Notes under the pieces: generated by a model
Databases searched by the model: none
What the model was told of the DNA's origin: nothing
What the model saw: only the letters and a program-made list of their open reading frames with translations
Shown: positions 1 to 64,000 of the stretch, piece by piece
Position numbering within the stretch: position 1 is the first letter of the stretch
Layout: each line of letters starts with the position of its first letter
IMG/VR virus record: IMGVR_UViG_3300037067_005627
Length of the DNA: 64,000 nucleotides
Reading direction: 5' to 3' (one strand)
Origin: an uncultured virus (IMG/VR IMGVR_UViG_3300037067_005627)
Taxonomy: Duplodnaviria > Heunggongvirae > Uroviricota > Caudoviricetes
Made by a program: the position numbers and the translations under genes

Positions 1-2
1 GA

Positions 3-959
3 TTTTATTCAACTGGTTCTGTTGCGTTGAATCTCGCCCTATCTCAAAGGGGGCGAGATGGCGGATGGGCGAGAGGGCATATAGGGAATATAGTAGGGGA
101 TGGTTCTACAGGCAAGACCATCCTCTCTATAGAGACAGCAGCAGCTTTCTTTCATAAACTCAATCCAGACCCTATAAACTTTGCGCCTGTAAAATCTCTC
201 CAGATTGTTTATAATAATGTCGAAGGCGTGATGGATTTCCCTCTGGAAAGGATGTATGGAGAAGAATTTGTTGATGGCGTAGAATGGATAAGGACAGAGA
301 CAGTTGAAGCATTTGGAAGAGATGTGCATAGGCGTGTTCTTGAACTCAAAGAAGGGGAGGCTCTACTTTACATAGCAGATAGTATTGACGCTATGGTTTC
401 TGAAGTAGGGAAGAAAAGGGCTGAAGATGAAGCCCTTGGAAAGAAAGTTTCAGGTGGAACCTATGGGGTGGACAAGGCTAAATACTTTAGCTCTGAGTTC
501 TTTAACAACCTTTGCAATATGACAGCAGGAAAAGACGCTACAATATTGATGGTCTCTCAAGTGAGAGAGAATCTCAACGCTGGATTGTTTGGGAAGAAGT
601 TCTATCGGACAGGAGGAAAGGCTCTTAATTTTTATACCCACCAAGTTGTCTGGCTATATCAGATTGACAAGTTGGAACAGACATTCAGGAAAAGGAAGCG
701 GGTATATGGGGTGAAGATAAGGGCTAAAGTAGAACGCAATAAAGTTGCCCCACCCTATAGGGAAATGGACATGCCAATCATCTTTGATTACGGGGTTGAT
801 GATGTCGGTGCGATGGCGGATTATCTAGGGGCTCAGATTGATAGGGAAAACATTTCGCCTAACAGTCCCGAATATAATGGCCTTGCAAAGAAAATTGAAC
901 AAGAGTGGGCGGAAGAGGAAGCGGCTGTGAAAAGCGAAAGGAAGGGGAAATACGAATGA
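3..959 (+). CDS. recA: RecA/UvsX-like recombinase, 5' truncated by the window edge
   Basis: Frame is open from base 3 (FYSTGSVALNLAL, the RecA STGS motif); Walker A GDGSTGKT; DSI, SQVRE, GGKALNFY and RNKVAPPYR motifs. Confidence 0.9.
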   Translation, partial: FYSTGSVALNLALSQRGRDGGWARGHIGNIVGDGSTGKTILSIETAAAFFHKLNPDPINFAPVKSLQIVYNNVEGVMDFPLERMYGEEFVDGVEWIRTETVEAFGRDVHRRVLELKEGEALLYIADSIDAMVSEVGKKRAEDEALGKKVSGGTYGVDKAKYFSSEFFNNLCNMTAGKDATILMVSQVRENLNAGLFGKKFYRTGGKALNFYTHQVVWLYQIDKLEQTFRKRKRVYGVKIRAKVERNKVAPPYREMDMPIIFDYGVDDVGAMADYLGAQIDRENISPNSPEYNGLAKKIEQEWAEEEAAVKSERKGKYE

Positions 960-1213
960 AATATGAAAGTACGATCTTTAAAAAGATTTTAATTCAGCCT
1001 ATCTCAAAAAACCACCCTTATCCAAAAGAAGAATTTATAAAGGCGTTTGAATCGTTCTGCAAGAAATTATCAAAAGCAGTTCAGAAAGCTGGAGGGACGG
1101 GGGATGCAAGTCACATTGGCTCCCTTATGGCATCTCCCTTTGAATATACCTTCTATCATCTATTCCCCAATGGAATAGAGATCACCTTTAAAACAAAAAG
1201 GAAACACAAATAA
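956..1213 (+). CDS. Hypothetical protein
   Basis: ATGA overlap with the recA stop; purine-rich RBS. Confidence 0.65.
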   Translation: MKYESTIFKKILIQPISKNHPYPKEEFIKAFESFCKKLSKAVQKAGGTGDASHIGSLMASPFEYTFYHLFPNGIEITFKTKRKHK

Positions 1214-1533
1214 TGGCACGGATACAAGGACATCATATTGTTTACGAAGATAGCCCCACTTCCGGGGGTAAAGAATGGGTGTTGGAATTGAACATGCTTC
1301 AACACAGAACAATCAGTCGGGTACAAATTACCAAGGCTACCCCACAAGCTTTTGCTGATCTCACAAATTTCATGCACGCTGTTGCGTATGAGTGGAATAG
1401 GATGCGGCAAGAGCTTGATGTGGAGAAAGATTTACGGGTAGGGTTTATCAAGAAAGGCAAAGGAGGGAAAACTCATGTCAAAAAAGCTGTTCTTGGCAAT
1501 CGCGATTCTGTTCGCTTTAGCCGTAGGGTGTAG
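1213..1533 (+). CDS. Hypothetical protein with HNH-like N-terminus (GHHIVY...H)
   Basis: TAATG coupling; weak HH motif only. Confidence 0.55.
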   Translation: MARIQGHHIVYEDSPTSGGKEWVLELNMLQHRTISRVQITKATPQAFADLTNFMHAVAYEWNRMRQELDVEKDLRVGFIKKGKGGKTHVKKAVLGNRDSVRFSRRV

Positions 1534-1756
1534 TGACCCATACGAAAATCTCGACCTTAGCAAGAACCCCCCATTGACAGAACAGATGCGAGAGCAGATA
1601 AGAAGTCTTGCATTTGAGTGTGCTTACTTTGGGTATCAGCTCGGAAAGACAGGGGCGAAAGAAGAAGAAGTTCCAATACTCTTAGAAAGAGCTATGCAGG
1701 GGGAAGATGTTCTAGGGAAACTTAGTGGTGTTACGCCTAGAGGGGGAAAGCAATGA
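1475..1756 (+). CDS. Putative lipoprotein
   Basis: MSKK, hydrophobic core and lipobox LAVGC; GGAGG RBS. Confidence 0.7.
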   Translation: MSKKLFLAIAILFALAVGCSDPYENLDLSKNPPLTEQMREQIRSLAFECAYFGYQLGKTGAKEEEVPILLERAMQGEDVLGKLSGVTPRGGKQ

Positions 1757-2109
1757 GTAAGTTTATTGATGAAGTTAGAGCGAGGATTACTGGCAAGCGT
1801 GCTGTTGCGAATTATGAACCATTAAATGTCATTAGAAGTCGCGAATATGACTTCACCCGTTCCTATGATGTTTATAGAATAGGCGTCGAGTGGAAACGAG
1901 ACATCATATTAAATGATTCATTAATGAAGTCACTTGCCCCTCAAGGGGCGCTTCAGCTAGCTCTCAAAAATGTGGTTCGAGAGCTAAGATTGGCTATATA
2001 TGAAGACTTTGAACTCAAACTTCTTGGCTTACAGAGAGCTGTTATACAAGGAGATTCAAGCAAAGTTCTCGATTTGGTTTCCGAATTACTTGTGGAGGTA
2101 AGGGCATGA
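1753..2109 (+). CDS. Hypothetical protein
   Basis: ATGA overlaps at both ends. Confidence 0.7.
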   Translation: MSKFIDEVRARITGKRAVANYEPLNVIRSREYDFTRSYDVYRIGVEWKRDIILNDSLMKSLAPQGALQLALKNVVRELRLAIYEDFELKLLGLQRAVIQGDSSKVLDLVSELLVEVRA

Positions 2110-3038
2110 TTACTTCGATTAAGCTTACCAATTTTAAAGGGTATAAAGATACAACCGAAATCTTTTTCGACGAAGGAGTTAATTCTATCGTAGGTTCAAC
2201 AGACGCAGGAAAGTCAGCATTAATTTCAGCTATCTTTTGGGTGGTCTTCAACCGCCCTCTTGGTGATGAAATGATGCGAAATCCTGACGACACTACAACT
2301 GTTACGCTTCGAGTGAAAAACGGCAGCAAAGTGTATGATGTTAGCAGACGAAGGGGCAAAGGGAATAATATTTACAAAGTAAAACCACTAGGAGAGCCGT
2401 CAGTGTATTATTCAGGTTTTGGAAGTAGTGTGCCAGACGAAATTTCAGCCATCTTCAACCTTTCCGAGATAAACTTTCAAGGGCAACATGATGCGCCTTT
2501 CATGGTATCCTCTTCCCCAAGAGAAGCTGGAGCATTGCTCAACGAAGTTACCGATCTCAGTAGCATAGACAGGACTATCTCTAACATCAATCGAATAGCG
2601 CGAAACGAAAAAGAAGCGGTAGAAGATTTGAAAGTGAAGAGGGGAGAACTTCAAAAGCAAGTAGTTTCCTTTGATTGGATTGATGAATATGAAAAGGGGT
2701 TAGAAACTGTCCAGGAAATATATCAAAAGACGAATGAAACGGTATCAGAAATCGCAGTTCTCAAGGTTTACATAGACAACCTTGAAACCTTGAACTCAAC
2801 AAGAGAGGAAGTCTTAGCCAAAGTGGCATTGAAAGAAGATTTGGCATACCTTCTTTCTCTGGATGCAGAGATAGCGCAAGATCGTGATGAAATCTTTAGA
2901 CTCAAAAAATTCCTTAACTCCGTTTCGGACTTGAGAGAAAAACAATTCAAGGTCGCCAATGCACTTTGCCAACTCAAAAAAGACATGTTCGATTCTATTG
3001 GAGAAGTGTGCCCTCTATGTGGCCAGGAGATATTATAA
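2106..3038 (+). CDS. Rad50/SbcC-like ATPase, N-terminal half ending at the zinc hook
   Basis: IKLTNFKG, Walker A GSTDAGKS, Q-loop FQGQ, coiled coil, terminal CPLCG. Confidence 0.9.
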   Translation: MITSIKLTNFKGYKDTTEIFFDEGVNSIVGSTDAGKSALISAIFWVVFNRPLGDEMMRNPDDTTTVTLRVKNGSKVYDVSRRRGKGNNIYKVKPLGEPSVYYSGFGSSVPDEISAIFNLSEINFQGQHDAPFMVSSSPREAGALLNEVTDLSSIDRTISNINRIARNEKEAVEDLKVKRGELQKQVVSFDWIDEYEKGLETVQEIYQKTNETVSEIAVLKVYIDNLETLNSTREEVLAKVALKEDLAYLLSLDAEIAQDRDEIFRLKKFLNSVSDLREKQFKVANALCQLKKDMFDSIGEVCPLCGQEIL

Positions 3039-3988
3039 TGAACCCCACTGCGATATTGACGGCGGACTGGCACTTGACAACGAGAACCCCCCGTTGTCGA
3101 ACGGATAAAAGCTATCTCGGCACTCAACTTTCCAAAGTCGAGCATATTCTTGCCATCTCTCAATCCTTCGGGAACATTCCTATCTTGCATGCTGGGGATT
3201 TAGGGGATAAACCAGAGTGGCCAAATTGGTTGCTACGAGAATTTATAATGCTTAAGAAGGGACATGAAGCGACAAAGATAATAGTCGTAACAGGACAACA
3301 TGATCTCCCTCAACATAGGGCACTAGAGTGGGCAAAGACCGGGGTAGGCGTTCTCGATAGTGCAGGGGTTATCAAGGTAATATATCGGTCATCATCGAGT
3401 ATTTCTCTGAGCTATAGAAAAAACATGGGAGAATCTTGGGGGACAGCCCAAATTAATTTTGCCCCTTTTGGGACAAAGGTTCCTCCATTCAAGAAGGCGG
3501 ATGTGGATACTTACGTTTTAATTACACACAAATTAATCACCCCTAACAAAGATTCTATAATAGGCGGGGAATATTATCAAGACTTTATAGAGGCGCATCC
3601 AGAGTATGGCCTAATCCTGGTCGGCGATAATCACAAAACCTTTGTAAAAAAAGTACGCCATACTACCCTTGTGAGCCCTGGTTCCCTAATGCGAATGTCT
3701 GCTGATCAAATAGATCATCGCCCCTGCGTCTTCTTATGGTATGCTGAAACGAATAAAGTCGAGTCTTGCTATATCCCCATTATAGAAGGGCATGTTTCAA
3801 GAGATCACATAGATGAGGCTAACGCAAAGGAGCATCGAGTTAATGCCTTTGTAGAAAAGGTCAAAGGGGAAGGGAGGACAGCCCATTCTTTTGAGGCTAA
3901 TTTAGAGAGGAAGATGGAGGGCATCCCTGATCTAAAAGAAGGGACTCAAAAGAAAGTGTGGGAGGCATTCAATGGCGACAGCGAATGA
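3038..3988 (+). CDS. Mre11/SbcD-like metallophosphoesterase nuclease
   Basis: ADWH, AGDL, GQHD, TH, GDNH and PGS motifs; ATG at 3038 overlaps the upstream TAA. Confidence 0.9.
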   Translation: MNPTAILTADWHLTTRTPRCRTDKSYLGTQLSKVEHILAISQSFGNIPILHAGDLGDKPEWPNWLLREFIMLKKGHEATKIIVVTGQHDLPQHRALEWAKTGVGVLDSAGVIKVIYRSSSSISLSYRKNMGESWGTAQINFAPFGTKVPPFKKADVDTYVLITHKLITPNKDSIIGGEYYQDFIEAHPEYGLILVGDNHKTFVKKVRHTTLVSPGSLMRMSADQIDHRPCVFLWYAETNKVESCYIPIIEGHVSRDHIDEANAKEHRVNAFVEKVKGEGRTAHSFEANLERKMEGIPDLKEGTQKKVWEAFNGDSE

Positions 3989-4205
3989 GTTGTTAAAAGC
4001 AAAAAAGGAAATAGAAGAGGCTGAGAGACAACTATCATATGTTGAAGGCCAACTCATGTTAGTCCATAAACAACATGGGAGAATGACCCTGGAAGAAGCG
4101 CAACGAGAATTAAAAGTGAAAGAATCTTTGCTTAGCATTAGGGAAGCCGCCCTTAATAGAGAATGGAATAAGTTCGCAGAGAAGTTCTATGATAACCAAG
4201 ATTAA
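3972..4205 (+). CDS. Short coiled-coil protein, probable middle piece of the split Rad50
   Basis: E/K/L heptad-rich 77 aa between Mre11 and the Rad50 C-half. Confidence 0.6.
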   Translation: MATANELLKAKKEIEEAERQLSYVEGQLMLVHKQHGRMTLEEAQRELKVKESLLSIREAALNREWNKFAEKFYDNQD

Positions 4206-4809
4206 AGGAGCTCAAGAGAAACTTCAGAAAGCTAAATGGCACCTTTTCCACGCCAAGGGAGAACTGTCTCAGATCGAAAAGAAAATGAGGGCTACCAACA
4301 GGGAGATTCATTTCACAGAAGAGGCGCAAACCTTAATTAAAAAGGTGGCAATAGAAACTCAAGAACAACTGCGCTATCATCTTTCAGAATTAGTTTCTAC
4401 TGCGATGGCAACTATTCTCCCTGAAGATATTGCCTATACATTTCAGATTAAGTTCCTAGATAGGCGAGGGGCGGTAGAGTGTGAGTTCTCTTTAAAGAGG
4501 GGAGAGGCAGAGAGGGGGGTGTTTTCTGCCGGTGGTGGTGTGGTTGATATAGTAGCCACAGCACTAAGATTTTCAGTCTTGATGTTAAGCAAAAATCGGA
4601 GGGTCATTATCCTTGATGAGCCATTCCGAAACCTTAGTAGAAATTGGCATTCTCTCGCATCCGAATTTATAAAGGAGGTCTCTACAGAACTAGGCATTCA
4701 AGTTATATTAGTAACCCATAGCAACGAACTTATTGAAGCCAGCGAAAGTGTTATTGAAGTTTCATCTGACGGGACACAAAGCTGGATAGAGGATAGCAAT
4801 GCAAATTAA
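4189..4809 (+). CDS. Rad50/SbcC-like ATPase, C-terminal half
   Basis: Signature-like SAGGG, Walker B ILDEPF, H-loop LVTH. Confidence 0.9.
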   Translation: MITKIKGAQEKLQKAKWHLFHAKGELSQIEKKMRATNREIHFTEEAQTLIKKVAIETQEQLRYHLSELVSTAMATILPEDIAYTFQIKFLDRRGAVECEFSLKRGEAERGVFSAGGGVVDIVATALRFSVLMLSKNRRVIILDEPFRNLSRNWHSLASEFIKEVSTELGIQVILVTHSNELIEASESVIEVSSDGTQSWIEDSNAN

Positions 4810-5047
4810 TCAATTACGAAAGCCTGATTCTGTAACTAATGCGAAAGCTAAATTAGAAGAATTTCAACAGGCCATCCAACCGATTATCGAAGCTATGATT
4901 ACTATAGAAATATTTGGCCTCCGTAAGATAACACTATATGAAGACGGGCATATAGAAAAGGAATACACTACACAGGCGCAAGAGATGTTGCAGAAATGTA
5001 AGGATATTATAGACAGTTTTCGTGAAGCGTTCTTTAACGGGGAATAA
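4799..5047 (+). CDS. Hypothetical protein
   Basis: ORF with RBS, overlapping the upstream gene. Confidence 0.6.
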   Translation: MQINQLRKPDSVTNAKAKLEEFQQAIQPIIEAMITIEIFGLRKITLYEDGHIEKEYTTQAQEMLQKCKDIIDSFREAFFNGE

Positions 5048-5058
5048 CAACCAAACGT

Positions 5059-5184
5059 GGGGCAAGTGGCGGAACTGGTAGACGCAAGAGGTTTATAGGG
5101 GATGTCGTAGCTGACTGTAAACCTTTTCAGCAAACAAGAGCTACGTAATGCTGAGTCCCGGTTCGAGTCCGGGCTTGCCCCACA
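5059..5184 (+). ncRNA. tRNA-like RNA with Leu-type D-arm and canonical T-arm but no normal anticodon loop
   Basis: Acceptor GGGGCAAG/CTTGCCCC; D-arm TGGCGGAACTGGTAGACGCA; T-arm CCCGG-TTCGAGT-CCGGG; 12-bp and 6-bp arms, each with a 16-nt loop. Confidence 0.8.
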
Positions 5185-5196
5185 AAAGGAGACGTG

Positions 5197-5373
5197 ATGA
5201 AAAAAGGATTCATAGAATGTCTTACTGATTTTATGGGTGATTCTGAGGGGCAAACCAAGGAAGAGGTAGTAAACGAACTGGAAGAAATGGGGATTGATAC
5301 AGATAAACTCATGGAATTGGTTGACAAACTATTGGCTATAAAAAGGAGGCGTGATGCAAAACATACCGATTGA
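5197..5373 (+). CDS. Small acidic hypothetical protein (58 aa, not in the ORF track)
   Basis: AGGAG RBS; MKKGFIECLTDF...KRRRDAKHTD. Confidence 0.6.
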   Translation: MKKGFIECLTDFMGDSEGQTKEEVVNELEEMGIDTDKLMELVDKLLAIKRRRDAKHTD

Positions 5374-5608
5374 AGGGAAGTATTGTGGGAAGTGCCAGCT
5401 TGTATCTTCTAATTTAGGGTGCGTAATTTATCGTGATATACTAGGAAGGGCTTTAATGTTGACAATAGAGAAATATAATGTACTTCGTTGTCCTCAATGT
5501 ATCTCCGACAAGCCTCAAATTCTGACAGAGAAGGAGAGACAAGCCATTTACGATAAAGGCTATGAGAATGGGAAAGCCTATCAAGAAAATCGCAGCAGGG
5601 TGTTATAG
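5354..5608 (+). CDS. Cys-rich hypothetical protein
   Basis: CGKC...C...CPQC; GGAGG RBS. Confidence 0.6.
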   Translation: MQNIPIEGKYCGKCQLVSSNLGCVIYRDILGRALMLTIEKYNVLRCPQCISDKPQILTEKERQAIYDKGYENGKAYQENRSRVL

Positions 5609-5617
5609 GGGGTTAGT

Positions 5618-5950
5618 ATGAGCCAAAACCACGTTGACCAGCCACATGCCCAACTGCTGAAGGAAGGAGGGTGGAAGTGGAGAACATATTTCAGTTGGAT
5701 CATTAGACCAGGTAAAAAACCAGAATTATCTGTATCAGATCCAGCCATTAGGTACAAAGACGCTGAATATATCTCTGCCCCCAACCTCAGTGAGTTGTTG
5801 GACCAGATAGCTTTTACCGAACTTGAAACTTATTTTCATAAAGTAGCCACCTATACATGTGGTATGGATTGTTTCGACGAGTGGCTCTACAAAACCATGA
5901 AAAACCCTAACGCCCTAGCAGCGGTTTGGGTGTGGAAGGAGAAACCATGA
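5618..5950 (+). CDS. Hypothetical protein
   Basis: ORF in a coupled gene run. Confidence 0.6.
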   Translation: MSQNHVDQPHAQLLKEGGWKWRTYFSWIIRPGKKPELSVSDPAIRYKDAEYISAPNLSELLDQIAFTELETYFHKVATYTCGMDCFDEWLYKTMKNPNALAAVWVWKEKP

Positions 5951-6294
5951 AACGACTACTTTTAACCTGTGTTTTGGCCCTGTTCCTGTGCGGCAGTGCT
6001 GGGGCGGAAGAACCTCTTATTATTTCAGTTAAAGAAAACTCGTCTGGCGTTACCATTAATCCGGGGCCGTTCAATTATGAACCAAAAATAGAATGGACAG
6101 GGTATATCTTGCTCATTAGAAAAAGAGATGGGAAGGAATATGAGATTGGGTTTCGCTCTGATGGGGCAGTAGTTTGGAGGCCATACAATAATGAATCTGA
6201 ATGGATACGGATACCTCCAGGCGAATATTTAAGATATAAGGATGCGCCAGTCCCTAAAAACTATCATGACTGGCATTTGGAGGGCACAAAATAA
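5947..6294 (+). CDS. Putative exported protein
   Basis: ATGA coupling at 5947; signal peptide MKRLLLTCVLALFLCGSAGA-EE. Confidence 0.65.
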   Translation: MKRLLLTCVLALFLCGSAGAEEPLIISVKENSSGVTINPGPFNYEPKIEWTGYILLIRKRDGKEYEIGFRSDGAVVWRPYNNESEWIRIPPGEYLRYKDAPVPKNYHDWHLEGTK

Positions 6295-6297
6295 TTA

Positions 6298-9200
6298 CTA
6301 CTTTGCCACTTTCTCTGATGCCCTTTTATATGCAGCCTTTACTATTACGTTTTGTTTATCTGCCAAAGTATTAAGGCGATTAAGTTTTTCATCAGAGGTT
6401 AATGAAGGCGATGACCATATCAGTCTCATGTTAGCCCTAATCTTTCGAAGCTGTTCTTTAGTTGATGTCATTTGTTTGCCTGCTGCAATCAATGGTCTGT
6501 TGTCTTCAGCTAATTCAAGAGCAGCCTTAGGATCGCCAAGATTCCTGTAGTAGTGCATCGTCTTGGCGATCTTGTCGTATTCGTCAAAGATTTCATAGAA
6601 CTTCGTTTGCTGTTTTATATAGCGAGGATGTTCTGCTTCTTTTAAAAATGTTCCTATAAGCGGGTAGTCGTCAATCTTCATAGTCGGTCTAGCAGGAAAG
6701 TCAAAGAATGTACGAGTCAAGACATCTGTACCACCAATAATTGCTATCCCTATAGTTGAAAAGTACCCGTCAATCAGAGCTTTAATTCTATTCGGGCTCA
6801 TCCCTAATTGTTTGCCAATCCCCTGCAATGTCTCAGAAGTCCAGGGGTCATGTTGCTCACCAGGAATCAACCCTTCCAAATGCGCTCCAACTATTGGCCT
6901 TCCAGTAAAGAAGGTTTTATTCGCCCATTGCTCGTAAATAGGTTTGATAGTCTGTGGCAAATCCATAGCGAACACATCTCTAATGCCTTTCCACATTACA
7001 TTCCAAATATGTTTCCCTTCATCATTGCCACAAATAACATTCGCTATAGCTTCAGGGATACTGCTAAAGAACACCCCTATCTCAAAAGGCTTGGGCATCC
7101 TGACATGGGTATCCCCAATCCACCAGTGATAGTACGCCATCCTGTCCCACTCTTCTAGTTCTTTGTAGCGATCATCATCTTTGAAAGCCCCCCACAACAT
7201 AAGGGAAGCAAGAGTAAGGAGGGTTCCCCTAACGCCAAAGTTCACCATTGTCTCTGCTTGTGTGGCTGTATTGAACAATTTATAATTCCCCTGCGTCCTT
7301 GCATTAAGGAAGGGGATAATATGAATAAGAAGCTGTACTGCCTTTGAACTTCCATGCCTACTAAAATCAAGGTAGTCCCTAACTGCAAATGCCGCATCTA
7401 ATGTGCTCATTCCATTCTTGGTTTTATTAGCAAACCCTTGTACCCTTACTGCATTTTCAGAAGCTGTTCCAACCTTTTCCCACCAATCTAATGCTTTCCT
7501 GAATGTGCTAAGTACGATTGCCCCTTTCTCTTTACGGAGGATTTTTTCAATCCGTTTTGTTGCTATTTCCATGTCTTGAGAATGGATGTAACTCGTTCCG
7601 AAAGCGCCACCAGCAGCCTTTAACCTAACCATATTCGGATCATTATTCCACGCTTTTCTAAACCCTTTGAGTGCATCTCTTAACGCAAATAAGGGGAAAA
7701 GGGGTTCTAATAATGAGGATGGCGGACGTCCAAAATCTTTGTCAATTAACGAAGTATGAATAGCATCTCTTATCATATTGTTGACTTTAAACGCAGGCCC
7801 AAAAGTTGCGCTATAAGTCAACAACCTTTTTGGGGTAGAAAAGAACTTCGCTGCTACTCCATTAAGGGCATTAAACTCGACACCCCCAAGAGCTTCAAAT
7901 AAGGGTTCACTATCCACTTTGAAATAAATAGGCTTCCCATCCCTCTGAAATACAAGCACATTCTTTTGATCTCTCTTGGTAACATAGACCATCCTTGAGT
8001 TAGAACCTGTGCCTCGTTTGAATACGTGGAGGTCTTTAAACCCGACTTCCTCTACAAGCCCCATCCCCTTTGCTTTCGCCTCTTCAAAACAAGTTTCCCT
8101 TGCCACGTTCTCTATGCTCGCAGTAATCAGGTGGTTCCAGTTCTTAAGCATATTTTCAAGGGGATCGCCAACTTTCATCTCTGCTCCTTCAAGTCTTCTA
8201 ATCTGTGCCGAGATGAAACGCCTGCTCTTGTTAGGAGAAAGCATAAACTTATTCTTAGCTATAGCATTTTCCATAATTCTATAGAACGGGATATAGAAAT
8301 CTTGTTCCCATGACACCCTTGCATCATGGTTAATCAACCCTGCCTTTTCTGCTATGTCGAGGGTGTTCTTATTCCATTCGTCAAGTTCCTTAGCCTTCGC
8401 AACCCATTCAGATTTATCCTTATCCCCTGCCCACTTATAAATCTCGTTACGCACTGTCTCAGTGAGCCATCTCTCTTTAGGAACAACAACCATCTGTCCA
8501 GTATTAGGGTCGCGCTTTCTAATCGTCTGAGTTTCTAACGCCTCCGCCCGTCTAGCCATAGTCCAATACAGGAACTTGTTTGCGTCTTTCCCCATTGCTT
8601 CTAACCAGGGGATAAATCCCTGCCCTCTAGTGTCACAAGTAAGGACTTTGCCATCCCACTTTAATTTGCCATCTGTCAACAACGTATCAAAAACAACGGG
8701 GGCGCCATTCTGAAGGGACAGGACTTTATAAGATTCCAGCCCTATCATCTGTTTAACAGGGTCAAGTCTGTCAAACACTTTCCTCCTGATGTATGCCCGG
8801 AACTCTTTCGACTTAACGCTATCCCATGCTTTGGAAACAGCCTCTCCCATAGTTGTCTGGTGTTTGCCGATATATGTGGAGATGGTATCAGGAACCTTGC
8901 CAAAAGCAAATCTAGCAAACCCTTGAAAGATAGCTGTCTCCCTCATTTTGTTATTAATAGTAATCGAGAACTTTCTTTTTACCTCATCTTCAAGTGTTTT
9001 GACATATCTGCGAGCTTCTTCTAAAGCGTCCTCTTTTGTCTCGTTACCACGCATTGAATTTCGCCCCCAACGAAATACATCGTCAACTTTTCCGTCAACT
9101 ATCACTTCTATGCTGTTATCAGTCTCTTGGAATTCTATCTTTGGCTTTGAACTTTCTCTTTCTACTGTCGCCCCAAACTGTTTTGCAAACTTCTCAAGAG

Positions 9201-12200
9201 CGCCAGGAATCTTTTCCCCATAGGAAAACTCCATCCCCTCCTTGCGAGGGAGGAGGGCGCCAGACTCAGGTGACTTTTGCATCTTGTTCCAAAGCTGATC
9301 AACCTTGCGTGCCACATAAGCATCTGTGTGGTGGCTCTTGACAATACGCATACGGCGCATAAGGTCTTCGACATCTTGCTTAGTTGAAACTTCTGTTGTG
9401 TCGTATTGTTGGAACTTCCCTTCCCTTGCTAATCTATCAGCTTCTTGTTGCAGATCGAATCCCCTTGCGTATCCGCCAACTTGGGTAGTGTATGAAAGTT
9501 GCCAAGCCTTCTTTCCGACTTTCTCGTCCCTGGCATATTCGATAGCGTTCTTGATAGCCTGTTCATAAGAATCGTTTTCAAGGATGACTTGCCCTTGATC
9601 TATAAGATTATAAACGGGTTTGCCTACCTCCCATTTCGCCCCTGTTGCAGCCATCAGATTATCAGCTAGTCTGGAAAAATGGCCTGTTAATTTGCTTGGT
9701 GGCCCTTCATATCCATTATATAAATCTTGGATAATATTCTGTATCCCTCTTACATTAAGGCTTTCCCATTCTTGCATTATCTTCACGATTTCGTCTGCCG
9801 TAGCGTACTCAGATTTTAATGTCAGCATCCTCTTTAATGTATTCGCCGTTTGCATTTTCAAATTATAGTTGTCAATTAAATCGTTTAAATCTTTTGTGGA
9901 ATTAGCAAGCAAAATCTTAGCGACCCTTATCTTTGTCCCCTTGTTCATTGGAGGGACAATTGCCTTTGATGGCATCTCCGTTTCTTTTATCTCTATGCCT
10001 AACTCTTTGAGATAACTCTCAACTTCCCCTCTCTTGTATTTGCCAAGGTTGGTTCGCTCATTAAAATCTTCAAGAGATACGGCTGGAATTTTCTTCCAAG
10101 CATACCTATCAGACCCCCAATGCTTAATCAGTTCATCAGGGTGAGGGAATGTAACCTTATCATAGCCTTTCTCTGCTGCATAACGAATCACTTTCTGTAT
10201 TCCGAGTTTCACCCAATTATGAGCGAATGGGAAGTCAGGAGTGCCTTGCTTCTTTCCTAAATCCTGCGGCCAATCCCCTTGCAATTCAAGCACATTGAGT
10301 TCCCTAGGCCCTTCCCCTTTGCTTTCATCTATCAAGACATGGAAGGCAACATCATTGATAGTCTCCCCTTCAGCATAATCTCCGCCCCAATGTGGGCTAT
10401 GGTAGTCTTTCCTTCTGCCCATGTTAGGAAGGTGGATAACTAACTCCCTATAATTGTGGGCTTCAGAGAAGTAGCCTTCATACCTTGCCCATTCTTTTGT
10501 TGCATCATTTTCTAGTTGGAATGTATTCCCGAATATTTCTCTAAGACTTTCCCAGGAAGCTTTAGACGCTATTGTTATTCTTTCTTCGTCAGTTTTAGCT
10601 TGTTTTAGTCTAACCTGATTATCGGGGGATAAGTCAACTTCATCAAAATTCTCCCAAAAAATAGTCGCTTCTTCAGGGCTCAAACGCCCCACTACTTTCC
10701 TAATAGCGTTTATCCGATCCTCCTGACTTGCCAAATCTTTCCCCAACAACTCAACTTCCCCCATCTCTGTCTCTTCTGTGGCTATTGCAACATAGGCCCT
10801 GAGTTGTTCCCGATCTATCTTATCCCCTTGCTTATTATCTTCAAGCCATTGATTCAAACCTGTCCATGCTATCTCTTCCCTTGTTACCCCTTTCCTGGCA
10901 AGGTAGTTAGGGATAGATTGAACCTTGCTCGGCATATCGGGGAAGTTAACAGCTTTCTGTAATACGCTATAAGTGAAAGGGACCGGCTCTTTTCCCTGAG
11001 CAAAACGTACATTCCCCCTTACTTTTCCTTGAGCCTCTCCCCCCTTGACGTATTCCAGTGATTTTGCAAGTATCGAATCTAAATCCCCTTCAGTCATTTT
11101 AACGTCAAACCCAAACTTGGAAAGGACTTCCCGCAAAAATTGACGTACTCTATCAAGTAGGGTTTTCTCTTTCTGTGTGAGGTCAAATCTTGTAGCCAAA
11201 TCTGCTATAAATTCTTCCGATGCTGTACGTCTATGCTCTGCGTTATTATTGTCGAACTCCCCTTTGAAATAGCGTTCGACAATATCCCCCATCGCTTTAC
11301 TCTTGCCAAAGGACATCCATACCCTGTCAAGGATAGAGTTAAGAGCATTGCCGAATGCGCCATGCAATCCATAGTGCCCAACTATTTCATGGAGATACCA
11401 TAGTTGTGCTTCGCCTACACTCGTCATATTGTTGGCAAAGATATAAACAATAGGCCCTTGTCTGGTTTCTAAGAAGACGCCTTTAGGATTGCGTTCTTGC
11501 CAATCAGGATTCTCCTTATCCATCAATGCCCTATGTTCTTCAGGGATTTGGCTGGCATCCGTGATAACAGTTGCGATAGGCGCATTCTTAAATACTTGCG
11601 CTATCTTTTGAAACGATGTCTTGATAGCGGTTGCAACGCCTGTCTGTTCAGGAGGTGTCTTGACGATCTCCCTGACAAGCGGTTCCATGCGCCTAAGATT
11701 CTCGATCACTTGTTGTTGGGATTCTGTCCCTTTAGAATCCTTGACCGTCCTAAGTATTTCGTTCTGAATAGCATCCTGCATCACAAGGGGGCCATGTTCT
11801 TTAACCCCTTGCTTTATATGTTCGAGGACAGTATCATCGCCGTTAGCTAGCATCTTGCCTGCTTCTGCCCTGGTGATTCCGTTGATTCTGCCTTCTGGTT
11901 TAATAGATGGCAGGCGACGTTGTTCTTCGGGGGAGAGTCCAAACTTCGCTTTTCCTTCTACAATCTTCGCCCTCTTCTCATCAAGAAAGCTTGGCCTACC
12001 AAGTTGATCAACTGCATTGCAGCCCACTGTTTCTGTCTTTCCAGTATCCCAAACGACTTCATATCGAATACGAGTTGCAATATCAGGACTTGTCTTATTT
12101 ATAATTCTTCGGCTTATGGTTCCTGTATGGTATTCATTAGGCCCAATCTTGTACCTTCCTTGTACTCTATCCCCAACAATTAAATCTTGTTGCCTTTTCC

Positions 12201-14334
12201 ACTTAATTTCTGCACCCTTTACTCCGACTTGCTTTTTTTCATAATTTATCAAAGACGGAATTTGGGTTGCCTTTGCAACTGTTTCCACCGTCATCCCCTG
12301 TCTATCAATAGAGGCATTCTCAAAAAACTTTGTAAGTCTTTCCTGCTCTGCGGGAGTAAACTGTTGAGCGTTTTCTATAATCACAGGAATTGCAGAGCTT
12401 CCTCCAGATGTGTGTATCATATCCGCGATGGCACGATAACGAAAATGCTGAGCGCGCAAGTCTAATTCTTTTCCAAAACCAAACTTAACAGCCCCAGGGG
12501 CTTTCTTCCACACGGTTGCGTTGTTCTGGCTTACTTGTTCAGGGATGCCCTCTGGTTTCCTCCCCTTCCCTGCCACTTTCTCAAACCCTAACTTCTCTGC
12601 TATCTTATCCATCCCCTTGGAAGTGGAAGCAACCCATATCTCTTTATCGGGATAAGCGTCCACAGTATCTCTAACTGCCTTTAAGCCAAAGCCTGCACCC
12701 CTCTCCCCCTTCTCCACATACACATCATGAAGGTAAAACTTGTCAGGCGTGATCTCCCCTTCTATCCACCCTTTGCCGCCAGGGAGAGTAACTTTGAGAG
12801 GCCCCTCTTCTACTCTCGCAGGTTTCTCAACGGCAATCTCTTCCCCTCTAGCACCCATGTATTCCCTGTCAGAAGTTTCGGGGACATTCTTAGCTCTTAT
12901 CGCAGCCCCTTCCTCTACCCCCGGAACACCGCCTACCCTTCTTATCGCATTGTCTAACCAACTCTCTTCTTGGGAAGGTTTGACGACATACTTGTCTTCA
13001 GGGTTGATAGGTTGCCCCTCGATCACCTTGGGTGATTCTGCCTTGTCTATCCCTGCCTCTACATCTTTCGTCATCCTCTCTTTGAAAGCATCATAAACTT
13101 TCTTCTGCTCTTCAGAAAGGCCAGTGAGTTCTTCTGTGTGTCTGGCAATCATAGAGGCGAGACGATCGGATGGTTCCCTTCCATTACTAATAGCGGAGTC
13201 CCAGGACATCTGTTCGAATCTCAGATTTCTCCAAAGGTCGGCTATCCTCTTTTGCCTTGCTTGATAATCAGGGTCACTCTTCAGAGTTTCGTTAGTGTCT
13301 ATCTCTGCCTGAACTCTGGCTATCTCCCTCTTCTCCCCTGCAAGGTAACGGCCAAATCTGGTTTCAAAACTGCCAGAGGGGACAGTTGTGGCAGTAGGCA
13401 AAGGTTCTTCAGGAGCCCCTTCTTCGGGAGATGGAGCAATAGGGGCCTCACTGATAGTTGTAGGAACTTCGGTAGGTGCGGCCTTTGCTTTCGCTCTAGC
13501 GGCCATTGTCTCCGTCGTTAATCCCATACCCCCAAAAAAGACGCCAGAAAGGGCACCTAAGGCTGTATCATGTTTGGCAATCTCCCACATTTCTTTGGAA
13601 TGTTTTTCATCTGTCATCCTCTGAGAAAATGCGCCCGCAGTTTCATCAGGGGGTCTTGCTGCCCACTGTTCAGCAAGGTAGGACATAACCCCTTGCATGC
13701 CTTCCTGGCCACCTTCGACCGCCCCTGTTTTAAGTAAGGTTGTTGCCGTCCCTGCTATTGCATGGGAAACTCCACTCGCAGTCCCAATCGCTGTAAGAAG
13801 ATTAGCTAACGCTTTCCCTCTTACGGTACGGAAAATGAACTCAGTCCCTAAGAAATCGAGAGAAGCAACTATAGGGCCAGCAGTCCAAGAGACTGCCTTT
13901 GCGGTATTTTCGTCTGCCCCTAATTCTAGAGCCTTACTTTCTATTTCCTCTTGTTGAAGATTAGAATACAAAGACATGGTTAAAAGAGGGCCAACGTAAG
14001 GGATATACCTCATAGCCAATCCCGATGCAGTATGCCCAAGACTGCCTATCCATTTTCCCAGGAATGGTTCCGTCTTGTCCTCTACAGCTTTTGCCCAAGC
14101 GTTAATATCAGGGTCATTCTTCTTTGCGTTCTCCCAAAAACCACGCCACCCTTTACCCGGTTTCTCAAATAGGGCAACGCCTGGAGATGCGAAGACATCA
14201 AAGACAGCAGACTTGGCAGCTCCAAATGGGTGGCCGATGTCCTTGTATTGCGCCACAGATTCCTTCGGTTTAGGGACGCCTATCTCTGTCTCAGGAAGTT
14301 CTAATTCACCTGCTAGTTGGTCAAAATCAACCAT
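6298..14334 (-). CDS. Large polyvalent internal-virion (ejection) protein with GNAT, zincin and LPD38-like domains
   Basis: GNAT motif (LHDVYVEKGERGAGFG...EKLGF) near 12570-12790; HEIVGH...EEFIA near 11200-11400; C-terminal DFSRHG..IPFLNA..QG, PKPFEIG and NKTFFTGRPI typical of LPD38; last gene of the virion operon. Confidence 0.8.
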   Translation of the reverse strand: MVDFDQLAGELELPETEIGVPKPKESVAQYKDIGHPFGAAKSAVFDVFASPGVALFEKPGKGWRGFWENAKKNDPDINAWAKAVEDKTEPFLGKWIGSLGHTASGLAMRYIPYVGPLLTMSLYSNLQQEEIESKALELGADENTAKAVSWTAGPIVASLDFLGTEFIFRTVRGKALANLLTAIGTASGVSHAIAGTATTLLKTGAVEGGQEGMQGVMSYLAEQWAARPPDETAGAFSQRMTDEKHSKEMWEIAKHDTALGALSGVFFGGMGLTTETMAARAKAKAAPTEVPTTISEAPIAPSPEEGAPEEPLPTATTVPSGSFETRFGRYLAGEKREIARVQAEIDTNETLKSDPDYQARQKRIADLWRNLRFEQMSWDSAISNGREPSDRLASMIARHTEELTGLSEEQKKVYDAFKERMTKDVEAGIDKAESPKVIEGQPINPEDKYVVKPSQEESWLDNAIRRVGGVPGVEEGAAIRAKNVPETSDREYMGARGEEIAVEKPARVEEGPLKVTLPGGKGWIEGEITPDKFYLHDVYVEKGERGAGFGLKAVRDTVDAYPDKEIWVASTSKGMDKIAEKLGFEKVAGKGRKPEGIPEQVSQNNATVWKKAPGAVKFGFGKELDLRAQHFRYRAIADMIHTSGGSSAIPVIIENAQQFTPAEQERLTKFFENASIDRQGMTVETVAKATQIPSLINYEKKQVGVKGAEIKWKRQQDLIVGDRVQGRYKIGPNEYHTGTISRRIINKTSPDIATRIRYEVVWDTGKTETVGCNAVDQLGRPSFLDEKRAKIVEGKAKFGLSPEEQRRLPSIKPEGRINGITRAEAGKMLANGDDTVLEHIKQGVKEHGPLVMQDAIQNEILRTVKDSKGTESQQQVIENLRRMEPLVREIVKTPPEQTGVATAIKTSFQKIAQVFKNAPIATVITDASQIPEEHRALMDKENPDWQERNPKGVFLETRQGPIVYIFANNMTSVGEAQLWYLHEIVGHYGLHGAFGNALNSILDRVWMSFGKSKAMGDIVERYFKGEFDNNNAEHRRTASEEFIADLATRFDLTQKEKTLLDRVRQFLREVLSKFGFDVKMTEGDLDSILAKSLEYVKGGEAQGKVRGNVRFAQGKEPVPFTYSVLQKAVNFPDMPSKVQSIPNYLARKGVTREEIAWTGLNQWLEDNKQGDKIDREQLRAYVAIATEETEMGEVELLGKDLASQEDRINAIRKVVGRLSPEEATIFWENFDEVDLSPDNQVRLKQAKTDEERITIASKASWESLREIFGNTFQLENDATKEWARYEGYFSEAHNYRELVIHLPNMGRRKDYHSPHWGGDYAEGETINDVAFHVLIDESKGEGPRELNVLELQGDWPQDLGKKQGTPDFPFAHNWVKLGIQKVIRYAAEKGYDKVTFPHPDELIKHWGSDRYAWKKIPAVSLEDFNERTNLGKYKRGEVESYLKELGIEIKETEMPSKAIVPPMNKGTKIRVAKILLANSTKDLNDLIDNYNLKMQTANTLKRMLTLKSEYATADEIVKIMQEWESLNVRGIQNIIQDLYNGYEGPPSKLTGHFSRLADNLMAATGAKWEVGKPVYNLIDQGQVILENDSYEQAIKNAIEYARDEKVGKKAWQLSYTTQVGGYARGFDLQQEADRLAREGKFQQYDTTEVSTKQDVEDLMRRMRIVKSHHTDAYVARKVDQLWNKMQKSPESGALLPRKEGMEFSYGEKIPGALEKFAKQFGATVERESSKPKIEFQETDNSIEVIVDGKVDDVFRWGRNSMRGNETKEDALEEARRYVKTLEDEVKRKFSITINNKMRETAIFQGFARFAFGKVPDTISTYIGKHQTTMGEAVSKAWDSVKSKEFRAYIRRKVFDRLDPVKQMIGLESYKVLSLQNGAPVVFDTLLTDGKLKWDGKVLTCDTRGQGFIPWLEAMGKDANKFLYWTMARRAEALETQTIRKRDPNTGQMVVVPKERWLTETVRNEIYKWAGDKDKSEWVAKAKELDEWNKNTLDIAEKAGLINHDARVSWEQDFYIPFYRIMENAIAKNKFMLSPNKSRRFISAQIRRLEGAEMKVGDPLENMLKNWNHLITASIENVARETCFEEAKAKGMGLVEEVGFKDLHVFKRGTGSNSRMVYVTKRDQKNVLVFQRDGKPIYFKVDSEPLFEALGGVEFNALNGVAAKFFSTPKRLLTYSATFGPAFKVNNMIRDAIHTSLIDKDFGRPPSSLLEPLFPLFALRDALKGFRKAWNNDPNMVRLKAAGGAFGTSYIHSQDMEIATKRIEKILRKEKGAIVLSTFRKALDWWEKVGTASENAVRVQGFANKTKNGMSTLDAAFAVRDYLDFSRHGSSKAVQLLIHIIPFLNARTQGNYKLFNTATQAETMVNFGVRGTLLTLASLMLWGAFKDDDRYKELEEWDRMAYYHWWIGDTHVRMPKPFEIGVFFSSIPEAIANVICGNDEGKHIWNVMWKGIRDVFAMDLPQTIKPIYEQWANKTFFTGRPIVGAHLEGLIPGEQHDPWTSETLQGIGKQLGMSPNRIKALIDGYFSTIGIAIIGGTDVLTRTFFDFPARPTMKIDDYPLIGTFLKEAEHPRYIKQQTKFYEIFDEYDKIAKTMHYYRNLGDPKAALELAEDNRPLIAAGKQMTSTKEQLRKIRANMRLIWSSPSLTSDEKLNRLNTLADKQNVIVKAAYKRASEKVAK

Positions 14335-14335
14335 G

Positions 14336-16333
14336 TTAGAATCCCCCTATAGCATCATCTATATTAATCTCTTTACTTGACCGTTCACCAATCCTTCCCA
14401 TAACCATCTCAGCCGTACCTTCTATCATATTGTATCCTGTGGCATCAACAAAACCCCACACGTCAAAGGCTAATTTGACTGCCTCTGTAGTCCCTAATTC
14501 TTTATAAACCCGCTTAAAATTCTCTATATTTTCCTGAAGGTCTTTAGCAGGATTCAACTCAGAACTTATCTTCTTTGCCTCTTCTCTTGCCCTCTCAACA
14601 CTCCACCCATTCTTGACGAAGTTGACAGCAATTTGTTCTATGTACTTTCCCTGTAACTCAGGATTGTTGTCTATCGCGGCTTTCGCTAGAACTCTCTTAG
14701 CAATAGGCCGGGCATTTTCTCCATGCGTTTCGACAAAGGATTGAGCAAGGTCATGAACTTGCTGTGTAGAAAGGGGGCCACCTTTTCCCCCTCTAGTCAC
14801 CAAAGAATACAATCTAGTAGCGTCTTGTTTTATTCCGCCTCCCTTACCAGATCGCTTCGTAAACTCTCCCCCTATTGCCGCTTCCTTTGGCTGAGATGAT
14901 TTTGCTCCCTGAGTAGGCTCCCCTAAAGTCCCTCCTTGCTTATAACCCTTAATAAATTCGTTGGCACTCTTCTCGTTAGGGAATTGGAGGGCGTCACCAC
15001 GCCGTATCGCAACCTGCAAAGCGCGTCCAGGGTCTTTACTCAGATCGACAAGTTCATTGCTTTCCTTGTTATGTATTACGGTCGGAAAAACTAAAACTCC
15101 TTGATCAGTCTTAGAGGACGAAAGTTTGAGAGAGGCATCAGAATCGCCTTCTTGGAGCTTCGGATACTTGTCAGGATTAAGTATCCTATCAACAAATGGG
15201 ACGCCCTTACTCCCTTCCAGAATCTTCTTCGTATCCATCCCTTGTGCTGTTGTGGATTGTCCGCCAATCTCTGACTTAGCAGGGTTTAAATCCCCATACT
15301 TTGACCAGATTTTTTTCTGCTCATCTCTTACCAAGCCCAAGTCACGAATTACTTGGTTGCGAGATGCTACGGTTTGAGGATCATTCTTATCCATCTTGGC
15401 ATCGAGTTCTGCGAATTTCGTAGCTAGGGCATCTGCCTGATGTTCTAACCCCTTCATCAGTTGTTGATCAGGCCCAGTCAACTTCCCGAACATTTCAAGG
15501 GGAGCCAATCTGATTTGCCTTTCCTTAATATCAAGGCCATGTATCTTCTCCATCGTATCATAATAGCGCATAGTCGCTTCATACTTAGCGCGATCTTCAG
15601 GCGACATCGTAAGTTTCTTTACCATTTCCCTTGAATCTTTAAGCCCTTCTTCATAAAGGTGCAGGGTTTCTTTATCGACCAAACCTGCCCTAGTCATTTG
15701 ATTAAGCATAGTCTCTTTTTGTTTTGCAACGCCTTGATAGAAAGTGAGGGGGTCTTTTTGCGCTTTCTTATACTCAGCTATCGCATCAGGGTCTCCTTCA
15801 GCGACCTTGTCCTCTAGCCACTTAATAGGGTCGGCGTTCATGGAAATCAGACCGCCAAGTCCCGCTTGATTATCCTTCCTGAAAAATTCCCTGTTTGTGA
15901 TAGACTTCCCTTTGGCCATATCATAAAGCAAAGGCTTCCCGGTATCGGGGTCAGTCTTGAGTTCGACATTAGTCCCAAATACTTTAGGCATCTTTTCCAT
16001 CAAATTCGTCATCCACATCGCTTTAGACGCCGTCATCTTCCCTTGTTTAAAAGCGTCGAGAAAGGTCTCAAGATCAAATGGCTGATCTAGATGCTCTTCC
16101 TCTTGTTTCAGACGATTTGCCATAATGATTTTCTGCTCAGATTCAGCCTGAGCAGTAGCTTTTAGGATGGGAAAAAGTTCCTTCTCCCGCCTATCCTTAT
16201 CCAAACGCATCCCAAGTTCAGCCCCTTGCATTTTGAGTTTGGCGCCTTCTATCGCTGTGTCGCCTAGACCGCCAATCCCTTTGGTGATGGAGTCGTTGAG
16301 TTGTCCTATCGCAATCAAGACATCGTTAGCCAT
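14336..16333 (-). CDS. Probable internal virion/ejection protein
   Basis: Helical and charged; start MANDV with AGGAG RBS; lies between the nozzle and the polyvalent protein. Confidence 0.65.
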   Translation of the reverse strand: MANDVLIAIGQLNDSITKGIGGLGDTAIEGAKLKMQGAELGMRLDKDRREKELFPILKATAQAESEQKIIMANRLKQEEEHLDQPFDLETFLDAFKQGKMTASKAMWMTNLMEKMPKVFGTNVELKTDPDTGKPLLYDMAKGKSITNREFFRKDNQAGLGGLISMNADPIKWLEDKVAEGDPDAIAEYKKAQKDPLTFYQGVAKQKETMLNQMTRAGLVDKETLHLYEEGLKDSREMVKKLTMSPEDRAKYEATMRYYDTMEKIHGLDIKERQIRLAPLEMFGKLTGPDQQLMKGLEHQADALATKFAELDAKMDKNDPQTVASRNQVIRDLGLVRDEQKKIWSKYGDLNPAKSEIGGQSTTAQGMDTKKILEGSKGVPFVDRILNPDKYPKLQEGDSDASLKLSSSKTDQGVLVFPTVIHNKESNELVDLSKDPGRALQVAIRRGDALQFPNEKSANEFIKGYKQGGTLGEPTQGAKSSQPKEAAIGGEFTKRSGKGGGIKQDATRLYSLVTRGGKGGPLSTQQVHDLAQSFVETHGENARPIAKRVLAKAAIDNNPELQGKYIEQIAVNFVKNGWSVERAREEAKKISSELNPAKDLQENIENFKRVYKELGTTEAVKLAFDVWGFVDATGYNMIEGTAEMVMGRIGERSSKEINIDDAIGGF

Positions 16334-17429
16334 TTGCAGTCTCCTTCTGTCCGTAACCAAATCTTTGCATCTCGGCGTAGAATGGGTTTGACCAGTCGTA
16401 AATATTTTGGAATTGAGAAGGCATAAGTTTGTCGATAGCATCTCTCATATACTTGCCCTTATCAAACTGAACCCCTTCTCTTGTTGCCGCATCAAGACGA
16501 TTCTCAATATCATTCATCCCTGCCCTACCACTCGAAATAAGATTCCCTATCGCAGCCCCTTGTTGATCTTCAGGAAGAGCTTTAACATCGCGCCCCCACT
16601 GTTGTTCTGCTTCCCCTGTCTCTTTGACAAGTTTTTTTCCTTCAGAGGATTGAAGCCAATCATTAGACTCTTTACGACTTTTCTTAAGTGATAAGTGAGC
16701 CATTAAAGGCAAGGCTACTACAGCCGCAGGGCCGAGCCAAGAAGTGGCCCCCATTGTTCCTATAGCCCCTTCGGTTGCTCCTTCGGCAACCGCCGTTGTT
16801 GCAGCACCACCTACTCCGTAATCAGCCGCAGTCATAGCCCCAAGTTCTGCGGCTGATGCTCCACCAATAGAAGCGACCCCTGTCGTGGCAGCAGTTCCAC
16901 CCATCCCTACCCCGCCAACTCCTGTAATCTCTGCCCCTTCGGCAAGGGTAGTTGTGGGTAATACTGATCCTGCTGTCTTGGTCGCGCCCCCTAATAACCC
17001 CCACTTCTGTAACGCTGTAACCGCATTAACTCCAAGCCCCAATCCGCTTATAATAGTGCTCAGATTGAACTTCTTACCAGCAGATTCTTCGGCGCTTTCT
17101 GCGAGTTCTTTTTCAAGAGCTATCTTATATCGTTCAAGGGCATCTCTATTGTCAGCAATCCCTTCATTGGAAGCGATCTCTGCTTCACTCCTTGCATTGA
17201 GAGCCTGAATCTGCTTCTCAGCGTTTTCGATCTCGAACTTCAGCCTATCTTCGCCGACCTCAATCAGATCGTTAGCCCGACTACGTTCATCTTCAGCCAT
17301 CTTCATATTGATCATATAAGGCGACTGAGATTCAATAGTTGTCTCTAACAACCTGTCTGCACGCTTGCGATTTGTAGAGACCGCGCTAGCCTGTTTGCCA
17401 ATCCCTAGAGAACCAATCAATGCTACCAT
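16326..17429 (-). CDS. Probable ejection/DNA-transfer protein
   Basis: Coiled coil followed by a long Gly/Ala hydrophobic tract; position in the operon. Confidence 0.6.
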   Translation of the reverse strand: MVALIGSLGIGKQASAVSTNRKRADRLLETTIESQSPYMINMKMAEDERSRANDLIEVGEDRLKFEIENAEKQIQALNARSEAEIASNEGIADNRDALERYKIALEKELAESAEESAGKKFNLSTIISGLGLGVNAVTALQKWGLLGGATKTAGSVLPTTTLAEGAEITGVGGVGMGGTAATTGVASIGGASAAELGAMTAADYGVGGAATTAVAEGATEGAIGTMGATSWLGPAAVVALPLMAHLSLKKSRKESNDWLQSSEGKKLVKETGEAEQQWGRDVKALPEDQQGAAIGNLISSGRAGMNDIENRLDAATREGVQFDKGKYMRDAIDKLMPSQFQNIYDWSNPFYAEMQRFGYGQKETANG

Positions 17430-17983
17430 TATAATGCTCCTATAAGATAACTGGCATTCCCTGTTTTCCCTGCCATCGAAATCAAACTATCCGCTATTTC
17501 TTTCTTTCTTCTATAATCAGCAATGTTTGTGCCTAATGTTATAGGAACGCTCAACCCCCCAATGATAGCCGCGATGTTCGATTCCTTTTCCCCTCTTGCC
17601 AGAGTCCTCTTCTTAATATCCACATCCGCTTCTAATCCCGCTTTAGAAGTCGCCAATCCTTGTTCAGCTATCTTCTCCCTTGAGGCCAATCCTGCGAAGA
17701 AGCGAGTATCTGCTGATTCCCTTTCCTTTTCCTCAATACCCCCAGGGCCAAGTTTCTTTTCTATCTCTTCCCTTTTCAATGCTATTTCTGCATTGCCAAT
17801 ATCCCTAGCATCAGCAGCCTTTTTCATTGTGATCAAGCGTTTAATACTATCAACAGCCTGATCGCCTACTACCCCTTCAAGCAAATAAGACAAGATATTT
17901 TGCTGAGGGGAACTCATTGCCTGAACTGCGTTGAGCTTTTTATTGAACTGAGGGGTATCAAAATTTGTTACAGGGGCAGTCAT
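17429..17983 (-). CDS. Probable small ejection protein
   Basis: Start MTAPV with GGAGG; C-terminal hydrophobic segment; position. Confidence 0.55.
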   Translation of the reverse strand: MTAPVTNFDTPQFNKKLNAVQAMSSPQQNILSYLLEGVVGDQAVDSIKRLITMKKAADARDIGNAEIALKREEIEKKLGPGGIEEKERESADTRFFAGLASREKIAEQGLATSKAGLEADVDIKKRTLARGEKESNIAAIIGGLSVPITLGTNIADYRRKKEIADSLISMAGKTGNASYLIGAL

Positions 17984-20724
17984 TATTCGTCCTCCCTTAG
18001 CAATTTGAATTGGTATCCCCAACCTAACGGCTGGAATCCTTTACGACTAGATGTAGTCGCCGTAAACTTTAATTGATGTAGCCATGACTTACGATTCAAA
18101 GATTTGGTAAATCTAATCGTGCTATCACTGTTCGTTCCATAAAGGGAACTGGAAAAGATAGATGTACCACTTGCGTAGTCTTCATCATAGTGGACAACAT
18201 TAACGCTTGTGTTTTCTTCTATTGGGCGGTACATCAGTTTGAATCGGCGAAGTAAAGTTTGTTGCCACGCATTTTCGTCAAGAAAGAATTTGCCTGTCTC
18301 AACTACCTGAGTGATTGAAACGCCACTCCAATCATATCCGTTCTCAAGTCTTGCGAGATACCCTGAATCTAAGCCTGCATAAATATAAGGGGCACCATCA
18401 GTTGCAGTTACCTCTATAGCGCACTGAGGCATATCAGCGGGGCCAGTGTCTTTTTCAAACCATTTACGCCTCATCAAATCATAAACAAACCAGTATTCAC
18501 CTACCCTAAGATTCCACTCTTTGTTTGCTTGATCCTTCCAAGCAAAAGCGTTTTGGATTGCATTAGAGCCTACATACAAACTGTGGCCAGGGTCAAAGAA
18601 AGGTTCAATCCCTTTGACCGGAACCATCGTGGAGCCGTCAAACATGAATGGGCCAGTAGCGGATAGCCATATAACAACATTCCTTAACAATTCGTCAGAC
18701 ACTAATTCATAAGCCATTTCAACTGTTGTTATCGTTGAAGGCGCAGGACATCCGATAGAAGAAGACACCCTAAATATGCTCTTTGCGTACTCAAGAGCTG
18801 TAGAACCTTTCATCACATAAGTCTCGTTGTTCTTGAAGAAGAGCAAAACAGAGTACATCTCTGCGCCATATCTATTAAAGAGGGATGCAGCGCCGGTGAG
18901 TTCTTTGTCTTCCCCTATGTAAAGGGACTGCCTTCCGTCATCACTAGTATCACTCCCGTTCCATACATCAGGCGCATACGTCTTGCTAAAATCAACCCTA
19001 CTTGATTGGTTGCCTTTAAGATAACCACACAAGAACACCCTGTTATCATAGAACACAGGGAACTTAAAATTGCCAAGAACTATTGGAGCTGGGATACCAA
19101 AGATCGTATCTATTACTATGGCATCATCTGCCGCCCCTGCCCATCCGATAGTTCCCCCTACTTCAAATTTATAAGTATATCCATAAACGCCAAAAGATTC
19201 TTTTGCAAACTCACTAGCCCCACTAGGAGGAGCCCAAGAAATAACCCCTGTCTGAAAGAATGGGGTTATGCCAGCCGCAGCCGTTCCGTCATAGAAAGTG
19301 GCAGGGATAGTCCATGTTGTGCCTGACCAATAATAAGGAGTTACGCCCTGAGTAAACGCATTTGTATTCCCCGATAGCATATCAAACTTGACTGCGTGTT
19401 GTTTCTCAGTAAAAACGGTAGTAATATAATCCCCGGCAACCAATCCCCCTATCTCTGCGCCTATTGGATACAGTTCTGAACTACGCTCATTCACTTCCAG
19501 GGTAAAATCTTTCAACACCCCTTTGCGAGAGACTTGAGCAGATAGGCAAGTTCTAGGCGTACCATCCCAAATATCAACAATGCTTTGCCATGGAATATCA
19601 AGGGATACATTGTAAACTTTTGCCGATCCCTCAACACGGAATAAGTACCAATACAAAACCATGCCTTCAATATATTTGGTCTTAGAAGTTCCAACAGTTG
19701 AAGGGAAACTAACCTTGCCATTAATAGTCAGCCCGCCCGTTCCGTCCGTTGTAACAACATCAGCCCAAGTTGTCCCATTCCATTCTTGACAATACACTTT
19801 CTTCCCTGCCGAAGAGTTCGCTGTCGCAACAAGATAAGTTACGCCAGAGATAGGGCGAGAAGAACCAACGAGCCAATAAACTGTGCTTCCACTACCGCTA
19901 ATGTTAGCTATATTGTCTGCATCGCTGTATTCGTTGTTTACTTGTTCTGTATAATCTTTGCCATCAATAACATATTCCGTGACATTGCTAGAAGTAACAA
20001 TGAACGCAGCCGCTTTAGCGTAGTCGCCTGCCCATATTTTTGTCTCTACCCCATTGCAATAAACAACTTGCCCACCAGGAGCAGGCGAAAACTGAGATCG
20101 CAACGTATCAACCGAAAGGATGGTTGAAGAAGTTGATACATTTGCCCAGGCAGTTCTCGTTATCCCTGACGATGTGGCGTCAACAAAAGCTGTTTTGGTT
20201 CCTATCCCCCACCCTGTCTTCTGCCCATAATCCCCTGTGATAGTCGAGTACGAAACATCGCTGTGAAGGGGGGTAGATTCAAAATTGCCTATATTTGGGA
20301 TAGTTGTCTTGTTCTGAAAAACTTTCGAAAACTGCAAACCAGAATCATAAACTTGGGCTAGAACATGGGATTCTGTCGGATAGTCTTTTTTGAAATGAAA
20401 ACCACCACGAGCCTTAAAGTTGTTAGAATTTATAATAGCGGAAGTAGCCTTTGTATATCCGCCTATCCCTTCAAGGCCAGTATCGGTAGGGCGCATATTT
20501 TGAAGGGTCTTAAAATTCCTGGCTCCAATTAGTGATGCGTCAATTCCAGGTTTCCAAACGCCGTCAAAGGAGAGAAAGACATTCACCATGCCTTCGCCGA
20601 ACTCAGATTTAGAGGCGTTTGCAAATGGAGAAGGGGGTTCTGCCTTCCCACGTGATTGCGAGGAAGCAGGAGAGGTAGTTGCGATTATGATAAAGGCAAT
20701 TAAATAATAAAGCAAACGCTTCAT
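17983..20724 (-). CDS. Tail nozzle/stabilisation protein (P22 gp10/T7 gp12-like) with N-terminal signal peptide
   Basis: Beta-rich 913 aa with RVDFS..PDVW, IGCPAPSTI, WLSATGPFMFDG and YAGLDSGYL; directly precedes the ejection genes. Confidence 0.7.
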   Translation of the reverse strand: MKRLLYYLIAFIIIATTSPASSQSRGKAEPPSPFANASKSEFGEGMVNVFLSFDGVWKPGIDASLIGARNFKTLQNMRPTDTGLEGIGGYTKATSAIINSNNFKARGGFHFKKDYPTESHVLAQVYDSGLQFSKVFQNKTTIPNIGNFESTPLHSDVSYSTITGDYGQKTGWGIGTKTAFVDATSSGITRTAWANVSTSSTILSVDTLRSQFSPAPGGQVVYCNGVETKIWAGDYAKAAAFIVTSSNVTEYVIDGKDYTEQVNNEYSDADNIANISGSGSTVYWLVGSSRPISGVTYLVATANSSAGKKVYCQEWNGTTWADVVTTDGTGGLTINGKVSFPSTVGTSKTKYIEGMVLYWYLFRVEGSAKVYNVSLDIPWQSIVDIWDGTPRTCLSAQVSRKGVLKDFTLEVNERSSELYPIGAEIGGLVAGDYITTVFTEKQHAVKFDMLSGNTNAFTQGVTPYYWSGTTWTIPATFYDGTAAAGITPFFQTGVISWAPPSGASEFAKESFGVYGYTYKFEVGGTIGWAGAADDAIVIDTIFGIPAPIVLGNFKFPVFYDNRVFLCGYLKGNQSSRVDFSKTYAPDVWNGSDTSDDGRQSLYIGEDKELTGAASLFNRYGAEMYSVLLFFKNNETYVMKGSTALEYAKSIFRVSSSIGCPAPSTITTVEMAYELVSDELLRNVVIWLSATGPFMFDGSTMVPVKGIEPFFDPGHSLYVGSNAIQNAFAWKDQANKEWNLRVGEYWFVYDLMRRKWFEKDTGPADMPQCAIEVTATDGAPYIYAGLDSGYLARLENGYDWSGVSITQVVETGKFFLDENAWQQTLLRRFKLMYRPIEENTSVNVVHYDEDYASGTSIFSSSLYGTNSDSTIRFTKSLNRKSWLHQLKFTATTSSRKGFQPLGWGYQFKLLREDE

Positions 20725-21104
20725 GGGGTCACTCCTGATTCAGCTTCTTTCTCACTAATTCCAAAAACTAACTTCTTGATCACTTTTGCTTCTTCTTTAG
20801 TTAGTTTCTTCCCTTGAGATTCAAGAACAGTCGAAGGACTATCAACTACCAAAAGAAAAGTAATCCCCTTTTCATGCCACTCTTTAATCTTTGTCTTGGT
20901 ATAATCAGGATAAAATTTGCCGCCCCCAAAAAATTCATCAACCCCCTTGCGATTTAATCGCCCCTCAATGCTCTGTAAAACTTCGCCATTCCTATTGGTA
21001 TAAGGGCGTTCTCCAAGAGTGAATTGAATATATGTGTCCTCTGCCCAAACTGTTGAGACCAGAAGCAACCCGCCAATTATCATGCCCCATATGTTTTTTT
21101 TCAT
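20721..21104 (-). CDS. Signal-peptide-bearing hypothetical tail-region protein
   Basis: MKKNIWGMIIGGLLLVSTVWA-ED. Confidence 0.7.
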   Translation of the reverse strand: MKKNIWGMIIGGLLLVSTVWAEDTYIQFTLGERPYTNRNGEVLQSIEGRLNRKGVDEFFGGGKFYPDYTKTKIKEWHEKGITFLLVVDSPSTVLESQGKKLTKEEAKVIKKLVFGISEKEAESGVTP

Positions 21105-21113
21105 AGACGACCC

Positions 21114-21929
21114 TCACGATCCATTATCAATCAAACACGTCTTGGAGGCTACTATGCCATACATCCTCACATTGCCGCCCGTGATGCCGCCATCCCCCCA
21201 TACGTGTCGATATGAGCCAGTAGACATGTTAGCGAAACTGATAGCCCGGGGGAACGTGAGTAAACTGCCAGCCGCAAAATCGCTCTTTTTGGTGGGTATT
21301 TCGCCACTGGTGAATCCCCCATAGGTATTTACGCCATCACACCACACGGCTATAAACGTATCGGTGCTGCCATCTCCCGACATGGTATTAGCGGTGTATT
21401 GCTCACTGCTCGCTCCGCCGGCATCATCCAGGGTTACGTACAAGACTCCGGTGGGATCGGTCTGGATATAGAAATACAGATCGGTATCATTCGCCGCAAA
21501 TTGATAGCTCCATGCCCCGAACCCCATGTACCGTTGTTTCAGAATCAGCGTCCACGCCGATTTGCCTCCAAACAGGCCGTTAAACCATGTGTCAGTAAAC
21601 TCAAATCCATCGTTCGTGTTGTCATTTAGCCGATAGAAATATGTGCCATCAGATTGGGCTGCTGCAACAGCACCGATCTGCAACAGCACCAAATCAACGC
21701 CGCTTAAAACGCCCTGGCCTATCTCATTGGCTGAGTCGGAACCGGTGAAAAGAGCTATATAGGTATTAGCATCCCCCCAGCCTGATTCTGTGATCTGATC
21801 CCACGTGGCTAAGGATGTGTTAATACCGCCTGCGCCTCCCCCGCCACTTATAAAAATATGGGTGGCAGTATTGGCAACTCCTACCAATAAAAAAATACTC
21901 GCTATTAAGGGAAAGAGAAGCTTTCTCAT
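21114..21929 (-). CDS. Signal-peptide-bearing beta-sandwich (LamG/ConA-like) protein, candidate receptor-binding protein
   Basis: MRKLLFPLIASIFLLVGVANTA; aromatic beta-rich body with TFIAVWCDG. Confidence 0.6.
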   Translation of the reverse strand: MRKLLFPLIASIFLLVGVANTATHIFISGGGGAGGINTSLATWDQITESGWGDANTYIALFTGSDSANEIGQGVLSGVDLVLLQIGAVAAAQSDGTYFYRLNDNTNDGFEFTDTWFNGLFGGKSAWTLILKQRYMGFGAWSYQFAANDTDLYFYIQTDPTGVLYVTLDDAGGASSEQYTANTMSGDGSTDTFIAVWCDGVNTYGGFTSGEIPTKKSDFAAGSLLTFPRAISFANMSTGSYRHVWGDGGITGGNVRMYGIVASKTCLIDNGS

Positions 21930-22720
21930 TTCTTATTCCCCTCCAGATAGCCCTCAAAAATAAGATGTATCCAACTAGGCGTTTTTATCCCGAAGTCCAT
22001 AAGAACAGTACGCCTTGGCGGAATTGTTGTCGTTCCTGCCAAGAAGGTTTTATAGTATGTCCCTGTCCCGGTCGTGTCAATACTCAAATAATTGAATATC
22101 GTTGACCCTGATCCATATTGCGTGTTATATTCGGACACACTAGACACTATTCCCTCAATGGTAACTCCTGATTCAGATGCAAAGATTGTAGCCCCTGTAA
22201 TATAAAGGGTTGTGCCCCCATTTGTAAACAAAGGCATACTGTTCTTTGCCGTCTGGCTTCCAGGGCTTAGGATCGTTATATCAACGCCATAAGTTGATTC
22301 TATAGATCGAGTATTGGTACCATCGCCAATAGCTAAAGACTTAGAGGGGGAATGGTAAGCTATTTGCCCATCCCTAGTCGGGGCAATACTCATAGGGGCA
22401 AGTTGAAACCCACTCGCAAAAATCGTAGCCAACTCCCATCGACTTACCGCAGCCCCGACATCATCAGGAGTAATCAGGTATGGAGAGCTTTCCGTACCCC
22501 CATTCAAAGTGACACGATGGATATATATGGAAGCCCCTGACATTGTAATCGCAGTATCATACGGCCCCATACTTACCCCTGACACAACAACATCAAGAGC
22601 GCCGACGCCTCCACCAGTCAAACTGGTGGCATACCATACTCGTCTAGTGTCGTCTGCTATTGCAACAGACGCACTAAAGAAAACAATTAATGCAAAAAGT
22701 AACGCTTTGATCTTCATCAC
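21926..22720 (-). CDS. Signal-peptide-bearing tail fibre/appendage-like protein
   Basis: MKIKALLFALIVFFSASVAIA-DD; ESSPYLITPD...RW and APTRDGQIAY...LAIGDG fibre-like motifs. Confidence 0.6.
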   Translation of the reverse strand: MMKIKALLFALIVFFSASVAIADDTRRVWYATSLTGGGVGALDVVVSGVSMGPYDTAITMSGASIYIHRVTLNGGTESSPYLITPDDVGAAVSRWELATIFASGFQLAPMSIAPTRDGQIAYHSPSKSLAIGDGTNTRSIESTYGVDITILSPGSQTAKNSMPLFTNGGTTLYITGATIFASESGVTIEGIVSSVSEYNTQYGSGSTIFNYLSIDTTGTGTYYKTFLAGTTTIPPRRTVLMDFGIKTPSWIHLIFEGYLEGNKK

Positions 22721-23439
22721 TTAGCCCCCTCTGTTGAAACCGTTGGGCTCAAATCCCGATGGAGTATAATCCTCTTGTTCTCAGCCATAAGATTGTTGAA
22801 CAGTTTGAGGTAATATGTCGCCTTCTCTTCCGACCTTTCCCTGAAATACGCCTTCGCCTTAACGTAATAAATAATAGCTGTATCGAGATAAGCAGGGATA
22901 GTTACAAGCGAAGATGCTGTTGACACAGCCGGATGCGTACCTATCAGGGAAGCAATCAGTGTCGTCCCTGATATAGCACTGTTAGGTGTAGGAAAAACGA
23001 AAATCTTATTTTGCCATTCCCACCACAACTTTGGTCTTGGCTCTTGAACAGGAACATTTATCCCTGGAACAAACCTCGCCAGAAAGTAATTCCGAGTAGG
23101 GCTGTCAGTTACCCCTGAATCATATATGACATGATTAATGTCATAATGTGTAGTGGAGACAGCATAAGACATAGCACCAGTGACTAACGTGATCTCTTCA
23201 GTCTCTTCCATGCAGCCAGTCAAGGAAGCGATAGTTTGACAAGCTTCGTTAATCCACTGAACGAAATCGCTGTCATTATAAAACGAATCTTCACTGACAT
23301 CAGCATTAAGGTCTGCCCTAACCCTATCAATAAAGATTTGGGCAGATAACCCTGAAGAGGTCGTGGAACCTGCGAGACATATCCCTACGCACCAAAAGAG
23401 GATAACAATGCTTATACAAAACTGACGAAGGACTTTCAT
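22717..23439 (-). CDS. Head-tail adaptor-like (ring) protein with N-terminal signal peptide
   Basis: IDRVRADL...FVQWINEA, ITLVTG..SYA, IFVFPTP and IPAYLDTAIIYYVKAKAY adaptor pattern; preceded by MKVLRQFCISIVILFWCVGICLA. Confidence 0.7.
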   Translation of the reverse strand: MKVLRQFCISIVILFWCVGICLAGSTTSSGLSAQIFIDRVRADLNADVSEDSFYNDSDFVQWINEACQTIASLTGCMEETEEITLVTGAMSYAVSTTHYDINHVIYDSGVTDSPTRNYFLARFVPGINVPVQEPRPKLWWEWQNKIFVFPTPNSAISGTTLIASLIGTHPAVSTASSLVTIPAYLDTAIIYYVKAKAYFRERSEEKATYYLKLFNNLMAENKRIILHRDLSPTVSTEGAK

Positions 23440-24425
23440 AAAACCTCCATTAATGGGCTAGGAATAGGGGCATCCATCCTTGACCTTTTGCCAGCGATCG
23501 CCTTATTGACGAAATCATCAAAGATAAGATAAAGGCGATCAGAAGTTAATGCCGCAGTGTTGACATCCCCTTGTTGAGCCTGGACATTTCTAACCTTCAT
23601 CCACCAAACAGCGTAAATGGCAATAGCCATTACATGGGAAGGGTCGGGGAACCCCCACATCCCTATAGGGCTAAACACAGGTGGGGGAAAACAGAAATAG
23701 TCTAACTTGATGGTATCGCCGCTTGTAGAAGTTGCATACTTGAACCGAAGTTTAAACTTTGCTGAAGACTGAATGGCGAATGTATCCCCATTAGCCCACG
23801 CTTGCGCTACCGTATCCTGAAATATCGCTGTCTTCAGGATAGTATCACTTGTCCTATCAAGAACGATTCCCCTATGGTCTTTCCCATTTGTCGTATTCCT
23901 AACCCTATAGCGCGGATACACAAGATCACTGCCGCCAGTAAAAGTGGCAGACAAATCAGTTAGATTGCTCTCCCCATTGGAAAGAGTACCATCCGCATCA
24001 GCAGCGCCAGTAATCTCTAAAGGGGATATGGGGTTTTCAACGATGTCAAATCCGCTAGGAATCTCTTCTTCTTCGGCAGTATCGTAATCCCAAAAACCAT
24101 CATAGGGCTCACGATATATCTTCTCGCCTTGCGTTTCCCCTGATTGGGTATAAAGCAAGACATCCGTTCTGCCATCCCTTGCCTTCCTAGCAATCCGAAT
24201 AAAATCAGGGGGGCATTCATAATCTCTTTGCCCATCCACGGAAGTTATGCTTTCTTCATTTCGCAGAAGCAAAGTTTGCTTTGCGAATTCACACGCCCCA
24301 ATATCCCCTAATTCATAAGCCTGATAATCGTTTTTAATAGTGGCATCAGATGATACCGCCCCCATTTGGGCCTTCTCTTGTTTTAGGAGAAGGTCAACAT
24401 AATCCAAGAAGAGTTGGCCGTCCAT
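23436..24425 (-). CDS. Head-tail adaptor-like protein without signal peptide, with an inserted beta domain
   Basis: ITSVDGQRDYECPPDF, KLDYF and HVMAIAIYA adaptor pattern; position after the capsid genes. Confidence 0.6.
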   Translation of the reverse strand: MDGQLFLDYVDLLLKQEKAQMGAVSSDATIKNDYQAYELGDIGACEFAKQTLLLRNEESITSVDGQRDYECPPDFIRIARKARDGRTDVLLYTQSGETQGEKIYREPYDGFWDYDTAEEEEIPSGFDIVENPISPLEITGAADADGTLSNGESNLTDLSATFTGGSDLVYPRYRVRNTTNGKDHRGIVLDRTSDTILKTAIFQDTVAQAWANGDTFAIQSSAKFKLRFKYATSTSGDTIKLDYFCFPPPVFSPIGMWGFPDPSHVMAIAIYAVWWMKVRNVQAQQGDVNTAALTSDRLYLIFDDFVNKAIAGKRSRMDAPIPSPLMEVL

Positions 24426-24998
24426 CTATCCCTCCATTGCGTCAGTAAATTCTGCCCCCTCTTCCATACTCGCTTCTGTTATCCCTGTATCGCTACCACC
24501 ATCCTTCTCAGAAATCCAGAAGCCCTCGACTGTGCTTACGACTTCTAAGGTATCAGGGTCAAGTTTGCGTGCCTTAGCAAGCCTCGGAATTTGAGACTTC
24601 GCCACAATCTCAGTTGGGAACGGCATCCCGTCATTCCTGCCATAGAGTTGTTTGCTCTTCTGTTCCTCTATAGCCTTCTGAACAAATTTCTTCCGCTCCA
24701 TCTTCCTCTTCAGATTCTCTTTCAAGGCTTCCGCAACGAGAGGGGAAGGTTTGATAGGCACATTGTGCGACTTCACCTTCTTGACATCCCAAGGGGCGTC
24801 AACGCCATTGACAACAACAAAAATGCTAGGGCAACGAGCTGCCGCCTTAGCCGCTTCCTGAATAGGGAGTTCCACCGTAAAGTTATTTACCTTGTTAAAG
24901 ATTGGTCTGCCATCAATCCATGAAACTTGCTTTGAATCTTTCGGGCCAATGTATCTCAGAGCCTTTACTTGAATGCTTTCCTTTTTTTCTGATGCCAT
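24426..24998 (-). CDS. Hypothetical head-region protein
   Basis: GGAGG RBS; in the structural operon. Confidence 0.7.
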   Translation of the reverse strand: MASEKKESIQVKALRYIGPKDSKQVSWIDGRPIFNKVNNFTVELPIQEAAKAAARCPSIFVVVNGVDAPWDVKKVKSHNVPIKPSPLVAEALKENLKRKMERKKFVQKAIEEQKSKQLYGRNDGMPFPTEIVAKSQIPRLAKARKLDPDTLEVVSTVEGFWISEKDGGSDTGITEASMEEGAEFTDAMEG

Positions 24999-25017
24999 AC
25001 ATCCTCCGTCATAGTAT

Positions 25018-25038
25018 GGGGTGGGCTAAGCCCACCCC
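25018..25038 (-). terminator. GC-rich hairpin after the decoration gene (terminator or stabiliser)
   Basis: GGGGTGGGCT-A-AGCCCACCCC; no clear U tract. Confidence 0.45.
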
Positions 25039-25069
25039 CCGTTTATATGCCGATGAAAATTATTAAGGA

Positions 25070-25525
25070 TTAATAATCAGAGAATCCCCCACGAACATCA
25101 TACATCACGCACACATCAAGGGTAAATGTCGCCCCAATGGCGCCAGACGGAATGACATCAATGGTATCAGCCGCACTGGAATATACTTTGCCAGGCTGAT
25201 AATTGTTCGGGCCTTCATCAATTTCGGCACCATTTGCAACACCACCGAAAAGGCTCATTTGGCCTGCATTGGTAAGATCAAGAGCGCTATACCAGCCGGT
25301 TGTGTCATTGCCATCACCTACCCCGATAGTAATAGCGAGAGCCGACCACGAAATAAGTATATCAATAATCCTAGCATTCTTGGGAATCTGTACCATTTGC
25401 ATAACTTCGGCAGCCGCCACCGCCCCGTCATCTGCGTAGGTAAAATGTCCCCAAGCGCATTGAACCTGCCCATTTGCCCTATCAGGGGCAATACCAGATA
25501 TTACCTGTTCGGATCTAACGGTCAT
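25070..25525 (-). CDS. Probable capsid decoration/cement protein
   Basis: Directly after the capsid gene; IPKNARIIDI and IGVGDG pattern; GGAGGT RBS before MTVRS. Confidence 0.65.
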   Translation of the reverse strand: MTVRSEQVISGIAPDRANGQVQCAWGHFTYADDGAVAAAEVMQMVQIPKNARIIDILISWSALAITIGVGDGNDTTGWYSALDLTNAGQMSLFGGVANGAEIDEGPNNYQPGKVYSSAADTIDVIPSGAIGATFTLDVCVMYDVRGGFSDY

Positions 25526-25557
25526 ATCAAACCTCCACCATAACAAAAGTTAATAAG

Positions 25558-25583
25558 TAGGGCTATGAATATTCATAGCCCTA
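25558..25583. repeat. Perfect 26-bp palindrome after the major capsid gene
   Basis: TAGGGCTATGAAT/ATTCATAGCCCTA. Confidence 0.9.
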
Positions 25584-25591
25584 TGTAACGA

Positions 25592-26695
25592 TTACGAGTT
25601 CGGGTCTTTGCAATAGGTATCAAATCCGAACATTCCAAAACGCTTGGAGTTAAAGATAGTTGCCTTGATTCCGTAAATGGAATTTGTGGTTATAGCGATC
25701 TGATTCCCTCGGTCATCGGTCTCTTCATTCCAGCCAAAACGACCAGCTCCGCCAACTCCCGAAGGGGCTCCGGTTCCAGCCCATGCGACAGTCAGGGCCT
25801 GTGCGCCAAGGAACAGGGCTCTTGCGCCGGGAAGGTTATCACTATCGCCATAGGTCTCCTGTCTCGGAATGTACCGATGTTTGTGCAGGATGACGTTTGC
25901 ATACTCGCCAAGAGCGTTCTGGTAAAGTTTGTTCCCCTTTCCACGCTCTCCAGCGAACTTCGTAATGTCCTGCCAATCCCCGGTAGAGGTATTCACCCTC
26001 ATCTGATGCTGTTGCCATGTGTGCATCAGCATAATGTGCTTATTCTCCCCGCCGACATTGAAAGGCTGAATCATCGGGTCGCTCGTTTCTGCCTTGGAAA
26101 TACACTTCTCTATAGCGACCAAATCCATAATGTCGGCCTCATCAATCGCGCCTGCTGATGTGGCGTCACCGGCGAAAAGGAGATGCGAAGTATCGCAATC
26201 AGTAAGGGTATTTGACGCCCTTCCCGTCCAGCTGAGACCGAAATGGAGAGCGGTGTCTATCCCCCGAATACCGGCAGCATATATGAACATCTGCTGATCG
26301 AGGTCTTCAGCCCACCAGGTAACAAGAGCATCCCGGCTTTCCTTCCGAAGATTGTAAGCAACCCTCTGTTCAGACATTTTGCCGCCGACCTTCGTTCCCT
26401 TCCTACGCTGATCAACGTAAACGTAATCGCTGTAGAAAGAGAGGGGTTCTTCGGCCAATGTCCCTTCGATCTGAGTATCCCCTTCAGTTCCATCTCCTGC
26501 CAACTTCATGCGAAGGCCGTAGGTGATTTTATCGCCTTTGGTCTTGGTAAGGTCTTTCAGCACCCTTACCATGTTATCGAAACCTTCGCCCATGAACTTG
26601 AACATGTACTGCGCAACAGCTGCTTCTACAGCAAGACTGTCTGCCCACTTGTGTTGAGTCAACGCATCATCATACGCAAACGTAGTCGCACCCAT
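25592..26695 (-). CDS. Major capsid protein, N4-gp56 (DUF4043) family
   Basis: DLTKTKGDKITYGL..KLAG.G..G...EG..E, DQRR, LRKESRDALVTW, RALFLGAQAL and EETDD.GN motifs. Confidence 0.9.
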   Translation of the reverse strand: MGATTFAYDDALTQHKWADSLAVEAAVAQYMFKFMGEGFDNMVRVLKDLTKTKGDKITYGLRMKLAGDGTEGDTQIEGTLAEEPLSFYSDYVYVDQRRKGTKVGGKMSEQRVAYNLRKESRDALVTWWAEDLDQQMFIYAAGIRGIDTALHFGLSWTGRASNTLTDCDTSHLLFAGDATSAGAIDEADIMDLVAIEKCISKAETSDPMIQPFNVGGENKHIMLMHTWQQHQMRVNTSTGDWQDITKFAGERGKGNKLYQNALGEYANVILHKHRYIPRQETYGDSDNLPGARALFLGAQALTVAWAGTGAPSGVGGAGRFGWNEETDDRGNQIAITTNSIYGIKATIFNSKRFGMFGFDTYCKDPNS

Positions 26696-26722
26696 ATTCC
26701 CTGCCTCCTACATGCCTAAGTG

Positions 26723-27940
26723 TCAGCTCATGAGGTATTTTTCTTTTTCCTTTGCCGACATACCGAAATACTCACTTTCGCTCAATCGCTTACCGGCAAA
26801 GATAGAATCGTCCTCCTGTTTGCTTTCACCTGGCAAATCCATAATTGATTTGAAATCACTGCCCTTCTTGCCCACCTTGGCAAGTACCTCGGTAGTGACA
26901 GCCTTCGTAATTTCTTCCTTCCACTTTGATTCGTTCTTAGACAAAATCTGCTTCTCCATTTCTTCGGTTACTGTTGGGGAAGCAATCCTGTCATACATTT
27001 TCTTCAAAAACAGGACTAAGTAAGCGGCATCATCCCCCATGTGTTTGGGTTCCCCCTTAGCCCCAAGGATCACTGTGCCAGGATTAGTTATCAACGGCAA
27101 CAGTCCTCTAGGGATACCATTCTCCCTAGCAAACAAAGTCAACTTCTGGTTGATCTCGTTGCCTTCCGTATCCGTAATTCCAGGGACAAGTTCTTCCATG
27201 AGTTCAAGCCCCCCTGCCACAATATCCTTTACTACAAGATCATCTTCTTCTTCCACTTTGGGAGATTCGGCGTCCTTCTTCCCAGGCTTCTGTTTGGCTG
27301 ATTTAAGAATTGAAGGCAACTCCTTTAGGAGTTTAAGCATCTTCGTTTGAGTCTCAAGAGGATCAGGGTCTGCCGCGTCTTCGTCTTCCTTAATCAAGTT
27401 TTCCAACTTCCTTTCAAAAGACGTAACTCTATCTTCCCCCTTTTCCTCATCAACCTCGGATGCCTTTTCAGAAGACTTAGAGGCGGCCTTTTTGAGATTA
27501 GCAACCTCTTGCTTTAGGGAAACAACTTCAGTCCTAAGTTCCCGCCTGGCCTTCCTCTCTTCTAATAGGGCAGAAGTAGGGACATACCCAGGAGGAACCT
27601 CGATCTTCTTGCTTTCCTCCGCTTTTTCTTCCTTACTTTCTTCAGCCTTCTCTTCTTTTTTATCACCTTCAGGAAGAGCTTTTTCTTCAGTCTTCTTCTC
27701 GACCGCCTTCTCTTCCTTCTTGCTTTCCTCGGCCTTTTCTTCAGCCTTCTCTTCCGACTTCACCCCGCTCAGTTCATCAAGTGATGGAGGAGCTTCGTCC
27801 GAAAATAAGCCTCCGATACTATTCGAGTTTTCTTTTGACTCGGCATCATCCCCTTTATCAAAAGAAATACTGCCATCAGGAAGTTTCTTCTCCGAAGTTT
27901 CTACCGCCTTAGTCTCTGTTTGTTTTGCTTCTTCTGTCAT
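26723..27940 (-). CDS. Scaffold protein
   Basis: E/K-rich with VP..AL.EERK.R coiled coil; directly upstream of the capsid gene; AGGAG RBS at MTEEAK. Confidence 0.8.
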   Translation of the reverse strand: MTEEAKQTETKAVETSEKKLPDGSISFDKGDDAESKENSNSIGGLFSDEAPPSLDELSGVKSEEKAEEKAEESKKEEKAVEKKTEEKALPEGDKKEEKAEESKEEKAEESKKIEVPPGYVPTSALLEERKARRELRTEVVSLKQEVANLKKAASKSSEKASEVDEEKGEDRVTSFERKLENLIKEDEDAADPDPLETQTKMLKLLKELPSILKSAKQKPGKKDAESPKVEEEDDLVVKDIVAGGLELMEELVPGITDTEGNEINQKLTLFARENGIPRGLLPLITNPGTVILGAKGEPKHMGDDAAYLVLFLKKMYDRIASPTVTEEMEKQILSKNESKWKEEITKAVTTEVLAKVGKKGSDFKSIMDLPGESKQEDDSIFAGKRLSESEYFGMSAKEKEKYLMS

Positions 27941-28037
27941 GTTAATTCTCCTTTTCTTGATTGTCAGCCCGAAAAGGGACAGGCTGCACATCTGATACGG
28001 TCAGATGAACCGAAACGCTATTAACGGGTGCGACCCG

Positions 28038-28172
28038 TTACCCCTTCTTCTCTTTTGCGTATAGCAACCTTATCGCAGCCGCCGCATTAGCAGCTGATTT
28101 GCAAACCTGTTTCACACTCCACTTCCCGCCTTTAAAGTGGAGGACTTTATTTCCATCTCTCTTATACGGCAT
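28038..28172 (-). CDS. Small basic head-cluster protein (44 aa)
   Basis: MPYKRDG...AAIRLLYAKEKKG with GGAGG RBS. Confidence 0.6.
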   Translation of the reverse strand: MPYKRDGNKVLHFKGGKWSVKQVCKSAANAAAAIRLLYAKEKKG

Positions 28173-28467
28173 GATTCCCTCCGCATACAGAAATGCGCTT
28201 CTCACAAACCGGACAAAACTTTGCGTCCAGCCATTCCGGCGAACCAGGACAGCCCTTAAAAGTTTCGTGATACCGCTTCTCAAAATCAGGACACTTGCCC
28301 AGGTTTCCATCTTGGAATCTCATTGTGTTCCAGAGAAAGTTTCGCCCATTCCTAAGCCCTGGATGGGTCGTTTCAAAATATTTGTCGCTCTTACGTTGAA
28401 ACGCTTCGTCTGCTTGTCTGGAAACTTCAGACCGAAAGTTATCAGCGTAAATATCCCCCATTGTCAT
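28162..28467 (-). CDS. Cys-containing hypothetical protein
   Basis: C...C...CPVC; between portal and scaffold. Confidence 0.55.
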   Translation of the reverse strand: MTMGDIYADNFRSEVSRQADEAFQRKSDKYFETTHPGLRNGRNFLWNTMRFQDGNLGKCPDFEKRYHETFKGCPGSPEWLDAKFCPVCEKRISVCGGNHAV

Positions 28468-28471
28468 CCCT

Positions 28472-30637
28472 TCAGGAATTGGCAACCCGCTTCTTTGCAA
28501 TGCCGATCACACCCCCTTTCTTTTTAGCTTTGTTTTGTTCAACCCTATCCTTCTCTTTTTGAATCGCTTCGACTTCTTTCATGCCCATATCATGTTGCGT
28601 CTTACCAGTCTCAAGACGCAACCTTTCCTCTTCCCTATCAGCAGATGTAAGCGCAAGTTCTGCATCTATGTCCGCTCTTGTAGATTGCTTTTCAGTATGA
28701 GCAGCTTGCGAAATCAATTTCTTAATCTGTGCGATAGTCTTCTCATTCTTTAGCGCTCTCTCTTCCAGATCGAGAGCAGTTACCTTATTTTGAATTTCAC
28801 TCTGCCGTTGCCTTTGTGCCTGTATCTGTTTCGCAGCTTCTTCTTTGTCAAAGTCTTCCCCCTCTGGAGGGATTTCAAGATTGAATGCCTGTCTCAATCT
28901 CGTAAGGATAAACTCTTTCTTTGGCAAGTCAAGCATTTCAAAAGCAACGTCCATAATAAGTGGCACCGCAGATGGGTCAGCTCGCTTTGTTGACTCTATA
29001 AGTATCTGAGCGAACTTCTCTCTCACGACATCGCTGAATATTTCATCAGTAACTACGATATCAAACTTGATGTCTTCAAGGCGATTCTTAATGACAACGC
29101 CTCCGGCCCCCATTGTCCTCTGATTGACAACTATCAACTTATCAGAGCCTCTAAAGCTATCCGTCACACGGATAACCTTTTCTTGCTTCCAAAGGCTCTG
29201 AATGCCAGCCACCGCGAGATAGCCTAATTTAGTTTTCCCTTTCTTTAGGTTCCCGAAGAGAGGGGCTGTTATTGTACCACCCTTCTGTGATCGCTGTTGC
29301 ATTGCGACAGAAGAAACGGCATTGGTCTCATAACCCATTTGCTCTCCAACAGCCCCAGTGATTTCGCCTATCTCCCTTTCCGATTCTTGGAGTAGTTGAA
29401 TCTGCCCTCTCATCTCGCTATTCTGATCTTCTATGAGAATATGCTCCCCAATTCTCTTCCCTTTACGCAGGATAATTACCCCATCAGGACGCATTGCTTC
29501 CTGACGTAACGCCCCCATGTCATCCACAGCTCCATCTTCGACAACAACCCTTTTAGCGTTTAATTTTGCAAGGGCTGTCGTCCTTCGTTTGTTAGTTTCA
29601 ATATCCATATCCCTAATCTGTCTAGGGACACCATAGGGTTTATTAAAGCGATCAGTATATCCGACAAAACACGCAAAGGGAAAATCATCATGCCCATGAG
29701 GTGTAGGTTGATCAAAGAGGATATTATCCCCCAACAAGAGAGCTACTCTCATTTTAGGCACATAACCTTCGACAATCTCTTGGCACTGTTGCACAAGTTG
29801 CCCTATCTCGCTATCAGTCTTCCCCTCAAAATCATAAGCCCTGCCATCCGCAAAAGTAGCGAATAAAAGCCGTTTCCTGACAGTGTACCACATCTCAATG
29901 GGCATTACCCTTTTGCGAGCACGATCCACCCATATAGATGCTGTCCTCCAATCACCGCCATCAGAAAACGGCTCCCATATAGAACCTGTCGGGGCAAAAG
30001 GGTAAACCCCATTTAACCGAGAAGGGGCGCTACTAAAGTAACTTTGAATCACTTCTTTCTGTTTAGGTAGCATCCCTATCAGATCGTGAAGGTCAACCCA
30101 CTTTTGCAAAAAAACATAGCGAGTAGTATCAACATCAAACCAAGGATCGCCATGCGCGTCCCACCACATATATTGCCAACTTCGTAGAGCTAACTTGACA
30201 ACTTCTTTCCTTGGGTCAGGGTTTTTTAAAACCTCTATAGCCCCAAAGCCCGGAATAATCTGCCCACGAAATGCCTGATGAATCTTAGAAAGGCCATCGT
30301 TTTGATCCATAACAAATTTCAGGCTTCCAGACGCAATGCTTGTAACATCTGTATCTGCCACCGTCCTTCCCTTAGCCGAAATATCTGTTTGAGAAGATAT
30401 TTGCAATCCCAATAGCATATTCACGGTAGGGAAGGTTCTGTTAATCGTCAAAGCGTGCATCCCAAGAACATCTTTTAATTGCTGAACTTGATCAGGCGTC
30501 CATTGTATTCCATCATACATCTCAAAATCACGCCATTGTTCAGCCCGATTATCGGCAAAAGCCTCATAACTATCCCCGACCCAGCCAAGGAAAGTATCTA
30601 TGCCAGGATTAGCCTGAGAGTCTCTCTCAATAGCCAT
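28472..30637 (-). CDS. Portal protein, P22-like
   Basis: D..MYDG.QW, LTINR..P.V, YGVPR...D.....NKRR and A.SSVAMQQR motifs; C-terminal coiled-coil barrel. Confidence 0.9.
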   Translation of the reverse strand: MAIERDSQANPGIDTFLGWVGDSYEAFADNRAEQWRDFEMYDGIQWTPDQVQQLKDVLGMHALTINRTFPTVNMLLGLQISSQTDISAKGRTVADTDVTSIASGSLKFVMDQNDGLSKIHQAFRGQIIPGFGAIEVLKNPDPRKEVVKLALRSWQYMWWDAHGDPWFDVDTTRYVFLQKWVDLHDLIGMLPKQKEVIQSYFSSAPSRLNGVYPFAPTGSIWEPFSDGGDWRTASIWVDRARKRVMPIEMWYTVRKRLLFATFADGRAYDFEGKTDSEIGQLVQQCQEIVEGYVPKMRVALLLGDNILFDQPTPHGHDDFPFACFVGYTDRFNKPYGVPRQIRDMDIETNKRRTTALAKLNAKRVVVEDGAVDDMGALRQEAMRPDGVIILRKGKRIGEHILIEDQNSEMRGQIQLLQESEREIGEITGAVGEQMGYETNAVSSVAMQQRSQKGGTITAPLFGNLKKGKTKLGYLAVAGIQSLWKQEKVIRVTDSFRGSDKLIVVNQRTMGAGGVVIKNRLEDIKFDIVVTDEIFSDVVREKFAQILIESTKRADPSAVPLIMDVAFEMLDLPKKEFILTRLRQAFNLEIPPEGEDFDKEEAAKQIQAQRQRQSEIQNKVTALDLEERALKNEKTIAQIKKLISQAAHTEKQSTRADIDAELALTSADREEERLRLETGKTQHDMGMKEVEAIQKEKDRVEQNKAKKKGGVIGIAKKRVANS

Positions 30638-30673
30638 AGTTATGTTCTCCTATCCTGTGAGATACTATGAGAC

Positions 30674-31339
30674 TTATCTCTTGCCCAATATGAACATGTA
30701 TGGAGTTACGCCACCTGACCACCCAAGCTGTTTGGTCGCGTAAAAAGTCGTAGAAGAAGTGACGGTTGTTCCCGTTGGGGCTGTGTTTATCCCGTAATAA
30801 TTTGCCTCTTTTGGGAAGACCTTTGCCTTTCCAACATATATGGAATTGCCACTTGTCGATACATATTCCGAAGTAGCAAATCCGGATGTCCCTGCCGCCA
30901 ACACTTGCATCTTCCACACAGTAACGCCAGAGCCCGCATTGGGCACCCATTTGTATGTCCACACCCCCGTTACGCCAGTCGTGCCATGAGTCGAAACAGG
31001 CATTGGCGCATCTGCAAACCAATATGCCAAAACCTCGTTAAGTCTAAACTGAGATGGAGAAAGAGTTACCCCGCCACCAACATAAAAAGCTGCACTGCCT
31101 CCCTTGAAAGAAGTGGTTCCGCCTTCCACCGTGCAACCACTCCCTGCTATCGTGGTGACAGGATCGAAAGTGGCGACAATAAGGTCATAAGGGCCAAGAG
31201 GAATCTTCTTAATAACCTTGACTGCCGCTTCAGAAACGCCGGTCGCATTATGGGCGTTACTCCAATGATCGTCAGCCGCAATCGCCGGAATCACCCACAA
31301 AAACATAACGCACACTATTGCCGCAAAAAACTTTTTCAT
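30674..31339 (-). CDS. Signal-peptide-bearing Gly/Thr/Ser-rich protein between terminase and portal
   Basis: MKKFFAAIVCVMFLWVIPAIA-ADD; AAGGAGG RBS. Confidence 0.75.
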   Translation of the reverse strand: MKKFFAAIVCVMFLWVIPAIAADDHWSNAHNATGVSEAAVKVIKKIPLGPYDLIVATFDPVTTIAGSGCTVEGGTTSFKGGSAAFYVGGGVTLSPSQFRLNEVLAYWFADAPMPVSTHGTTGVTGVWTYKWVPNAGSGVTVWKMQVLAAGTSGFATSEYVSTSGNSIYVGKAKVFPKEANYYGINTAPTGTTVTSSTTFYATKQLGWSGGVTPYMFILGKR

Positions 31340-31351
31340 CTTCCATCCTCC

Positions 31352-32985
31352 TTAACAAATCAAAAGTGGATCATTAGGTCTGCCAAGTTTACCATCTTTG
31401 CCTCTTCCTTTAGGAGAGGAGCCCCTTATCCTCACAAGGACATACTGCAATGCGTCATGGAGATCGGCGTATTTGTTTTTAACAGGGTTCTCCGAATAGA
31501 TTTCTTCTCCAGATGCGCTACTAGCAATCCTTGGGTAAAAATATCCGCCAAGAAAGCCATTGATAATGCCGACACAATCCGGGTCAACCAGAAAAGCAGG
31601 TTCTCCGCCAGTAACCATTTCCATCATCTGCTCATCAACAGCATTAATCCTTGCTTTAAAGTTCTGTTCCGACTTTTCCAGGTACAGGCCAGGACATTCT
31701 TCCATCATCAATTCGGAATTGGAAGTTAATGTGCCATCTCTCCTGCTGAACTGTTGCCATCCTGCCGGGTCTGCGTAGTCAACCCATTCTGCCCCAGGAT
31801 AAATTTTATTGCAAGCATCTATAACGCGCTTTGCAAACGAAACGATATTTTCGCGCTCTCCCCAATATTCTCTCATAACTTGAACTTGCCTTGGAGTTGG
31901 GGATTGAACAATGACTACGCCAGGATGAAGTCCTGTATTATCCCAGCCACGATAAAGAAGTTCCTTACTCCATACTAGGTTTGCCTTTGCCTCATGAATC
32001 TTTCGGGCAAAATTATTGTAAACCATTTTTCCTTTAAGTCTTATCCCCGGCTCCCCTTTAATATATCTCGCCACCCAATCAGGTGCGTAGGCATATGCTT
32101 CTGCCATGCGATCATAATAACCAGGGATAAGATTCTCTTCATTCTCCCTTTCAGGTTGCCAATATCCTGCGTGTCCCTTCAAAGGCTTCCTCTCTGGTTT
32201 CGGGCCAGGGACAAAAGTTTTCCAATCAAATGCCCAATACATATTCGATTCTGTACTAGGCGGGTTAGAAATTTCTATCCCGAATTTCATCTGGTATCTT
32301 TCAGGATGCTCTTCGAGTTCATGTTGAATCGCCGGTTTATCAAGAGGGCGAAGATCGTGATACTTTTTTCTCAGCCTTGGATACCACACCCTCATCGGGG
32401 GAAAACGCCCGATCCTCTGTTTAAGCATATTCTTTATGTCGATATGAATTTCGTCAGCTTCGTCAATCAAGACCAAGTTAATTCATACCCTCTAAACTGC
32501 TCAACCTCTTCTGGCCTATCGCAACTCCTAAACAAGACTTCGATTTCTAACGTAACAGGCTCTTGTTTTGCATCAAGCGTTACATATTGCATGTTGTAAG
32601 TCTTTTCGTTCTTGTTATAACTCCCATAGATACCGGGGGGGAACCACTCAAAAAAGGTCTTCTGCGTTGAATCTATCAACATTGGATAGGTATTCCTTAA
32701 GACAATACCCCTTGTCTTATTCAGACCATATTTATTCCATAGCATCATTGGAATACGATACCCAACTTCAACGGTAGCCCCTGCCGTTTTGCCACTACCA
32801 ACAGGGCCAACGATAGCTTTGATGTTATCAGTCTCCGCATGGAATCGCCTAATCGTTGGGAGGGCTTGATAAACGAAAGTTCTCTTAACAGTAAGAGGCT
32901 CGCCAGTTACAGGGTGAAAGTATTGCTCCCCCTGTACTTCTTCAATATCATCATACTCAAGTCGCTTTACTGCGCTGCGCCTCAT
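31352..32985 (-). CDS. terL: Terminase large subunit, split over two frames at about 32470
   Basis: ORF 32467-32985 has GPVGSGKT and RNTYPML.DS; ORF 31352-32476 has LIDEA, SNPP, GWD.G and D..DALQY; one extra base would join them. Confidence 0.9.
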
Positions 32986-33365
32986 AATTTATCCAGAACC
33001 CCTTTCTTATGATAAACGCCCCATCCGCCCAACACTACCCCCCAATACATAGGGTAGCGCACAAACCAACTCTTCCCACGCTCCTTCATAGCCTCAAAAA
33101 AAACATCGTTGGCTTGAGAGTAACTGGCATAAGGTACAGAATCTATCCTGTATAGATAATCATGCAAGACTGCTTCTCTATGCGCCCTATCTCCAAACAT
33201 CATGTAGACAATAGGCACTCTTGGGACTGAGGCAAAATCAGTTTCAAAGCCTGTCGGAACAGTTATTTTGCCTAGAATATCAGATTCATAAATCAAGGGA
33301 CTGTCAAGAACCCATGTCCCATCATCAATACACCTGACATCTAATTCTGTGGTAAACTTGCTCAT
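32982..33365 (-). CDS. DUF1353-family protein
   Basis: VP.GF.TDFASVPR, AVLHDYLY and A..VF.EAM motifs. Confidence 0.85.
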   Translation of the reverse strand: MSKFTTELDVRCIDDGTWVLDSPLIYESDILGKITVPTGFETDFASVPRVPIVYMMFGDRAHREAVLHDYLYRIDSVPYASYSQANDVFFEAMKERGKSWFVRYPMYWGVVLGGWGVYHKKGVLDKL

Positions 33366-33367
33366 CC

Positions 33368-33553
33368 TTAATGCCCTTCTTCTCTTATATCTCTATGTAT
33401 GACCAAATCCCCTTCTTCATATCTTTCAACTATTGGCTCACACCAGCAATTTTCCGATTCGATATGGCCACATGATTCAGGAATAATCTCAGGAATAATC
33501 TTAGGACAAAATTCCCATTTTTCGTACTGCCATTGACGTTCTACTTCAGTCAT
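33368..33553 (-). CDS. Small Cys/His phage protein
   Basis: H....CWCEP......HRD. Confidence 0.6.
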   Translation of the reverse strand: MTEVERQWQYEKWEFCPKIIPEIIPESCGHIESENCWCEPIVERYEEGDLVIHRDIREEGH

Positions 33554-33978
33554 CATCCTTCCCTCATTATCTTCGCTAATTCCTTAGCCCTCTTTGGGGC
33601 AAGTTGAGAATCTATAATCTCATCTCCTGCCATGTCCCAATCTTCGACATCTATCGCATCTATCAGGTGGTAGAAGGCTTTGCCTGGAGGCGCGAAACCT
33701 GCATAGCCCACGTTGAACACGATATTGACAATGACCTTACGCCTATCGTCAGTAAGTTTGCCATCCCATTGAGAAAAAGCTTTCGCAAGCCAAACTTCAA
33801 CTTCTTCAATATCTTGTTCAAGGAGAACTTCTGCTTCTACCTTAGAAACCTTTTTGGGTAAATCCGCTTGCTTCTTTGCCCAATGCCCATAGCCGACAGA
33901 CCATCCATCTGCATCGGGATATGGGACTGAACGAAATCCCTCTTGCCGTTTGAGTTGCCCTTTTAAATCAAAACTCAT
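33553..33978 (-). CDS. Endolysin, T4-lysozyme-like (GH24)
   Basis: EGFR..PY.D..G.SVGYGH; FNVG; RAKELAKIMR.G. Confidence 0.85.
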   Translation of the reverse strand: MSFDLKGQLKRQEGFRSVPYPDADGWSVGYGHWAKKQADLPKKVSKVEAEVLLEQDIEEVEVWLAKAFSQWDGKLTDDRRKVIVNIVFNVGYAGFAPPGKAFYHLIDAIDVEDWDMAGDEIIDSQLAPKRAKELAKIMREG

Positions 33979-34382
33979 GGCTTAACCCTCCAAATCTCAT
34001 CCCTAATAAAATCAACTGCTGTTTTGACCTCTCCAAGAACAACAGCGTTAGCTTGAGATATACTAGCTCCAGCTTCAACCTTCTCTGATAAATTAGCCAA
34101 CTCTCCCTCAATTTCATTTCGGCACACCTTTTGCCTGCCAATACAGCCTTCTAATCCCACAATAGTTGATTCAAGCCTGACTAGTCTCGGCTCCAAATCT
34201 TTTATTGGTTTTAAGGATTTTTTCCCTATCCCATTCTTCTTTACTATATCTAGCCCTGCGGCATTTAGGATTTTCTTTATCATAAATAGCACGCCTCCTA
34301 AAATAGTCGCCACCCCAAGAACTGTATCAGGTCTGCTAATATTATCATAGATGTCTTTCCAATCGAGAGGGGGTGTAGCCAT
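33975..34382 (-). CDS. Single-TM plus coiled-coil protein, holin candidate
   Basis: TM segment VLGVATILGGVLFMI; adjacent to the endolysin. Confidence 0.55.
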   Translation of the reverse strand: MATPPLDWKDIYDNISRPDTVLGVATILGGVLFMIKKILNAAGLDIVKKNGIGKKSLKPIKDLEPRLVRLESTIVGLEGCIGRQKVCRNEIEGELANLSEKVEAGASISQANAVVLGEVKTAVDFIRDEIWRVKP

Positions 34383-34396
34383 TATTCATTAACCTC

Positions 34397-34570
34397 CTAT
34401 AACGGGTTATCCCGTCCGCTATATTTGCATACCATTACACCGATAGTCACAACGATAGGAAGAATTGCCACTGTACCCCAAGGAATCATTATAGCTAATA
34501 AAAGCTTTACTTTAATAAAATGAAAGAAAGCTGCAACTAATGACAAAAATAAAAAGATAAGCCATTCCAT
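34397..34570 (-). CDS. Small two-TM protein (57 aa, not in the ORF track), holin/antiholin candidate
   Basis: MEWLIFLFLSLVAAFFHFIKVKLLLAIMIPWGTVAILPIVVTIGVMVCKYSGRDNPL. Confidence 0.5.
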   Translation of the reverse strand: MEWLIFLFLSLVAAFFHFIKVKLLLAIMIPWGTVAILPIVVTIGVMVCKYSGRDNPL

Positions 34571-34618
34571 AACCTAACTCCGCCACAAAGAATGTCGTTA
34601 CAAAGATTACTCAATACA

Positions 34619-34837
34619 TTATTGCAACATCCTTCCAGTAATAAGGAATTCCCTAAGTGTTTTTGTGGCCATTAAATGCTGTTCTATTATGCCCAACTTT
34701 TCCGGGGATATTTTACTTTCCCCATTCCGTTTCAGCATTTTCATGAAATCCTCCAAGCGCAGCATAATTAAAACAGCTTCCTTGGGGATTTTGACATACC
34801 CTAAAAACCCTAAAAGTAAATCAATGCCGAATCTCAT
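34619..34837 (-). CDS. Hypothetical protein
   Basis: TGATG coupling to the upstream ORF. Confidence 0.55.
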   Translation of the reverse strand: MRFGIDLLLGFLGYVKIPKEAVLIMLRLEDFMKMLKRNGESKISPEKLGIIEQHLMATKTLREFLITGRMLQ

Positions 34838-34992
34838 CAATCGCCCCTTCCATCTAAGTTCCACTTACCAAATATCCAATCAACCGCTTTCCCTATTAAA
34901 GAACAAAAGTATGCCCCAATAAACAACCCTAAGACGATGACCGCAACCACTATCCAGTCTAGCCATTGAGATTCCCTTAGAGTTTGAAGCAT
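34837..34992 (-). CDS. Small single-TM protein (51 aa, not in the ORF track)
   Basis: MLQTLRESQWLDWIVVAVIVLGLFIGAYFCSLIG...; coupled to the downstream gene. Confidence 0.5.
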   Translation of the reverse strand: MLQTLRESQWLDWIVVAVIVLGLFIGAYFCSLIGKAVDWIFGKWNLDGRGD

Positions 34993-34995
34993 CTC

Positions 34996-35442
34996 TCACT
35001 CCTTCTCATAAAAGTCCTTCTTGGTTACATCATCAGGATGCCCGTACTGAGTAGTTCCGCTCTTTTCTGTCTTCCATTTCATAATATGCCCTAACTCATG
35101 CCCTAATGCCCAATGATTGACAACGATGTTTCCGCTCTTGGTTCTCTTCATTGGCACCCATATCTCCATGTTTGTGCCATCACTCCATGCTGTTCCAACA
35201 TCAGACGGAATTTTCATCCCTTTGTGCCTATCTGAAAATTCCTTCGCCCCTCTCTCTTTAGAGCCAAAGATAAAAACTTTAGTGTCACCAAACGCCGTTT
35301 CAATAAACTCGTTAGTCTCGGTGTTTGGTATGCTATCCCACCAAGTATTAACGCTTTTGGAAAGGACATCCATATGCTCTGGTGGTTCAGCACTAAACCA
35401 ATTCATGGCTAAACTCCAACACAAGAGGGTTGTAAATAGCAT
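34996..35442 (-). CDS. Small zincin-like metallopeptidase, possibly exported
   Basis: ALGHELGHI (HExxH); hydrophobic N-terminus. Confidence 0.6.
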   Translation of the reverse strand: MLFTTLLCWSLAMNWFSAEPPEHMDVLSKSVNTWWDSIPNTETNEFIETAFGDTKVFIFGSKERGAKEFSDRHKGMKIPSDVGTAWSDGTNMEIWVPMKRTKSGNIVVNHWALGHELGHIMKWKTEKSGTTQYGHPDDVTKKDFYEKE

Positions 35443-35446
35443 ACCA

Positions 35447-36679
35447 TTACGGACTACCCCACATATTGATTTCTCCTGTATCCACTATTCGGGAGAAGAT
35501 AGCCAGTTGTGCTACATGAGCCCGGCCCCAAGGGGATGTGAGGACGCGAAGTTGATTGCCTACACTAAATGCTCCGTCAAAGTTCTGTTCTATGCCCCAG
35601 GTTAGACCATTGCCTGTGTCTATGCCCACTCTCATTTTAGCAATATTGCTACTCAGGTAGCCCCACTTGGCAACTAGCTTGACCATTTTATCTGCAACAG
35701 GTGTATAGGCTACTGTCGCCCCGGTAGTGCCATCAGTACAAGTCACTCCGCTTGCATAGACCTGAAAAAGGGTATCCCCGGAAAGGTCGAGGACGGCTGG
35801 AGAAACTCCTCCAGTCATGTCAGAAGCATTATAGCCGGGTCGGAACCAGCAAACTGCTGTGCCGTGGGGGGGAAGATTTTCATATTCATTATTGACTTCT
35901 TTGATTGACCAGTCATCAAAATAGGCAGTTGTTCCAGATGGAGTTGATTTGAAAAGATAGATAGTATGCGTTCCTGTAACCCTAGCTGTAAAGAAATAAG
36001 AAACCTGCCTATATGTTGTTTTATTTGTCTCTGGGAAGGCCGTATTAATATAATATCCGGCAGTGGAATTATAAATCTTTAATCCGCCTGGTTGTATTCC
36101 ATTGTCTGCTGTCCAACCTTGCACTTTATAGGTTTGGCCTGAAGTACACTGTACCCCCTGAGTTAGTTCCGGCCCTGAACCTGTTCCCATTACCATAACT
36201 GCCGCATGAGATCCTCCATGTACTGTCACTCCCGTATCCCAAATCTGTCCTGAATTTGGGGCTTCTGTCCAGGAACCAAAATTAGAAGCCCCGGCAATGG
36301 TCTCAAAATCCCCATTCGTAACTAGCTCACCCCCTAAACTCTCCGCAAACATGCTCCCGCCAACGGGGGAAGTGGGCAGTATCCAGTAAGCATATTCCGA
36401 TGTGCCAGTACCAAGCCTAATTGTTGGAATTTTGGCTATGTTCTCATAGACAGGCGAACCAGAAACCCCACCCCCTGCTGCCTTCCGGCCATACGCTACT
36501 GTTGCCCCTGAGAAGTCCACAAAGAAGGCTACTCCATGCGGTTCAGTCCAGACCGAAACCCCGCCCCGTGTGCCTACGAATACCGGCTTGTTATCGTCAT
36601 TTGGTTCATAGACCTGGGCATGAACTGTGCCGATAAGCAAGAACCATACCAAAACCCCATAGAGGATTGCCTTTTTCAT
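35447..36679 (-). CDS. Signal-peptide-bearing protein with a CBM4/9-like carbohydrate-binding domain
   Basis: MKKAILYGVLVWFLLIGTVHA-Q; ELVTNGDFE...W...HGGSHA...YFDDWSIKEV. Confidence 0.7.
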   Translation of the reverse strand: MKKAILYGVLVWFLLIGTVHAQVYEPNDDNKPVFVGTRGGVSVWTEPHGVAFFVDFSGATVAYGRKAAGGGVSGSPVYENIAKIPTIRLGTGTSEYAYWILPTSPVGGSMFAESLGGELVTNGDFETIAGASNFGSWTEAPNSGQIWDTGVTVHGGSHAAVMVMGTGSGPELTQGVQCTSGQTYKVQGWTADNGIQPGGLKIYNSTAGYYINTAFPETNKTTYRQVSYFFTARVTGTHTIYLFKSTPSGTTAYFDDWSIKEVNNEYENLPPHGTAVCWFRPGYNASDMTGGVSPAVLDLSGDTLFQVYASGVTCTDGTTGATVAYTPVADKMVKLVAKWGYLSSNIAKMRVGIDTGNGLTWGIEQNFDGAFSVGNQLRVLTSPWGRAHVAQLAIFSRIVDTGEINMWGSP

Positions 36680-36680
36680 G

Positions 36681-37106
36681 CTACTGCCTCGTCATAGTCC
36701 GGTTACACTTCACGAATACACTAACCCCGGTTCCGGGATAGGTGACTTCAAATTCTGCCCCTGCTTCCTTTGTCCATGCCGTCGTGCCGGATTCGTTGAT
36801 GCTGCCGGAAGTTACAAACAGGGTAGCCCCTGCCGCCGTACACTTATAAAGCGTTCGCGTACCGACCGGGGGCTTTGAGGTAGTGGGGTTAGGTATCTGA
36901 ATCACATACACGCCCGTATCATATTCCTGGCCCATGTTTCCCGCAGTGTGAACGGCATTGGCAGAGATAGTGGTGCTCTCCACTCTAGAAGTTGGGGAAT
37001 AGCCCTCCCCTAACTCTACCTTTTCAGCTGGATTAACTAACGGGACATGTAGCCATAAAGCTAATCCCACCACCATATACATAGCATACAAAATATATTT
37101 CTTCAT
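36681..37106 (-). CDS. Signal-peptide-bearing hypothetical protein
   Basis: MKKYILYAMYMVVGLALWL. Confidence 0.7.
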   Translation of the reverse strand: MKKYILYAMYMVVGLALWLHVPLVNPAEKVELGEGYSPTSRVESTTISANAVHTAGNMGQEYDTGVYVIQIPNPTTSKPPVGTRTLYKCTAAGATLFVTSGSINESGTTAWTKEAGAEFEVTYPGTGVSVFVKCNRTMTRQ

Positions 37107-37138
37107 CCTATCCCCCTAGGCTTTATGTGTATCTGCCA

Positions 37139-37936
37139 CTATCGCGTATAGTAGTGGGGTTTGACCTTTGAAGCCGTAGTCACATCCCCTTTGAACCTGA
37201 ATAGCCTTGCTTCCCTTTTGCTGATCGTCAACCTGGAACCAGCAGTTAACAATGTTGAATCGGATGTCGGCGTAGCCCCGTCCATATTGTACCTTATCCC
37301 ATTGTCTTCAACCGCTATAACTATGGTTTCCGTCCCTTCAGGCGTAACCAAACTTGACGTGCCGCTCAAACTACTTACGCTATAAACGCTTATCCCACTC
37401 GCTATCCCGAACCCTTGTGGGTCTGCCCATCCAGCGCCACCCCTCAAAGTCATCCTTGCATAAGGCGTAACTCCAAGCCCTTGTGTCGTACCGCTCACCA
37501 CCCCTTCCAGACATGCCTGCATCTCAGGCCGCAAGAAATAGGTAGGGGGGAACTTGAACACCTTTGGCTCCCCTGTAGCCCCACTCACCACATTCTCCCC
37601 TATCACTATGGGAATCCTCGGAGCCAACGCCCACGCAGTAACGCTATTTATGTTACTACACTTCACCCACACACTCACGCCTATAACACTCGTAGCCCCA
37701 CTTATACTTTCCCACTGGAAGCTACCTATCCCCTCGCTATACATCTTCCCCAATTCTATCACGGCGCAAGGGCTGACCCCTGTGACGCTTGCGCCACTAG
37801 CCCCATACCTAGTAGCCGCACTCATCATCTTCTCTTCCACAGGGTAAATCCTAAGCATCTTGCTCTCTTGATCCGCCCAAGCGTTACTTAAACAGCAGAT
37901 CAATAACCCCACCACCAATGCAAATATCTTTCCCAT
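37139..37936 (-). CDS. Signal-peptide-bearing protein with a phage-type C-terminal beta domain
   Basis: MGKIFALVVGLLICCLSNAWA-DQ; C-terminal VEDNGIRY.MDG.TPT....LL.AG. Confidence 0.7.
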   Translation of the reverse strand: MGKIFALVVGLLICCLSNAWADQESKMLRIYPVEEKMMSAATRYGASGASVTGVSPCAVIELGKMYSEGIGSFQWESISGATSVIGVSVWVKCSNINSVTAWALAPRIPIVIGENVVSGATGEPKVFKFPPTYFLRPEMQACLEGVVSGTTQGLGVTPYARMTLRGGAGWADPQGFGIASGISVYSVSSLSGTSSLVTPEGTETIVIAVEDNGIRYNMDGATPTSDSTLLTAGSRLTISKREARLFRFKGDVTTASKVKPHYYTR

Positions 37937-37997
37937 ATCCCTTTACCCCTCTAAAGTTGCGGAGATGTATCTATGACCCCACCCTGTACGAAATCCC

Positions 37998-38159
37998 CTA
38001 TGCTTTTGTCCCTACCTCTTTCACTGGTTTCCCATCCAATTCAAACTTATTCTCATGCCCGCAAATCTTACACGCTATCTCAAACCGCCTCACTACCCCA
38101 TTCGCCATTGGGTGCATTACTATCAGGCTCCTTCCACACTTCTCGCAGTTAAGCAACAT
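37998..38159 (-). CDS. Com-like zinc-ribbon protein (53 aa, not in the ORF track)
   Basis: MLLNCEKCGRSL...FEIACKICGHEN, the CxxC...IxCxxC pattern of Mu Com. Confidence 0.6.
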   Translation of the reverse strand: MLLNCEKCGRSLIVMHPMANGVVRRFEIACKICGHENKFELDGKPVKEVGTKA

Positions 38160-38160
38160 A

Positions 38161-38418
38161 TCATCCCCCAAACTTCAAGCACTCTATCACTTTATCTGCC
38201 ATCTCCCTATCGCCCTCTTTCTCACCCTCAAGCAAGTCCTCATAATCCGTTTCCATCTGCCTCTTCCATCTCCTTACAAGCCCCGCAGGTATAACCATAT
38301 CCCCTTCCCTATTCACACTACAAAGGCGGGACATGTACGAAATCCAATGGCTCCATATCTTATGTTGGGCGTCAGCTATCTTTTCCCTCATATCATCCAT
38401 GTATTTGTCGTAATCCAA
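38161..38418 (-). CDS. Conserved-looking hypothetical phage protein
   Basis: H..WSHW..YM...RW.RQM.T.Y..L.E.EKE.DR. Confidence 0.65.
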   Translation of the reverse strand: MDYDKYMDDMREKIADAQHKIWSHWISYMSRLCSVNREGDMVIPAGLVRRWKRQMETDYEDLLEGEKEGDREMADKVIECLKFGG

Positions 38419-38709
38419 AGTTTTACCCCCCCCCGCGTGTGCGTGTATATGGAATAGGAAATCTATTATAACCGGTATAGCCCTTTCGTAAGAACAGCCC
38501 TTTTTGTTCTTTAACTATGTGGAACGGGGGGATATATCACCACAGCACCAGGCATTCAGAAGCCACCCCCACGCCCTTGTCTAAACAATCCATTGTCCAT
38601 ACTACACATAACAATCCTTATGGCTAAATGAGTCAAGCCATGATACATTGCATTACATTGCGCCATAGTCAAGTACGATGTGTGTGCCATATACATAGTG
38701 TGCCCTTTA

Positions 38710-39171
38710 CTACTTAGTCAATGATTCGATATCAGTCTTAAGCAGAACTGCGCCGCCTATATCTACCTTATGTGTGTCTTGCCATTTGTGTTTAGACTTA
38801 AGGTAAAACATCGCGGATACTGCATTAATCTTGTTTCTCGCACCTTTCCACGCTATATTAACCTGCTCAGTATCCATGCATTTTTTGTGCCATAAATCAA
38901 ACGCTTTATCCATACCCCTAAACCTATCTATATCATCTTTGAATACACCGTGAATGAGACAATATTGCTCAAAATACAGGTGATCGGGATCATCTTCTAG
39001 TAACCACTTTATTCCATTCCTAAAGAAGATTCGTATAGTGTCATAGTTCCAATCTTGTGGTCTATTCTCCCGGTTTAGTGTCCTGTTATCCGTTTTCTTG
39101 TTAATGGGCAGGGAAGGTCTAAGTTTACCCGTTTTATGTGTGCTTATGTTGCGCCTTACGAATCCGGCCAT
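38710..39171 (-). CDS. terS: Terminase small subunit (P22 gp3-like)
   Basis: C-terminal AMFYLKSKHKWQD..KVD; first gene of the late operon. Confidence 0.7.
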   Translation of the reverse strand: MAGFVRRNISTHKTGKLRPSLPINKKTDNRTLNRENRPQDWNYDTIRIFFRNGIKWLLEDDPDHLYFEQYCLIHGVFKDDIDRFRGMDKAFDLWHKKCMDTEQVNIAWKGARNKINAVSAMFYLKSKHKWQDTHKVDIGGAVLLKTDIESLTK

Positions 39172-39216
39172 TTGATTTCTCCGATGTATAAAATAAGGAT
39201 AGGAAATTTGCGCTTA

Positions 39217-39232
39217 TGGTACGATTCTTGCA
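39217..39232 (+). promoter_or_regulatory. Sigma54-type -24/-12 element
   Basis: TGGTACG-ATTC-TTGCA versus consensus TGGCACG-N4-TTGCW. Confidence 0.5.
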
Positions 39233-39287
39233 TGTATAGGCGCAATTTGTTACAAGTGGTTTTTGTGCGCCTGTTAATGTAAGGGAA

Positions 39288-39303
39288 TGCAAGGTTCGTA
39301 CCA
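39288..39303 (-). promoter_or_regulatory. Sigma54-type -24/-12 element facing terS and the late operon
   Basis: TGGTACG-AACC-TTGCA on the - strand, about 120 bp upstream of terS. Confidence 0.55.
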
Positions 39304-39637
39304 GTCGAACTATAGCCTATTGATTACGTGATGTTACGTTGGTATGTGTGCGATTATGGGAGAGGAGGGATATTGTGTCAATATGTTTCTGGTGGAATAG
39401 TATGGATTATTTTTTTCTACCTGTTATTACAGTGAGTTATGAGTGACGCCAAACGATAGGAATATGTGAATAATGCGGAAAACGGAGTATTTGTACGAAA
39501 ATCTATGAAAATAATAGGATACATATTGTATTGAACTTGTAGTTGACTTTGGTTCTTTGATTTAATTGTTTTTGATGTTTTACTTCTGCAATTGAATAGG
39601 ATTATACTGTGTGCAATCTGAAACATTATAAGGGAGG

Positions 39638-39925
39638 ATGAACATGAAAAAGAAATTGGTATTCAAACGGGTGACTAAGGGAACTTCTGAAAAGAAGGTA
39701 CACAAAACAAGACCACAATTATATTCTTCTATTCTCAAAGAGTATGAACCGATGTGCAAGGAAGATCAGATTGATCTTATGACTGAATTGCACAAAGAAG
39801 AGACCGGGAAAGACGTTCCAAATGAGATGATTTATCTTGTGGGAAAATACCTGGCCCTCTTGTGTGCCCTTGGAATTGTGGAAATTGGGAAAGACAAGTG
39901 TATCAAATACCTGATAGAGGAATAG
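39638..39925 (+). CDS. Early hypothetical protein
   Basis: GGGAGG RBS; start at 39638 or 39644. Confidence 0.7.
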   Translation: MNMKKKLVFKRVTKGTSEKKVHKTRPQLYSSILKEYEPMCKEDQIDLMTELHKEETGKDVPNEMIYLVGKYLALLCALGIVEIGKDKCIKYLIEE

Positions 39926-39987
39926 AGACCGGACACTGCAAACAAGGAACGCACTGCAAACATCTAAACATCATAAGGAGAAATATC

Positions 39988-40323
39988 ATGATAGAGAAAA
40001 AGAAAGTGGTACTGAGGAAAAGGAATGGTGAAGAAAAAGTCACCGAAACAATGTTCACCGTAACCGCAAATTACATCGGTGACAGTACCAAAGGGACATA
40101 CGAACGATACGACTTGGAAGAGAACAAAAAGATCAAAGGGAGTTTTTATGTGGTCAAAGGTCAAAAGGTAAGTGAGATCGACCTGAATAACGGGAACACG
40201 GAAAAAACTAAAGAGACAAAAAATTATGACAGGTATTCTGTTGAGACTGAAGGGTATAACGGAAATGTGTTCATCGACAAGGGAAAGGATTTTACTCCGG
40301 TCAAAATCATCCTGAAAAAGTAA
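39988..40323 (+). CDS. Early hypothetical protein with an internal duplication
   Basis: AAGGAG RBS; TKGTYERY...KGSFYVVKG versus TKNYDRY...NGNVFIDKG. Confidence 0.7.
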   Translation: MIEKKKVVLRKRNGEEKVTETMFTVTANYIGDSTKGTYERYDLEENKKIKGSFYVVKGQKVSEIDLNNGNTEKTKETKNYDRYSVETEGYNGNVFIDKGKDFTPVKIILKK

Positions 40324-40342
40324 CATTCGACCAGTCTCACTT

Positions 40343-40385
40343 AATCCCCTTACAGGTTCCATACTGTAAGGGGATTTCTTTTTGT
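40343..40385 (+). terminator. Intrinsic terminator
   Basis: AATCCCCTTACAG/CTGTAAGGGGATT stem followed by TCTTTTTGT. Confidence 0.85.
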
Positions 40386-40553
40386 GCATTCCTGTATGTA
40401 TCTTTCCTTTGCATCTAGTGTACTACCCTTTTTGTGCGTTTTAAGACCTATTCCTAACAGTACCCCTGATTTTACTGGTATCTCAGAGTATAGTCCATAT
40501 ACAGATACGTCTATCCGGTCAAACGTCTAGACTGATACCCGTTTTGTACGTTT

Positions 40554-40582
40554 TTGACCGTATTTTCGTTATAGTCTATAAT
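40554..40582 (+). promoter_or_regulatory. Sigma70-type promoter
   Basis: TTGACC-17-TATAAT. Confidence 0.7.
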
Positions 40583-40994
40583 GATATTTTGACGTATCTG
40601 GTTTTTTGGTTCAATCCTGTATCTGGTTTTCTGTCCCTGTCATACCCTCATATTGCAGTGGATATACCAGTCAGGATATATAGGTCAATTCCATATTCAA
40701 AGGAATATGACAAAGGCTAGATAGAGGGCACATGTATGCCATTATGGTGAAGACAGACAAGCAGAGGGTTGCGCCATTTGTGTGCCAGATACGGGATATT
40801 GTGCTATTCCAGGTTAATCGGGCACACTTTCGGCACATCGTAAAAGGCGCATATATGCCATTAAGTTGTATACAACCAAGCCAATCCATAAGGAATTAGC
40901 ATGAAATCAGCACATATACGCCATTAAGTTGCTGATAGTCAAGCCAGAGATAGAAGATTTGGTAAGTTACCGAAAACATTGCGAAAAATTTTTC

Positions 40995-41023
40995 TTGACT
41001 TTTGTTTGACGGTCGGTTATAAT
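40995..41023 (+). promoter_or_regulatory. Sigma70-type promoter
   Basis: TTGACT-17-TATAAT with upstream AAAATTTTTC. Confidence 0.85.
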
Positions 41024-41065
41024 TAACCAAAACGTCAACAATTTAACCGAAAAGGGGGATGGCAC

Positions 41066-41266
41066 ATGTGGAAACAAGATTATTACCATTGGAAAGAAGG
41101 GAGAGAAGCTAAAGGGATAAGACACCTTAATCCCGCCATACATCCTATGGCGTCCAGACTTCGGTACTTCATGGAAGAGGCAGAAAGGAATAAATCTTCT
41201 ATGACTAACTTCCAGAAAATGAATGAGTTTTTCTGGCATATGCAAGAGATAGGAGGAATAAAATAA
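41066..41266 (+). CDS. Early hypothetical protein
   Basis: First ORF after the promoter; coupled to the next gene. Confidence 0.6.
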   Translation: MWKQDYYHWKEGREAKGIRHLNPAIHPMASRLRYFMEEAERNKSSMTNFQKMNEFFWHMQEIGGIK

Positions 41267-41511
41267 TGGCAATAACACTTGAACAGGCAAAGGGACTGAG
41301 ACAAGGGCAGACAATTTACCATGTCTCAAACAGGAACTCGGATGGGACACCGCAAAGATGGCGCGTAACCAACGTCAAGACCTGGAAACGCAATCCCTCT
41401 AGAGTGCAAGTAGGGCTCAAGTACGGATTGCGCCATTATGACACCCTTAGAGAGCACGATCTGGACTTGGTATGTTTGACAGAAGAGGAGGCTCTAGGTG
41501 AAAAGGCGTAA
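41266..41511 (+). CDS. Early hypothetical protein
   Basis: N.DGTP.RWRV..VKTWKRNP motif; GGAGG RBS. Confidence 0.7.
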   Translation: MAITLEQAKGLRQGQTIYHVSNRNSDGTPQRWRVTNVKTWKRNPSRVQVGLKYGLRHYDTLREHDLDLVCLTEEEALGEKA

Positions 41512-41806
41512 ATCACCCAAACCGAAGTTCGTCAGGAGGGGCAGAATAGAACTGATGACCCCTCCTGAAAGGCGCAGTTCCCTGTATAGGGGAAAGAACT
41601 TTCTAGCCAGAGTCGATGCGGTAGATAATGGCTTTGCAACCCTTCTGATATGGGATAAAGAATCCGGTAAGTGGATTGACTACCCTAGTTTTGAACAGGC
41701 AGAAGCCGCTGCTAAAACTTTTCTCAAGAGGGATGGTAGATGCGAGGCAGTCTGGAAATATCACACTAAAGACGGAAAGGAGATGGCAAGACAATGGGGA
41801 GCATAA
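41498..41806 (+). CDS. Early hypothetical protein
   Basis: GGAGG RBS, GTG start. Confidence 0.65.
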   Translation: MKRRKSPKPKFVRRGRIELMTPPERRSSLYRGKNFLARVDAVDNGFATLLIWDKESGKWIDYPSFEQAEAAAKTFLKRDGRCEAVWKYHTKDGKEMARQWGA

Positions 41807-42015
41807 GTCATAAAGCGAGAATGGTTCCAGTAAGGTTCGACAAGGAGGCTCCGAAAGGGAAGATGAGCGCTATCAAATACGAATGGATAGCGTCCGTTTC
41901 TTTCGAGTCGAAGACCACAGAAGAGGCTATAATTCATTCGTGGATGAAAGGGGAAGTCGATCTTCTGCTTGATTATGAAGCCATAGAAAACCTTAACGGC
42001 CTTTATGGGGAGTAG
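41794..42015 (+). CDS. Early hypothetical protein
   Basis: ORF in a coupled run. Confidence 0.5.
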   Translation: MGSISHKARMVPVRFDKEAPKGKMSAIKYEWIASVSFESKTTEEAIIHSWMKGEVDLLLDYEAIENLNGLYGE

Positions 42016-42276
42016 CCATGAATATCAGAATAAACAGGAAGATCAGAAGAATGGCAATAAGTTGGAGGGTTATCGCCCTTGCATACGCAACAATATTGGC
42101 AATGGTGTCGATGGTGGTGCGATAAGGAGGCGTTATGAGTATTATAATACCAGGGCTTAATATCCAAATGATTATGGATGAAGGTTTGATTGGATTTCTC
42201 GCCGTATTAGTATTTGGTTTTCTTGTTTTGTGGCTCTTTTTTCGTAACACGAAGGATTAACAAATAAGGAGGGGAT

Positions 42277-42504
42277 ATGAATAGCATAATTACTTGGGAC
42301 ATAAACGATCAAATAAGCATTAAGGAGTTAGAAGCAGATTTAACACGCTTTCATTCTAAAAATAAGAAACCCCATATTTACGAAGTAGAAGATACTGGTG
42401 GAAGTTGGTACGCCATTCTTCTTTCGGACAAAAAGATGGGCAGAAAAGAAGTTCAATTAGTTTACGACCTTTGGCTAGATGAGGAAGAAAATGAAGAGGC
42501 ATAA
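42277..42504 (+). CDS. Early hypothetical protein
   Basis: AAGGAGG RBS. Confidence 0.65.
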   Translation: MNSIITWDINDQISIKELEADLTRFHSKNKKPHIYEVEDTGGSWYAILLSDKKMGRKEVQLVYDLWLDEEENEEA

Positions 42505-42724
42505 AATTCAAGTGAGGATATTGGGCGAAGGAGTGAAGGAGGTTGAAAGGGTGCTAGTCGCAGAACAGATTGGCAACTTCAACCCCCTCTTCTGTACTTA
42601 CAATGGCAAGAAATACCTTGTCCATTCAACGCAAGGGGATATATCTGACCCCTTTAGGCGAGATGAGAGTTATCTCAAAACCCTATACATTGAGGTAGAA
42701 GGAGGCAAAAAATGTATAAACTAA
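42491..42724 (+). CDS. Early hypothetical protein
   Basis: QIGNFNP.FC.Y.GK motif; start at MKRHK inferred. Confidence 0.6.
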   Translation: MKRHKIQVRILGEGVKEVERVLVAEQIGNFNPLFCTYNGKKYLVHSTQGDISDPFRRDESYLKTLYIEVEGGKKCIN

Positions 42725-43509
42725 CAAGGCCGGATGGATTTGATTTTTACAGTGGCACAATTAATTACAGAGACGCTATTGGTTCTGTAATTAGGGTAAC
42801 AGACTTTGACCCGCCAGAATTAGGGTCATGCGGAAGAGGGTTGCACGCCTCACAGAATCCTAACAATTGTTTTGTAGGGGCGAGCATCCCCTGCGCGGCA
42901 TTTAAAGTAGAGGGAATCCAGAAGATAGCGGGGGACAAAGAAAAATCTCGCTATCAAGCACTAAAAGTAATAGAAGAAATATATGACCTTGACACCCTTT
43001 TTGGATGGAGATATTCAGAAGCTGTGAGCCCCGTAAATCCTTTCAAAATCATTCCTCCACGTATGAATGAATCGCATATTAGTCTTTTGCACCAATGGGC
43101 TTCTGTAAGGGCTTCTGTAAGGGATTCTGTAAGGGATTCTATAGGGGCTTCTGTGAGGGATTCTGTAGAGGCTTCTGTATGGGATTCTGTATGGGCTTCT
43201 GTGAGGGATTCTGTAGAGGCTTCTGTATGGGATTCTGTATGGGCTTCTATAGGGGCTTCTATAGGGGCTTCTATAGGGGCTTCTGTATGGGGTTCTGTAG
43301 GGGCTTCTGTAGGGGCTTCTGTAGGGGCTTATATAGGCTCCTTATTTCCAAAGATAAAGATTTGGAAATACGCCCCTAAATCAATCGGCTATCCATTTCA
43401 ATCTGCGGTTGATTTATGGCGGCAAGGACTTGTCCCTTCGTTCAATGGGGAAATGTGGCAATTACATGGAGGAGAGAAAGGAGAAATTCTATGGGAAGGA
43501 AAACTATGA
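42712..43509 (+). CDS. Hypothetical protein with (A/D)SV(W/R/G) tetrapeptide repeats
   Basis: CG.GLHA N-terminal domain plus a repeat tract; GGAGG RBS. Confidence 0.8.
   Translation: MYKLTRPDGFDFYSGTINYRDAIGSVIRVTDFDPPELGSCGRGLHASQNPNNCFVGASIPCAAFKVEGIQKIAGDKEKSRYQALKVIEEIYDLDTLFGWRYSEAVSPVNPFKIIPPRMNESHISLLHQWASVRASVRDSVRDSIGASVRDSVEASVWDSVWASVRDSVEASVWDSVWASIGASIGASIGASVWGSVGASVGASVGAYIGSLFPKIKIWKYAPKSIGYPFQSAVDLWRQGLVPSFNGEMWQLHGGEKGEILWEGKL
43097..43335 (+). repeat. Degenerate 12-bp tandem repeat, about 20 units
   Basis: Units of the form GG(G/A)(C/T)TCT(G/A)T(A/G)N, in frame in 42712-43509. Confidence 0.9.
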
Positions 43510-43706
43510 AAAAAGTAGAGCGATCAGTGTTCAACATCCATCAACTAAAGATAGCCAGAGCGACATTAAAGATGTCTGATCTTGGCGTCCGTCTTATGGG
43601 CGGAATGACAAAAGAAGAAGCAAGGGAAGTCATTAAAAATTCGGAAAAGGAGAAAGTTCCTGAAACAATGGAAACCCCCGAAACTTCTAGACAAAATTTT
43701 TCTTGA
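43506..43706 (+). CDS. Hypothetical protein
   Basis: ATGA coupling; HQLKIAR.TLKMSD....MGGM.KEEA. Confidence 0.65.
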   Translation: MKKVERSVFNIHQLKIARATLKMSDLGVRLMGGMTKEEAREVIKNSEKEKVPETMETPETSRQNFS

Positions 43707-43731
43707 CGTTTGTTTTCCGGTCGGTTATAAT
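43703..43731 (+). promoter_or_regulatory. Sigma70-type promoter, near copy of the one at 40995
   Basis: AAAATTTTTC-TTGACG-17-TATAAT; shared CGGTCGGT before -10. Confidence 0.85.
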
Positions 43732-43761
43732 CAGGGACAACAAAAAATCGGAGGGGGGCAC

Positions 43762-44016
43762 ATGATAAGAAGAAACAAACCCAAGCCAGTCATTTTCAAA
43801 AGGGGAAAAGCGTCTATCGAAACGCTTACGGAATCACTTGCAGATTTATACACACAAACCTGTTGTCTTTGCATATATGGGCGTGAGCCTCTAACGGAAA
43901 GATGTGCAAAGTGCATCACTGGTGGCGGAAAGAAATTCAGCCCCTCCAAGAGACTAGTCGCAAGGTATGAACATCGGCTTAACCGCAAAAAGAAAATGGA
44001 GAGGAAAAAGGCATGA
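43762..44016 (+). CDS. Small basic Cys-containing protein
   Basis: CCLC...CAKC; GGAGG RBS. Confidence 0.65.
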   Translation: MIRRNKPKPVIFKRGKASIETLTESLADLYTQTCCLCIYGREPLTERCAKCITGGGKKFSPSKRLVARYEHRLNRKKKMERKKA

Positions 44017-44522
44017 GATATAGAAGGCTGGATTACAAAAGATATGAAGGGATTGTCAAGAGTTTAGCTGAACTCCTTGCACAGAAGGACAATGAACTGG
44101 CAGACTTAATCGGAGAAGGTGCTCTTGCATATGTCGAAGCAAGGAAGAGTTATGACAGAGAGAGGGGCGAGTTCTCCACGCATCTGTGGTGGAAAGCATT
44201 AGGGAGAATGAAGTCCTACCAACGAAAAGGGCGTATCAACCCCCACATAGACGCAGACATTCCAGCCATGTTCTTCGGCTCACATCAACCAGAACAAGAA
44301 GCAAGAGTTGGATTCAAACAATTCCTTGAATCGTTATCAGCAGAAGCTTTTGAAGTAGTAAGAATCATCTTTGAAGCTCCTGCCGAGTTATACGAGTACA
44401 CAACACAGAAAGGGTTAAGGCCAAAAGCACTGGCAAGATTCTTCGTTAAGGAAAGGGGGTGGAAGTTCGAGAAGGCGTGGGAAGCAAACAAGGAGATAGC
44501 AGACAAACTCAAAACACTTTAA
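44013..44522 (+). CDS. Phage sigma-factor-like protein
   Basis: Region-2 pattern ADLIGEG.LA..EA...YD..RG.FST...W; C-terminal LS....V HTH-like region. Confidence 0.7.
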   Translation: MRYRRLDYKRYEGIVKSLAELLAQKDNELADLIGEGALAYVEARKSYDRERGEFSTHLWWKALGRMKSYQRKGRINPHIDADIPAMFFGSHQPEQEARVGFKQFLESLSAEAFEVVRIIFEAPAELYEYTTQKGLRPKALARFFVKERGWKFEKAWEANKEIADKLKTL

Positions 44523-44535
44523 AAGGAGAAGCAAC

Positions 44536-45174
44536 ATGATTACACCGGATAGGCTGAATTGTATTAACGCAATTCAAGGGAGTGAATATAGGGGCCATGT
44601 CATTGATGTTGACCTGGTGCCAGATAAACCAGTCGAATTTGTGACAAGGATACTCCCTGACATTGAAGTCAGAGAAGCCACGATCGAGAAAGTGTTCAAC
44701 AAGATCGACGCCTCCATTCGCAGAGAAGAAGAGAAGGTGCGAGCAAAGGTCGGGGAGCCTTGCATGGTTCTCCATAAGGGTGAATGGAAAGAGGGCAAGA
44801 TCACGACAGCAGGGGTGGACGGTTCTGTAAGGGTACAACTCGGAAAGGGCGGCATCAGTCTTACCCTTGAAGAGTTCAACGAGAGGATAGTCGCCCACAC
44901 AGACGAAAACAAGGACGCCCTTGAGAAACTCATTGAGTATGAAGAGCTCCGGAAAGAGGCTGACAACGACATCCAGAAGTTGAAGGATAGCCTCAAGAAA
45001 CTTGACCTTCGGCCTTTCCTACAGCCTCTTGAAGAAGAGATAGAGGCGGCTGCAAAGGCGGATAGAGAGAAGGTCGAGAAGATGGAGAAGAAGGTGGCCA
45101 GGGAAGAGAAGAAGGCTGCAAAACTTCAGAAAGCAGCCCCTTCCAAGAAACTCGTCTTTGTGAGGAAAAAGTAA
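44536..45174 (+). CDS. Hypothetical protein (SH3/Tudor-like core plus coiled coil)
   Basis: AAGGAG RBS; VGEPC.V...GEW.EG.I. Confidence 0.7.
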   Translation: MITPDRLNCINAIQGSEYRGHVIDVDLVPDKPVEFVTRILPDIEVREATIEKVFNKIDASIRREEEKVRAKVGEPCMVLHKGEWKEGKITTAGVDGSVRVQLGKGGISLTLEEFNERIVAHTDENKDALEKLIEYEELRKEADNDIQKLKDSLKKLDLRPFLQPLEEEIEAAAKADREKVEKMEKKVAREEKKAAKLQKAAPSKKLVFVRKK

Positions 45175-45182
45175 TGAACCCC

Positions 45183-45214
45183 TTTAAGCTGGGAGGTAAT
45201 TCTCCCAGCTTAAA
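45183..45214. terminator. Intergenic hairpin
   Basis: TTTAAGCTGGGAG/CTCCCAGCTTAAA, 13-bp stem; weak U tract. Confidence 0.55.
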
Positions 45215-45231
45215 ATCAAAAAGGTAATCAT

Positions 45232-47187
45232 ATGGGCATCATAGAGAAAATTCAAAACTCAGATGGATGGGCAGTCGGTGCGCTACTTGCATTGCACCGA
45301 CTACAAACGCCAGACGAACAAGCTGTTCATGGTACGATTGAAGTTAATAACGCAGGGTTCAATAAGTTTGATGCGACATACCTTACAAGCCTTACAGATC
45401 AATACTACAGGACAAAGACGCTATCGCCAAAACAAATCCACCACATTAAATTGGCACTACCCAAGTATTGGCGACAACTTCAAACCTTGAGTATTCGGGA
45501 AGTCCAATTAAGTCCGCCACCAAAAGTGAAGGAAGTTCAAGAAGCAGATTTTGCAACCGATGGAAGGTTGGCGATAAAGTTTCTCTTTGAGAAAAGCGAT
45601 GTAGGGAAAGAGAAGTTCTTGAAGTGCCTTCAAATGGTAAAGTCCCTAGAGGGGCCAAGGGCTATATTCTTTCCAGATAAAGACCATGTTTGGAAAGCTG
45701 ATCTTACCCCTACCAACGTGACTATATTGAAACATGCAGGCTTCCAACTATCAGACAAACTAGGTTCCTGGCATAAAGCTATAAACAGGATTCCATCTGT
45801 AAGGACAAAGTTTAACATCAAAGGCTTGAAGTTACCTATCCGGCCCTTTCAACATCTAGGGGTTGGCTTTATTACATCAAGACAAGGAAGGGCGTTAATT
45901 GCGGATGATATGGGGCTAGGGAAAACAGTTCAAGCCCTTGCATGGATTCACTACAAAAAAGCATACCCTGCACTAATCGTTGTCCCTGCAACAGCTAAAC
46001 TAAATTGGGAAGCAGAAGTTAAGAAGTGGTTGCCAGATAATATCTCCTGTTCTGTCTTGTTTGGTATGAACGGGAACCATGCAAGCCTTGTGTCAAATCG
46101 TCCCAAAATCACGGTCATAAACTACGACATCCTTGATTCGTGGTCAAGTACCTTCGATGATATAAATACCCTTGTCTTGGACGAGGCTCATTTTGTGAAA
46201 AACAAAAAAGCTAAACGGTCTATGGCTGTGAGAACAGTTGCGAAGAAGGCAAAAAATATCATCGCATTGAGCGGAACCCCCATCATCAATCGCCCAGCAG
46301 AATTTTTCAATGTCCTTAACCTACTATCCCCTGAGCACTTCAATAATTTTTGGTATTACGCCAAGAAATTCTGCAATCCAAAGTATAACCGTTTTGGTTG
46401 GAACTTCACTGGCTCTTCTAATGTTGAAGAGCTTCATAAACTTCTAGTCAGGACAGTTATGATAAGGCGAACGAAATCAGAAGTCTTAAAGGAACTCCCC
46501 GCCAAGGTAAGAACAGTTGTCCCTATCGAAATTGATAACAAAGCTGAATATCAAAGAGCGCAAGACGATTTTGTTAAGTGGGTGAGGGATAACTTTGGAG
46601 AGGCTAAAGCTGTTAAAGCGTCTAATGCAGAAGCTTTAGCTAGAATAGAGGGGTTGAAACAACTAACCATCAAAGGCAAACTCAAAAACATCGTATCATG
46701 GATTCAAGACTTCCTTGAATCAGATCAAAAGCTGGTAGTCTTCGCCATACACCATCTCACCATAGATACCCTATTGTCTAGCTTCCCAAAAGAAATTTGC
46801 GTGAAGTTGGATGGGCGTGATGAAGTACATAAAAGACAACAGGCCATCAACTCATTTCAGAATGATCCGAAAGTGAGGCTCTTCATAGGGAATGTGAAGG
46901 CGGCAGGAACCGCAATCAATTTAACAGCGGCATCCAATACCTGTTTCACAGAACTAGGGTGGACGCCCGGAGAACATGATCAAGCAGAAGATAGGGTACA
47001 TAGGATTGGTCAAGAGGCTGATAGTGTAAGTGCTTATTATCTCTTGGGGGTAAAGACGATTGAAGAAGAGATAGCAGAACTTATAGACAATAAACGCCAA
47101 GTATTGAGTAGGATTTTGGATGGCAAAGAAGTGGGATCAGAAGGGATACTAACAGAGTTGCTAAACAATATTCTTGGAAAGGAGTAG
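45232..47187 (+). CDS. SNF2-family helicase/ATPase
   Basis: ADDMGLGKT, DEAH, LSGTP, GTAINLT and QAEDRVHRIGQ. Confidence 0.95.
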   Translation: MGIIEKIQNSDGWAVGALLALHRLQTPDEQAVHGTIEVNNAGFNKFDATYLTSLTDQYYRTKTLSPKQIHHIKLALPKYWRQLQTLSIREVQLSPPPKVKEVQEADFATDGRLAIKFLFEKSDVGKEKFLKCLQMVKSLEGPRAIFFPDKDHVWKADLTPTNVTILKHAGFQLSDKLGSWHKAINRIPSVRTKFNIKGLKLPIRPFQHLGVGFITSRQGRALIADDMGLGKTVQALAWIHYKKAYPALIVVPATAKLNWEAEVKKWLPDNISCSVLFGMNGNHASLVSNRPKITVINYDILDSWSSTFDDINTLVLDEAHFVKNKKAKRSMAVRTVAKKAKNIIALSGTPIINRPAEFFNVLNLLSPEHFNNFWYYAKKFCNPKYNRFGWNFTGSSNVEELHKLLVRTVMIRRTKSEVLKELPAKVRTVVPIEIDNKAEYQRAQDDFVKWVRDNFGEAKAVKASNAEALARIEGLKQLTIKGKLKNIVSWIQDFLESDQKLVVFAIHHLTIDTLLSSFPKEICVKLDGRDEVHKRQQAINSFQNDPKVRLFIGNVKAAGTAINLTAASNTCFTELGWTPGEHDQAEDRVHRIGQEADSVSAYYLLGVKTIEEEIAELIDNKRQVLSRILDGKEVGSEGILTELLNNILGKE

Positions 47188-47191
47188 GACA

Positions 47192-47368
47192 ATGGAACTA
47201 AAAAGAAGTAAGCTTTCGCCTAATAGATATGATTATTTAAGTGAGGAAGATTCCAAACTATACGATGAAGTAAAAGATAGCCAAGACCCAAAAGACAAGC
47301 AAATAAAAAAGCTATTAATCGACAAACTTAATGCTTGTCAAGGAGCTCATATTAATAGCGTATATTAA
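47192..47368 (+). CDS. Hypothetical protein
   Basis: AGGAG RBS. Confidence 0.55.
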   Translation: MELKRSKLSPNRYDYLSEEDSKLYDEVKDSQDPKDKQIKKLLIDKLNACQGAHINSVY

Positions 47369-47389
47369 CTCTTAGGACGGAGTAGAGCA

Positions 47390-47713
47390 ATGGGACAAAT
47401 GAGGATCATAGACCAAATAATCAGATTAAACGCTATATCCGATTATGATGGCCAGACTACGGTACGAGAAAGGTTTAATGGCAAGAAGATGTTAAGGAAA
47501 TTAATCTGTCAACTTCTCGACGAAGGGAAACAATTTTCAGTAAAGAAAAAGCCATTCTCTTTAGCGTTCTTAAAACAACGATGTAAGGGCTATCCTATGA
47601 AAAAATACGCGAAAAGTCATTTAGGCTGGTTCCCGTCAAGCACTGAAGAGTACGAGTTTGTCGCGAAGCCTTTTGACGATCGCTGGGTGTTCATTGTAAG
47701 TTGGAAGGACTGA
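47390..47713 (+). CDS. Hypothetical protein
   Basis: GGAG RBS. Confidence 0.6.
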   Translation: MGQMRIIDQIIRLNAISDYDGQTTVRERFNGKKMLRKLICQLLDEGKQFSVKKKPFSLAFLKQRCKGYPMKKYAKSHLGWFPSSTEEYEFVAKPFDDRWVFIVSWKD

Positions 47714-47729
47714 GAAGGAGGGTAAAACA

Positions 47730-48638
47730 ATGGGATTCACAGAATTTTTGGAAGCGTATGAGATTCCATATACCACATCAGGGAAACACGCAAGAGCAGG
47801 GTGGATTCAAATTGAGTGCCCATTCTGCGAAGGCAATCCTGGGTATCATGGTGGCGTTAATTTGAAGAAGATTTATTATAACTGCTGGAGATGTGGATGG
47901 CACCATGTCACTGATCTTATTCAGGCATTGGTTGGAGTAAGTCGAAACGCAGCTAAGGGAATCATACGTGATTATGACTTGGTTGGCGACTATATTGATG
48001 ATGAGCAAAGAGAAAAGTTTGGGAAGGTCAAGCTTATAATGCCGCCACACGCATCGGAAACGAAGTTCCACCTAACCACACGCCATCAACAATATCTCGT
48101 AGCCAGAGAATTTAGCCCACTCCAAATTCAAAACCAATGGGGGGTATATAGCGCGTCACATATCGGAGCCTACAAATTCAGAATGGTTATCCCTATCCGC
48201 TTCCAAACAGAGATAGTAAGCTTTACTACGCGAACAGCATCCAATCAAGAGCCAAAATATCTATCCTGCCCTAAAGATATGGAGATCATCCCTCACAAAG
48301 AAATCCTTTATGGCTTCGATGCGCTCCCAACTGATCATGTCATCGTTGTTGAAGGGCCTATAGATGTATGGCGATTTGATAGGAGAACGGTAGCCACATT
48401 TGGAATTAACTACAGCAGAAAACAATTACTTCTTCTGGCAAAGACTTTTAGTAAAATAACGGTAGTTTTTGACAACGAAGAAGAGGCTCAAGTACAAGCC
48501 TATACTCTTGCAGCAGAACTTATGGGGTTAGGAAGGTTGGCTGAAGTAAGGACTATTCCTACGCGCTATAAAGACCCTGCCGATATGTCTCAAGAAGATG
48601 CCAACCTGTTTACTTCTTCTTTACTCCCTCCTATATAA
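47730..48638 (+). CDS. DNA primase (zinc finger plus TOPRIM)
   Basis: CPFC...CWRC; PKY; VVEG.ID; FDN; KDPAD. Confidence 0.9.
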   Translation: MGFTEFLEAYEIPYTTSGKHARAGWIQIECPFCEGNPGYHGGVNLKKIYYNCWRCGWHHVTDLIQALVGVSRNAAKGIIRDYDLVGDYIDDEQREKFGKVKLIMPPHASETKFHLTTRHQQYLVAREFSPLQIQNQWGVYSASHIGAYKFRMVIPIRFQTEIVSFTTRTASNQEPKYLSCPKDMEIIPHKEILYGFDALPTDHVIVVEGPIDVWRFDRRTVATFGINYSRKQLLLLAKTFSKITVVFDNEEEAQVQAYTLAAELMGLGRLAEVRTIPTRYKDPADMSQEDANLFTSSLLPPI

Positions 48639-48654
48639 CTCCTGGAGCTACGTG

Positions 48655-48735
48655 ATTATTGTATCCATTGTATTAATACAATAATATAATAATACAATAA
48701 AAAAAGAATATATTATGAATATAATATATATACAT
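48655..48735. other. Very AT-rich intergenic tract, candidate replication origin
   Basis: Nearly all A/T, with TAATACAATAA twice and palindrome ATTGTATTAATACAAT; lies between the primase and helicase genes. Confidence 0.45.
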
Positions 48736-48769
48736 GATTTTTCGTTTTTTGTGTTTTAAGAGGGGCACA

Positions 48770-49228
48770 ATGAAAAACCTATTCAAAGAAGAAGCACATC
48801 TCCAAGGGAGAAACTGCTACATAGATATGTGGAATAGACTTCCAACTCCCTTCAAACACAGGAATATAAAGACTTCTTTATACAAGAGAACAGCACAATA
48901 CTTCTCCCAATTAGAAGCAGGAGCCTTTTGGAAAAGCAAGGTTATTGATAATGATTGGATAAGCAATATTGGACTATCCAAAAAGGAATTGGATAGGAGA
49001 TGGCAACACAACGAGATAATGAGAGCATTAAGAAGATTAGCAGGAATGTATAAAGAAGGGAACTGGCCTCCAAATAAATGGGGACTGCCAACAAACCTGC
49101 ACGATCTCCTTTATAATGCTCGCTCTAACAAGAGCATGATATTCCTTGTAATGAAACAGAAAGTGGTTAAGCATAAGACAGGTAAGAAAGAAGCAACTAT
49201 CCATGTGTCAGATCAATTCACTATCTAG
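48770..49228 (+). CDS. Hypothetical replication-module protein
   Basis: GAGGGG RBS at MKNLF; lies between primase and helicase. Confidence 0.65.
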   Translation: MKNLFKEEAHLQGRNCYIDMWNRLPTPFKHRNIKTSLYKRTAQYFSQLEAGAFWKSKVIDNDWISNIGLSKKELDRRWQHNEIMRALRRLAGMYKEGNWPPNKWGLPTNLHDLLYNARSNKSMIFLVMKQKVVKHKTGKKEATIHVSDQFTI

Positions 49229-49240
49229 AAAGGCAATCTA

Positions 49241-50788
49241 ATGAAAAGAGTTCGGCGTGATAATCTAGCAGGGGATATTCAACTTGAGCGCCAAATAGTG
49301 ACAGGGATGATATTGTCCCAATACTTCCTGAGAGAAGCAACAAAAACATACAAGGGGGATTCGTTAAGCCTACCATTCGCAAAGATAGTAGCAGGCTGGT
49401 GTACCCAATACTATGGAGAGTTTAAAGACGCGCCAAGGCAACACATTCAAGATATTTATAGGCGAAATAAAGACGAATTGCCAGAGGATAGCGCAGCGGT
49501 AATTGAAGAGTTCTTATTCTCCCTGTCAGAAGAGTTTAAAAAACAGGAGGCAGCATTTAATAGCGATTACGTGTTGAAAAATACGGATGAATATTTCAGA
49601 CTAAGGGCATTAACAAGTGCAAGAGACAAATTAGATCGAGCCATAATCTCTAGCAAGATAGAAGAAGGGGAAGCAGTAATAAGTGGGTTTCATAGGGCGA
49701 CTCGACCTATCGCTGTAGGCGTTGATCCTTTCAGGGACTTCCAATATGTTGAGGATGCTTTTAACGCAGATGAAAGGGAGCTATTGTTTTCTTTCCCTGG
49801 TGACTTAGGGCGATTATTAGGGCCATTTTATAGGAGTTGGTTTGGCATGGTTGTTGGTGCTCAAGGGAGGGGAAAGACATGGTGGCTATTAGAGGCTGCT
49901 ATGAGGGCGTTATTAAAGAGGCTCAATGTCCTCTTTGTGTCTATGGAAATGACAGAGAAACAAATGATTAGGCGAATGTATCATTGGATTACGGGCCTAC
50001 CAAACAAGAGATGGGCAGGAGAGATTCTCTTCCCAAAGTTTGATTGCTTATGGAATCAAGATGGAAGTTGCGATATGCAAGGAAGGGCGTGGTCAGGGCG
50101 ATTATTAGGGAAGGGTAAAGAGTTACCGTCTTTTGAAGAGGCTGAACAGGTAGGTTATAAGATATGCGTTGCGTGTCGTGGTGAAGACGCCTATACCCCT
50201 TCGGTTTGGTACAAAAAGAAAGTGTTCAAAGAACTCGACATCCAAGAGGGGATTGAAAAGGCTGAGGACTTGGCGAAGTATCTACTTAGAGGGGCTAGAC
50301 TGAAATTGGTGACGGTTCCTGCCGGCCTTATAAGTGTTAAAGATATTCGGGTGATGTTGGAAAATTATGAGCACTACCAGAATTGGATGCCTGATATAGT
50401 TATAACCGACTACTCGGACAAGATGGCGCCAGATAATAAATTCGAGAAAGAGTATAGGCATCGACTTAACGATATAAGCGCAGCACATAAAGCGTTAGCG
50501 TTAGACAAGAACATACTCGTCCTAACAGCCAGTCAAACTTCGATAGGGCGCGATGAAGACAGGGATATCGATAGCGGCGGTTTTGCAGAGGACATCAGGA
50601 AGAAAGGGGAGATAGATATAGGCTGGTCATTGAACCAGACAGCGATGGAAAAACGGAGGGGGATTATGCGGGTCAAGACCATGAAGCAGAGACATGATGA
50701 TTACTCAACGCTTGATTCGTGTATCGTTTTACAACAGTTAAAACTAGGAAAACCATACCTGGATTCCTGTATAAACCGGGGTTTTTGA
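49241..50788 (+). CDS. Replicative DnaB-like (SF4) helicase with a Cys-rich insert
   Basis: GAQGRGKT, SMEM, ITDYSD, TASQ, AEDI.K and K.R motifs. Confidence 0.9.
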   Translation: MKRVRRDNLAGDIQLERQIVTGMILSQYFLREATKTYKGDSLSLPFAKIVAGWCTQYYGEFKDAPRQHIQDIYRRNKDELPEDSAAVIEEFLFSLSEEFKKQEAAFNSDYVLKNTDEYFRLRALTSARDKLDRAIISSKIEEGEAVISGFHRATRPIAVGVDPFRDFQYVEDAFNADERELLFSFPGDLGRLLGPFYRSWFGMVVGAQGRGKTWWLLEAAMRALLKRLNVLFVSMEMTEKQMIRRMYHWITGLPNKRWAGEILFPKFDCLWNQDGSCDMQGRAWSGRLLGKGKELPSFEEAEQVGYKICVACRGEDAYTPSVWYKKKVFKELDIQEGIEKAEDLAKYLLRGARLKLVTVPAGLISVKDIRVMLENYEHYQNWMPDIVITDYSDKMAPDNKFEKEYRHRLNDISAAHKALALDKNILVLTASQTSIGRDEDRDIDSGGFAEDIRKKGEIDIGWSLNQTAMEKRRGIMRVKTMKQRHDDYSTLDSCIVLQQLKLGKPYLDSCINRGF

Positions 50789-50813
50789 CGGTTTTTAACG
50801 GGTAGGTTATAAT
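50785..50813 (+). promoter_or_regulatory. Sigma70-type promoter
   Basis: TTGACG-17-TATAAT. Confidence 0.85.
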
Positions 50814-50936
50814 TGTTTTTCGCGTTTCGGTATCGGTTTTCCGAAAGGGGGTGATGCTATGAATTAAAAGGTAGTAAGCATTTTAATGTTTGTTGAGCTC
50901 AAGAAACAATAACAATCTTACATTAAGGAGTTACAA

Positions 50937-51761
50937 ATGGTATTCAAGAAAGCAGGAGTAAAGAAGGTTGTGAAGAAGGCTGGCGAATCCAAGTACGTGA
51001 AAGTTGCAAAAGAGTTGACCGAGCTGATGGGTCTTGATCCGGCCATCGACACATCGGTTGATGAGGAAGAGCTTCAGGGTCTCCTGGTTGAAGCTGGGGG
51101 GATGTTGGACGCCAATGACACCATTTCGGATTTGGCTACAGAGGTTCTCACTGAGTTGGGTGTCGAGCTCCCCTCAGGCGAGGAAGAAGAGGAAGAGAAG
51201 CCGGCTAAGAAGGTGGTTAAGAGGGCTGCGACCACGAAGCCTGCAAAGAAAGTTCCGATGAAAAAGGCCGCGAAGGTCGAAGAGGAAGAAGAAGAGGAGG
51301 AGCCTGAGGAAGAAGAGGAAGAAGAGGAAACGGCTGAGGGCGATGAGTTGGATGATCTCGACCGTTCCGGGCTCAAGAAGTTCATCGCAGAGAACGAGCT
51401 GGATATAAAGGTATTCAAGTCCATGAAAGATGATGACATCCGGGCTGCGATTCGCGCTATTGCGGAACCTGAAGAGGAAGAGAAACCCGCAAAGAAAGCA
51501 CCTGCGAAGAAAGCACCTATGAAGAAGGCTGTCAAGAAGGAGGAAGAGTCCGGCCCCACACGCGCCGAGGTTTTCAAGGAGATTATGGAAGAGGGTGGCG
51601 GAACCCAAGAAGAGATTGTTGAGTCTATGCACGCCAACTACAAGGACGGGAACTCTTCTGAGGCAGAAGCAAGGTTCCAGGTTGGTCTCTTCCTGAGACT
51701 GCTTCGGACGATGGGATTTGTCGAGAAGAACAAGAAAGACAAGTATGTGCTGATCGGGTAA
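50937..51761 (+). CDS. Acidic, PAKK-repeat, nucleoid-associated-like protein
   Basis: Poly-Glu tracts alternate with histone-H1-like PAKK/PMKK repeats; C-terminal wHTH-like segment; own promoter. Confidence 0.7.
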   Translation: MVFKKAGVKKVVKKAGESKYVKVAKELTELMGLDPAIDTSVDEEELQGLLVEAGGMLDANDTISDLATEVLTELGVELPSGEEEEEEKPAKKVVKRAATTKPAKKVPMKKAAKVEEEEEEEEPEEEEEEEETAEGDELDDLDRSGLKKFIAENELDIKVFKSMKDDDIRAAIRAIAEPEEEEKPAKKAPAKKAPMKKAVKKEEESGPTRAEVFKEIMEEGGGTQEEIVESMHANYKDGNSSEAEARFQVGLFLRLLRTMGFVEKNKKDKYVLIG

Positions 51762-51770
51762 GCATTCACC

Positions 51771-52595
51771 GTGATCACCAATACTCCAATACAGAAGGTT
51801 GGCCTTGGCGGCAAAACAATCTATGTCAAGAGAGAAGACATGGCCTGTGAGTCGCCAGGGCCACCTTTTTCTAAAGTAAGGGGTCTTATCCCTTATCTCC
51901 GCTCTATCCCCCAAGTCAAACATATAGCTTATATGGAAACGTCTATCTCTATGGCAGGATGGGGGGTGTCATATTCGGCGGGGAAAGTGGATAAGGAGGC
52001 AACAATCTTTTATCCCCGATACAAAGCTGGCCTTAAAGATAATCAAGCATTCCAAATGGAGAAATGGAAAGAGTTTGGAGCTAACATTATCCCTATCAAA
52101 AGACCTAACATGCAAAACATTAACTTCCTTATGGCAAAACATCTTTTGGAAGAGATTGACCCAAAGGCATTACTTCTCCCTTTAGGGTTGTCCTTCCCTC
52201 AAACAGTGACAGCGGTAGCAAGGGAATTGTTGCGAACTCACAAGTCCTTTTTGACGGGCTCCATTGTTTGTTCTGTCGGAAGTGGAACTATGATGGCAGG
52301 AATAATAAGGGGGTTATCGCATACCTCTTGCCGCCCTGACCTTTACGGAGTTCTGGCTGCAAAGAAAGGGGTACTCGGAATATACACTAAGATCGAACGG
52401 ATGGCTAATTGTTTCCATACTTACAACCTCCGCATTGTCAGCCATGGATATGAATACACCCAAGCTGAAGAATGCGCCGTTCCATTCCCTTGCAACAAGT
52501 ATTACGACAGGAAGGCTTGGAAGTGGATGATTGATCACATTGGGCAACTAAAGGAGCCAATTCTTTTCTGGAACATAGGGGGAGATGGCAAATAA
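51771..52595 (+). CDS. PLP-dependent fold-type II enzyme (ACC deaminase/D-cysteine desulfhydrase-like)
   Basis: YVKRED...SK.R, SVGSGT..AG, YYD.KAW and FWNIG. Confidence 0.85.
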   Translation: MITNTPIQKVGLGGKTIYVKREDMACESPGPPFSKVRGLIPYLRSIPQVKHIAYMETSISMAGWGVSYSAGKVDKEATIFYPRYKAGLKDNQAFQMEKWKEFGANIIPIKRPNMQNINFLMAKHLLEEIDPKALLLPLGLSFPQTVTAVARELLRTHKSFLTGSIVCSVGSGTMMAGIIRGLSHTSCRPDLYGVLAAKKGVLGIYTKIERMANCFHTYNLRIVSHGYEYTQAEECAVPFPCNKYYDRKAWKWMIDHIGQLKEPILFWNIGGDGK

Positions 52596-53104
52596 TGGAA
52601 AAGATAATTATCAATATCAATGGGCAGAAAGAGTTCGTTGCATATAAAAGTGCGGCTGGTGCTCTCTTCGCACAGTTCATCCCCTTCCTTAAAACAATGG
52701 ATTGCGCCACCCTCCGAGAGAATGTACGATGGGCTTACTGGATACTCCAAGTCATAGACAGGAAGGAATATAACAGACGCCATAAGAAGACTTGGAAGTG
52801 GCTGTCTTCAGTGATGAAGGCTAAAGGGGATTTTAACCAAGAGCCTGTGGTCAAGTTCGTCATCAACTCCCATCTTGCTTCTATTGACATGGGGCTTCTA
52901 AGGGGATTTGGATTATCCAAGGGGCACAGAACAAAGGGCAGAACTAAGGTGACAGGTGGTTCATACTCTGACCCTGAACGCTATACTATCTATCCAGAGA
53001 TAACTCCGAAGACTGAGTGGCCCGAAGTCCTGAAGAAGAAGCGATTTACCAGGAGACAAGGAGCGCACATCTATAAGAACGTAAAGATAAGGGGGATAAA
53101 GTAA
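52595..53104 (+). CDS. Hypothetical basic protein
   Basis: TAATG coupling at both ends. Confidence 0.7.
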   Translation: MEKIIININGQKEFVAYKSAAGALFAQFIPFLKTMDCATLRENVRWAYWILQVIDRKEYNRRHKKTWKWLSSVMKAKGDFNQEPVVKFVINSHLASIDMGLLRGFGLSKGHRTKGRTKVTGGSYSDPERYTIYPEITPKTEWPEVLKKKRFTRRQGAHIYKNVKIRGIK

Positions 53105-53334
53105 TGGGAAAAGGGATTGTTAAGATCACTCCAAAACTGTTGCTTTCTGGCTTAGGCTCAGTTCCTGCGGATTGGGAGATTGAAAGCATTCATATGAATC
53201 CTGGGGACGAGTACGCGACAGCGGTTATTACAGGTTTTGACTTCCCTGAAGTTCATGAAGATTGGCATGTGCGGGAATGTCGGATTATTGTTCATACAGG
53301 GCACACAACTTTTGAAGTGCAGGAGATATTGTAA
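53104..53334 (+). CDS. Hypothetical protein
   Basis: TAATG coupling. Confidence 0.65.
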   Translation: MGKGIVKITPKLLLSGLGSVPADWEIESIHMNPGDEYATAVITGFDFPEVHEDWHVRECRIIVHTGHTTFEVQEIL

Positions 53335-53606
53335 TGAGACCTACAATGAAGATGTTTGTCAGGCGTCTTGAACAGATGTTGGACAAAGCAAAAAGAGAGG
53401 ATACGGCTTTGCGTCTCTATTGTCCAGGTGGGTTGAAATTCTCCGCCGCCTCTCATCCCACTTTAGGATTGGATGGCGGAAACTGGTGCCATTATTGTAA
53501 GGAGTTTATGGAGACTATGTTGTGTCCTTGTGATAAATATGGCCCATATTCTTACGAAGAAGCAAGAAGGAGGATCGAAGAATGGAGAGAGAAGAATGTG
53601 GCGTGA
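53334..53606 (+). CDS. Cys-rich hypothetical protein
   Basis: CP...CHYC...CPC. Confidence 0.65.
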   Translation: MRPTMKMFVRRLEQMLDKAKREDTALRLYCPGGLKFSAASHPTLGLDGGNWCHYCKEFMETMLCPCDKYGPYSYEEARRRIEEWREKNVA

Positions 53607-53716
53607 TTTAACGACTGGCGGAGAAGGGATAGGGGCAACGAAAAGTTTTATCAAGTCGTTGGTGTGGCCATTAGTTATTATCCTTGTCGCTATATGGCTT
53701 TGGTGGGGATTATAAG

Positions 53717-54679
53717 ATGTTGTTCACAAGATTCTCAAGAGGCGATAGTAAGGGTAAAAACCTAGACGCCCTTAACCATTCAAGGAAACTCAGGCAGGAT
53801 TTCAAGACAGAGTTCGGGTGTATCCCGCGCTCTATCCTGGTACGTGACCCCACCGATAAGGCTATTGATCCTTCAGCTAAAGACAGGGGTTATATAAGGC
53901 TTAGTCGATTAGCCCTCAAAGAGAATGATGGAATATCAGATCGCAAGCTTCAATCAGCTTTTGAGACTGCATATCGTGGGGTCAGAGGTAAGCCAGGGGA
54001 TAAGAAGACAACGGGGATGGCTCTATCCAGGTTCCCTCAGAATATAGGGCGTATCCTTGTCAAGTTCTACTGCCCTAAAGGGGGGATAGTTTATGATCCA
54101 TTCGCAGGGCACAACTCTCGTATGCAACTTACTTTTGAAGCAGGTCGGAGTTACATAGGGTACGACATATCCAAGCAGTTCATGGAACACAACAGGGCGA
54201 TCAGAGATATTCTGTTACAAAACCAAAAAGGTTCCCTTATCCAAGACGACACTTTCATTGATCTAAACGAGAGAAGTTCCCATGACACTGGTTTGGATAA
54301 TGAGATAGCGGATTTTACGGTTACATCACCGCCATATTGGGACATAGAATATTATGGCGATGAGCCTGAACAACTTGGCAACACAAAAACTTATGATGCT
54401 TTTTTAGAAAAGATCGGTCATCATATCGTGGAAAACTATCGGGCGCTTAAATCAGGAGCTTTTTGTTGTTGGTGCATCAATGACTTCAGAAAAGGCGGAA
54501 AGTTTTACCCCTATCATGCAGACCTTATCCCTATATTTGAAGATGCCGGATTTGTGTTATGGACGATTTATATCATCGACTTAGGAGAGCCGGCACAAAA
54601 CGCTTTTGTTAGACCAATGGTTCAGAGGATGGCGTTCCATAAGAGTCATGAATATTGCTTGGTATTTAAGAAGGGGTAG
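53717..54679 (+). CDS. DNA amino-methyltransferase (N4-C/N6-A type)
   Basis: YDPFAG SAM-binding motif, TSPPY catalytic motif, HEY..VF.K. Confidence 0.9.
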   Translation: MLFTRFSRGDSKGKNLDALNHSRKLRQDFKTEFGCIPRSILVRDPTDKAIDPSAKDRGYIRLSRLALKENDGISDRKLQSAFETAYRGVRGKPGDKKTTGMALSRFPQNIGRILVKFYCPKGGIVYDPFAGHNSRMQLTFEAGRSYIGYDISKQFMEHNRAIRDILLQNQKGSLIQDDTFIDLNERSSHDTGLDNEIADFTVTSPPYWDIEYYGDEPEQLGNTKTYDAFLEKIGHHIVENYRALKSGAFCCWCINDFRKGGKFYPYHADLIPIFEDAGFVLWTIYIIDLGEPAQNAFVRPMVQRMAFHKSHEYCLVFKKG

Positions 54680-54688
54680 GGTAAAAGC

Positions 54689-55051
54689 ATGGAAGAAATG
54701 TTCATTAAGTTTATGGCGAAAGAACTTGAGAAATTGCTATCGAGGGAGATAGACGAATCCAAAATCCTTTTTGGCGGCAACAAAGGGAGGGAAGAGATGC
54801 TAAAGTTTACTGAAGATGAGGCTACGAAGTTGGCAACTGATCATGTCGAGTGGTTCCTATCAACACTCAAACCGTTGTTAATTTCTCACTTCGTTCATGG
54901 CTTTAAACATGGGGTTGAAGATAGCAACAAGGACAAGATAAAGATAAACGTCACAGGAGCTTCTATATGGCCTGATCCACCATTTACAACAACAGAATCC
55001 CAATATACTATAGACGAAGCAGAGAAAGAAGCAATACTAAAGGCGCTTTAA
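54689..55051 (+). CDS. Hypothetical protein
   Basis: HGFKHG motif; ORF in operon. Confidence 0.65.
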   Translation: MEEMFIKFMAKELEKLLSREIDESKILFGGNKGREEMLKFTEDEATKLATDHVEWFLSTLKPLLISHFVHGFKHGVEDSNKDKIKINVTGASIWPDPPFTTTESQYTIDEAEKEAILKAL

Positions 55052-55063
55052 AAAGGAGCAACT

Positions 55064-56125
55064 ATGAAACGAAATCTTGTTAGTAGTGGAGCAAGAATAA
55101 ACAGGGGAACATTGGATGCCAAATTAGGTATCCTCAAAGTTGCTTTAACTTCTAACGTAGCAGTTGAACAAGCCGGTTATCTGGTTATGGGAGGGCACTA
55201 TATATCAGCCTTTGATGGAGAGGTAGGGGTGAATGTTCATCTCCCTGAGAATCTCCCTTCGGCGTGCGTAAGTGCAAAACCTTTTACCGAGTTGGTTAAA
55301 AAGGGCGGTGATTCTACAGTGGAGTTAGAGTTGCAGGAGAACAACTTGCACTTCAAATGCGGCCGAACAAAAGCGGCTCTCCCTACCAAAGAACTCAATG
55401 CGCCCCTGAGTCCTGAAGAGATAGAGGGGCTCGAATGGTTTCCTATCCCCAAAGATTTTATAATGGGGTTGACATTGTGTGCGGAATCTGCGGCAACAGA
55501 TATTAGCCGAGGGGTTCTGACTTGCGTTATGTGTGAGCGATCGGCATTGACCGGATGTGATTCATATAGGCTGATGCGGTTCGAGTTGGAAGAGGCGCTT
55601 CCTGATGAAGTTGAATCCCCGCTGTTCATCCCTGCAAGTAAGGTGCAAGCGATTTCAAAGCACGAAGTCGTGTCGTTCGCAGTAGGGCATGGGATGATTC
55701 ACTTCTCTAATGCCGAGAAGGATTATCTCAGTGTGTCATTGTTGAGCGGCAACTACCCATCCATAAAGAGAGTCATTGATGATGCCAAAGGGGGTGAACC
55801 GATCACAGTTCCTGCCCCAAGATTGTTTGATGCCCTTATGAGGATAGAACCTTTGGCATCCGAGTCTTCAATCGGAAAAGAAGTTGAGCTATCTTTCGAT
55901 GGGGACATCTTGCTCTGCAAAGTGGCAAGCGATTCAGGATGGGCGAGTGAAAGTGTGAAGGGGTGCGAGAACCCAACAGGGGAAGCCTTGAAATTCAGGA
56001 TGCACATTCACCATCTTAAAACTATTCTTGGCATGGGAGTTAGTGGGTCGATTGTCAATAGCAAGGGCACACTCTTATTCCAAGAACATAGGGTGTCGTA
56101 TGTAGCCTGTAAAATATCTGATTAG
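55064..56125 (+). CDS. dnaN: DNA polymerase III beta sliding clamp-like protein
   Basis: 353 aa, three-domain clamp pattern; SRGVLT.V, GCDSYRL and LLSGNYP. Confidence 0.8.
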   Translation: MKRNLVSSGARINRGTLDAKLGILKVALTSNVAVEQAGYLVMGGHYISAFDGEVGVNVHLPENLPSACVSAKPFTELVKKGGDSTVELELQENNLHFKCGRTKAALPTKELNAPLSPEEIEGLEWFPIPKDFIMGLTLCAESAATDISRGVLTCVMCERSALTGCDSYRLMRFELEEALPDEVESPLFIPASKVQAISKHEVVSFAVGHGMIHFSNAEKDYLSVSLLSGNYPSIKRVIDDAKGGEPITVPAPRLFDALMRIEPLASESSIGKEVELSFDGDILLCKVASDSGWASESVKGCENPTGEALKFRMHIHHLKTILGMGVSGSIVNSKGTLLFQEHRVSYVACKISD

Positions 56126-56136
56126 GAGGGCGGAAG

Positions 56137-56784
56137 ATGTGGTTAACAAAACCACGTTTTGTTATCGAGCAAATTATGGGAATTGATAGCGACCCTTTGT
56201 TCCTTATTGAAGCCGCAGGAAGAACTTGTTACAAATCAGAAGGGAAATCAAGACCTGGTAGTGCTGCGAATTTTGTCAAGTCGCTTCGAGATAGGGGCCA
56301 TGAATCAGTCATTGAACATTCAGCAATGACAGTTCGCTTTATAATTGACAGAGGGGTATCGCATGAATTAGTTAGGCATCGTTTATGCGCCTTTAGTCAA
56401 GAGAGCACCAGATATTGCAACTATGGTGGCGGGGTGACATTTATACTTCCGCCTTGGGTAAACATTCCGCCTGGCGAATATCTGAAAAGGATTAGTATTC
56501 GTTCGTCTTTAGCCGACGATATATGGTTTCAACATATGTTTAACACAGGACAGGAATACACCGCTTTACTCCAAGCAGGTTGGTCTCCACAAGAAGCCAG
56601 ATCTATACTCCCTAATTCGCTCAAGACCGAGATTGTTGTCACGGCGAACTTCAGAGAGTGGAGGCACATCTTTAAGCTGAGATGCAGTACCGCCGCACAT
56701 CCCCAAATGCGAGAAGTTATGATCCCTTTATTGGGTACGGTTCGTAACCAAATCCCTGTAGTCTTTGACGACATTCCTTACTAG
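56137..56784 (+). CDS. thyX: Flavin-dependent thymidylate synthase
   Basis: GHESV.EH, RHR...SQESTRY, ARS.LP, NFREW and AH.QMR. Confidence 0.95.
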   Translation: MWLTKPRFVIEQIMGIDSDPLFLIEAAGRTCYKSEGKSRPGSAANFVKSLRDRGHESVIEHSAMTVRFIIDRGVSHELVRHRLCAFSQESTRYCNYGGGVTFILPPWVNIPPGEYLKRISIRSSLADDIWFQHMFNTGQEYTALLQAGWSPQEARSILPNSLKTEIVVTANFREWRHIFKLRCSTAAHPQMREVMIPLLGTVRNQIPVVFDDIPY

Positions 56785-56794
56785 GAGCGAACAC

Positions 56795-59700
56795 ATGCTG
56801 AATCAGAACTTTGCCCACCTTCACGTTCATAACGAATATAGCCTTCTCGATGGTCTAGGAAAAGCAGAAGAGTATGTTGCAAGAGCAAAGGAGTTAGGGT
56901 TTTATTATCTTGCGCTTACTAATCATGGGAATATAGATGGGCTCATATCTTTTCAGAAAGCTTGCAGGAAGCAGAAGATAACCCCTGTCTTTGGGTGCGA
57001 ACTTTATATTTGCTCAGGGAAAGCCTCTAGTAAAGAGGGGCGTCATAACTACCATATCACTACCCTTATTAGGAATCAGGCAGGATGGAATACCCTGTGT
57101 CGCATGTTGTCATTTGCTAACCTGGAAGGGTTTTACTATCGTCCCAGGATTGGCATAGAAGACCTATTAGAGTTCGATCTATCCGGGCTCATCATCATGA
57201 CAGGTTGCGCCAACTCTGTCCTTATGTGCGAAGGGGGAATTGAACTCATCCAAGCCATTCAAGAGCAATACGAGAATGTCTTTCTAGAAATAATGCCTCA
57301 TCAAACTCCTGAACAAAGGGAGCACTACCAAGTAATCAAGCCCTTGATCAAAACCTTCCCTGTAGTAGCCACTAATGATTGTCATTATGTTATGGAAGGG
57401 GATTCGCTTCCACAAGAAGTCTTGCTTGCAGTTCAACGCTCTGCAAAGTGGAGTGACCCTAAGCGTTTTAAGTTCGACATCAAAGGGCTTCACTTAAGAT
57501 CGGCGGAAGAAATGGTTGACGCTTTTCAAGAGCAAGACTTTTATCCCGAAGAAACTTGGAGACTAGCACTATCTAATACGGTTAGAGTTGCTAAGATGTG
57601 CGGCCCTTTTCAAATCAGAAAGAGGCAAATCAATCTCCCAACAGTTCCAAAGCATGAAGGCAAAGACCCAGACTTGTTGCTTACCAAGTTGTGTTATGAT
57701 GGGCTATTCAGTGTGAGAGATCGGAACCTGATTAATGAAGTAGAGCTAGAAGAATACAAGGAAAGGATGGTGACAGAGCTCGACCTTATCAAGGGCAAAG
57801 GATTCTCTAACTACTTCTTGATTGTAAGGGAGTTGCTTGATTGGTGCAAAGAGACAGGGATAATGTATGGCCCTGGGCGTGGAAGTGTTGGTGGTTCAAT
57901 GGTAGCATATCTATTAGGCATAACAAATATCGACCCTATCAAGTTTAATCTCCTGTTCGATAGATTCATCAATAAAGATAGAATCGACTATCCTGACATT
58001 GATTTGGACTTCGAGGACATATACAGGGAGAGAGTTAGGAAACACCTGGAAGAGACTTATGGAGAGAATAATGTGGCAGGACTTTCCACCTTCCTTGAAA
58101 TGAAAGGGCGTATGGTTATAAGGGATGTCGGAAGGGTGTTTGACTTGCCATCTTATGAGATTGATGCTTTTGCAAAATCTCTATGGAGTAAGGATGATAA
58201 TGCGAAGATTCTAGGGGAAGCAAGAACAGGAGAAGGGAGAGCGTTAGCAGACGAACATCCTGAAGAGTATGCTGTTGCAGAGAGACTTGAGCAACAGATC
58301 AGGGGTGTCGGTCAACATGCAGCAGCAGTCATTGTTTCCAGGGATGATCTCACTGAAACAAATAGGGGGCACCTTTGTAAAAGGAATGACCACCTTGTTA
58401 TGAATTGGGATATGGGCGATGCTGAATATATGGGCCTTATGAAGCTAGATATTCTAGGCCTGGCAACTCTAACTGTGCTGAATGAATGTAGCAGATTAGT
58501 AGGCGGCATAGATTTCAATTCGATCCCCTTAGATGATGGGGAAGTGCTTGCGTCTATAACAGCAGATAATCTCGCAGGTCTATTCCAACTATCAGGAAAG
58601 GCAACTGCTGATCTGCTTAACCATATAAAGATCAAGAGCTTTAATGACATTGTAATCATCATCACAGCATCGAGACCAGGGCCTGCTGATTCAGGAATGA
58701 CTGCCGAATATATCAAGAGAAGGGGCGGGGGAGGGATTAGGAAAGAGCATCCTCTCTACCAGGAAGCAACAAAGGAAACGCTAGGGGTCGTCCTATTCCA
58801 AGAACAGATGATGGCTATAATGAACAAGGTTGCAGGGTTATCATATTCAACAGCTGACAATATCAGGAAAGTTATTGGGAAGAAGAGGGACAAGAAGGAG
58901 TTTGAGCCATATAGACAGGGATTCATAAGTGGGTGTCTTAGGAACAAAACAATGTCGGGAAGAGAAGCAAGCCTTTTTTGGGAAGGGCTGTTAGAATGGG
59001 CACGCTACGGATTTCCTAAAGCCCACGCTGTAGGATATGCGATGTTAGGATATTGGACAGCCTATTGCAAAGTTCGGTATCCCAAAGAATTTATATGTGC
59101 TGCTCTTGCTTACGGCAAAGATAAAGAAGGATACAAGGCTGACCTAGTTAAGTATGCAATAAAGGTGGGGCTTACAGTATCTCCGCCCAAAGTTGGGAAG
59201 TCCGATTCAATCAAGTGGACGGCAATAGATGCCGTCCTATACGCCCCTTTCATTGAGATTAAAGGGATAGGTGAGAAGACAGCGTTAGAGTTGTCTCAAC
59301 GGAAGGAGGTTCAACTCGGTTTCTTTTCACGCCCTGAAATGGAAAAGCTCGCCGCAACAAAGGGAAACACTAAGACCTCCGCCCTTCTATCAAAGGTGGG
59401 GGCATATGGGGATGACATTCCAGAAGGGGCGCAAGAATATTTCTCTTTCCCAATTTCGGTTAAGGATAGCAAATGGAAATGGTTGCCACTCGAAGGGGAT
59501 AGGTTGCGTTTTCCCAAAGGGTTGATCACATCCAAGCACTATCGTGATCTCCATGTCTTAGCATGTACGAAATGTAATCTGGCTAAGGAATGTTCCAAAC
59601 CAGTCCTGACTTCTATAGGGCAGACCAATACAGTTATATTGGGTGAAGGGCCAGGGAAGAATGAGGACGCAGAAGGGCTCCCTTTTGTGGGGGATAGCGG

Positions 59701-60085
59701 GGAAGTTTTATGGGAGAGCTTGAATAGGCTAGGATATAAGCGAGAGTTCTTCCACATCATGAACGTAGTAAGGTGTTGGCCTTCTGAAAGCAAAACCCCT
59801 AGTCAAGAACAGATAGGGATTTGTTTCCCCTGGACAGCCTACGAACTCAGACAGATAGACTGCAAACTTATTCTGGCGTTAGGGAATACCCCATTAGTAG
59901 CCTTGACTGACAAACCAGGGATAACAAAGAAGACGGGCACAACTGAGTGGGTAGAGAGGGTTGGGGCATGGGTGTGCTGGTGCGTCCACCCATCGTGGGT
60001 TTTAAGAGGCAATGACCAGGATATTTTTGATAAAGGCATAGATAATTTTGTCAAACGGTTACGATTTTTAAGACGAAATAAGTAA
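56795..60085 (+). CDS. dnaE: DNA polymerase III alpha subunit fused to a C-terminal family-4 uracil-DNA glycosylase domain
   Basis: HLHVH.EYS.LDG, GRGS.GGS, PDID.D, K.D.LGL and YGF.KAHA; then CTKC.L, GEGPG..E...G.PFVG, NVVRC and HPS. Confidence 0.95.
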   Translation: MLNQNFAHLHVHNEYSLLDGLGKAEEYVARAKELGFYYLALTNHGNIDGLISFQKACRKQKITPVFGCELYICSGKASSKEGRHNYHITTLIRNQAGWNTLCRMLSFANLEGFYYRPRIGIEDLLEFDLSGLIIMTGCANSVLMCEGGIELIQAIQEQYENVFLEIMPHQTPEQREHYQVIKPLIKTFPVVATNDCHYVMEGDSLPQEVLLAVQRSAKWSDPKRFKFDIKGLHLRSAEEMVDAFQEQDFYPEETWRLALSNTVRVAKMCGPFQIRKRQINLPTVPKHEGKDPDLLLTKLCYDGLFSVRDRNLINEVELEEYKERMVTELDLIKGKGFSNYFLIVRELLDWCKETGIMYGPGRGSVGGSMVAYLLGITNIDPIKFNLLFDRFINKDRIDYPDIDLDFEDIYRERVRKHLEETYGENNVAGLSTFLEMKGRMVIRDVGRVFDLPSYEIDAFAKSLWSKDDNAKILGEARTGEGRALADEHPEEYAVAERLEQQIRGVGQHAAAVIVSRDDLTETNRGHLCKRNDHLVMNWDMGDAEYMGLMKLDILGLATLTVLNECSRLVGGIDFNSIPLDDGEVLASITADNLAGLFQLSGKATADLLNHIKIKSFNDIVIIITASRPGPADSGMTAEYIKRRGGGGIRKEHPLYQEATKETLGVVLFQEQMMAIMNKVAGLSYSTADNIRKVIGKKRDKKEFEPYRQGFISGCLRNKTMSGREASLFWEGLLEWARYGFPKAHAVGYAMLGYWTAYCKVRYPKEFICAALAYGKDKEGYKADLVKYAIKVGLTVSPPKVGKSDSIKWTAIDAVLYAPFIEIKGIGEKTALELSQRKEVQLGFFSRPEMEKLAATKGNTKTSALLSKVGAYGDDIPEGAQEYFSFPISVKDSKWKWLPLEGDRLRFPKGLITSKHYRDLHVLACTKCNLAKECSKPVLTSIGQTNTVILGEGPGKNEDAEGLPFVGDSGEVLWESLNRLGYKREFFHIMNVVRCWPSESKTPSQEQIGICFPWTAYELRQIDCKLILALGNTPLVALTDKPGITKKTGTTEWVERVGAWVCWCVHPSWVLRGNDQDIFDKGIDNFVKRLRFLRRNK

Positions 60086-60099
60086 TGAATTAAAAGGGT

Positions 60100-60128
60100 T
60101 TGACGTTTTTGTGTTATTCGTTTATAAT
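60100..60128 (+). promoter_or_regulatory. Sigma70-type promoter
   Basis: TTGACG-17-TATAAT. Confidence 0.85.
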
Positions 60129-60133
60129 TATTT

Positions 60134-60274
60134 TTCGTTCTGAGTCGGGGTGAGCTTATCATTATGAATAGGAAAAAGGCTGTTGATTTCCTGTCCCTTT
60201 GCAGTAGGGATATATTGATGGGTTAGCAGACAAAACCACCTTGTTCCTTTGGAACTTAACTGGCTCAGAACGAA
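60134..60274 (+). ncRNA. Candidate ~140-nt structured RNA or leader
   Basis: 15-bp closing stem 60134-60148/60260-60274 starting at the predicted TSS, with nested inner stems. Confidence 0.55.
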
Positions 60275-60347
60275 TCTTATAATAAGGCAGGAATAGAATA
60301 TGAGGAACAAGAAGAGCAGATGAAGGCTGAGAGGAAGGAGGGGAAAT

Positions 60348-60581
60348 ATGAGAGGAACAGTGGCAAAAAGAATCCGGTCTTTGGCTCGGAAGATGGCGGC
60401 GAGAAACCCTACCGAGTATAAGATCAGGTGGTTCGAGAGACTGCTTGGCAAGTCTGGCCCTGATGGAAGGCCGGCCAGGGAAATGGTTGGGACAGTATTC
60501 TGCACTGGCTATCGCCGGGTCTATCAAGATACAAAGCGGGAAATCAAAGAGCTTAGGAGAGCGAATGGAAGAGTTCATTAA
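60348..60581 (+). CDS. Small basic hypothetical protein
   Basis: AAGGAGG RBS; MRG..AKRIR...YRR.YQ..K. Confidence 0.7.
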   Translation: MRGTVAKRIRSLARKMAARNPTEYKIRWFERLLGKSGPDGRPAREMVGTVFCTGYRRVYQDTKREIKELRRANGRVH

Positions 60582-60801
60582 GATTGAAAGTGGCATAGAG
60601 ATTCCCCCACGAGGGCGCCCTGCTATCTATCCCTGGCGAAAGATGGAAGTGGGTGATAGTTTCGAGGTAGAAACGACTAACAAAACACGAAGGGGGCTCT
60701 ACTGTCTCGCTCATAGGGTGGGGATAAAGATTACGGCGAGATCAACAAAGATTTGGAGTGACCCTCTCTTGTTCAAGACAAGGGTGTGGAGAATAGCATG
60801 A
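60565..60801 (+). CDS. Small putative DNA-binding protein
   Basis: IE.GI.IP.....YPW..MEVGDSF...RVWR motif; AGGAG RBS. Confidence 0.7.
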   Translation: MEEFIKIESGIEIPPRGRPAIYPWRKMEVGDSFEVETTNKTRRGLYCLAHRVGIKITARSTKIWSDPLLFKTRVWRIA

Positions 60802-61007
60802 AGCGGATACACAAGGTCGCATGTAATATATGTGGCAACCTCGAAAGGAATAAGATAACAGGAGAGGCAGTCTCCCACCCTCAAAATATTGCTACTGTTA
60901 TTTGTGGCGACTGTATCATGAAGGCCCTGACAGGAGGCAAGAAAGTAAAGAGCAGGCCAATCCTAAGAAGGACAAAGGATAAACCTGTTTTCAAAAGGAG
61001 GAAGTAG
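60798..61007 (+). CDS. Small zinc-finger protein
   Basis: CNICG...CGDC; ATGA coupling. Confidence 0.7.
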   Translation: MKRIHKVACNICGNLERNKITGEAVSHPQNIATVICGDCIMKALTGGKKVKSRPILRRTKDKPVFKRRK

Positions 61008-61008
61008 A

Positions 61009-61944
61009 GTGACGCTTTATCTTGATTATCGCCCTGATTCCTGGGAAAACTTTTATGGAAACGAAACTACGCTAAGCGCATTGACTGCGATGTTTAAGAA
61101 GCCTCTCAAAAGGGAGAGCATCCCCCACGCATTTATGTTCTATGGGCCTACTGGCTGTGGAAAGACAACGCTTGCAAGAATCATAGCATTCAAACTTGGT
61201 TGCGACCCTCTGGATTTTATGGAGATCAATGCCTCTAATAACAGGGGAATTGACACAGCAAGAGAGATCATCCAAATCGCAGGGACTATGCCTATGAATG
61301 GTTTAAGCAGAGTCTTCCTCCTTGATGAAGTTCATATGGCAACCAAAGAGTTTCAGAATGCCTTACTCAAACCATTGGAAGACACTCCCCCGCATGCCTA
61401 CTTCATCCTCTGCACTACTGCGCCAGAAGGCATCATAGTGGCTATCAAGAATCGGTGCCATCACTTCAAAGTAGAGCCCCTTTCTCAAGGACAACTTGGG
61501 GCATTAATTACAGGGGTGGCTGAAGCTGAAGGGCAAGAACTTGAAGAAGACGTTACTTTCCAAATCATCTCTGCTTCAGAAGGTTCTCCAAGACAAGCCC
61601 TTATCATCTTAGAGAAGGTGCTATCCCTCCCTGAATCTGAGCGGTTAGTTGCGGCTGAGTTTGAATCGCCAGAGAATGCTCAAACCATCGAACTATGCAG
61701 GGCATTAATCAAGAGAGCGCAATGGAAAGAAATTGCGAAACTTTTGAAAGGCATACAAGATGAACCAGAGAAAGTAAGGAGAGCTGTGTTAGGGTATTTT
61801 AATACGGTACTTCTTGGGAGTTGGGGGGCTCAAGCAGACTATGCCGCATTAGTGATAGAGTTATTCGCCAAGGGGACGTTCATGTATTCAGGGAAGGCGG
61901 GGCTAACTCATGCGTGTTATATGGCTGCGACCGTAGGGGGGTGA
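61009..61944 (+). CDS. dnaX: Clamp loader, DNA polymerase III gamma/tau-like
   Basis: YRP, GPTGCGKTT, DEVH, NALLK.LE, NRC and GSPRQA. Confidence 0.9.
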   Translation: MTLYLDYRPDSWENFYGNETTLSALTAMFKKPLKRESIPHAFMFYGPTGCGKTTLARIIAFKLGCDPLDFMEINASNNRGIDTAREIIQIAGTMPMNGLSRVFLLDEVHMATKEFQNALLKPLEDTPPHAYFILCTTAPEGIIVAIKNRCHHFKVEPLSQGQLGALITGVAEAEGQELEEDVTFQIISASEGSPRQALIILEKVLSLPESERLVAAEFESPENAQTIELCRALIKRAQWKEIAKLLKGIQDEPEKVRRAVLGYFNTVLLGSWGAQADYAALVIELFAKGTFMYSGKAGLTHACYMAATVGG

Positions 61945-61945
61945 C

Positions 61946-62137
61946 ATGGGCTGGGAAATCTTAGAAAAGATAAGGTGGTTCAGCCAAGGAGAAATAATGG
62001 GGTGGTTATTAACGATTTGCCTCTTGTTCTTTTTGGGCACATTTCTTTGGAGCTTTTATCTTTGGGTTTTAGAAAAAGTAGCACTCACGTTTCCTAAGTG
62101 GAAAGGGTTATACCGATGGATTATCAAAAAGATTTAG
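61946..62137 (+). CDS. Small membrane protein
   Basis: Single hydrophobic segment. Confidence 0.5.
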   Translation: MGWEILEKIRWFSQGEIMGWLLTICLLFFLGTFLWSFYLWVLEKVALTFPKWKGLYRWIIKKI

Positions 62138-62598
62138 CTATAGACCCACATAACTTAGCGGAAGAATGGCTTAATCAACCCGTCCTCTTTATGCGCTACA
62201 GTGAAGAGTTGGCTAATGTTAGGAAGAGGCTCTCCTTTCAGGAAGAGAAGGTAAAGATTGTAAGGAGTCGCCTTATTAAAGAAGCCGCAGACAAAGCGGA
62301 AGGGGGAAAGTCTGCTGATCTTAGAGAGGCGTACTATCGCACACACAAAGACCACATCGAAGCCAAAGACAAGCAGGCAGAGTTAGAGTTTGAAGCCAAC
62401 CTCCTTGAGTCTGCTGTCTTCGCGTTTAACCAGAGGAAAGTAGCATTAGAAAATCTTGTGAAATTATTTATCGCCCAATACTTTGCAGGGCCAAGGGAAC
62501 CGCAAACTTTGCCGGAAGGCAAAAGGTTTTCGCCAGAAGTAGAGCGGGCAGATAAGGTCTCCAACACAATCAGGAAAACTTTGCAAAGAAGGCGATAA
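62116..62598 (+). CDS. UvsY-like recombination mediator
   Basis: DL.ID...L..E...QP..F..Y and AF.QR...L; adjacent to SSB and RecA. Confidence 0.7.
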   Translation: MDYQKDLAIDPHNLAEEWLNQPVLFMRYSEELANVRKRLSFQEEKVKIVRSRLIKEAADKAEGGKSADLREAYYRTHKDHIEAKDKQAELEFEANLLESAVFAFNQRKVALENLVKLFIAQYFAGPREPQTLPEGKRFSPEVERADKVSNTIRKTLQRRR

Positions 62599-62768
62599 TG
62601 GAAAGCGTCCTTTACATATTGTACTTCATTATTTTTTTGGTCGCCCTATACATAACAATAAGGGTAGGAGTTAGGGCTATAATCGTATCTTTGAAGGAGG
62701 GGTTTTTAGATGCTAAACAAGAGAGAAACAAGAGGAAGCGGACTGTCGGATCAGGAAAAGAAACTTAG
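62598..62768 (+). CDS. Small membrane protein (56 aa, not in the ORF track)
   Basis: TAATG coupling; MESVLYILYFIIFLVALYITI. Confidence 0.45.
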   Translation: MESVLYILYFIIFLVALYITIRVGVRAIIVSLKEGFLDAKQERNKRKRTVGSGKET

Positions 62769-63777
62769 GGAGAGGATTGCAAGAGGGCAGAGGGATGTCG
62801 GCAAGAGAGGTCTAGGGCGTGCTTCAGTCCTAGACCTTACTGCTTACAGTCCAAGTTTTTATAAGGCTGTAGGTGGAAAGAATAAAAACCTTTTTGATAT
62901 TATTCCATTCAAGGTTTCACAGCCTTGGTATCCCAAGCTCCGCACCCACGCAGGGAATGTTGTCGGGCTACAAATTGGTGATCTGGATTACAAACTGGAA
63001 GTCCCTGTGCATAGAAGCGTGGGGGAGAACAATGGCGCCTTTCTTTGTCTAAGAGAGGCGTTTGGGAAGCCTTGCATCATCTGTGAAGAAAGGTTCAAGG
63101 AATTTGAAAAGGGCAAAGGGGATAGGGATGACGCCCTTATTAAATCCCTGAATGCTTCATGGCGTTGCTTTTACAACATCTATGACTACAACGATGAGAA
63201 GGAAGAGATCAAGATTTTTGAAGTGTCATACAAGATGTTTGAAGAGCAACTACTCGCCGAAACTGAGCCGGAAGACGAAAGGGTTGAACCTATCGCCTTT
63301 TCTTCTCTGGCGCATGGAATGACTATCGAGTGGAAGGGGAAAGAGAAGTCGTTAGGCAAGAGTACATTCATAGAGGCGGTCTCTTTCGAGTTCCGTGAGC
63401 GCGACCCGTACAGTGAAGAAGTGGTTGAGGAAGTGTATCCTCTTGACAAGATGCTTATCATTCCGACCTATGAGATAGTCCAAGCGGCATACTTCGGCAT
63501 TGTCGAAGGTGAAGAAGAGGAAGAACCAGTAAGAGAGAAAAAGGCTATCAGTGGAAGAAGATTGCCAGGAAGGGCTACGAAACAAGAAGAGGAAGAAGTC
63601 GAAGAGGAAAGTGAATGTCCAGCAGGAATGGAGTTTGGCAAAGACTTTAACGAATCCAGTGATTGCATGGAGTGCGAAGAGGATACAATGAGGCGGTGCA
63701 TGGAAGCCTCAGAAACGGAAGCCGGATACGAAAGGAACATGAAGAAGCCGGAAAAACTTAGGAGGTTTAGGAGATGA
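62710..63777 (+). CDS. T4 gp32-like single-stranded DNA-binding protein
   Basis: H...C......C.IC zinc site, YNIYD, acidic tail; position next to UvsY. Confidence 0.75.
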   Translation: MLNKRETRGSGLSDQEKKLRERIARGQRDVGKRGLGRASVLDLTAYSPSFYKAVGGKNKNLFDIIPFKVSQPWYPKLRTHAGNVVGLQIGDLDYKLEVPVHRSVGENNGAFLCLREAFGKPCIICEERFKEFEKGKGDRDDALIKSLNASWRCFYNIYDYNDEKEEIKIFEVSYKMFEEQLLAETEPEDERVEPIAFSSLAHGMTIEWKGKEKSLGKSTFIEAVSFEFRERDPYSEEVVEEVYPLDKMLIIPTYEIVQAAYFGIVEGEEEEEPVREKKAISGRRLPGRATKQEEEEVEEESECPAGMEFGKDFNESSDCMECEEDTMRRCMEASETEAGYERNMKKPEKLRRFRR

Positions 63778-64000
63778 GCGAACAGACATGGATTCCTACT
63801 TATGAAGCTGTTGACATTGTTCATAAGAAAGGGTATGGTAACTTCACTGTTGCCACTATGAGGAATTGGTCGCGCCGATATAAGATAGGAAAGAAAATTG
63901 GCGGTCGATTCTTCATAGACAGAAGGGCATTAATGAAACTCATGGGGGAGATACGAGATGAAGAGAAGGCGCTCAAACCTGTCCGAACAAATCCTGCAAA
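63774..64000 (+). CDS. Excisionase/MerR-like HTH protein, runs off the window
   Basis: EA......T..TMRNW.....G.KIGGRF.I; ATGA coupling. Confidence 0.6.
   Translation, partial: MSEQTWIPTYEAVDIVHKKGYGNFTVATMRNWSRRYKIGKKIGGRFFIDRRALMKLMGEIRDEEKALKPVRTNPA

Follow-up and report, generated by a model that had tools for sequence, protein, structure and literature searches.

A leucine-tRNA-shaped, anticodon-free RNA with two potentially kissing arms in an uncultured tailed phage

Background

What might be the role of an RNA that combines the acceptor stem, D-arm and T-arm of a leucine tRNA with no anticodon? This question is raised by positions 5059 to 5184 of a 64,000-nucleotide stretch of DNA from an uncultured virus (IMG/VR record IMGVR_UViG_3300037067_005627), hereafter called the window. 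A preliminary description of this locus viewed it as a non-decoding tRNA mimic whose two enlarged arms can form a kissing loop. The explanations that compete for it are a working RNA acting in trans, a processing signal, a decaying tRNA, a chargeable non-ribosomal tRNA and an intron-containing precursor.

Architecture of the predicted RNA

The predicted RNA consists of the following elements, with the evidence for each in parentheses:

5059..5182, + strand: whole predicted RNA, 124 nt before CCA addition (Rfam tRNA model, fold z)
5059..5066, + strand: 5' strand of the acceptor, 8 bp, with U at -1 (5058) (pairing probability 1.0; register as in related frames)
5069..5085, + strand: Leu-type D-arm with A14, A15, G18G19 and A20a (blastn to annotated phage tRNA-Leu over 5060-5095)
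5087..5126, + strand: enlarged arm in the anticodon position, 12-bp stem and 16-nt loop (pairing probability 0.97)
5106..5112, + strand: candidate kissing heptamer 1, CGTAGCT, on the 3' side of loop 1 (sequence complementarity)
5127..5154, + strand: enlarged variable arm, 6-bp stem and 16-nt loop (pairing probability 0.86)
5139..5145, + strand: candidate kissing heptamer 2, AGCTACG, on the 3' side of loop 2 (sequence complementarity)
5156..5173, + strand: U48 (partner of A15) and T-arm with a 5-bp stem and UUCGAGU loop (T-arm itself 5157-5173)
5174..5184, + strand: 3' strand of the acceptor, discriminator A5182, then CA (CCA not encoded)

The acceptor, Leu-type D-arm and TTCGA T-arm, earlier described as intact, are all recovered as helices at these coordinates, as are the two new arms: the 12-bp stem (strands 5087-5098/5115-5126) comprises 10 Watson-Crick and 2 G-U pairs, the variable stem pairs 5127-5132 with 5149-5154, and each carries its 16-nt loop. 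The 7-nt anticodon loop is absent, and inspection of the sequence confirms that no CCA is encoded. As for the acceptor, the helix stands but its register is revised: it is best read as 8 bp (5059-5066/5174-5181) with A73 and U-1, instead of 7 bp, which results in a 13-bp acceptor/T branch. A 7-bp register would make the discriminator a C, and the 8-bp register is preferred because U-1 and A73 are typical of related frames (77 and 87, respectively, of 114 clusters among the matches listed). The 8-bp register itself is encountered in three of 114 enlarged frames, including that of the window, and in none of 54 ordinary viral Leu-type tRNAs among the matches listed.

The tRNA-Leu elbow is complete (A14, A15-U48, G18G19, A20a and the T-loop), and the canonical elbow identity set, as listed in the available text of PMC9976931, is found in the window RNA. 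Between the frame parts lies a middle of 71 nt, in which no spacer separates the two enlarged stems; these could stack coaxially. The stretch 5110-5131 within this middle resembles a Tyr(GUA) anticodon arm into which 5 nt, the 3' strand of the other stem, are inserted, and its CUGUAAA loop is wholly masked by 5092-5098; a Leu/Tyr chimeric origin is possible.

The Rfam tRNA model recovered 5060-5181 with 38.5 bits (E 1.2e-6) in a 501-nt local search, and the fold z of the RNA is -3.3. Searches of the whole window with Rfam missed the RNA, default ARAGORN reported 0 tRNA genes for the window, and these checks, proposed in the preliminary description, returned no Rfam family beyond the generic tRNA model. 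The best blastn matches of the RNA are phage tRNA-Leu genes. In the predicted ensemble the D and T stems have a pairing probability of just 0.01, compared to 1.0 for the acceptor, 0.97 for the long arm and 0.86 for the short arm; this low value tells little because ordinary viral Leu-type tRNAs misfold alike in the model (9/54 among the matches listed).

Complementary loops and their precedents

The exact complementarity of CGTAGCT (5106-5112) and AGCTACG (5139-5145) is confirmed, and both heptamers lie on the 3' side of equal-sized 16-nt loops. A loop-loop complement of at least 7 bp is seen in 0.33% of 200,000 loop shuffles and in 0.86% of 100,000 pairs of 16-mers from the window, both tests having been made after the feature was picked. 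Pairing of loop 1 with the variable stem was considered and rejected, as the alternative pairings are 11-15 kcal/mol worse. Within the middle there is also a repeat, 5144-5154 resembling 5106-5114, and both heptamers have palindromic parts; the loop complement could have arisen from these through duplication. We consider it probable that the two loops pair, thereby locking the anticodon-side domain and removing any exposed anticodon-like loop. Should the arms instead be coaxially stacked, each loop would find its partner in another molecule, giving rise to dimers or rings.

Loop pairing is plausible, and T4 RNA C and a further viral Leu frame (locus L531) provide independent precedents. T4 rnaC (species 1 RNA; L128:1409-1547) is annotated in GenBank as a small stable RNA; the available text of PMC9697503 describes RNA C as late-expressed, confirmed on Northern blots and of unknown function, and that of PMC2330249 as a product of the tRNA-cluster transcript. 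In an alignment of 14 of 15 sequences (L128 and L483-L496, excluding one whose core is identical), 6 bp connect the long-arm tip to the loop of the arm that precedes the T stem in 14/14 phages (84/84 cells). Five of these pairs are invariant; the sixth is A-U except in three Marfavirus records, where it is G-C, which amounts to one event. The tip sequence persists where the long arm has been rewritten, and the loop sequences are invariant while the stems covary. No account of this tip-to-tip pair was found in the literature covered, most subscription and older papers falling outside that coverage. The precedent is limited because the compensatory change is a single event and because RNA C is without a D-arm. 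The second precedent, L531:84-213, is an independent Leu frame on a viral contig with a long, bulged arm, and 6 bp can form between the tip of this arm and the variable loop; the frame has no Rfam match, and its record contains three ordinary tRNAs about 18 kb from the enlarged frame.

The kissing loop of the preliminary description thus stands as a 7-bp complement with precedents in T4 RNA C and L531, but no diverged homologue was found from which its covariation could be read.

Searches for homologues

No diverged homologue of the middle was recovered by blastn from 50,697 phage records, which returned only 36-nt matches to tRNA-Leu. Searches of viral contigs with frame patterns yielded eight loci, all belonging to another single family, and 0 and 1 loci in further scans, the single locus being a permuted RNA. 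Among 11 pattern loci from metagenome contigs, one (L132) is an identical copy of the window RNA. For the covariation check through homologues suggested earlier, the viral, metagenome and genome contig searches gave only this identical copy. No cluster of enlarged frames shares the window middle, the longest common stretch being 10 nt among the matches listed.

A distant SbcD homologue was found at one locus, with no frame, and an enlarged frame lies beside none of 80 loci with distant sbcC homologues. A tRNA-model match is present in 11 of 40 records of distantly related phages; two of the 40 contain short-variable-loop tRNA frames with enlarged anticodon arms (L349:1501-1615 on the - strand and L355:1501-1597 on the + strand). 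A separate observation concerns L362:240-420 (- strand), a circularly permuted tRNA-like RNA with a T-arm, a closed acceptor and a D-arm in YrlA-like order, after which further T-arm elements follow.

A class of enlarged leucine frames

A search pattern comprising a Leu D-loop, 58-90 bases and a T-loop retrieved at least 118 viral loci, then 8 and 76 more viral loci, 11 from metagenomes and 114 from genomes; these counts under-sample the class. Of 272 full-frame matches 74 were dropped because their acceptor or T stem was disrupted, they enclosed parts of other tRNAs or they included N, and the remaining 198 frames form 139 clusters by shared 11-mers among the matches listed. Enlarged anticodon-free Leu frames are widespread in viral contigs. 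Among the matches listed, U48, which the patterns left free, is kept in 137 of the 139 clusters, A73 in 104 and an encoded CCA in eight, while a canonical anticodon arm is kept in just three of the first 114 clusters. The middles of these 114 clusters have a mean fold z of -1.09, with 25 below -2 and 19 above 0, again among the matches listed. As far as can be judged from sequence, these frames appear to be under selection: their middles are unrelated, yet U48 and mostly A73 are kept.

A control scan supplied 54 ordinary viral tRNAs of the Leu type, with which 61 viral enlarged clusters were compared, all among the matches listed. Encoded CCA is rarer in the enlarged frames (2/61 versus 18/54), and A51-U63, which is a weak EF-Tu pair according to Table 2 in the accessible part of PMC3239215, is commoner (52/61 versus 26/54). 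As 27 of the 61 share one acceptor sequence, the class statistics are not independent; in frames with other acceptor starts A51-U63 is present in 23 of 31 (both counts among the matches listed). The T stem of the window RNA, at +0.3 kcal/mol for EF-Tu, is not weak and is unremarkable.

Loop-loop complements of at least 6 bp occur in three of 139 frames, against 0.15 expected from 60 dinucleotide shuffles per frame; at least 5 bp is reached in 4 frames (1.38 expected) and at least 4 bp in 13 (9.35 expected), among the matches listed. When the window is set aside, two of 138 frames reach 6 bp (Poisson 0.01; among the matches listed). In a cruder loop-shuffle test, p fell below 0.05 for five of 29 testable clusters among the matches listed, and most of these have weak pairing energies. 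A general rule of kissing across the class was rejected on the count of 3/139 among the matches listed; predicted kissing appears to recur across the enlarged frames, but to be rare. In L215 the loop complement is an AU-rich pair between hairpins other than the long and variable arms.

Several families were observed in the course of this survey. A frame with the acceptor AGTCAGG and T stem ACAGG (L001-L118, L363-L482) carries unrelated middles of about 30-90 nt; among the matches listed, it accounts for 27 of the 61 viral enlarged clusters and for most of the 12 non-canonical normal-length frames in the control scan. It looks like a natural tRNA scaffold that carries a hypervariable insert. 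A 17-locus family (L047, L120-L127, L131, L133-L140) shows the opposite pattern of a near-invariant 77-nt middle and a varying acceptor stem. Leu-type frames L183, L188, L197, L199, L223, L229 and L234, several of which derive from Solirubrobacterales bins, combine a very long variable arm with a short arm that resembles an anticodon arm and reads UUC or UUU. Planctomycete tRNA-Leu frames (L156, L158, L195, L211, L246) have a conserved 26-nt hairpin between U33 and a CAA anticodon; three of the five genomes also have ordinary CAA-loop matches and one has a UAA-loop match, and the insert is possibly a mini-intron or a mimic.

No description of the class of enlarged anticodon-free Leu frames was found in the literature, of which most subscription and older papers fell outside coverage. 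Five candidate viral RNAs that overlap tRNAs are described in the available text of PMC10690425, whose supplement, with 10,006 viral RNA models, may include members of the class.

Phage and gene neighborhood

The window is probably a nearly whole tailed-phage genome, because a protein encoded beside the RNA gene also sits on a 64,172-base contig. Its genes, as identified with Pfam and PHROG, include those for a portal, major head protein, DNA polymerase, clamp, clamp loader, primase, helicases, ThyX, a UvsX/RecA-like recombinase, SbcC-like and SbcD-like proteins, an LPD38 protein and a lysozyme. A protein 99% identical to the SbcC-like protein bears a Syntrophorhabdaceae bin name, which is a weak hint of a bacterial host. 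Three features of the gene complement may be recorded in passing. The SbcC protein is seemingly split (2106-4809), with N- and C-terminal genes flanking SbcD and a 77-aa ORF. A PLP-dependent enzyme gene (51771-52595; Pfam PALP, PHROG 'threonine dehydratase') lies in the replication module near DNA methyltransferase and ThyX genes and may have a role in DNA base modification. A 2678-aa protein encoded at 6298-14334 on the - strand has the LPD38 domain at its C-terminus.

The RNA gene lies near the end of a + strand run of recombination genes, and is flanked by two features:

4799..5047, + strand: 82-aa ORF with no assigned function; its stop codon is 11 nt upstream of the RNA (no Pfam family above cut-off)
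5187..5373, + strand: AGGAG, resembling a ribosome-binding site, and a 58-aa orphan ORF directly 3' of the RNA

The AGGAG lies 5 nt beyond the RNA. A protein search with the 58-aa ORF returned only its own sequence and no relatives of similar length, and none of the ORFs neighboring the RNA has a Pfam family above cut-off. Promoter-like sites near the RNA are no more frequent than expected by chance (3 versus 4.5 expected), and the scan found no terminator-like site at the locus. It is the only tRNA-like gene found in the approximately 64-kb phage, D-loop and T-loop motifs co-occurring at this locus alone. TTA makes up 18% of the 1644 Leu codons of the phage, a share that is uninformative about a need for tRNA-Leu(UAA). 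No 12-mer match that could represent an antisense target was found within the phage, 11- and 10-mer matches being at chance level. Among the sequencing runs listed none is of RNA, and the two that contain every word of the sequence are possible sources of this DNA and hence no independent support. When four runs with a small share of the sequence were aligned with the window, the contig of one relative matched at 4200-5051 and then from 5353, with 712 letters between the aligned blocks compared to 301 in the window. Among the matches listed there is no piece over the RNA, but depth remains in 5138-5204, so that its absence is not implied.

Functional interpretation

We favor a reading in which the gene would be transcribed together with the recombination genes on the + strand, the RNA would be excised by host RNase P and the host enzymes that process tRNA 3' ends, and the host would add CCA. 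That it is a working RNA made in this way we regard as quite likely. The loops would then kiss, locking the anticodon-side domain so that no anticodon-like loop is exposed, and the stable RNA would work in trans, either as a decoy or as a ligand, on host proteins that recognize the elbow or the 3' end of tRNAs; the likeliest targets would be tRNA-attacking anti-phage toxins or tRNA-sensing proteins. Candidate roles named in the preliminary description include an uncleavable decoy and a ligand for T-box or stringent-response sensors. The 13-bp acceptor/T branch together with the missing anticodon would exclude it from decoding. The whole chain, leading to a host-processed, non-decoding, tRNA-shaped putative decoy or ligand, is a tentative proposal that we place slightly below an even chance. 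It gains support because stable non-decoding precedents exist in T5 RNA1/RNA2 and T4 RNA C, and is weakened because no diverged homologue of the window middle was found.

The gene context might alternatively be explained by a cis-acting processing signal, wherein cutting by RNase P and RNase Z separates the recombination genes from the small ORFs that follow on the polycistronic mRNA, with the excised RNA as a by-product. The tight placement within the + strand run, where a stop codon lies 11 nt upstream and AGGAG 5 nt downstream, as well as the chance-level promoter-like sites and lack of a terminator-like site in the scan, are consistent with this, and U-1, the elbow and the missing CCA fit too, as enlarged frames rarely encode CCA. 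However, the elbow and acceptor would suffice for processing, which leaves the two complementary loops unexplained, and the invariance of the T4 RNA C and T5 RNA1 loops while their stems covary points to a job for the RNA itself. We hold this explanation to be unlikely.

Another possibility is that the locus is a tRNA-Leu, or a Leu/Tyr chimera, in decay: local duplication would have enlarged its middle and produced the loop complement incidentally. The internal repeat and palindromes described above might reflect such growth, as might what we take to be a resemblance of 5110-5121 followed by 5127-5131 to a Tyr(GUA) anticodon arm interrupted by 5 nt, and decay would also agree with the lack of a diverged homologue in the viral and metagenome contig scans. 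Yet all frame pairs and tertiary positions are intact, both new arms are uninterrupted helices, the alternative pairings are far less stable, the heptamers occupy the same side of equal loops, and the same design appears to recur under selection elsewhere. Decay is thus quite unlikely, and the earlier view of a non-decoding mimic rather than simple decay is supported by the intact frame and the uninterrupted arms.

Could the RNA be charged and serve outside the ribosome, as a leucine donor for a transfer reaction or as a drain on LeuRS? According to the available text of PMC9976931, E. coli LeuRS can do without the anticodon and variable arms but needs A73, A15-U48, G18G19, A20a and D/T contacts; all the required elements are present in the 8-bp register. 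In this register, however, the 8-bp acceptor shifts A73 by one pair from the elbow, whereas the canonical 12-bp branch is what EF-Tu recognizes (available text of PMC5389517). The 7-bp register gives C73, which abolished leucylation of a minimal E. coli tRNA-Leu in the same portion of PMC9976931. Leucylation is doubtful because A73 comes only with the 13-bp branch, and no aminoacyl-transferase family was detected among the 86 ORFs (76 searched by Pfam and 10 by PHROG). The role of aminoacyl donor entertained in the preliminary description is weakened by the choice between a 13-bp branch and C73, and we deem it very unlikely.

Splicing of an intron-containing precursor to tRNA-Leu(UAA) or tRNA-Tyr(GUA) is very improbable: removal of 23 nt (5096-5118), previously put forward as restoring Leu(UAA), leaves a 5-bp stem and 7-nt loop, the Leu(UAA) register alone has 4/4 central bulge-helix-bulge pairs, and a conserved insert of 26 nt is known in the anticodon loop of planctomycete tRNA-Leu frames, but this removal is one of eight equivalent registers giving GUA, UUA, UAA or UAU, of which none has the full bulge-helix-bulge (outer helix 0/3 for UAA), and the product would keep the 8-bp acceptor and a 28-nt variable arm. 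At 23 nt the segment is far below the size of self-splicing introns, and too short for self-splicing. Splicing endonuclease, RNA ligase and CCA-adding families were not detected among the 86 ORFs (76 by Pfam, 10 by PHROG only). When ARAGORN was run with introns and a lowered threshold it made a 'Tyr' call with a 40-nt intron, whose anticodon is non-Tyr; the call was discounted as meaningless. In sum, splicing and leucine charging of the RNA are both unlikely.

Returning to the putative decoy, a bolder extension, to which we attach a low probability, is that phages have repeatedly and independently made anticodon-free kissing-arm RNAs from tRNAs as RNA-only counter-defense sponges that anticodon nucleases cannot cut. 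Such RNAs would tie up host tRNA-attacking or tRNA-sensing proteins, and, if they form dimers or rings, would display several elbows and 3' ends. Assembly by intermolecular loop pairing is known from the phi29 pRNA. Were the sponge reading true, T4 RNA C would be a laboratory-ready member of these RNAs. Should the decoy interpretation hold, counter-defense would gain an RNA-only strategy; an intermolecular pair would mean a natural RNA assembly based on tRNA. The window RNA, T4 RNA C and T5 RNA1 all escape standard tRNA and Rfam scans, and well over 100 unrelated enlarged leucine frames are present in viral contigs and genomes among the matches listed, few of them with a tip-to-tip pair.

Comparison with known systems

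An ordinary tRNA-Leu (Rfam RF00005) resembles the window RNA in its D-arm, A15-U48, T-arm, A73 and U-1, but has a 5-bp anticodon stem with a 7-nt loop instead of a 12-bp stem with a 16-nt loop, and a canonical 7/5 acceptor-T branch with A73 in place of 8/5 with A73 or 7/5 with C73. Among non-decoding tRNA mimics, YrlA (a bacterial Y RNA) is circularly permuted and linked to Ro60, whereas the window RNA has the normal arm order; Rfam searches of the window gave no YrlA match and the phage ORFs no Ro60 match. Like the window RNA, YrlA is a non-decoding tRNA mimic that is also found in phages (PMC4201824). A lengthened acceptor stem and a long variable arm are shared with tRNA-Sec (8/5) and allo-tRNAs (8/4, 9/3), which, as far as described in the accessible text of PMC5389517, nevertheless keep the anticodon loop and have a Sec-type long D stem with a tetraloop; the allo-tRNAs have a 12-bp branch with G73 or U73, as opposed to the Leu D-arm and 8/5 branch of the window RNA.

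The closest parallels in plan are the stable RNAs of phages T5 and T4. T5 rna1 and rna2 are annotated in GenBank AY543070 as 'tRNA-like stable RNA with unknown functions', and neither these nor T4 rnaC reaches the Rfam gathering score. The T5 RNAs are of a kind defined by annotation, for which there is no Rfam model; its phage-encoded tRNA frame, enlarged arms and missing anticodon are all found in the window RNA. T5 RNA1 follows the same plan, with a Leu-type D-arm, T-arm, enlarged arm in the anticodon position, 6-bp variable stem and no anticodon, while T5 RNA2 shares the 8-bp acceptor, the A discriminator and the enlarged anticodon-position arm. RNA1 is matched in 487 phage records; an alignment of 11 sequences (of 13, two near-duplicates having been left out) shows compensatory changes at 11 of its 38 predicted pairs, and its loops are near invariant while the stems covary, complementing each other over about 3 bp by eye. 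The T5 RNAs sit in a tRNA cluster, whereas the window RNA is solitary. The middle of RNA1 is not alignable with that of the window RNA, the longest shared stretch being 12 nt at a different position; a stretch of this length shared with RNA1 variants was seen in 4 of 3000 shuffles, in a post hoc test. A search with the window RNA returned no T5-like records, and the conserved loops and alignable middle of RNA1 are absent from it.

T4 RNA C likewise combines an acceptor helix, a T-arm, and a long and a second arm with complementary tips, over 6 bp compared to 7 bp in the window RNA, where the pairing is predicted from sequence. It differs in having no D-arm, an imperfect 7-bp acceptor, far longer arms and 6-nt loops that pair completely, while the window RNA has a full D-arm and loops unlike the UUGACG/CGUCAA type of the RNA C family; no sequence similarity between the two was noted. 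Taken together, these comparisons suggest that the window RNA corresponds to T5 RNA1 and T4 RNA C in plan, while belonging to neither sequence family.

Follow-up and report, generated by a model that had tools for sequence, protein, structure and literature searches.

A run of late genes in the genome of an uncultured short-tailed caudoviricete raises the question of whether a tailed phage may build its tail outside the cytoplasm, since the products of these genes begin as exported proteins do. In the window (the whole stretch of 64,000 nucleotides analyzed) nine such genes had been listed in a sequence-only reading, and the N-termini quoted for them (starts at 20724, 21104, 21929, 22720, 23439, 31339, 36679, 37106 and 37936) are all present on the minus-strand translation; the features given below with dotted coordinates lie on this strand. 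Leaders were scored by a home-made rule, not a trained predictor, which asked for a Kyte-Doolittle mean of 2.2 or more over 10 residues, a positive net charge in the n-region, small residues at -1/-3 and an uncharged stretch of short length. It was applied to the greedy list of 68 ORFs of the window. Eight ORFs were positive. Seven belong to the nine genes listed, and code for the nozzle and for proteins of 127, 264, 240, 221, 410 and 265 aa; the eighth, on the plus strand at 1475-1756, resembles a lipoprotein gene (LAVG-C, the hyphen marking here and below the predicted cleavage point). Of the two genes left, that starting at 21929 failed the limit on stretch length only (h 2.84, charge +2, sites present), and that starting at 37106 is borderline. 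A further gene, starting at 35442 and thought to carry a weaker tenth leader, lacks a basic n-region and is discarded. The 5926-6294 ORF, read from an internal ATG, takes the shape of a leader (MKRLLLTCVLALFLCGSAGA-EE).

Eight or nine late genes have a Sec-type leader, and genes for head, portal and internal proteins have none. Signal peptides of this type, cut by signal peptidase I, combine a basic n-region with a hydrophobic h-region of about 10-15 residues and small residues at -3 and -1. Leaders are absent by the rule from the portal (28472..30637; P22_portal, 322 bits), the major capsid protein (25592..26695; Phage_capsid_3, 126.7 bits; phrog_334), four further proteins (422, 158, 190 and 329 aa) and the products of the four genes located after the nozzle, as had been noted for portal, capsid and ejection proteins. 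From their position alone, these last four genes (6298..18022; 197, 367, 701 and 2678 aa, the largest with a Pfam LPD38 domain) are taken to encode internal or ejection proteins. The endolysin, a phage lysozyme, is also leaderless (33553..33978; PF00959, 49.6 bits; phrog_7). The gene directly upstream of it (33975..34382) belongs to the lysis cassette, and its 135-aa product, which has a coiled coil and a single transmembrane segment, could be a holin or i-spanin-like.

As ORFs were called mechanically and the rule is not a trained predictor, leaders could be start-codon artefacts, or hydrophobic N-termini arisen by chance and devoid of function. This is scarcely credible. GGAG/GAGG/GGGG-type stretches precede the start in 9/9 leader genes, as had been noted, and the overlap of start and stop codons with the upstream gene, reported for four of them, follows from the ORF coordinates. 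By the same rule, leaders were found in 15/551 (2.7%) plus-strand genes of 32 related loci with leaderless nozzles, and in 58/229 genes of 16 leader-type loci. Two of the 34 plus-strand CDS of Bcep22 from TerS onward were flagged, and none of the 18 in the Atu_ph08 stretch. The conservation of adaptor leaders and the joint change of leader states, both described below, equally argue against artefacts.

The identity of the largest leader protein is supported by its fold. The 913-aa nozzle (17983..20724; PASS-QS) was modelled with pLDDT 84.2 and pTM 0.81 as starting with a helix (residues 3-16) and a disordered stretch (16-31), and the top 32 structure matches of the model are all podophage tail entries. 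The best match is the cyanophage A4 tail (E 9.6e-19); the SU10 nozzle (7z47_G, 7z4b_DW) matched at E about 1e-16, T7 gp12 (9jyz_P, 6r21_a) and P22 gp10 (8u10_1, 8eap_D) at E 1e-13 to 1e-11. TM values by query against solved nozzles are low (0.26-0.44) because domains sit at different angles. The nozzle fold proposed for this gene, seen in single copy in the window, is hence borne out by the predicted model. In nozzles of the T7 gp12/SU10 gp17 type this fold has a beta-propeller core with platform and nozzle domains. Likewise, the 240-aa protein (22717..23439; CLA-GS) is an SU10-type adaptor as surmised, matching Pfam PF24175 (SU10_adaptor) at 62.8 bits, well above the cut-off of 27, over most of the profile (protein residues 36-220 vs. 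positions 6-180 of 194). Since the PF24175 model starts at residue 36, the leader is an extra.

The tail of phage SU10 (Kuravirus) is reported to be made up by portal gp6, adaptor gp11, nozzle gp17, needle gp18 and fibres gp12/13/16, and the adaptor features a helix bundle, a fibre-dock domain and a portal-binding C-terminal embracing loop (PMC9509320). The window phage shares with Escherichia phage SU10 the Pfam adaptor family, the nozzle fold and a similar order of genes (adaptor, fibres, nozzle), but differs by a second, leaderless adaptor-like gene. No tblastn or phmmer matches link the two, sequence identity being too low, and a needle gene was not recognised in the window. Tails of the T7 type have adaptor gp11 and nozzle gp12, the P22 counterparts being gp4 and gp10, and in both phages the tail is built in the cytoplasm on the filled head from leaderless proteins. 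T7 gp12 and P22 gp10 match the window nozzle model; in contrast to both phages, the window tail proteins carry leaders.

The second adaptor-like gene (23436..24425), just upstream of the adaptor gene, encodes a leaderless 329-aa protein of the 'MDGK' family (model pLDDT 83.6). The top PDB matches of the model are podophage head-to-tail adaptors from necks with stacked rings (VP1 8zkk_B, GP4 8jov_G, DEV 9bgm_B, crAss001 7qoj_D/E/F). All are weak, with TM by target of 0.41-0.67 and E 3e-4 to 1e-2, and unlike these proteins, the window protein has an inserted beta-barrel. The score against Pfam SU10_adaptor (19.5 bits) is under the cut-off. BLAST retrieved 25 loci, with 23 distinct sequences, from phages of both leader states, and none of these sequences has a leader. 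The presence of two tandem adaptor-like genes suggests two rings, and the 329-aa protein is proposed as the head-side one. Six leader-type loci, out of the 16 in the census, yielded no leaderless adaptor-like gene. Three of these six contigs begin approximately 1-2 kb before the adaptor.

The 264-aa protein (21926..22720; AIA-DD) is assigned to a tail-fibre family by a shared motif. The family numbers 22 ORFs, mostly located just after the nozzle, with a common mature N-terminus (ALTGG.xGALD) and C-termini of 99-870 aa. The 271-aa product of the gene starting at 21929 (21114..21929; Sec-type leader) gave no match in a Pfam search, yet its atlas model matches Laminin_G_3 parts (TM by query 0.58-0.68), suggestive of a LamG/ConA-like lectin fold. 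The 127-aa protein (20721..21104; VWA-ED) is its putative small partner. The 410-aa protein (35447..36679; VHA-QV) appears to be modular like a receptor-binding protein: it and its three homologues agree at the mature N-terminus and over the last ~110 aa, the middle part being swapped. The nearest atlas clusters of this protein are viral, with Laminin_G_3/CBM_4_9, a lead only. The notion that leader genes encode tail and appendage parts is supported for the adaptor, the nozzle, the fibre, the lectin-like protein and the 410-aa protein; no role could be assigned to the products of the genes starting at 31339, 37106 and 37936. The first of these (30674..31339; 221 aa, AIA-AD), encoded between terminase and portal, has no family match, and no relative among the viral contigs searched. 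The last (37139..37936; 265 aa, Sec-type leader NAWA-DQ) has one family match only, to CHB_HEX_C_1, weak and below cut-off (17.5 bits). The 141-aa protein (36681..37106; h 2.17) lacks a good cleavage site and shows a single hydrophobic 19-mer (residues 5-23), and its N-terminus may be a borderline leader or a membrane anchor. Cysteines offer no hint of periplasmic disulfides, which counts against the periplasmic reading given below.

The 141-aa protein, like the nozzle site (ASS-Q, weaker than AxA), brings in the alternative that leaders are uncleaved signal anchors, tethering tail parts to the outer face of the inner membrane for assembly in two dimensions and late release, either on destruction of the membrane or by a later cut. 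Tethering would concentrate the parts, and cleaved and anchored N-termini are not separable by the methods used. However, most leaders feature a short h-region followed by small -3/-1 residues, rings would need room for a helix on each of 12 adaptor and 6 nozzle subunits, and leaderless homologues of three families begin exactly at the site, thereby marking the mature end. Signal anchors are accordingly regarded as unlikely.

As judged from alignments, predicted leaders are conserved in kind while their sequence drifts. Close homologues keep them, a check proposed with the first reading that came out in its favour: leaders were found in 8/8 aligned adaptors (7 database homologues and the L002 copy keep them; 39-77% identity), in 4/4 members of the 410-aa family, the window protein included, and, by reading, in 10/24 nozzle homologues, two of the others looking cut and 12 lacking one. 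The adaptor-profile search gave 844 matches; among the best 150 of these, in which leader state was examined, 108 are rule-positive, the other 42 comprising, by eye, 9 with leader, 4 cut, 6 fragments and 23 leaderless. Homologues starting after the hydrophobic segment, named at the outset as a refuting observation, do exist, but they lack leaders module-wide, belong to other phage lineages, and start exactly at the predicted cleavage point, a pattern that speaks for an export signal that can be detached rather than for a wrongly called start. Leaderless adaptors begin with M(A/G/S)SQQTSS, leader-bearing ones read FA-GSQQTSS; similarly, leaderless fibres start with MANNIYGATSLIGGG, leader-bearing ones with AIA-DDTRRVWYATSLTGGG.

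Across related phages, the leader states of nozzle, adaptor and fibre, partly read by eye, appear to change together, with one partial exception. Nozzle and adaptor both have leaders in 17 cases and both lack them in 21, two rows, from one phage, being mixed; for nozzle and fibre the figures are 13, 7 and 0, the L044/L046 nozzle being scored with a leader on condition that an ATC-type start is allowed, and its fibre being otherwise discordant. Leader state changed at least 7 times on the nozzle tree, at least 5 on well-supported branches. Independent pairs moved in the same direction in 4/4 adaptor and 4/4 fibre comparisons (p 0.125 each, underpowered, and the two tests are not independent of each other). 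Five further phages agree, four having both leaders and one neither. In L044 the boundary falls between adaptor and nozzle. Exceptions that count against the main reading are L048, where a head-side homologue of the 158-aa protein has a leader, and L061, where a leader cluster adjoins a leaderless tail.

L061 bears on the view that exported copies are not virion parts but serve in the envelope, for instance to mask or break down receptors or to keep other phages out, virions being supplied by molecules which are left unexported or translated from an internal codon. Plausible for the lectin-like and receptor-binding-like proteins, this role finds some support in the leader-bearing LamG cassette which L061 keeps beside a leaderless nozzle and adaptor-like gene, and in an in-frame ATG at codon 46 of the window nozzle, just before the conserved domain. 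Yet this ATG lacks a proper Shine-Dalgarno sequence and is not conserved, no in-frame ATG, GTG or TTG occurs at codons 9-70 of the adaptor gene, an adaptor ring or a nozzle has no obvious role alone, and touching parts switch leader state together, as expected for a shared compartment. An envelope role is rather improbable.

Variation extends to the type of leader. Four LamG relatives carry RRxF[LI] leaders where the window protein has a Sec type; like the second adaptor-like gene and the L044 boundary, these leaders had escaped the sequence-only reading. The L007 relative passes TIGR01409 (19.9; cut-off 16.7), L006 scores just under the cut-off (15.6), and L037 and L061 have no match to this model, RRKFIE and RREFLK being visible in them; all matches to the Pfam twin-arginine model PF10518 are below cut-off. 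The 127-aa homologues encoded after twin-arginine-type LamG genes are leaderless in 3/3 cases, and start at the mature N-terminus of the window protein. A leaderless small neighbour next to a Tat-type LamG protein fits a folded pair co-exported by Tat, by analogy with hitchhikers such as HybO/HybC, in which a leaderless protein is exported with a leader-bearing partner. The putative pairs of the three phage relatives resemble these, but the window LamG protein and its small partner are both Sec-type.

Since leaders reside on outer tail parts and not on the head, the cytoplasm is probably not where the tail is made. Leader shape, part identity, conservation and the joint gain or loss of leaders are what the data show; translocation, removal of the leader, assembly in the periplasm and union with the head at lysis are inferred. 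We consider it somewhat better than an even bet that an exported distal tail meets a ring-capped cytoplasmic head at lysis. Leaders would be working export signals, Sec in the window phage and twin-arginine on one protein in relatives. The head would be built in the cytoplasm from capsid, portal and internal proteins plus, as proposed above, an initial ring formed by the adaptor-like 329-aa protein. Exported would be the nozzle, the SU10-type adaptor that forms a ring, the 264-aa fibre, the lectin-like and 127-aa proteins and, probably, the receptor-binding-like 410-aa protein; these would cross the inner membrane, shed the leader, fold in the periplasm and probably pre-assemble there, to meet the head only once that membrane is ruptured by the lysis proteins. 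A delay before joining is a real difficulty for the model, as podophage heads that lack adaptor, nozzle and plug are prone to DNA loss.

Phage proteins using host Sec before release are familiar. The filamentous phage Ff assembles at the membrane from leader-bearing virion proteins, and SAR endolysins and spanins are exported lysis proteins. Ff virions, however, are non-tailed and extruded through the envelope, SAR endolysins and spanins are non-structural, whereas in the window leaders mark nozzle, adaptor and fibres, structural parts of a phage with head and tail that also encodes an endolysin. To our knowledge, textbook pathways of tailed phages place head and tail assembly entirely in the cytoplasm; no paper on tail export in tailed phages was found, and we know of no earlier description of such a route.

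Database searches found no cultured relative of the clade, and no host. Labels are limited to MAG bins, Syntrophorhabdaceae for a sister contig, Pirellulales and Rikenellaceae for one related phage, and leaders could mean something else in a host with an unusual cell plan or export system, e.g. targeting to an internal compartment where particles are built. This is very improbable: near-identical phage genes occur in bins of two phyla, so that bin labels are unreliable, the leaders, with ~19-26 residues, resemble those of the usual Sec type in diderms, and the leader-bearing adaptor clade is large and varied (at least 108 clusters at 50% identity). That this large uncultured clade of short-tailed phages makes heads in the cytoplasm, DNA-filled and capped by the leaderless ring, and a complete tail organelle of adaptor ring, nozzle, fibres and lectins in the periplasm, with some parts exported by Tat as folded pairs and the two halves joining only on breach of the inner membrane at lysis, is a more tentative proposition, somewhat short of even odds.

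If true, tail export would represent a second topology of phage morphogenesis, with lysis as an assembly step, and would give tail and receptor-binding proteins access to periplasmic folding and modification; annotation pipelines in which a signal peptide speaks against a 'virion protein' call would get such genes wrong, in a clade as large as the adaptor-profile counts indicate. The reason for export may be a maturation step available in the periplasm only. An S-G-V-T motif is strongly enriched among the predicted exported proteins of the phage, and could be the mark of such a step.

Export-type leaders were searched for in a list of 68 ORFs of the window with a home-made rule (a hydrophobic 10-mer, a net positive n-region, a small -1/-3 site and a short uncharged stretch), which flags 8 of them. 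The sequence-only reading had assigned Sec leaders to nine late tail and appendage genes. The N-termini quoted for these are all present on translation of the minus-strand ORFs, and seven of the genes pass the rule; the gene starting at 21929 fails on stretch length only, that at 37106 is a borderline case, and the sequence listed as a weaker tenth, at 35442, is not a leader. The eighth ORF flagged is a small early-region gene on the plus strand (1475-1756), featuring a lipoprotein-type leader, LAVG↓C (the arrow marks the predicted cleavage point), and the C-terminal sequence LSGVTP. The ORF at 5926-6294, if read from an internal ATG, has the leader shape too. The starts are backed as had been claimed, a Shine-Dalgarno-like stretch being found upstream of every leader gene and a start/stop overlap with the upstream gene at four. 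Head-side proteins lack leaders, in line with the earlier claim, as do the post-nozzle proteins. As background, in related loci of the leaderless type the rule picks out 15 of 551 genes, and in cultured relatives 2 of the 34 plus-strand CDS of Bcep22 from TerS onward and none of 18 in the stretch of Atu_ph08 covered. The leader observation holds, and lies far above background. Cysteine counts, taken as a disulfide signature of periplasmic parts, fail to separate leader proteins from the others.

The leader-bearing parts to which a role could be assigned are true tail parts. The 240-aa adaptor (22717-23439, minus strand) is of the SU10 type, scoring 62.8 bits with PF24175 (cut-off 27). The model of the 913-aa nozzle (17983-20724, minus strand), built from 24 sequences (pLDDT 84.2, pTM 0.81), shows a helix at residues 3-16 and disorder at residues 16-31. 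Podophage tail entries make up all of its top 32 Foldseek matches, including cyanophage A4 (9.6e-19), the SU10 nozzle (~1e-16), T7 gp12 and P22 gp10, and the nozzle and adaptor identities first proposed for the two genes are thereby borne out. Sequence search of the PDB gave no match for the nozzle, and one chance match for the adaptor profile. The 264-aa protein (21926-22720, minus strand) is a member of a 22-ORF family with a common mature N-terminal motif and C-termini varying from 99 to 870 aa; the majority lie directly after the nozzle, a position expected for a fibre, hence its reading as such. A LamG/ConA-like fold is suggested by the atlas model of the 271-aa protein (21114-21929, minus strand). 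The three homologues of the 410-aa protein (35447-36679, minus strand) have both ends in common and the middle swapped, a pattern which may be likened to host-range switching. Protein P0035, from a sister phage with a nozzle 99% identical, is a 478-aa version of the same protein, with the same ends and a different middle. Searches of viral contigs gave no relative of either the 410-aa or the 221-aa protein, and family searches with the 221-, 141- and 265-aa proteins, Pfam at E up to 1 included, returned nothing usable.

Each of the 8 sequences in the adaptor alignment (39-77% identity) starts with a basic-hydrophobic segment, which ends in (Y/F/L)(A/G)↓G(S/T), the sequence of the h-region not being conserved. 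Searched with the adaptor profile, 1.84 billion representatives yielded 844 matches. The leader rule is passed by 108 of the best 150, a ranking biased towards such sequences because the profile was derived from leader-bearing ones; the other 42, inspected by eye, comprise 9 leaders with a long n-region, 4 cut sequences, 6 fragments and 23 full-length leaderless proteins. Among 24 nozzle homologues, also sorted by eye, 10 carry a leader, 12 do not, and 2 are apparently cut. Retention of the leaders in homologues, proposed as a check by the sequence-only reading, is seen in all of the aligned adaptors and in part of the nozzles. Leaderless relatives are the most informative. Leaderless adaptors begin M(A/G/S)SQQTSS, against FA↓GSQQTSS in leader-bearing ones, leaderless fibres begin MANNIYGATSLIGGG, against AIA↓DDTRRVWYATSLTGGG, and leaderless homologues of the 127-aa protein (20721-21104, minus strand) likewise begin at the predicted cut point. 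Homologues beginning after the hydrophobic segment, which the sequence-only reading had named as evidence against itself, do therefore occur in three families, and they start exactly at the predicted cleavage point, so that the leader appears as an add-on before an unchanged mature protein. Internal starts yielding leaderless products were considered and rejected: the candidate in the nozzle gene, codon 46, is preceded by a poor Shine-Dalgarno sequence and lacks conservation, and the adaptor gene offers no candidate.

Related loci were collected with the narrower alignments (A3, A4, A9, A10), three wider ones being too divergent. The scan with the nozzle alignment gave 66 loci, 17 of which (L011, L013, L017-L019, L026, L036, L039, L041-L043, L063, L065, L067-L069 and L071) were dropped, their nozzle ORF being shorter than 800 aa or broken; the remaining 49 plus the window make 50 rows, 47 of them different. 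Leaders were trimmed before the nozzle tree was inferred (811 columns, quick IQ-TREE), and leader states were set by the leader rule together with reading of the N-termini. The tree requires at least 7 changes of leader state, at least 5 of them on well-supported branches; shuffled labels require 15.4 on average, and none of 500 shuffles is as low as observed. Nozzle and adaptor, compared in 40 rows, both carry a leader in 17, both lack it in 21 and are mixed in 2 (L044 and L046, representing one phage). Nozzle and fibre agree in all of 20 rows (13 with, 7 without). In independent pairs the change goes in the same direction in 4 out of 4 for the adaptor, one further pair showing no difference, and in 4 out of 4 for the fibre (p 0.125 each); with fewer than 6 informative pairs significance is out of reach, and neither test is independent of the other. 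Five further phages outside the tree are all concordant, with leaders on both parts in L077, L081, L089 and L099, and on neither in the phage represented by L085-L087. Of 229 genes in 16 loci of the leader type, 58 carry leaders; in 32 loci of the leaderless type the figure is 15 of 551, a contrast due in part to the group definitions. This comparative pattern is best read if the leaders are working export signals.

A few loci depart from the pattern. In L044 and L046 the adaptor lacks a leader, and clear leaders are found on the fibre and two more downstream genes; nozzle, adaptor and fibre are all leaderless in the close relative L035. The boundary between leaderless and leader-bearing genes can thus fall on either side of the adaptor. 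The called nozzle ORF of L044/L046 begins LFCVSAHA↓QD, and its frame continues upstream as KIKKKRQTLRSGKLFICLIFAV, without ATG, GTG or TTG, so that the nozzle leader requires an ATC-type start, likely one overlapping the end of the adaptor gene. In both loci the nozzle leader lies in frame after a stop codon, at about 9900-9960. In L061, five leader genes (2169-7973) lie upstream of a leaderless tail, in which neither the nozzle nor the adaptor-like gene has a leader; the cluster holds a twin-arginine-type LamG gene and, amid the leader genes, its leaderless small neighbour. In L048, the tail genes of which are leaderless, a clear leader (7362-7928) is found on the homologue of the head-side 158-aa protein of the window (25070-25546). 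The L061 cluster and the L048 head-side leader count against the export reading, as does the absence of a periplasmic signature in the cysteine counts.

The leader of the LamG protein is of the Sec type in the window, and is replaced in relatives by sequences featuring RRDFLK (L006), RRKFIE (L037), RRSFLK (L007) or RREFLK (L061). Of the four, the L007 protein scores above the TIGR01409 cut-off (19.9 vs. 16.7), the L006 protein falls narrowly short of it (15.6), and those of L037 and L061 give no match; twin-arginine Pfam matches of the LamG relatives are all below cut-off. The small gene after LamG lacks a leader in L006, L007 and L061; its counterpart in the window bears a separate Sec leader. 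The Tat system transports folded proteins along with signal-less partners, and the data fit co-export of the LamG protein and its small neighbour in these relatives, and separate export in the window. The predicted complex of the LamG and 127-aa proteins scored 0.00, counted neither for nor against binding.

If the leaders act in export, the tail would be assembled in the periplasm and joined to the head at lysis. Podophage heads without a tail plug tend to lose their DNA, and the delay before joining is therefore a difficulty for the export reading. Because leaderless adaptor-like families are found beside the adaptor, we propose that the head would be capped in the cytoplasm by a leaderless adaptor-like ring. 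The 329-aa protein (23436-24425, minus strand; model pLDDT 83.6) best matches podophage head-to-tail adaptors, weakly (VP1, E 3e-4; GP4, TM by target 0.67; DEV; Pa223; ring proteins of crAss001). BLAST places members of its family in 25 loci (23 distinct sequences), with both leader states represented, and none of them carries a leader. A second leaderless adaptor-like family, of ~282 aa, directly precedes the leader-bearing adaptor gene in L007, L009, L015/L033, L020, L022, L030 and L037, and is the only one prominent in leader-type loci (8/16 vs. 3/32 leaderless-type); no signal peptidase or chaperone special to leader-type loci emerged from this gene-family comparison. L066 has a leaderless adaptor-like gene of 214 aa. 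No leaderless adaptor-like gene was found in 6 of the 16 leader-type loci, 3 of these contigs beginning ~1-2 kb before the adaptor.

A literature search, with most subscription journals outside it, retrieved no description of a leader-bearing adaptor, nozzle or fibre in tailed phages. The usual expectation is found in a preprint legend, which notes that the tailspike of P22 lacks a signal peptide, presumably as export is not needed (10.64898/2026.09.13.751334). The Bcep22 record annotates a 'potential signal peptide' on virion-associated gp70, but its N-terminus has no basic n-region and fails the leader rule.

The tetrapeptide S-G-[VI]-[ST] occurs 12 times in the 3,067 residues of 11 leader-bearing proteins of the window (17983-23439, 30674-31339, 35447-37936, 1475-1756 and 5926-6294), and once in the other 15,792 residues; 2000 shuffles gave a mean of 0.70 and a maximum of 5. 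The excess is about threefold in related loci, and some copies fall on family-invariant residues. The motif may be a modification site, or merely a shared strand habit.

A first scan of genome contigs for the host gave none. A second found near-identical phage genes in two MAG contigs, L072 and L073, binned with Pirellulales and Rikenellaceae. Since these are two phyla, bin labels are no guide to the host, and were discarded as evidence, that of Syntrophorhabdaceae on a sister contig included. The portal is the only gene matching the nearest cultured phages (25-29% identity); in tblastn, none of 50,697 phage records was matched by the adaptor, the nozzle, the L022 nozzle or P0071, an adaptor of a second clade.

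The window corresponds to a ~64-kb genome of an uncultured phage, in which no tRNA genes were found. Its late genes occupy the minus strand between 37936 and 6298, and the plus strand carries the early and replication genes. Family searches identified, all on the minus strand, a P22-type portal (28472-30637, 322 bits), the capsid protein (25592-26695), a lysozyme (endolysin, 33553-33978), a DUF1353 protein (32982-33365), a 2678-aa protein with an LPD38 domain, and the large terminase, split into two ORFs (32467-32985 and 31352-32476). The gene preceding the endolysin (33975-34382, minus strand) encodes a protein in which a long coiled coil follows a single transmembrane segment, and which resembles an i-spanin or a class III holin more than it does a usual holin; no lipoprotein partner was seen beside it. 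The terminase ORFs (31352-32985) overlap in different frames, a 172-aa N-terminal part being followed by a 374-aa part beginning LVLIDEADE, which could reflect a frameshift, a sequencing error or recoding.
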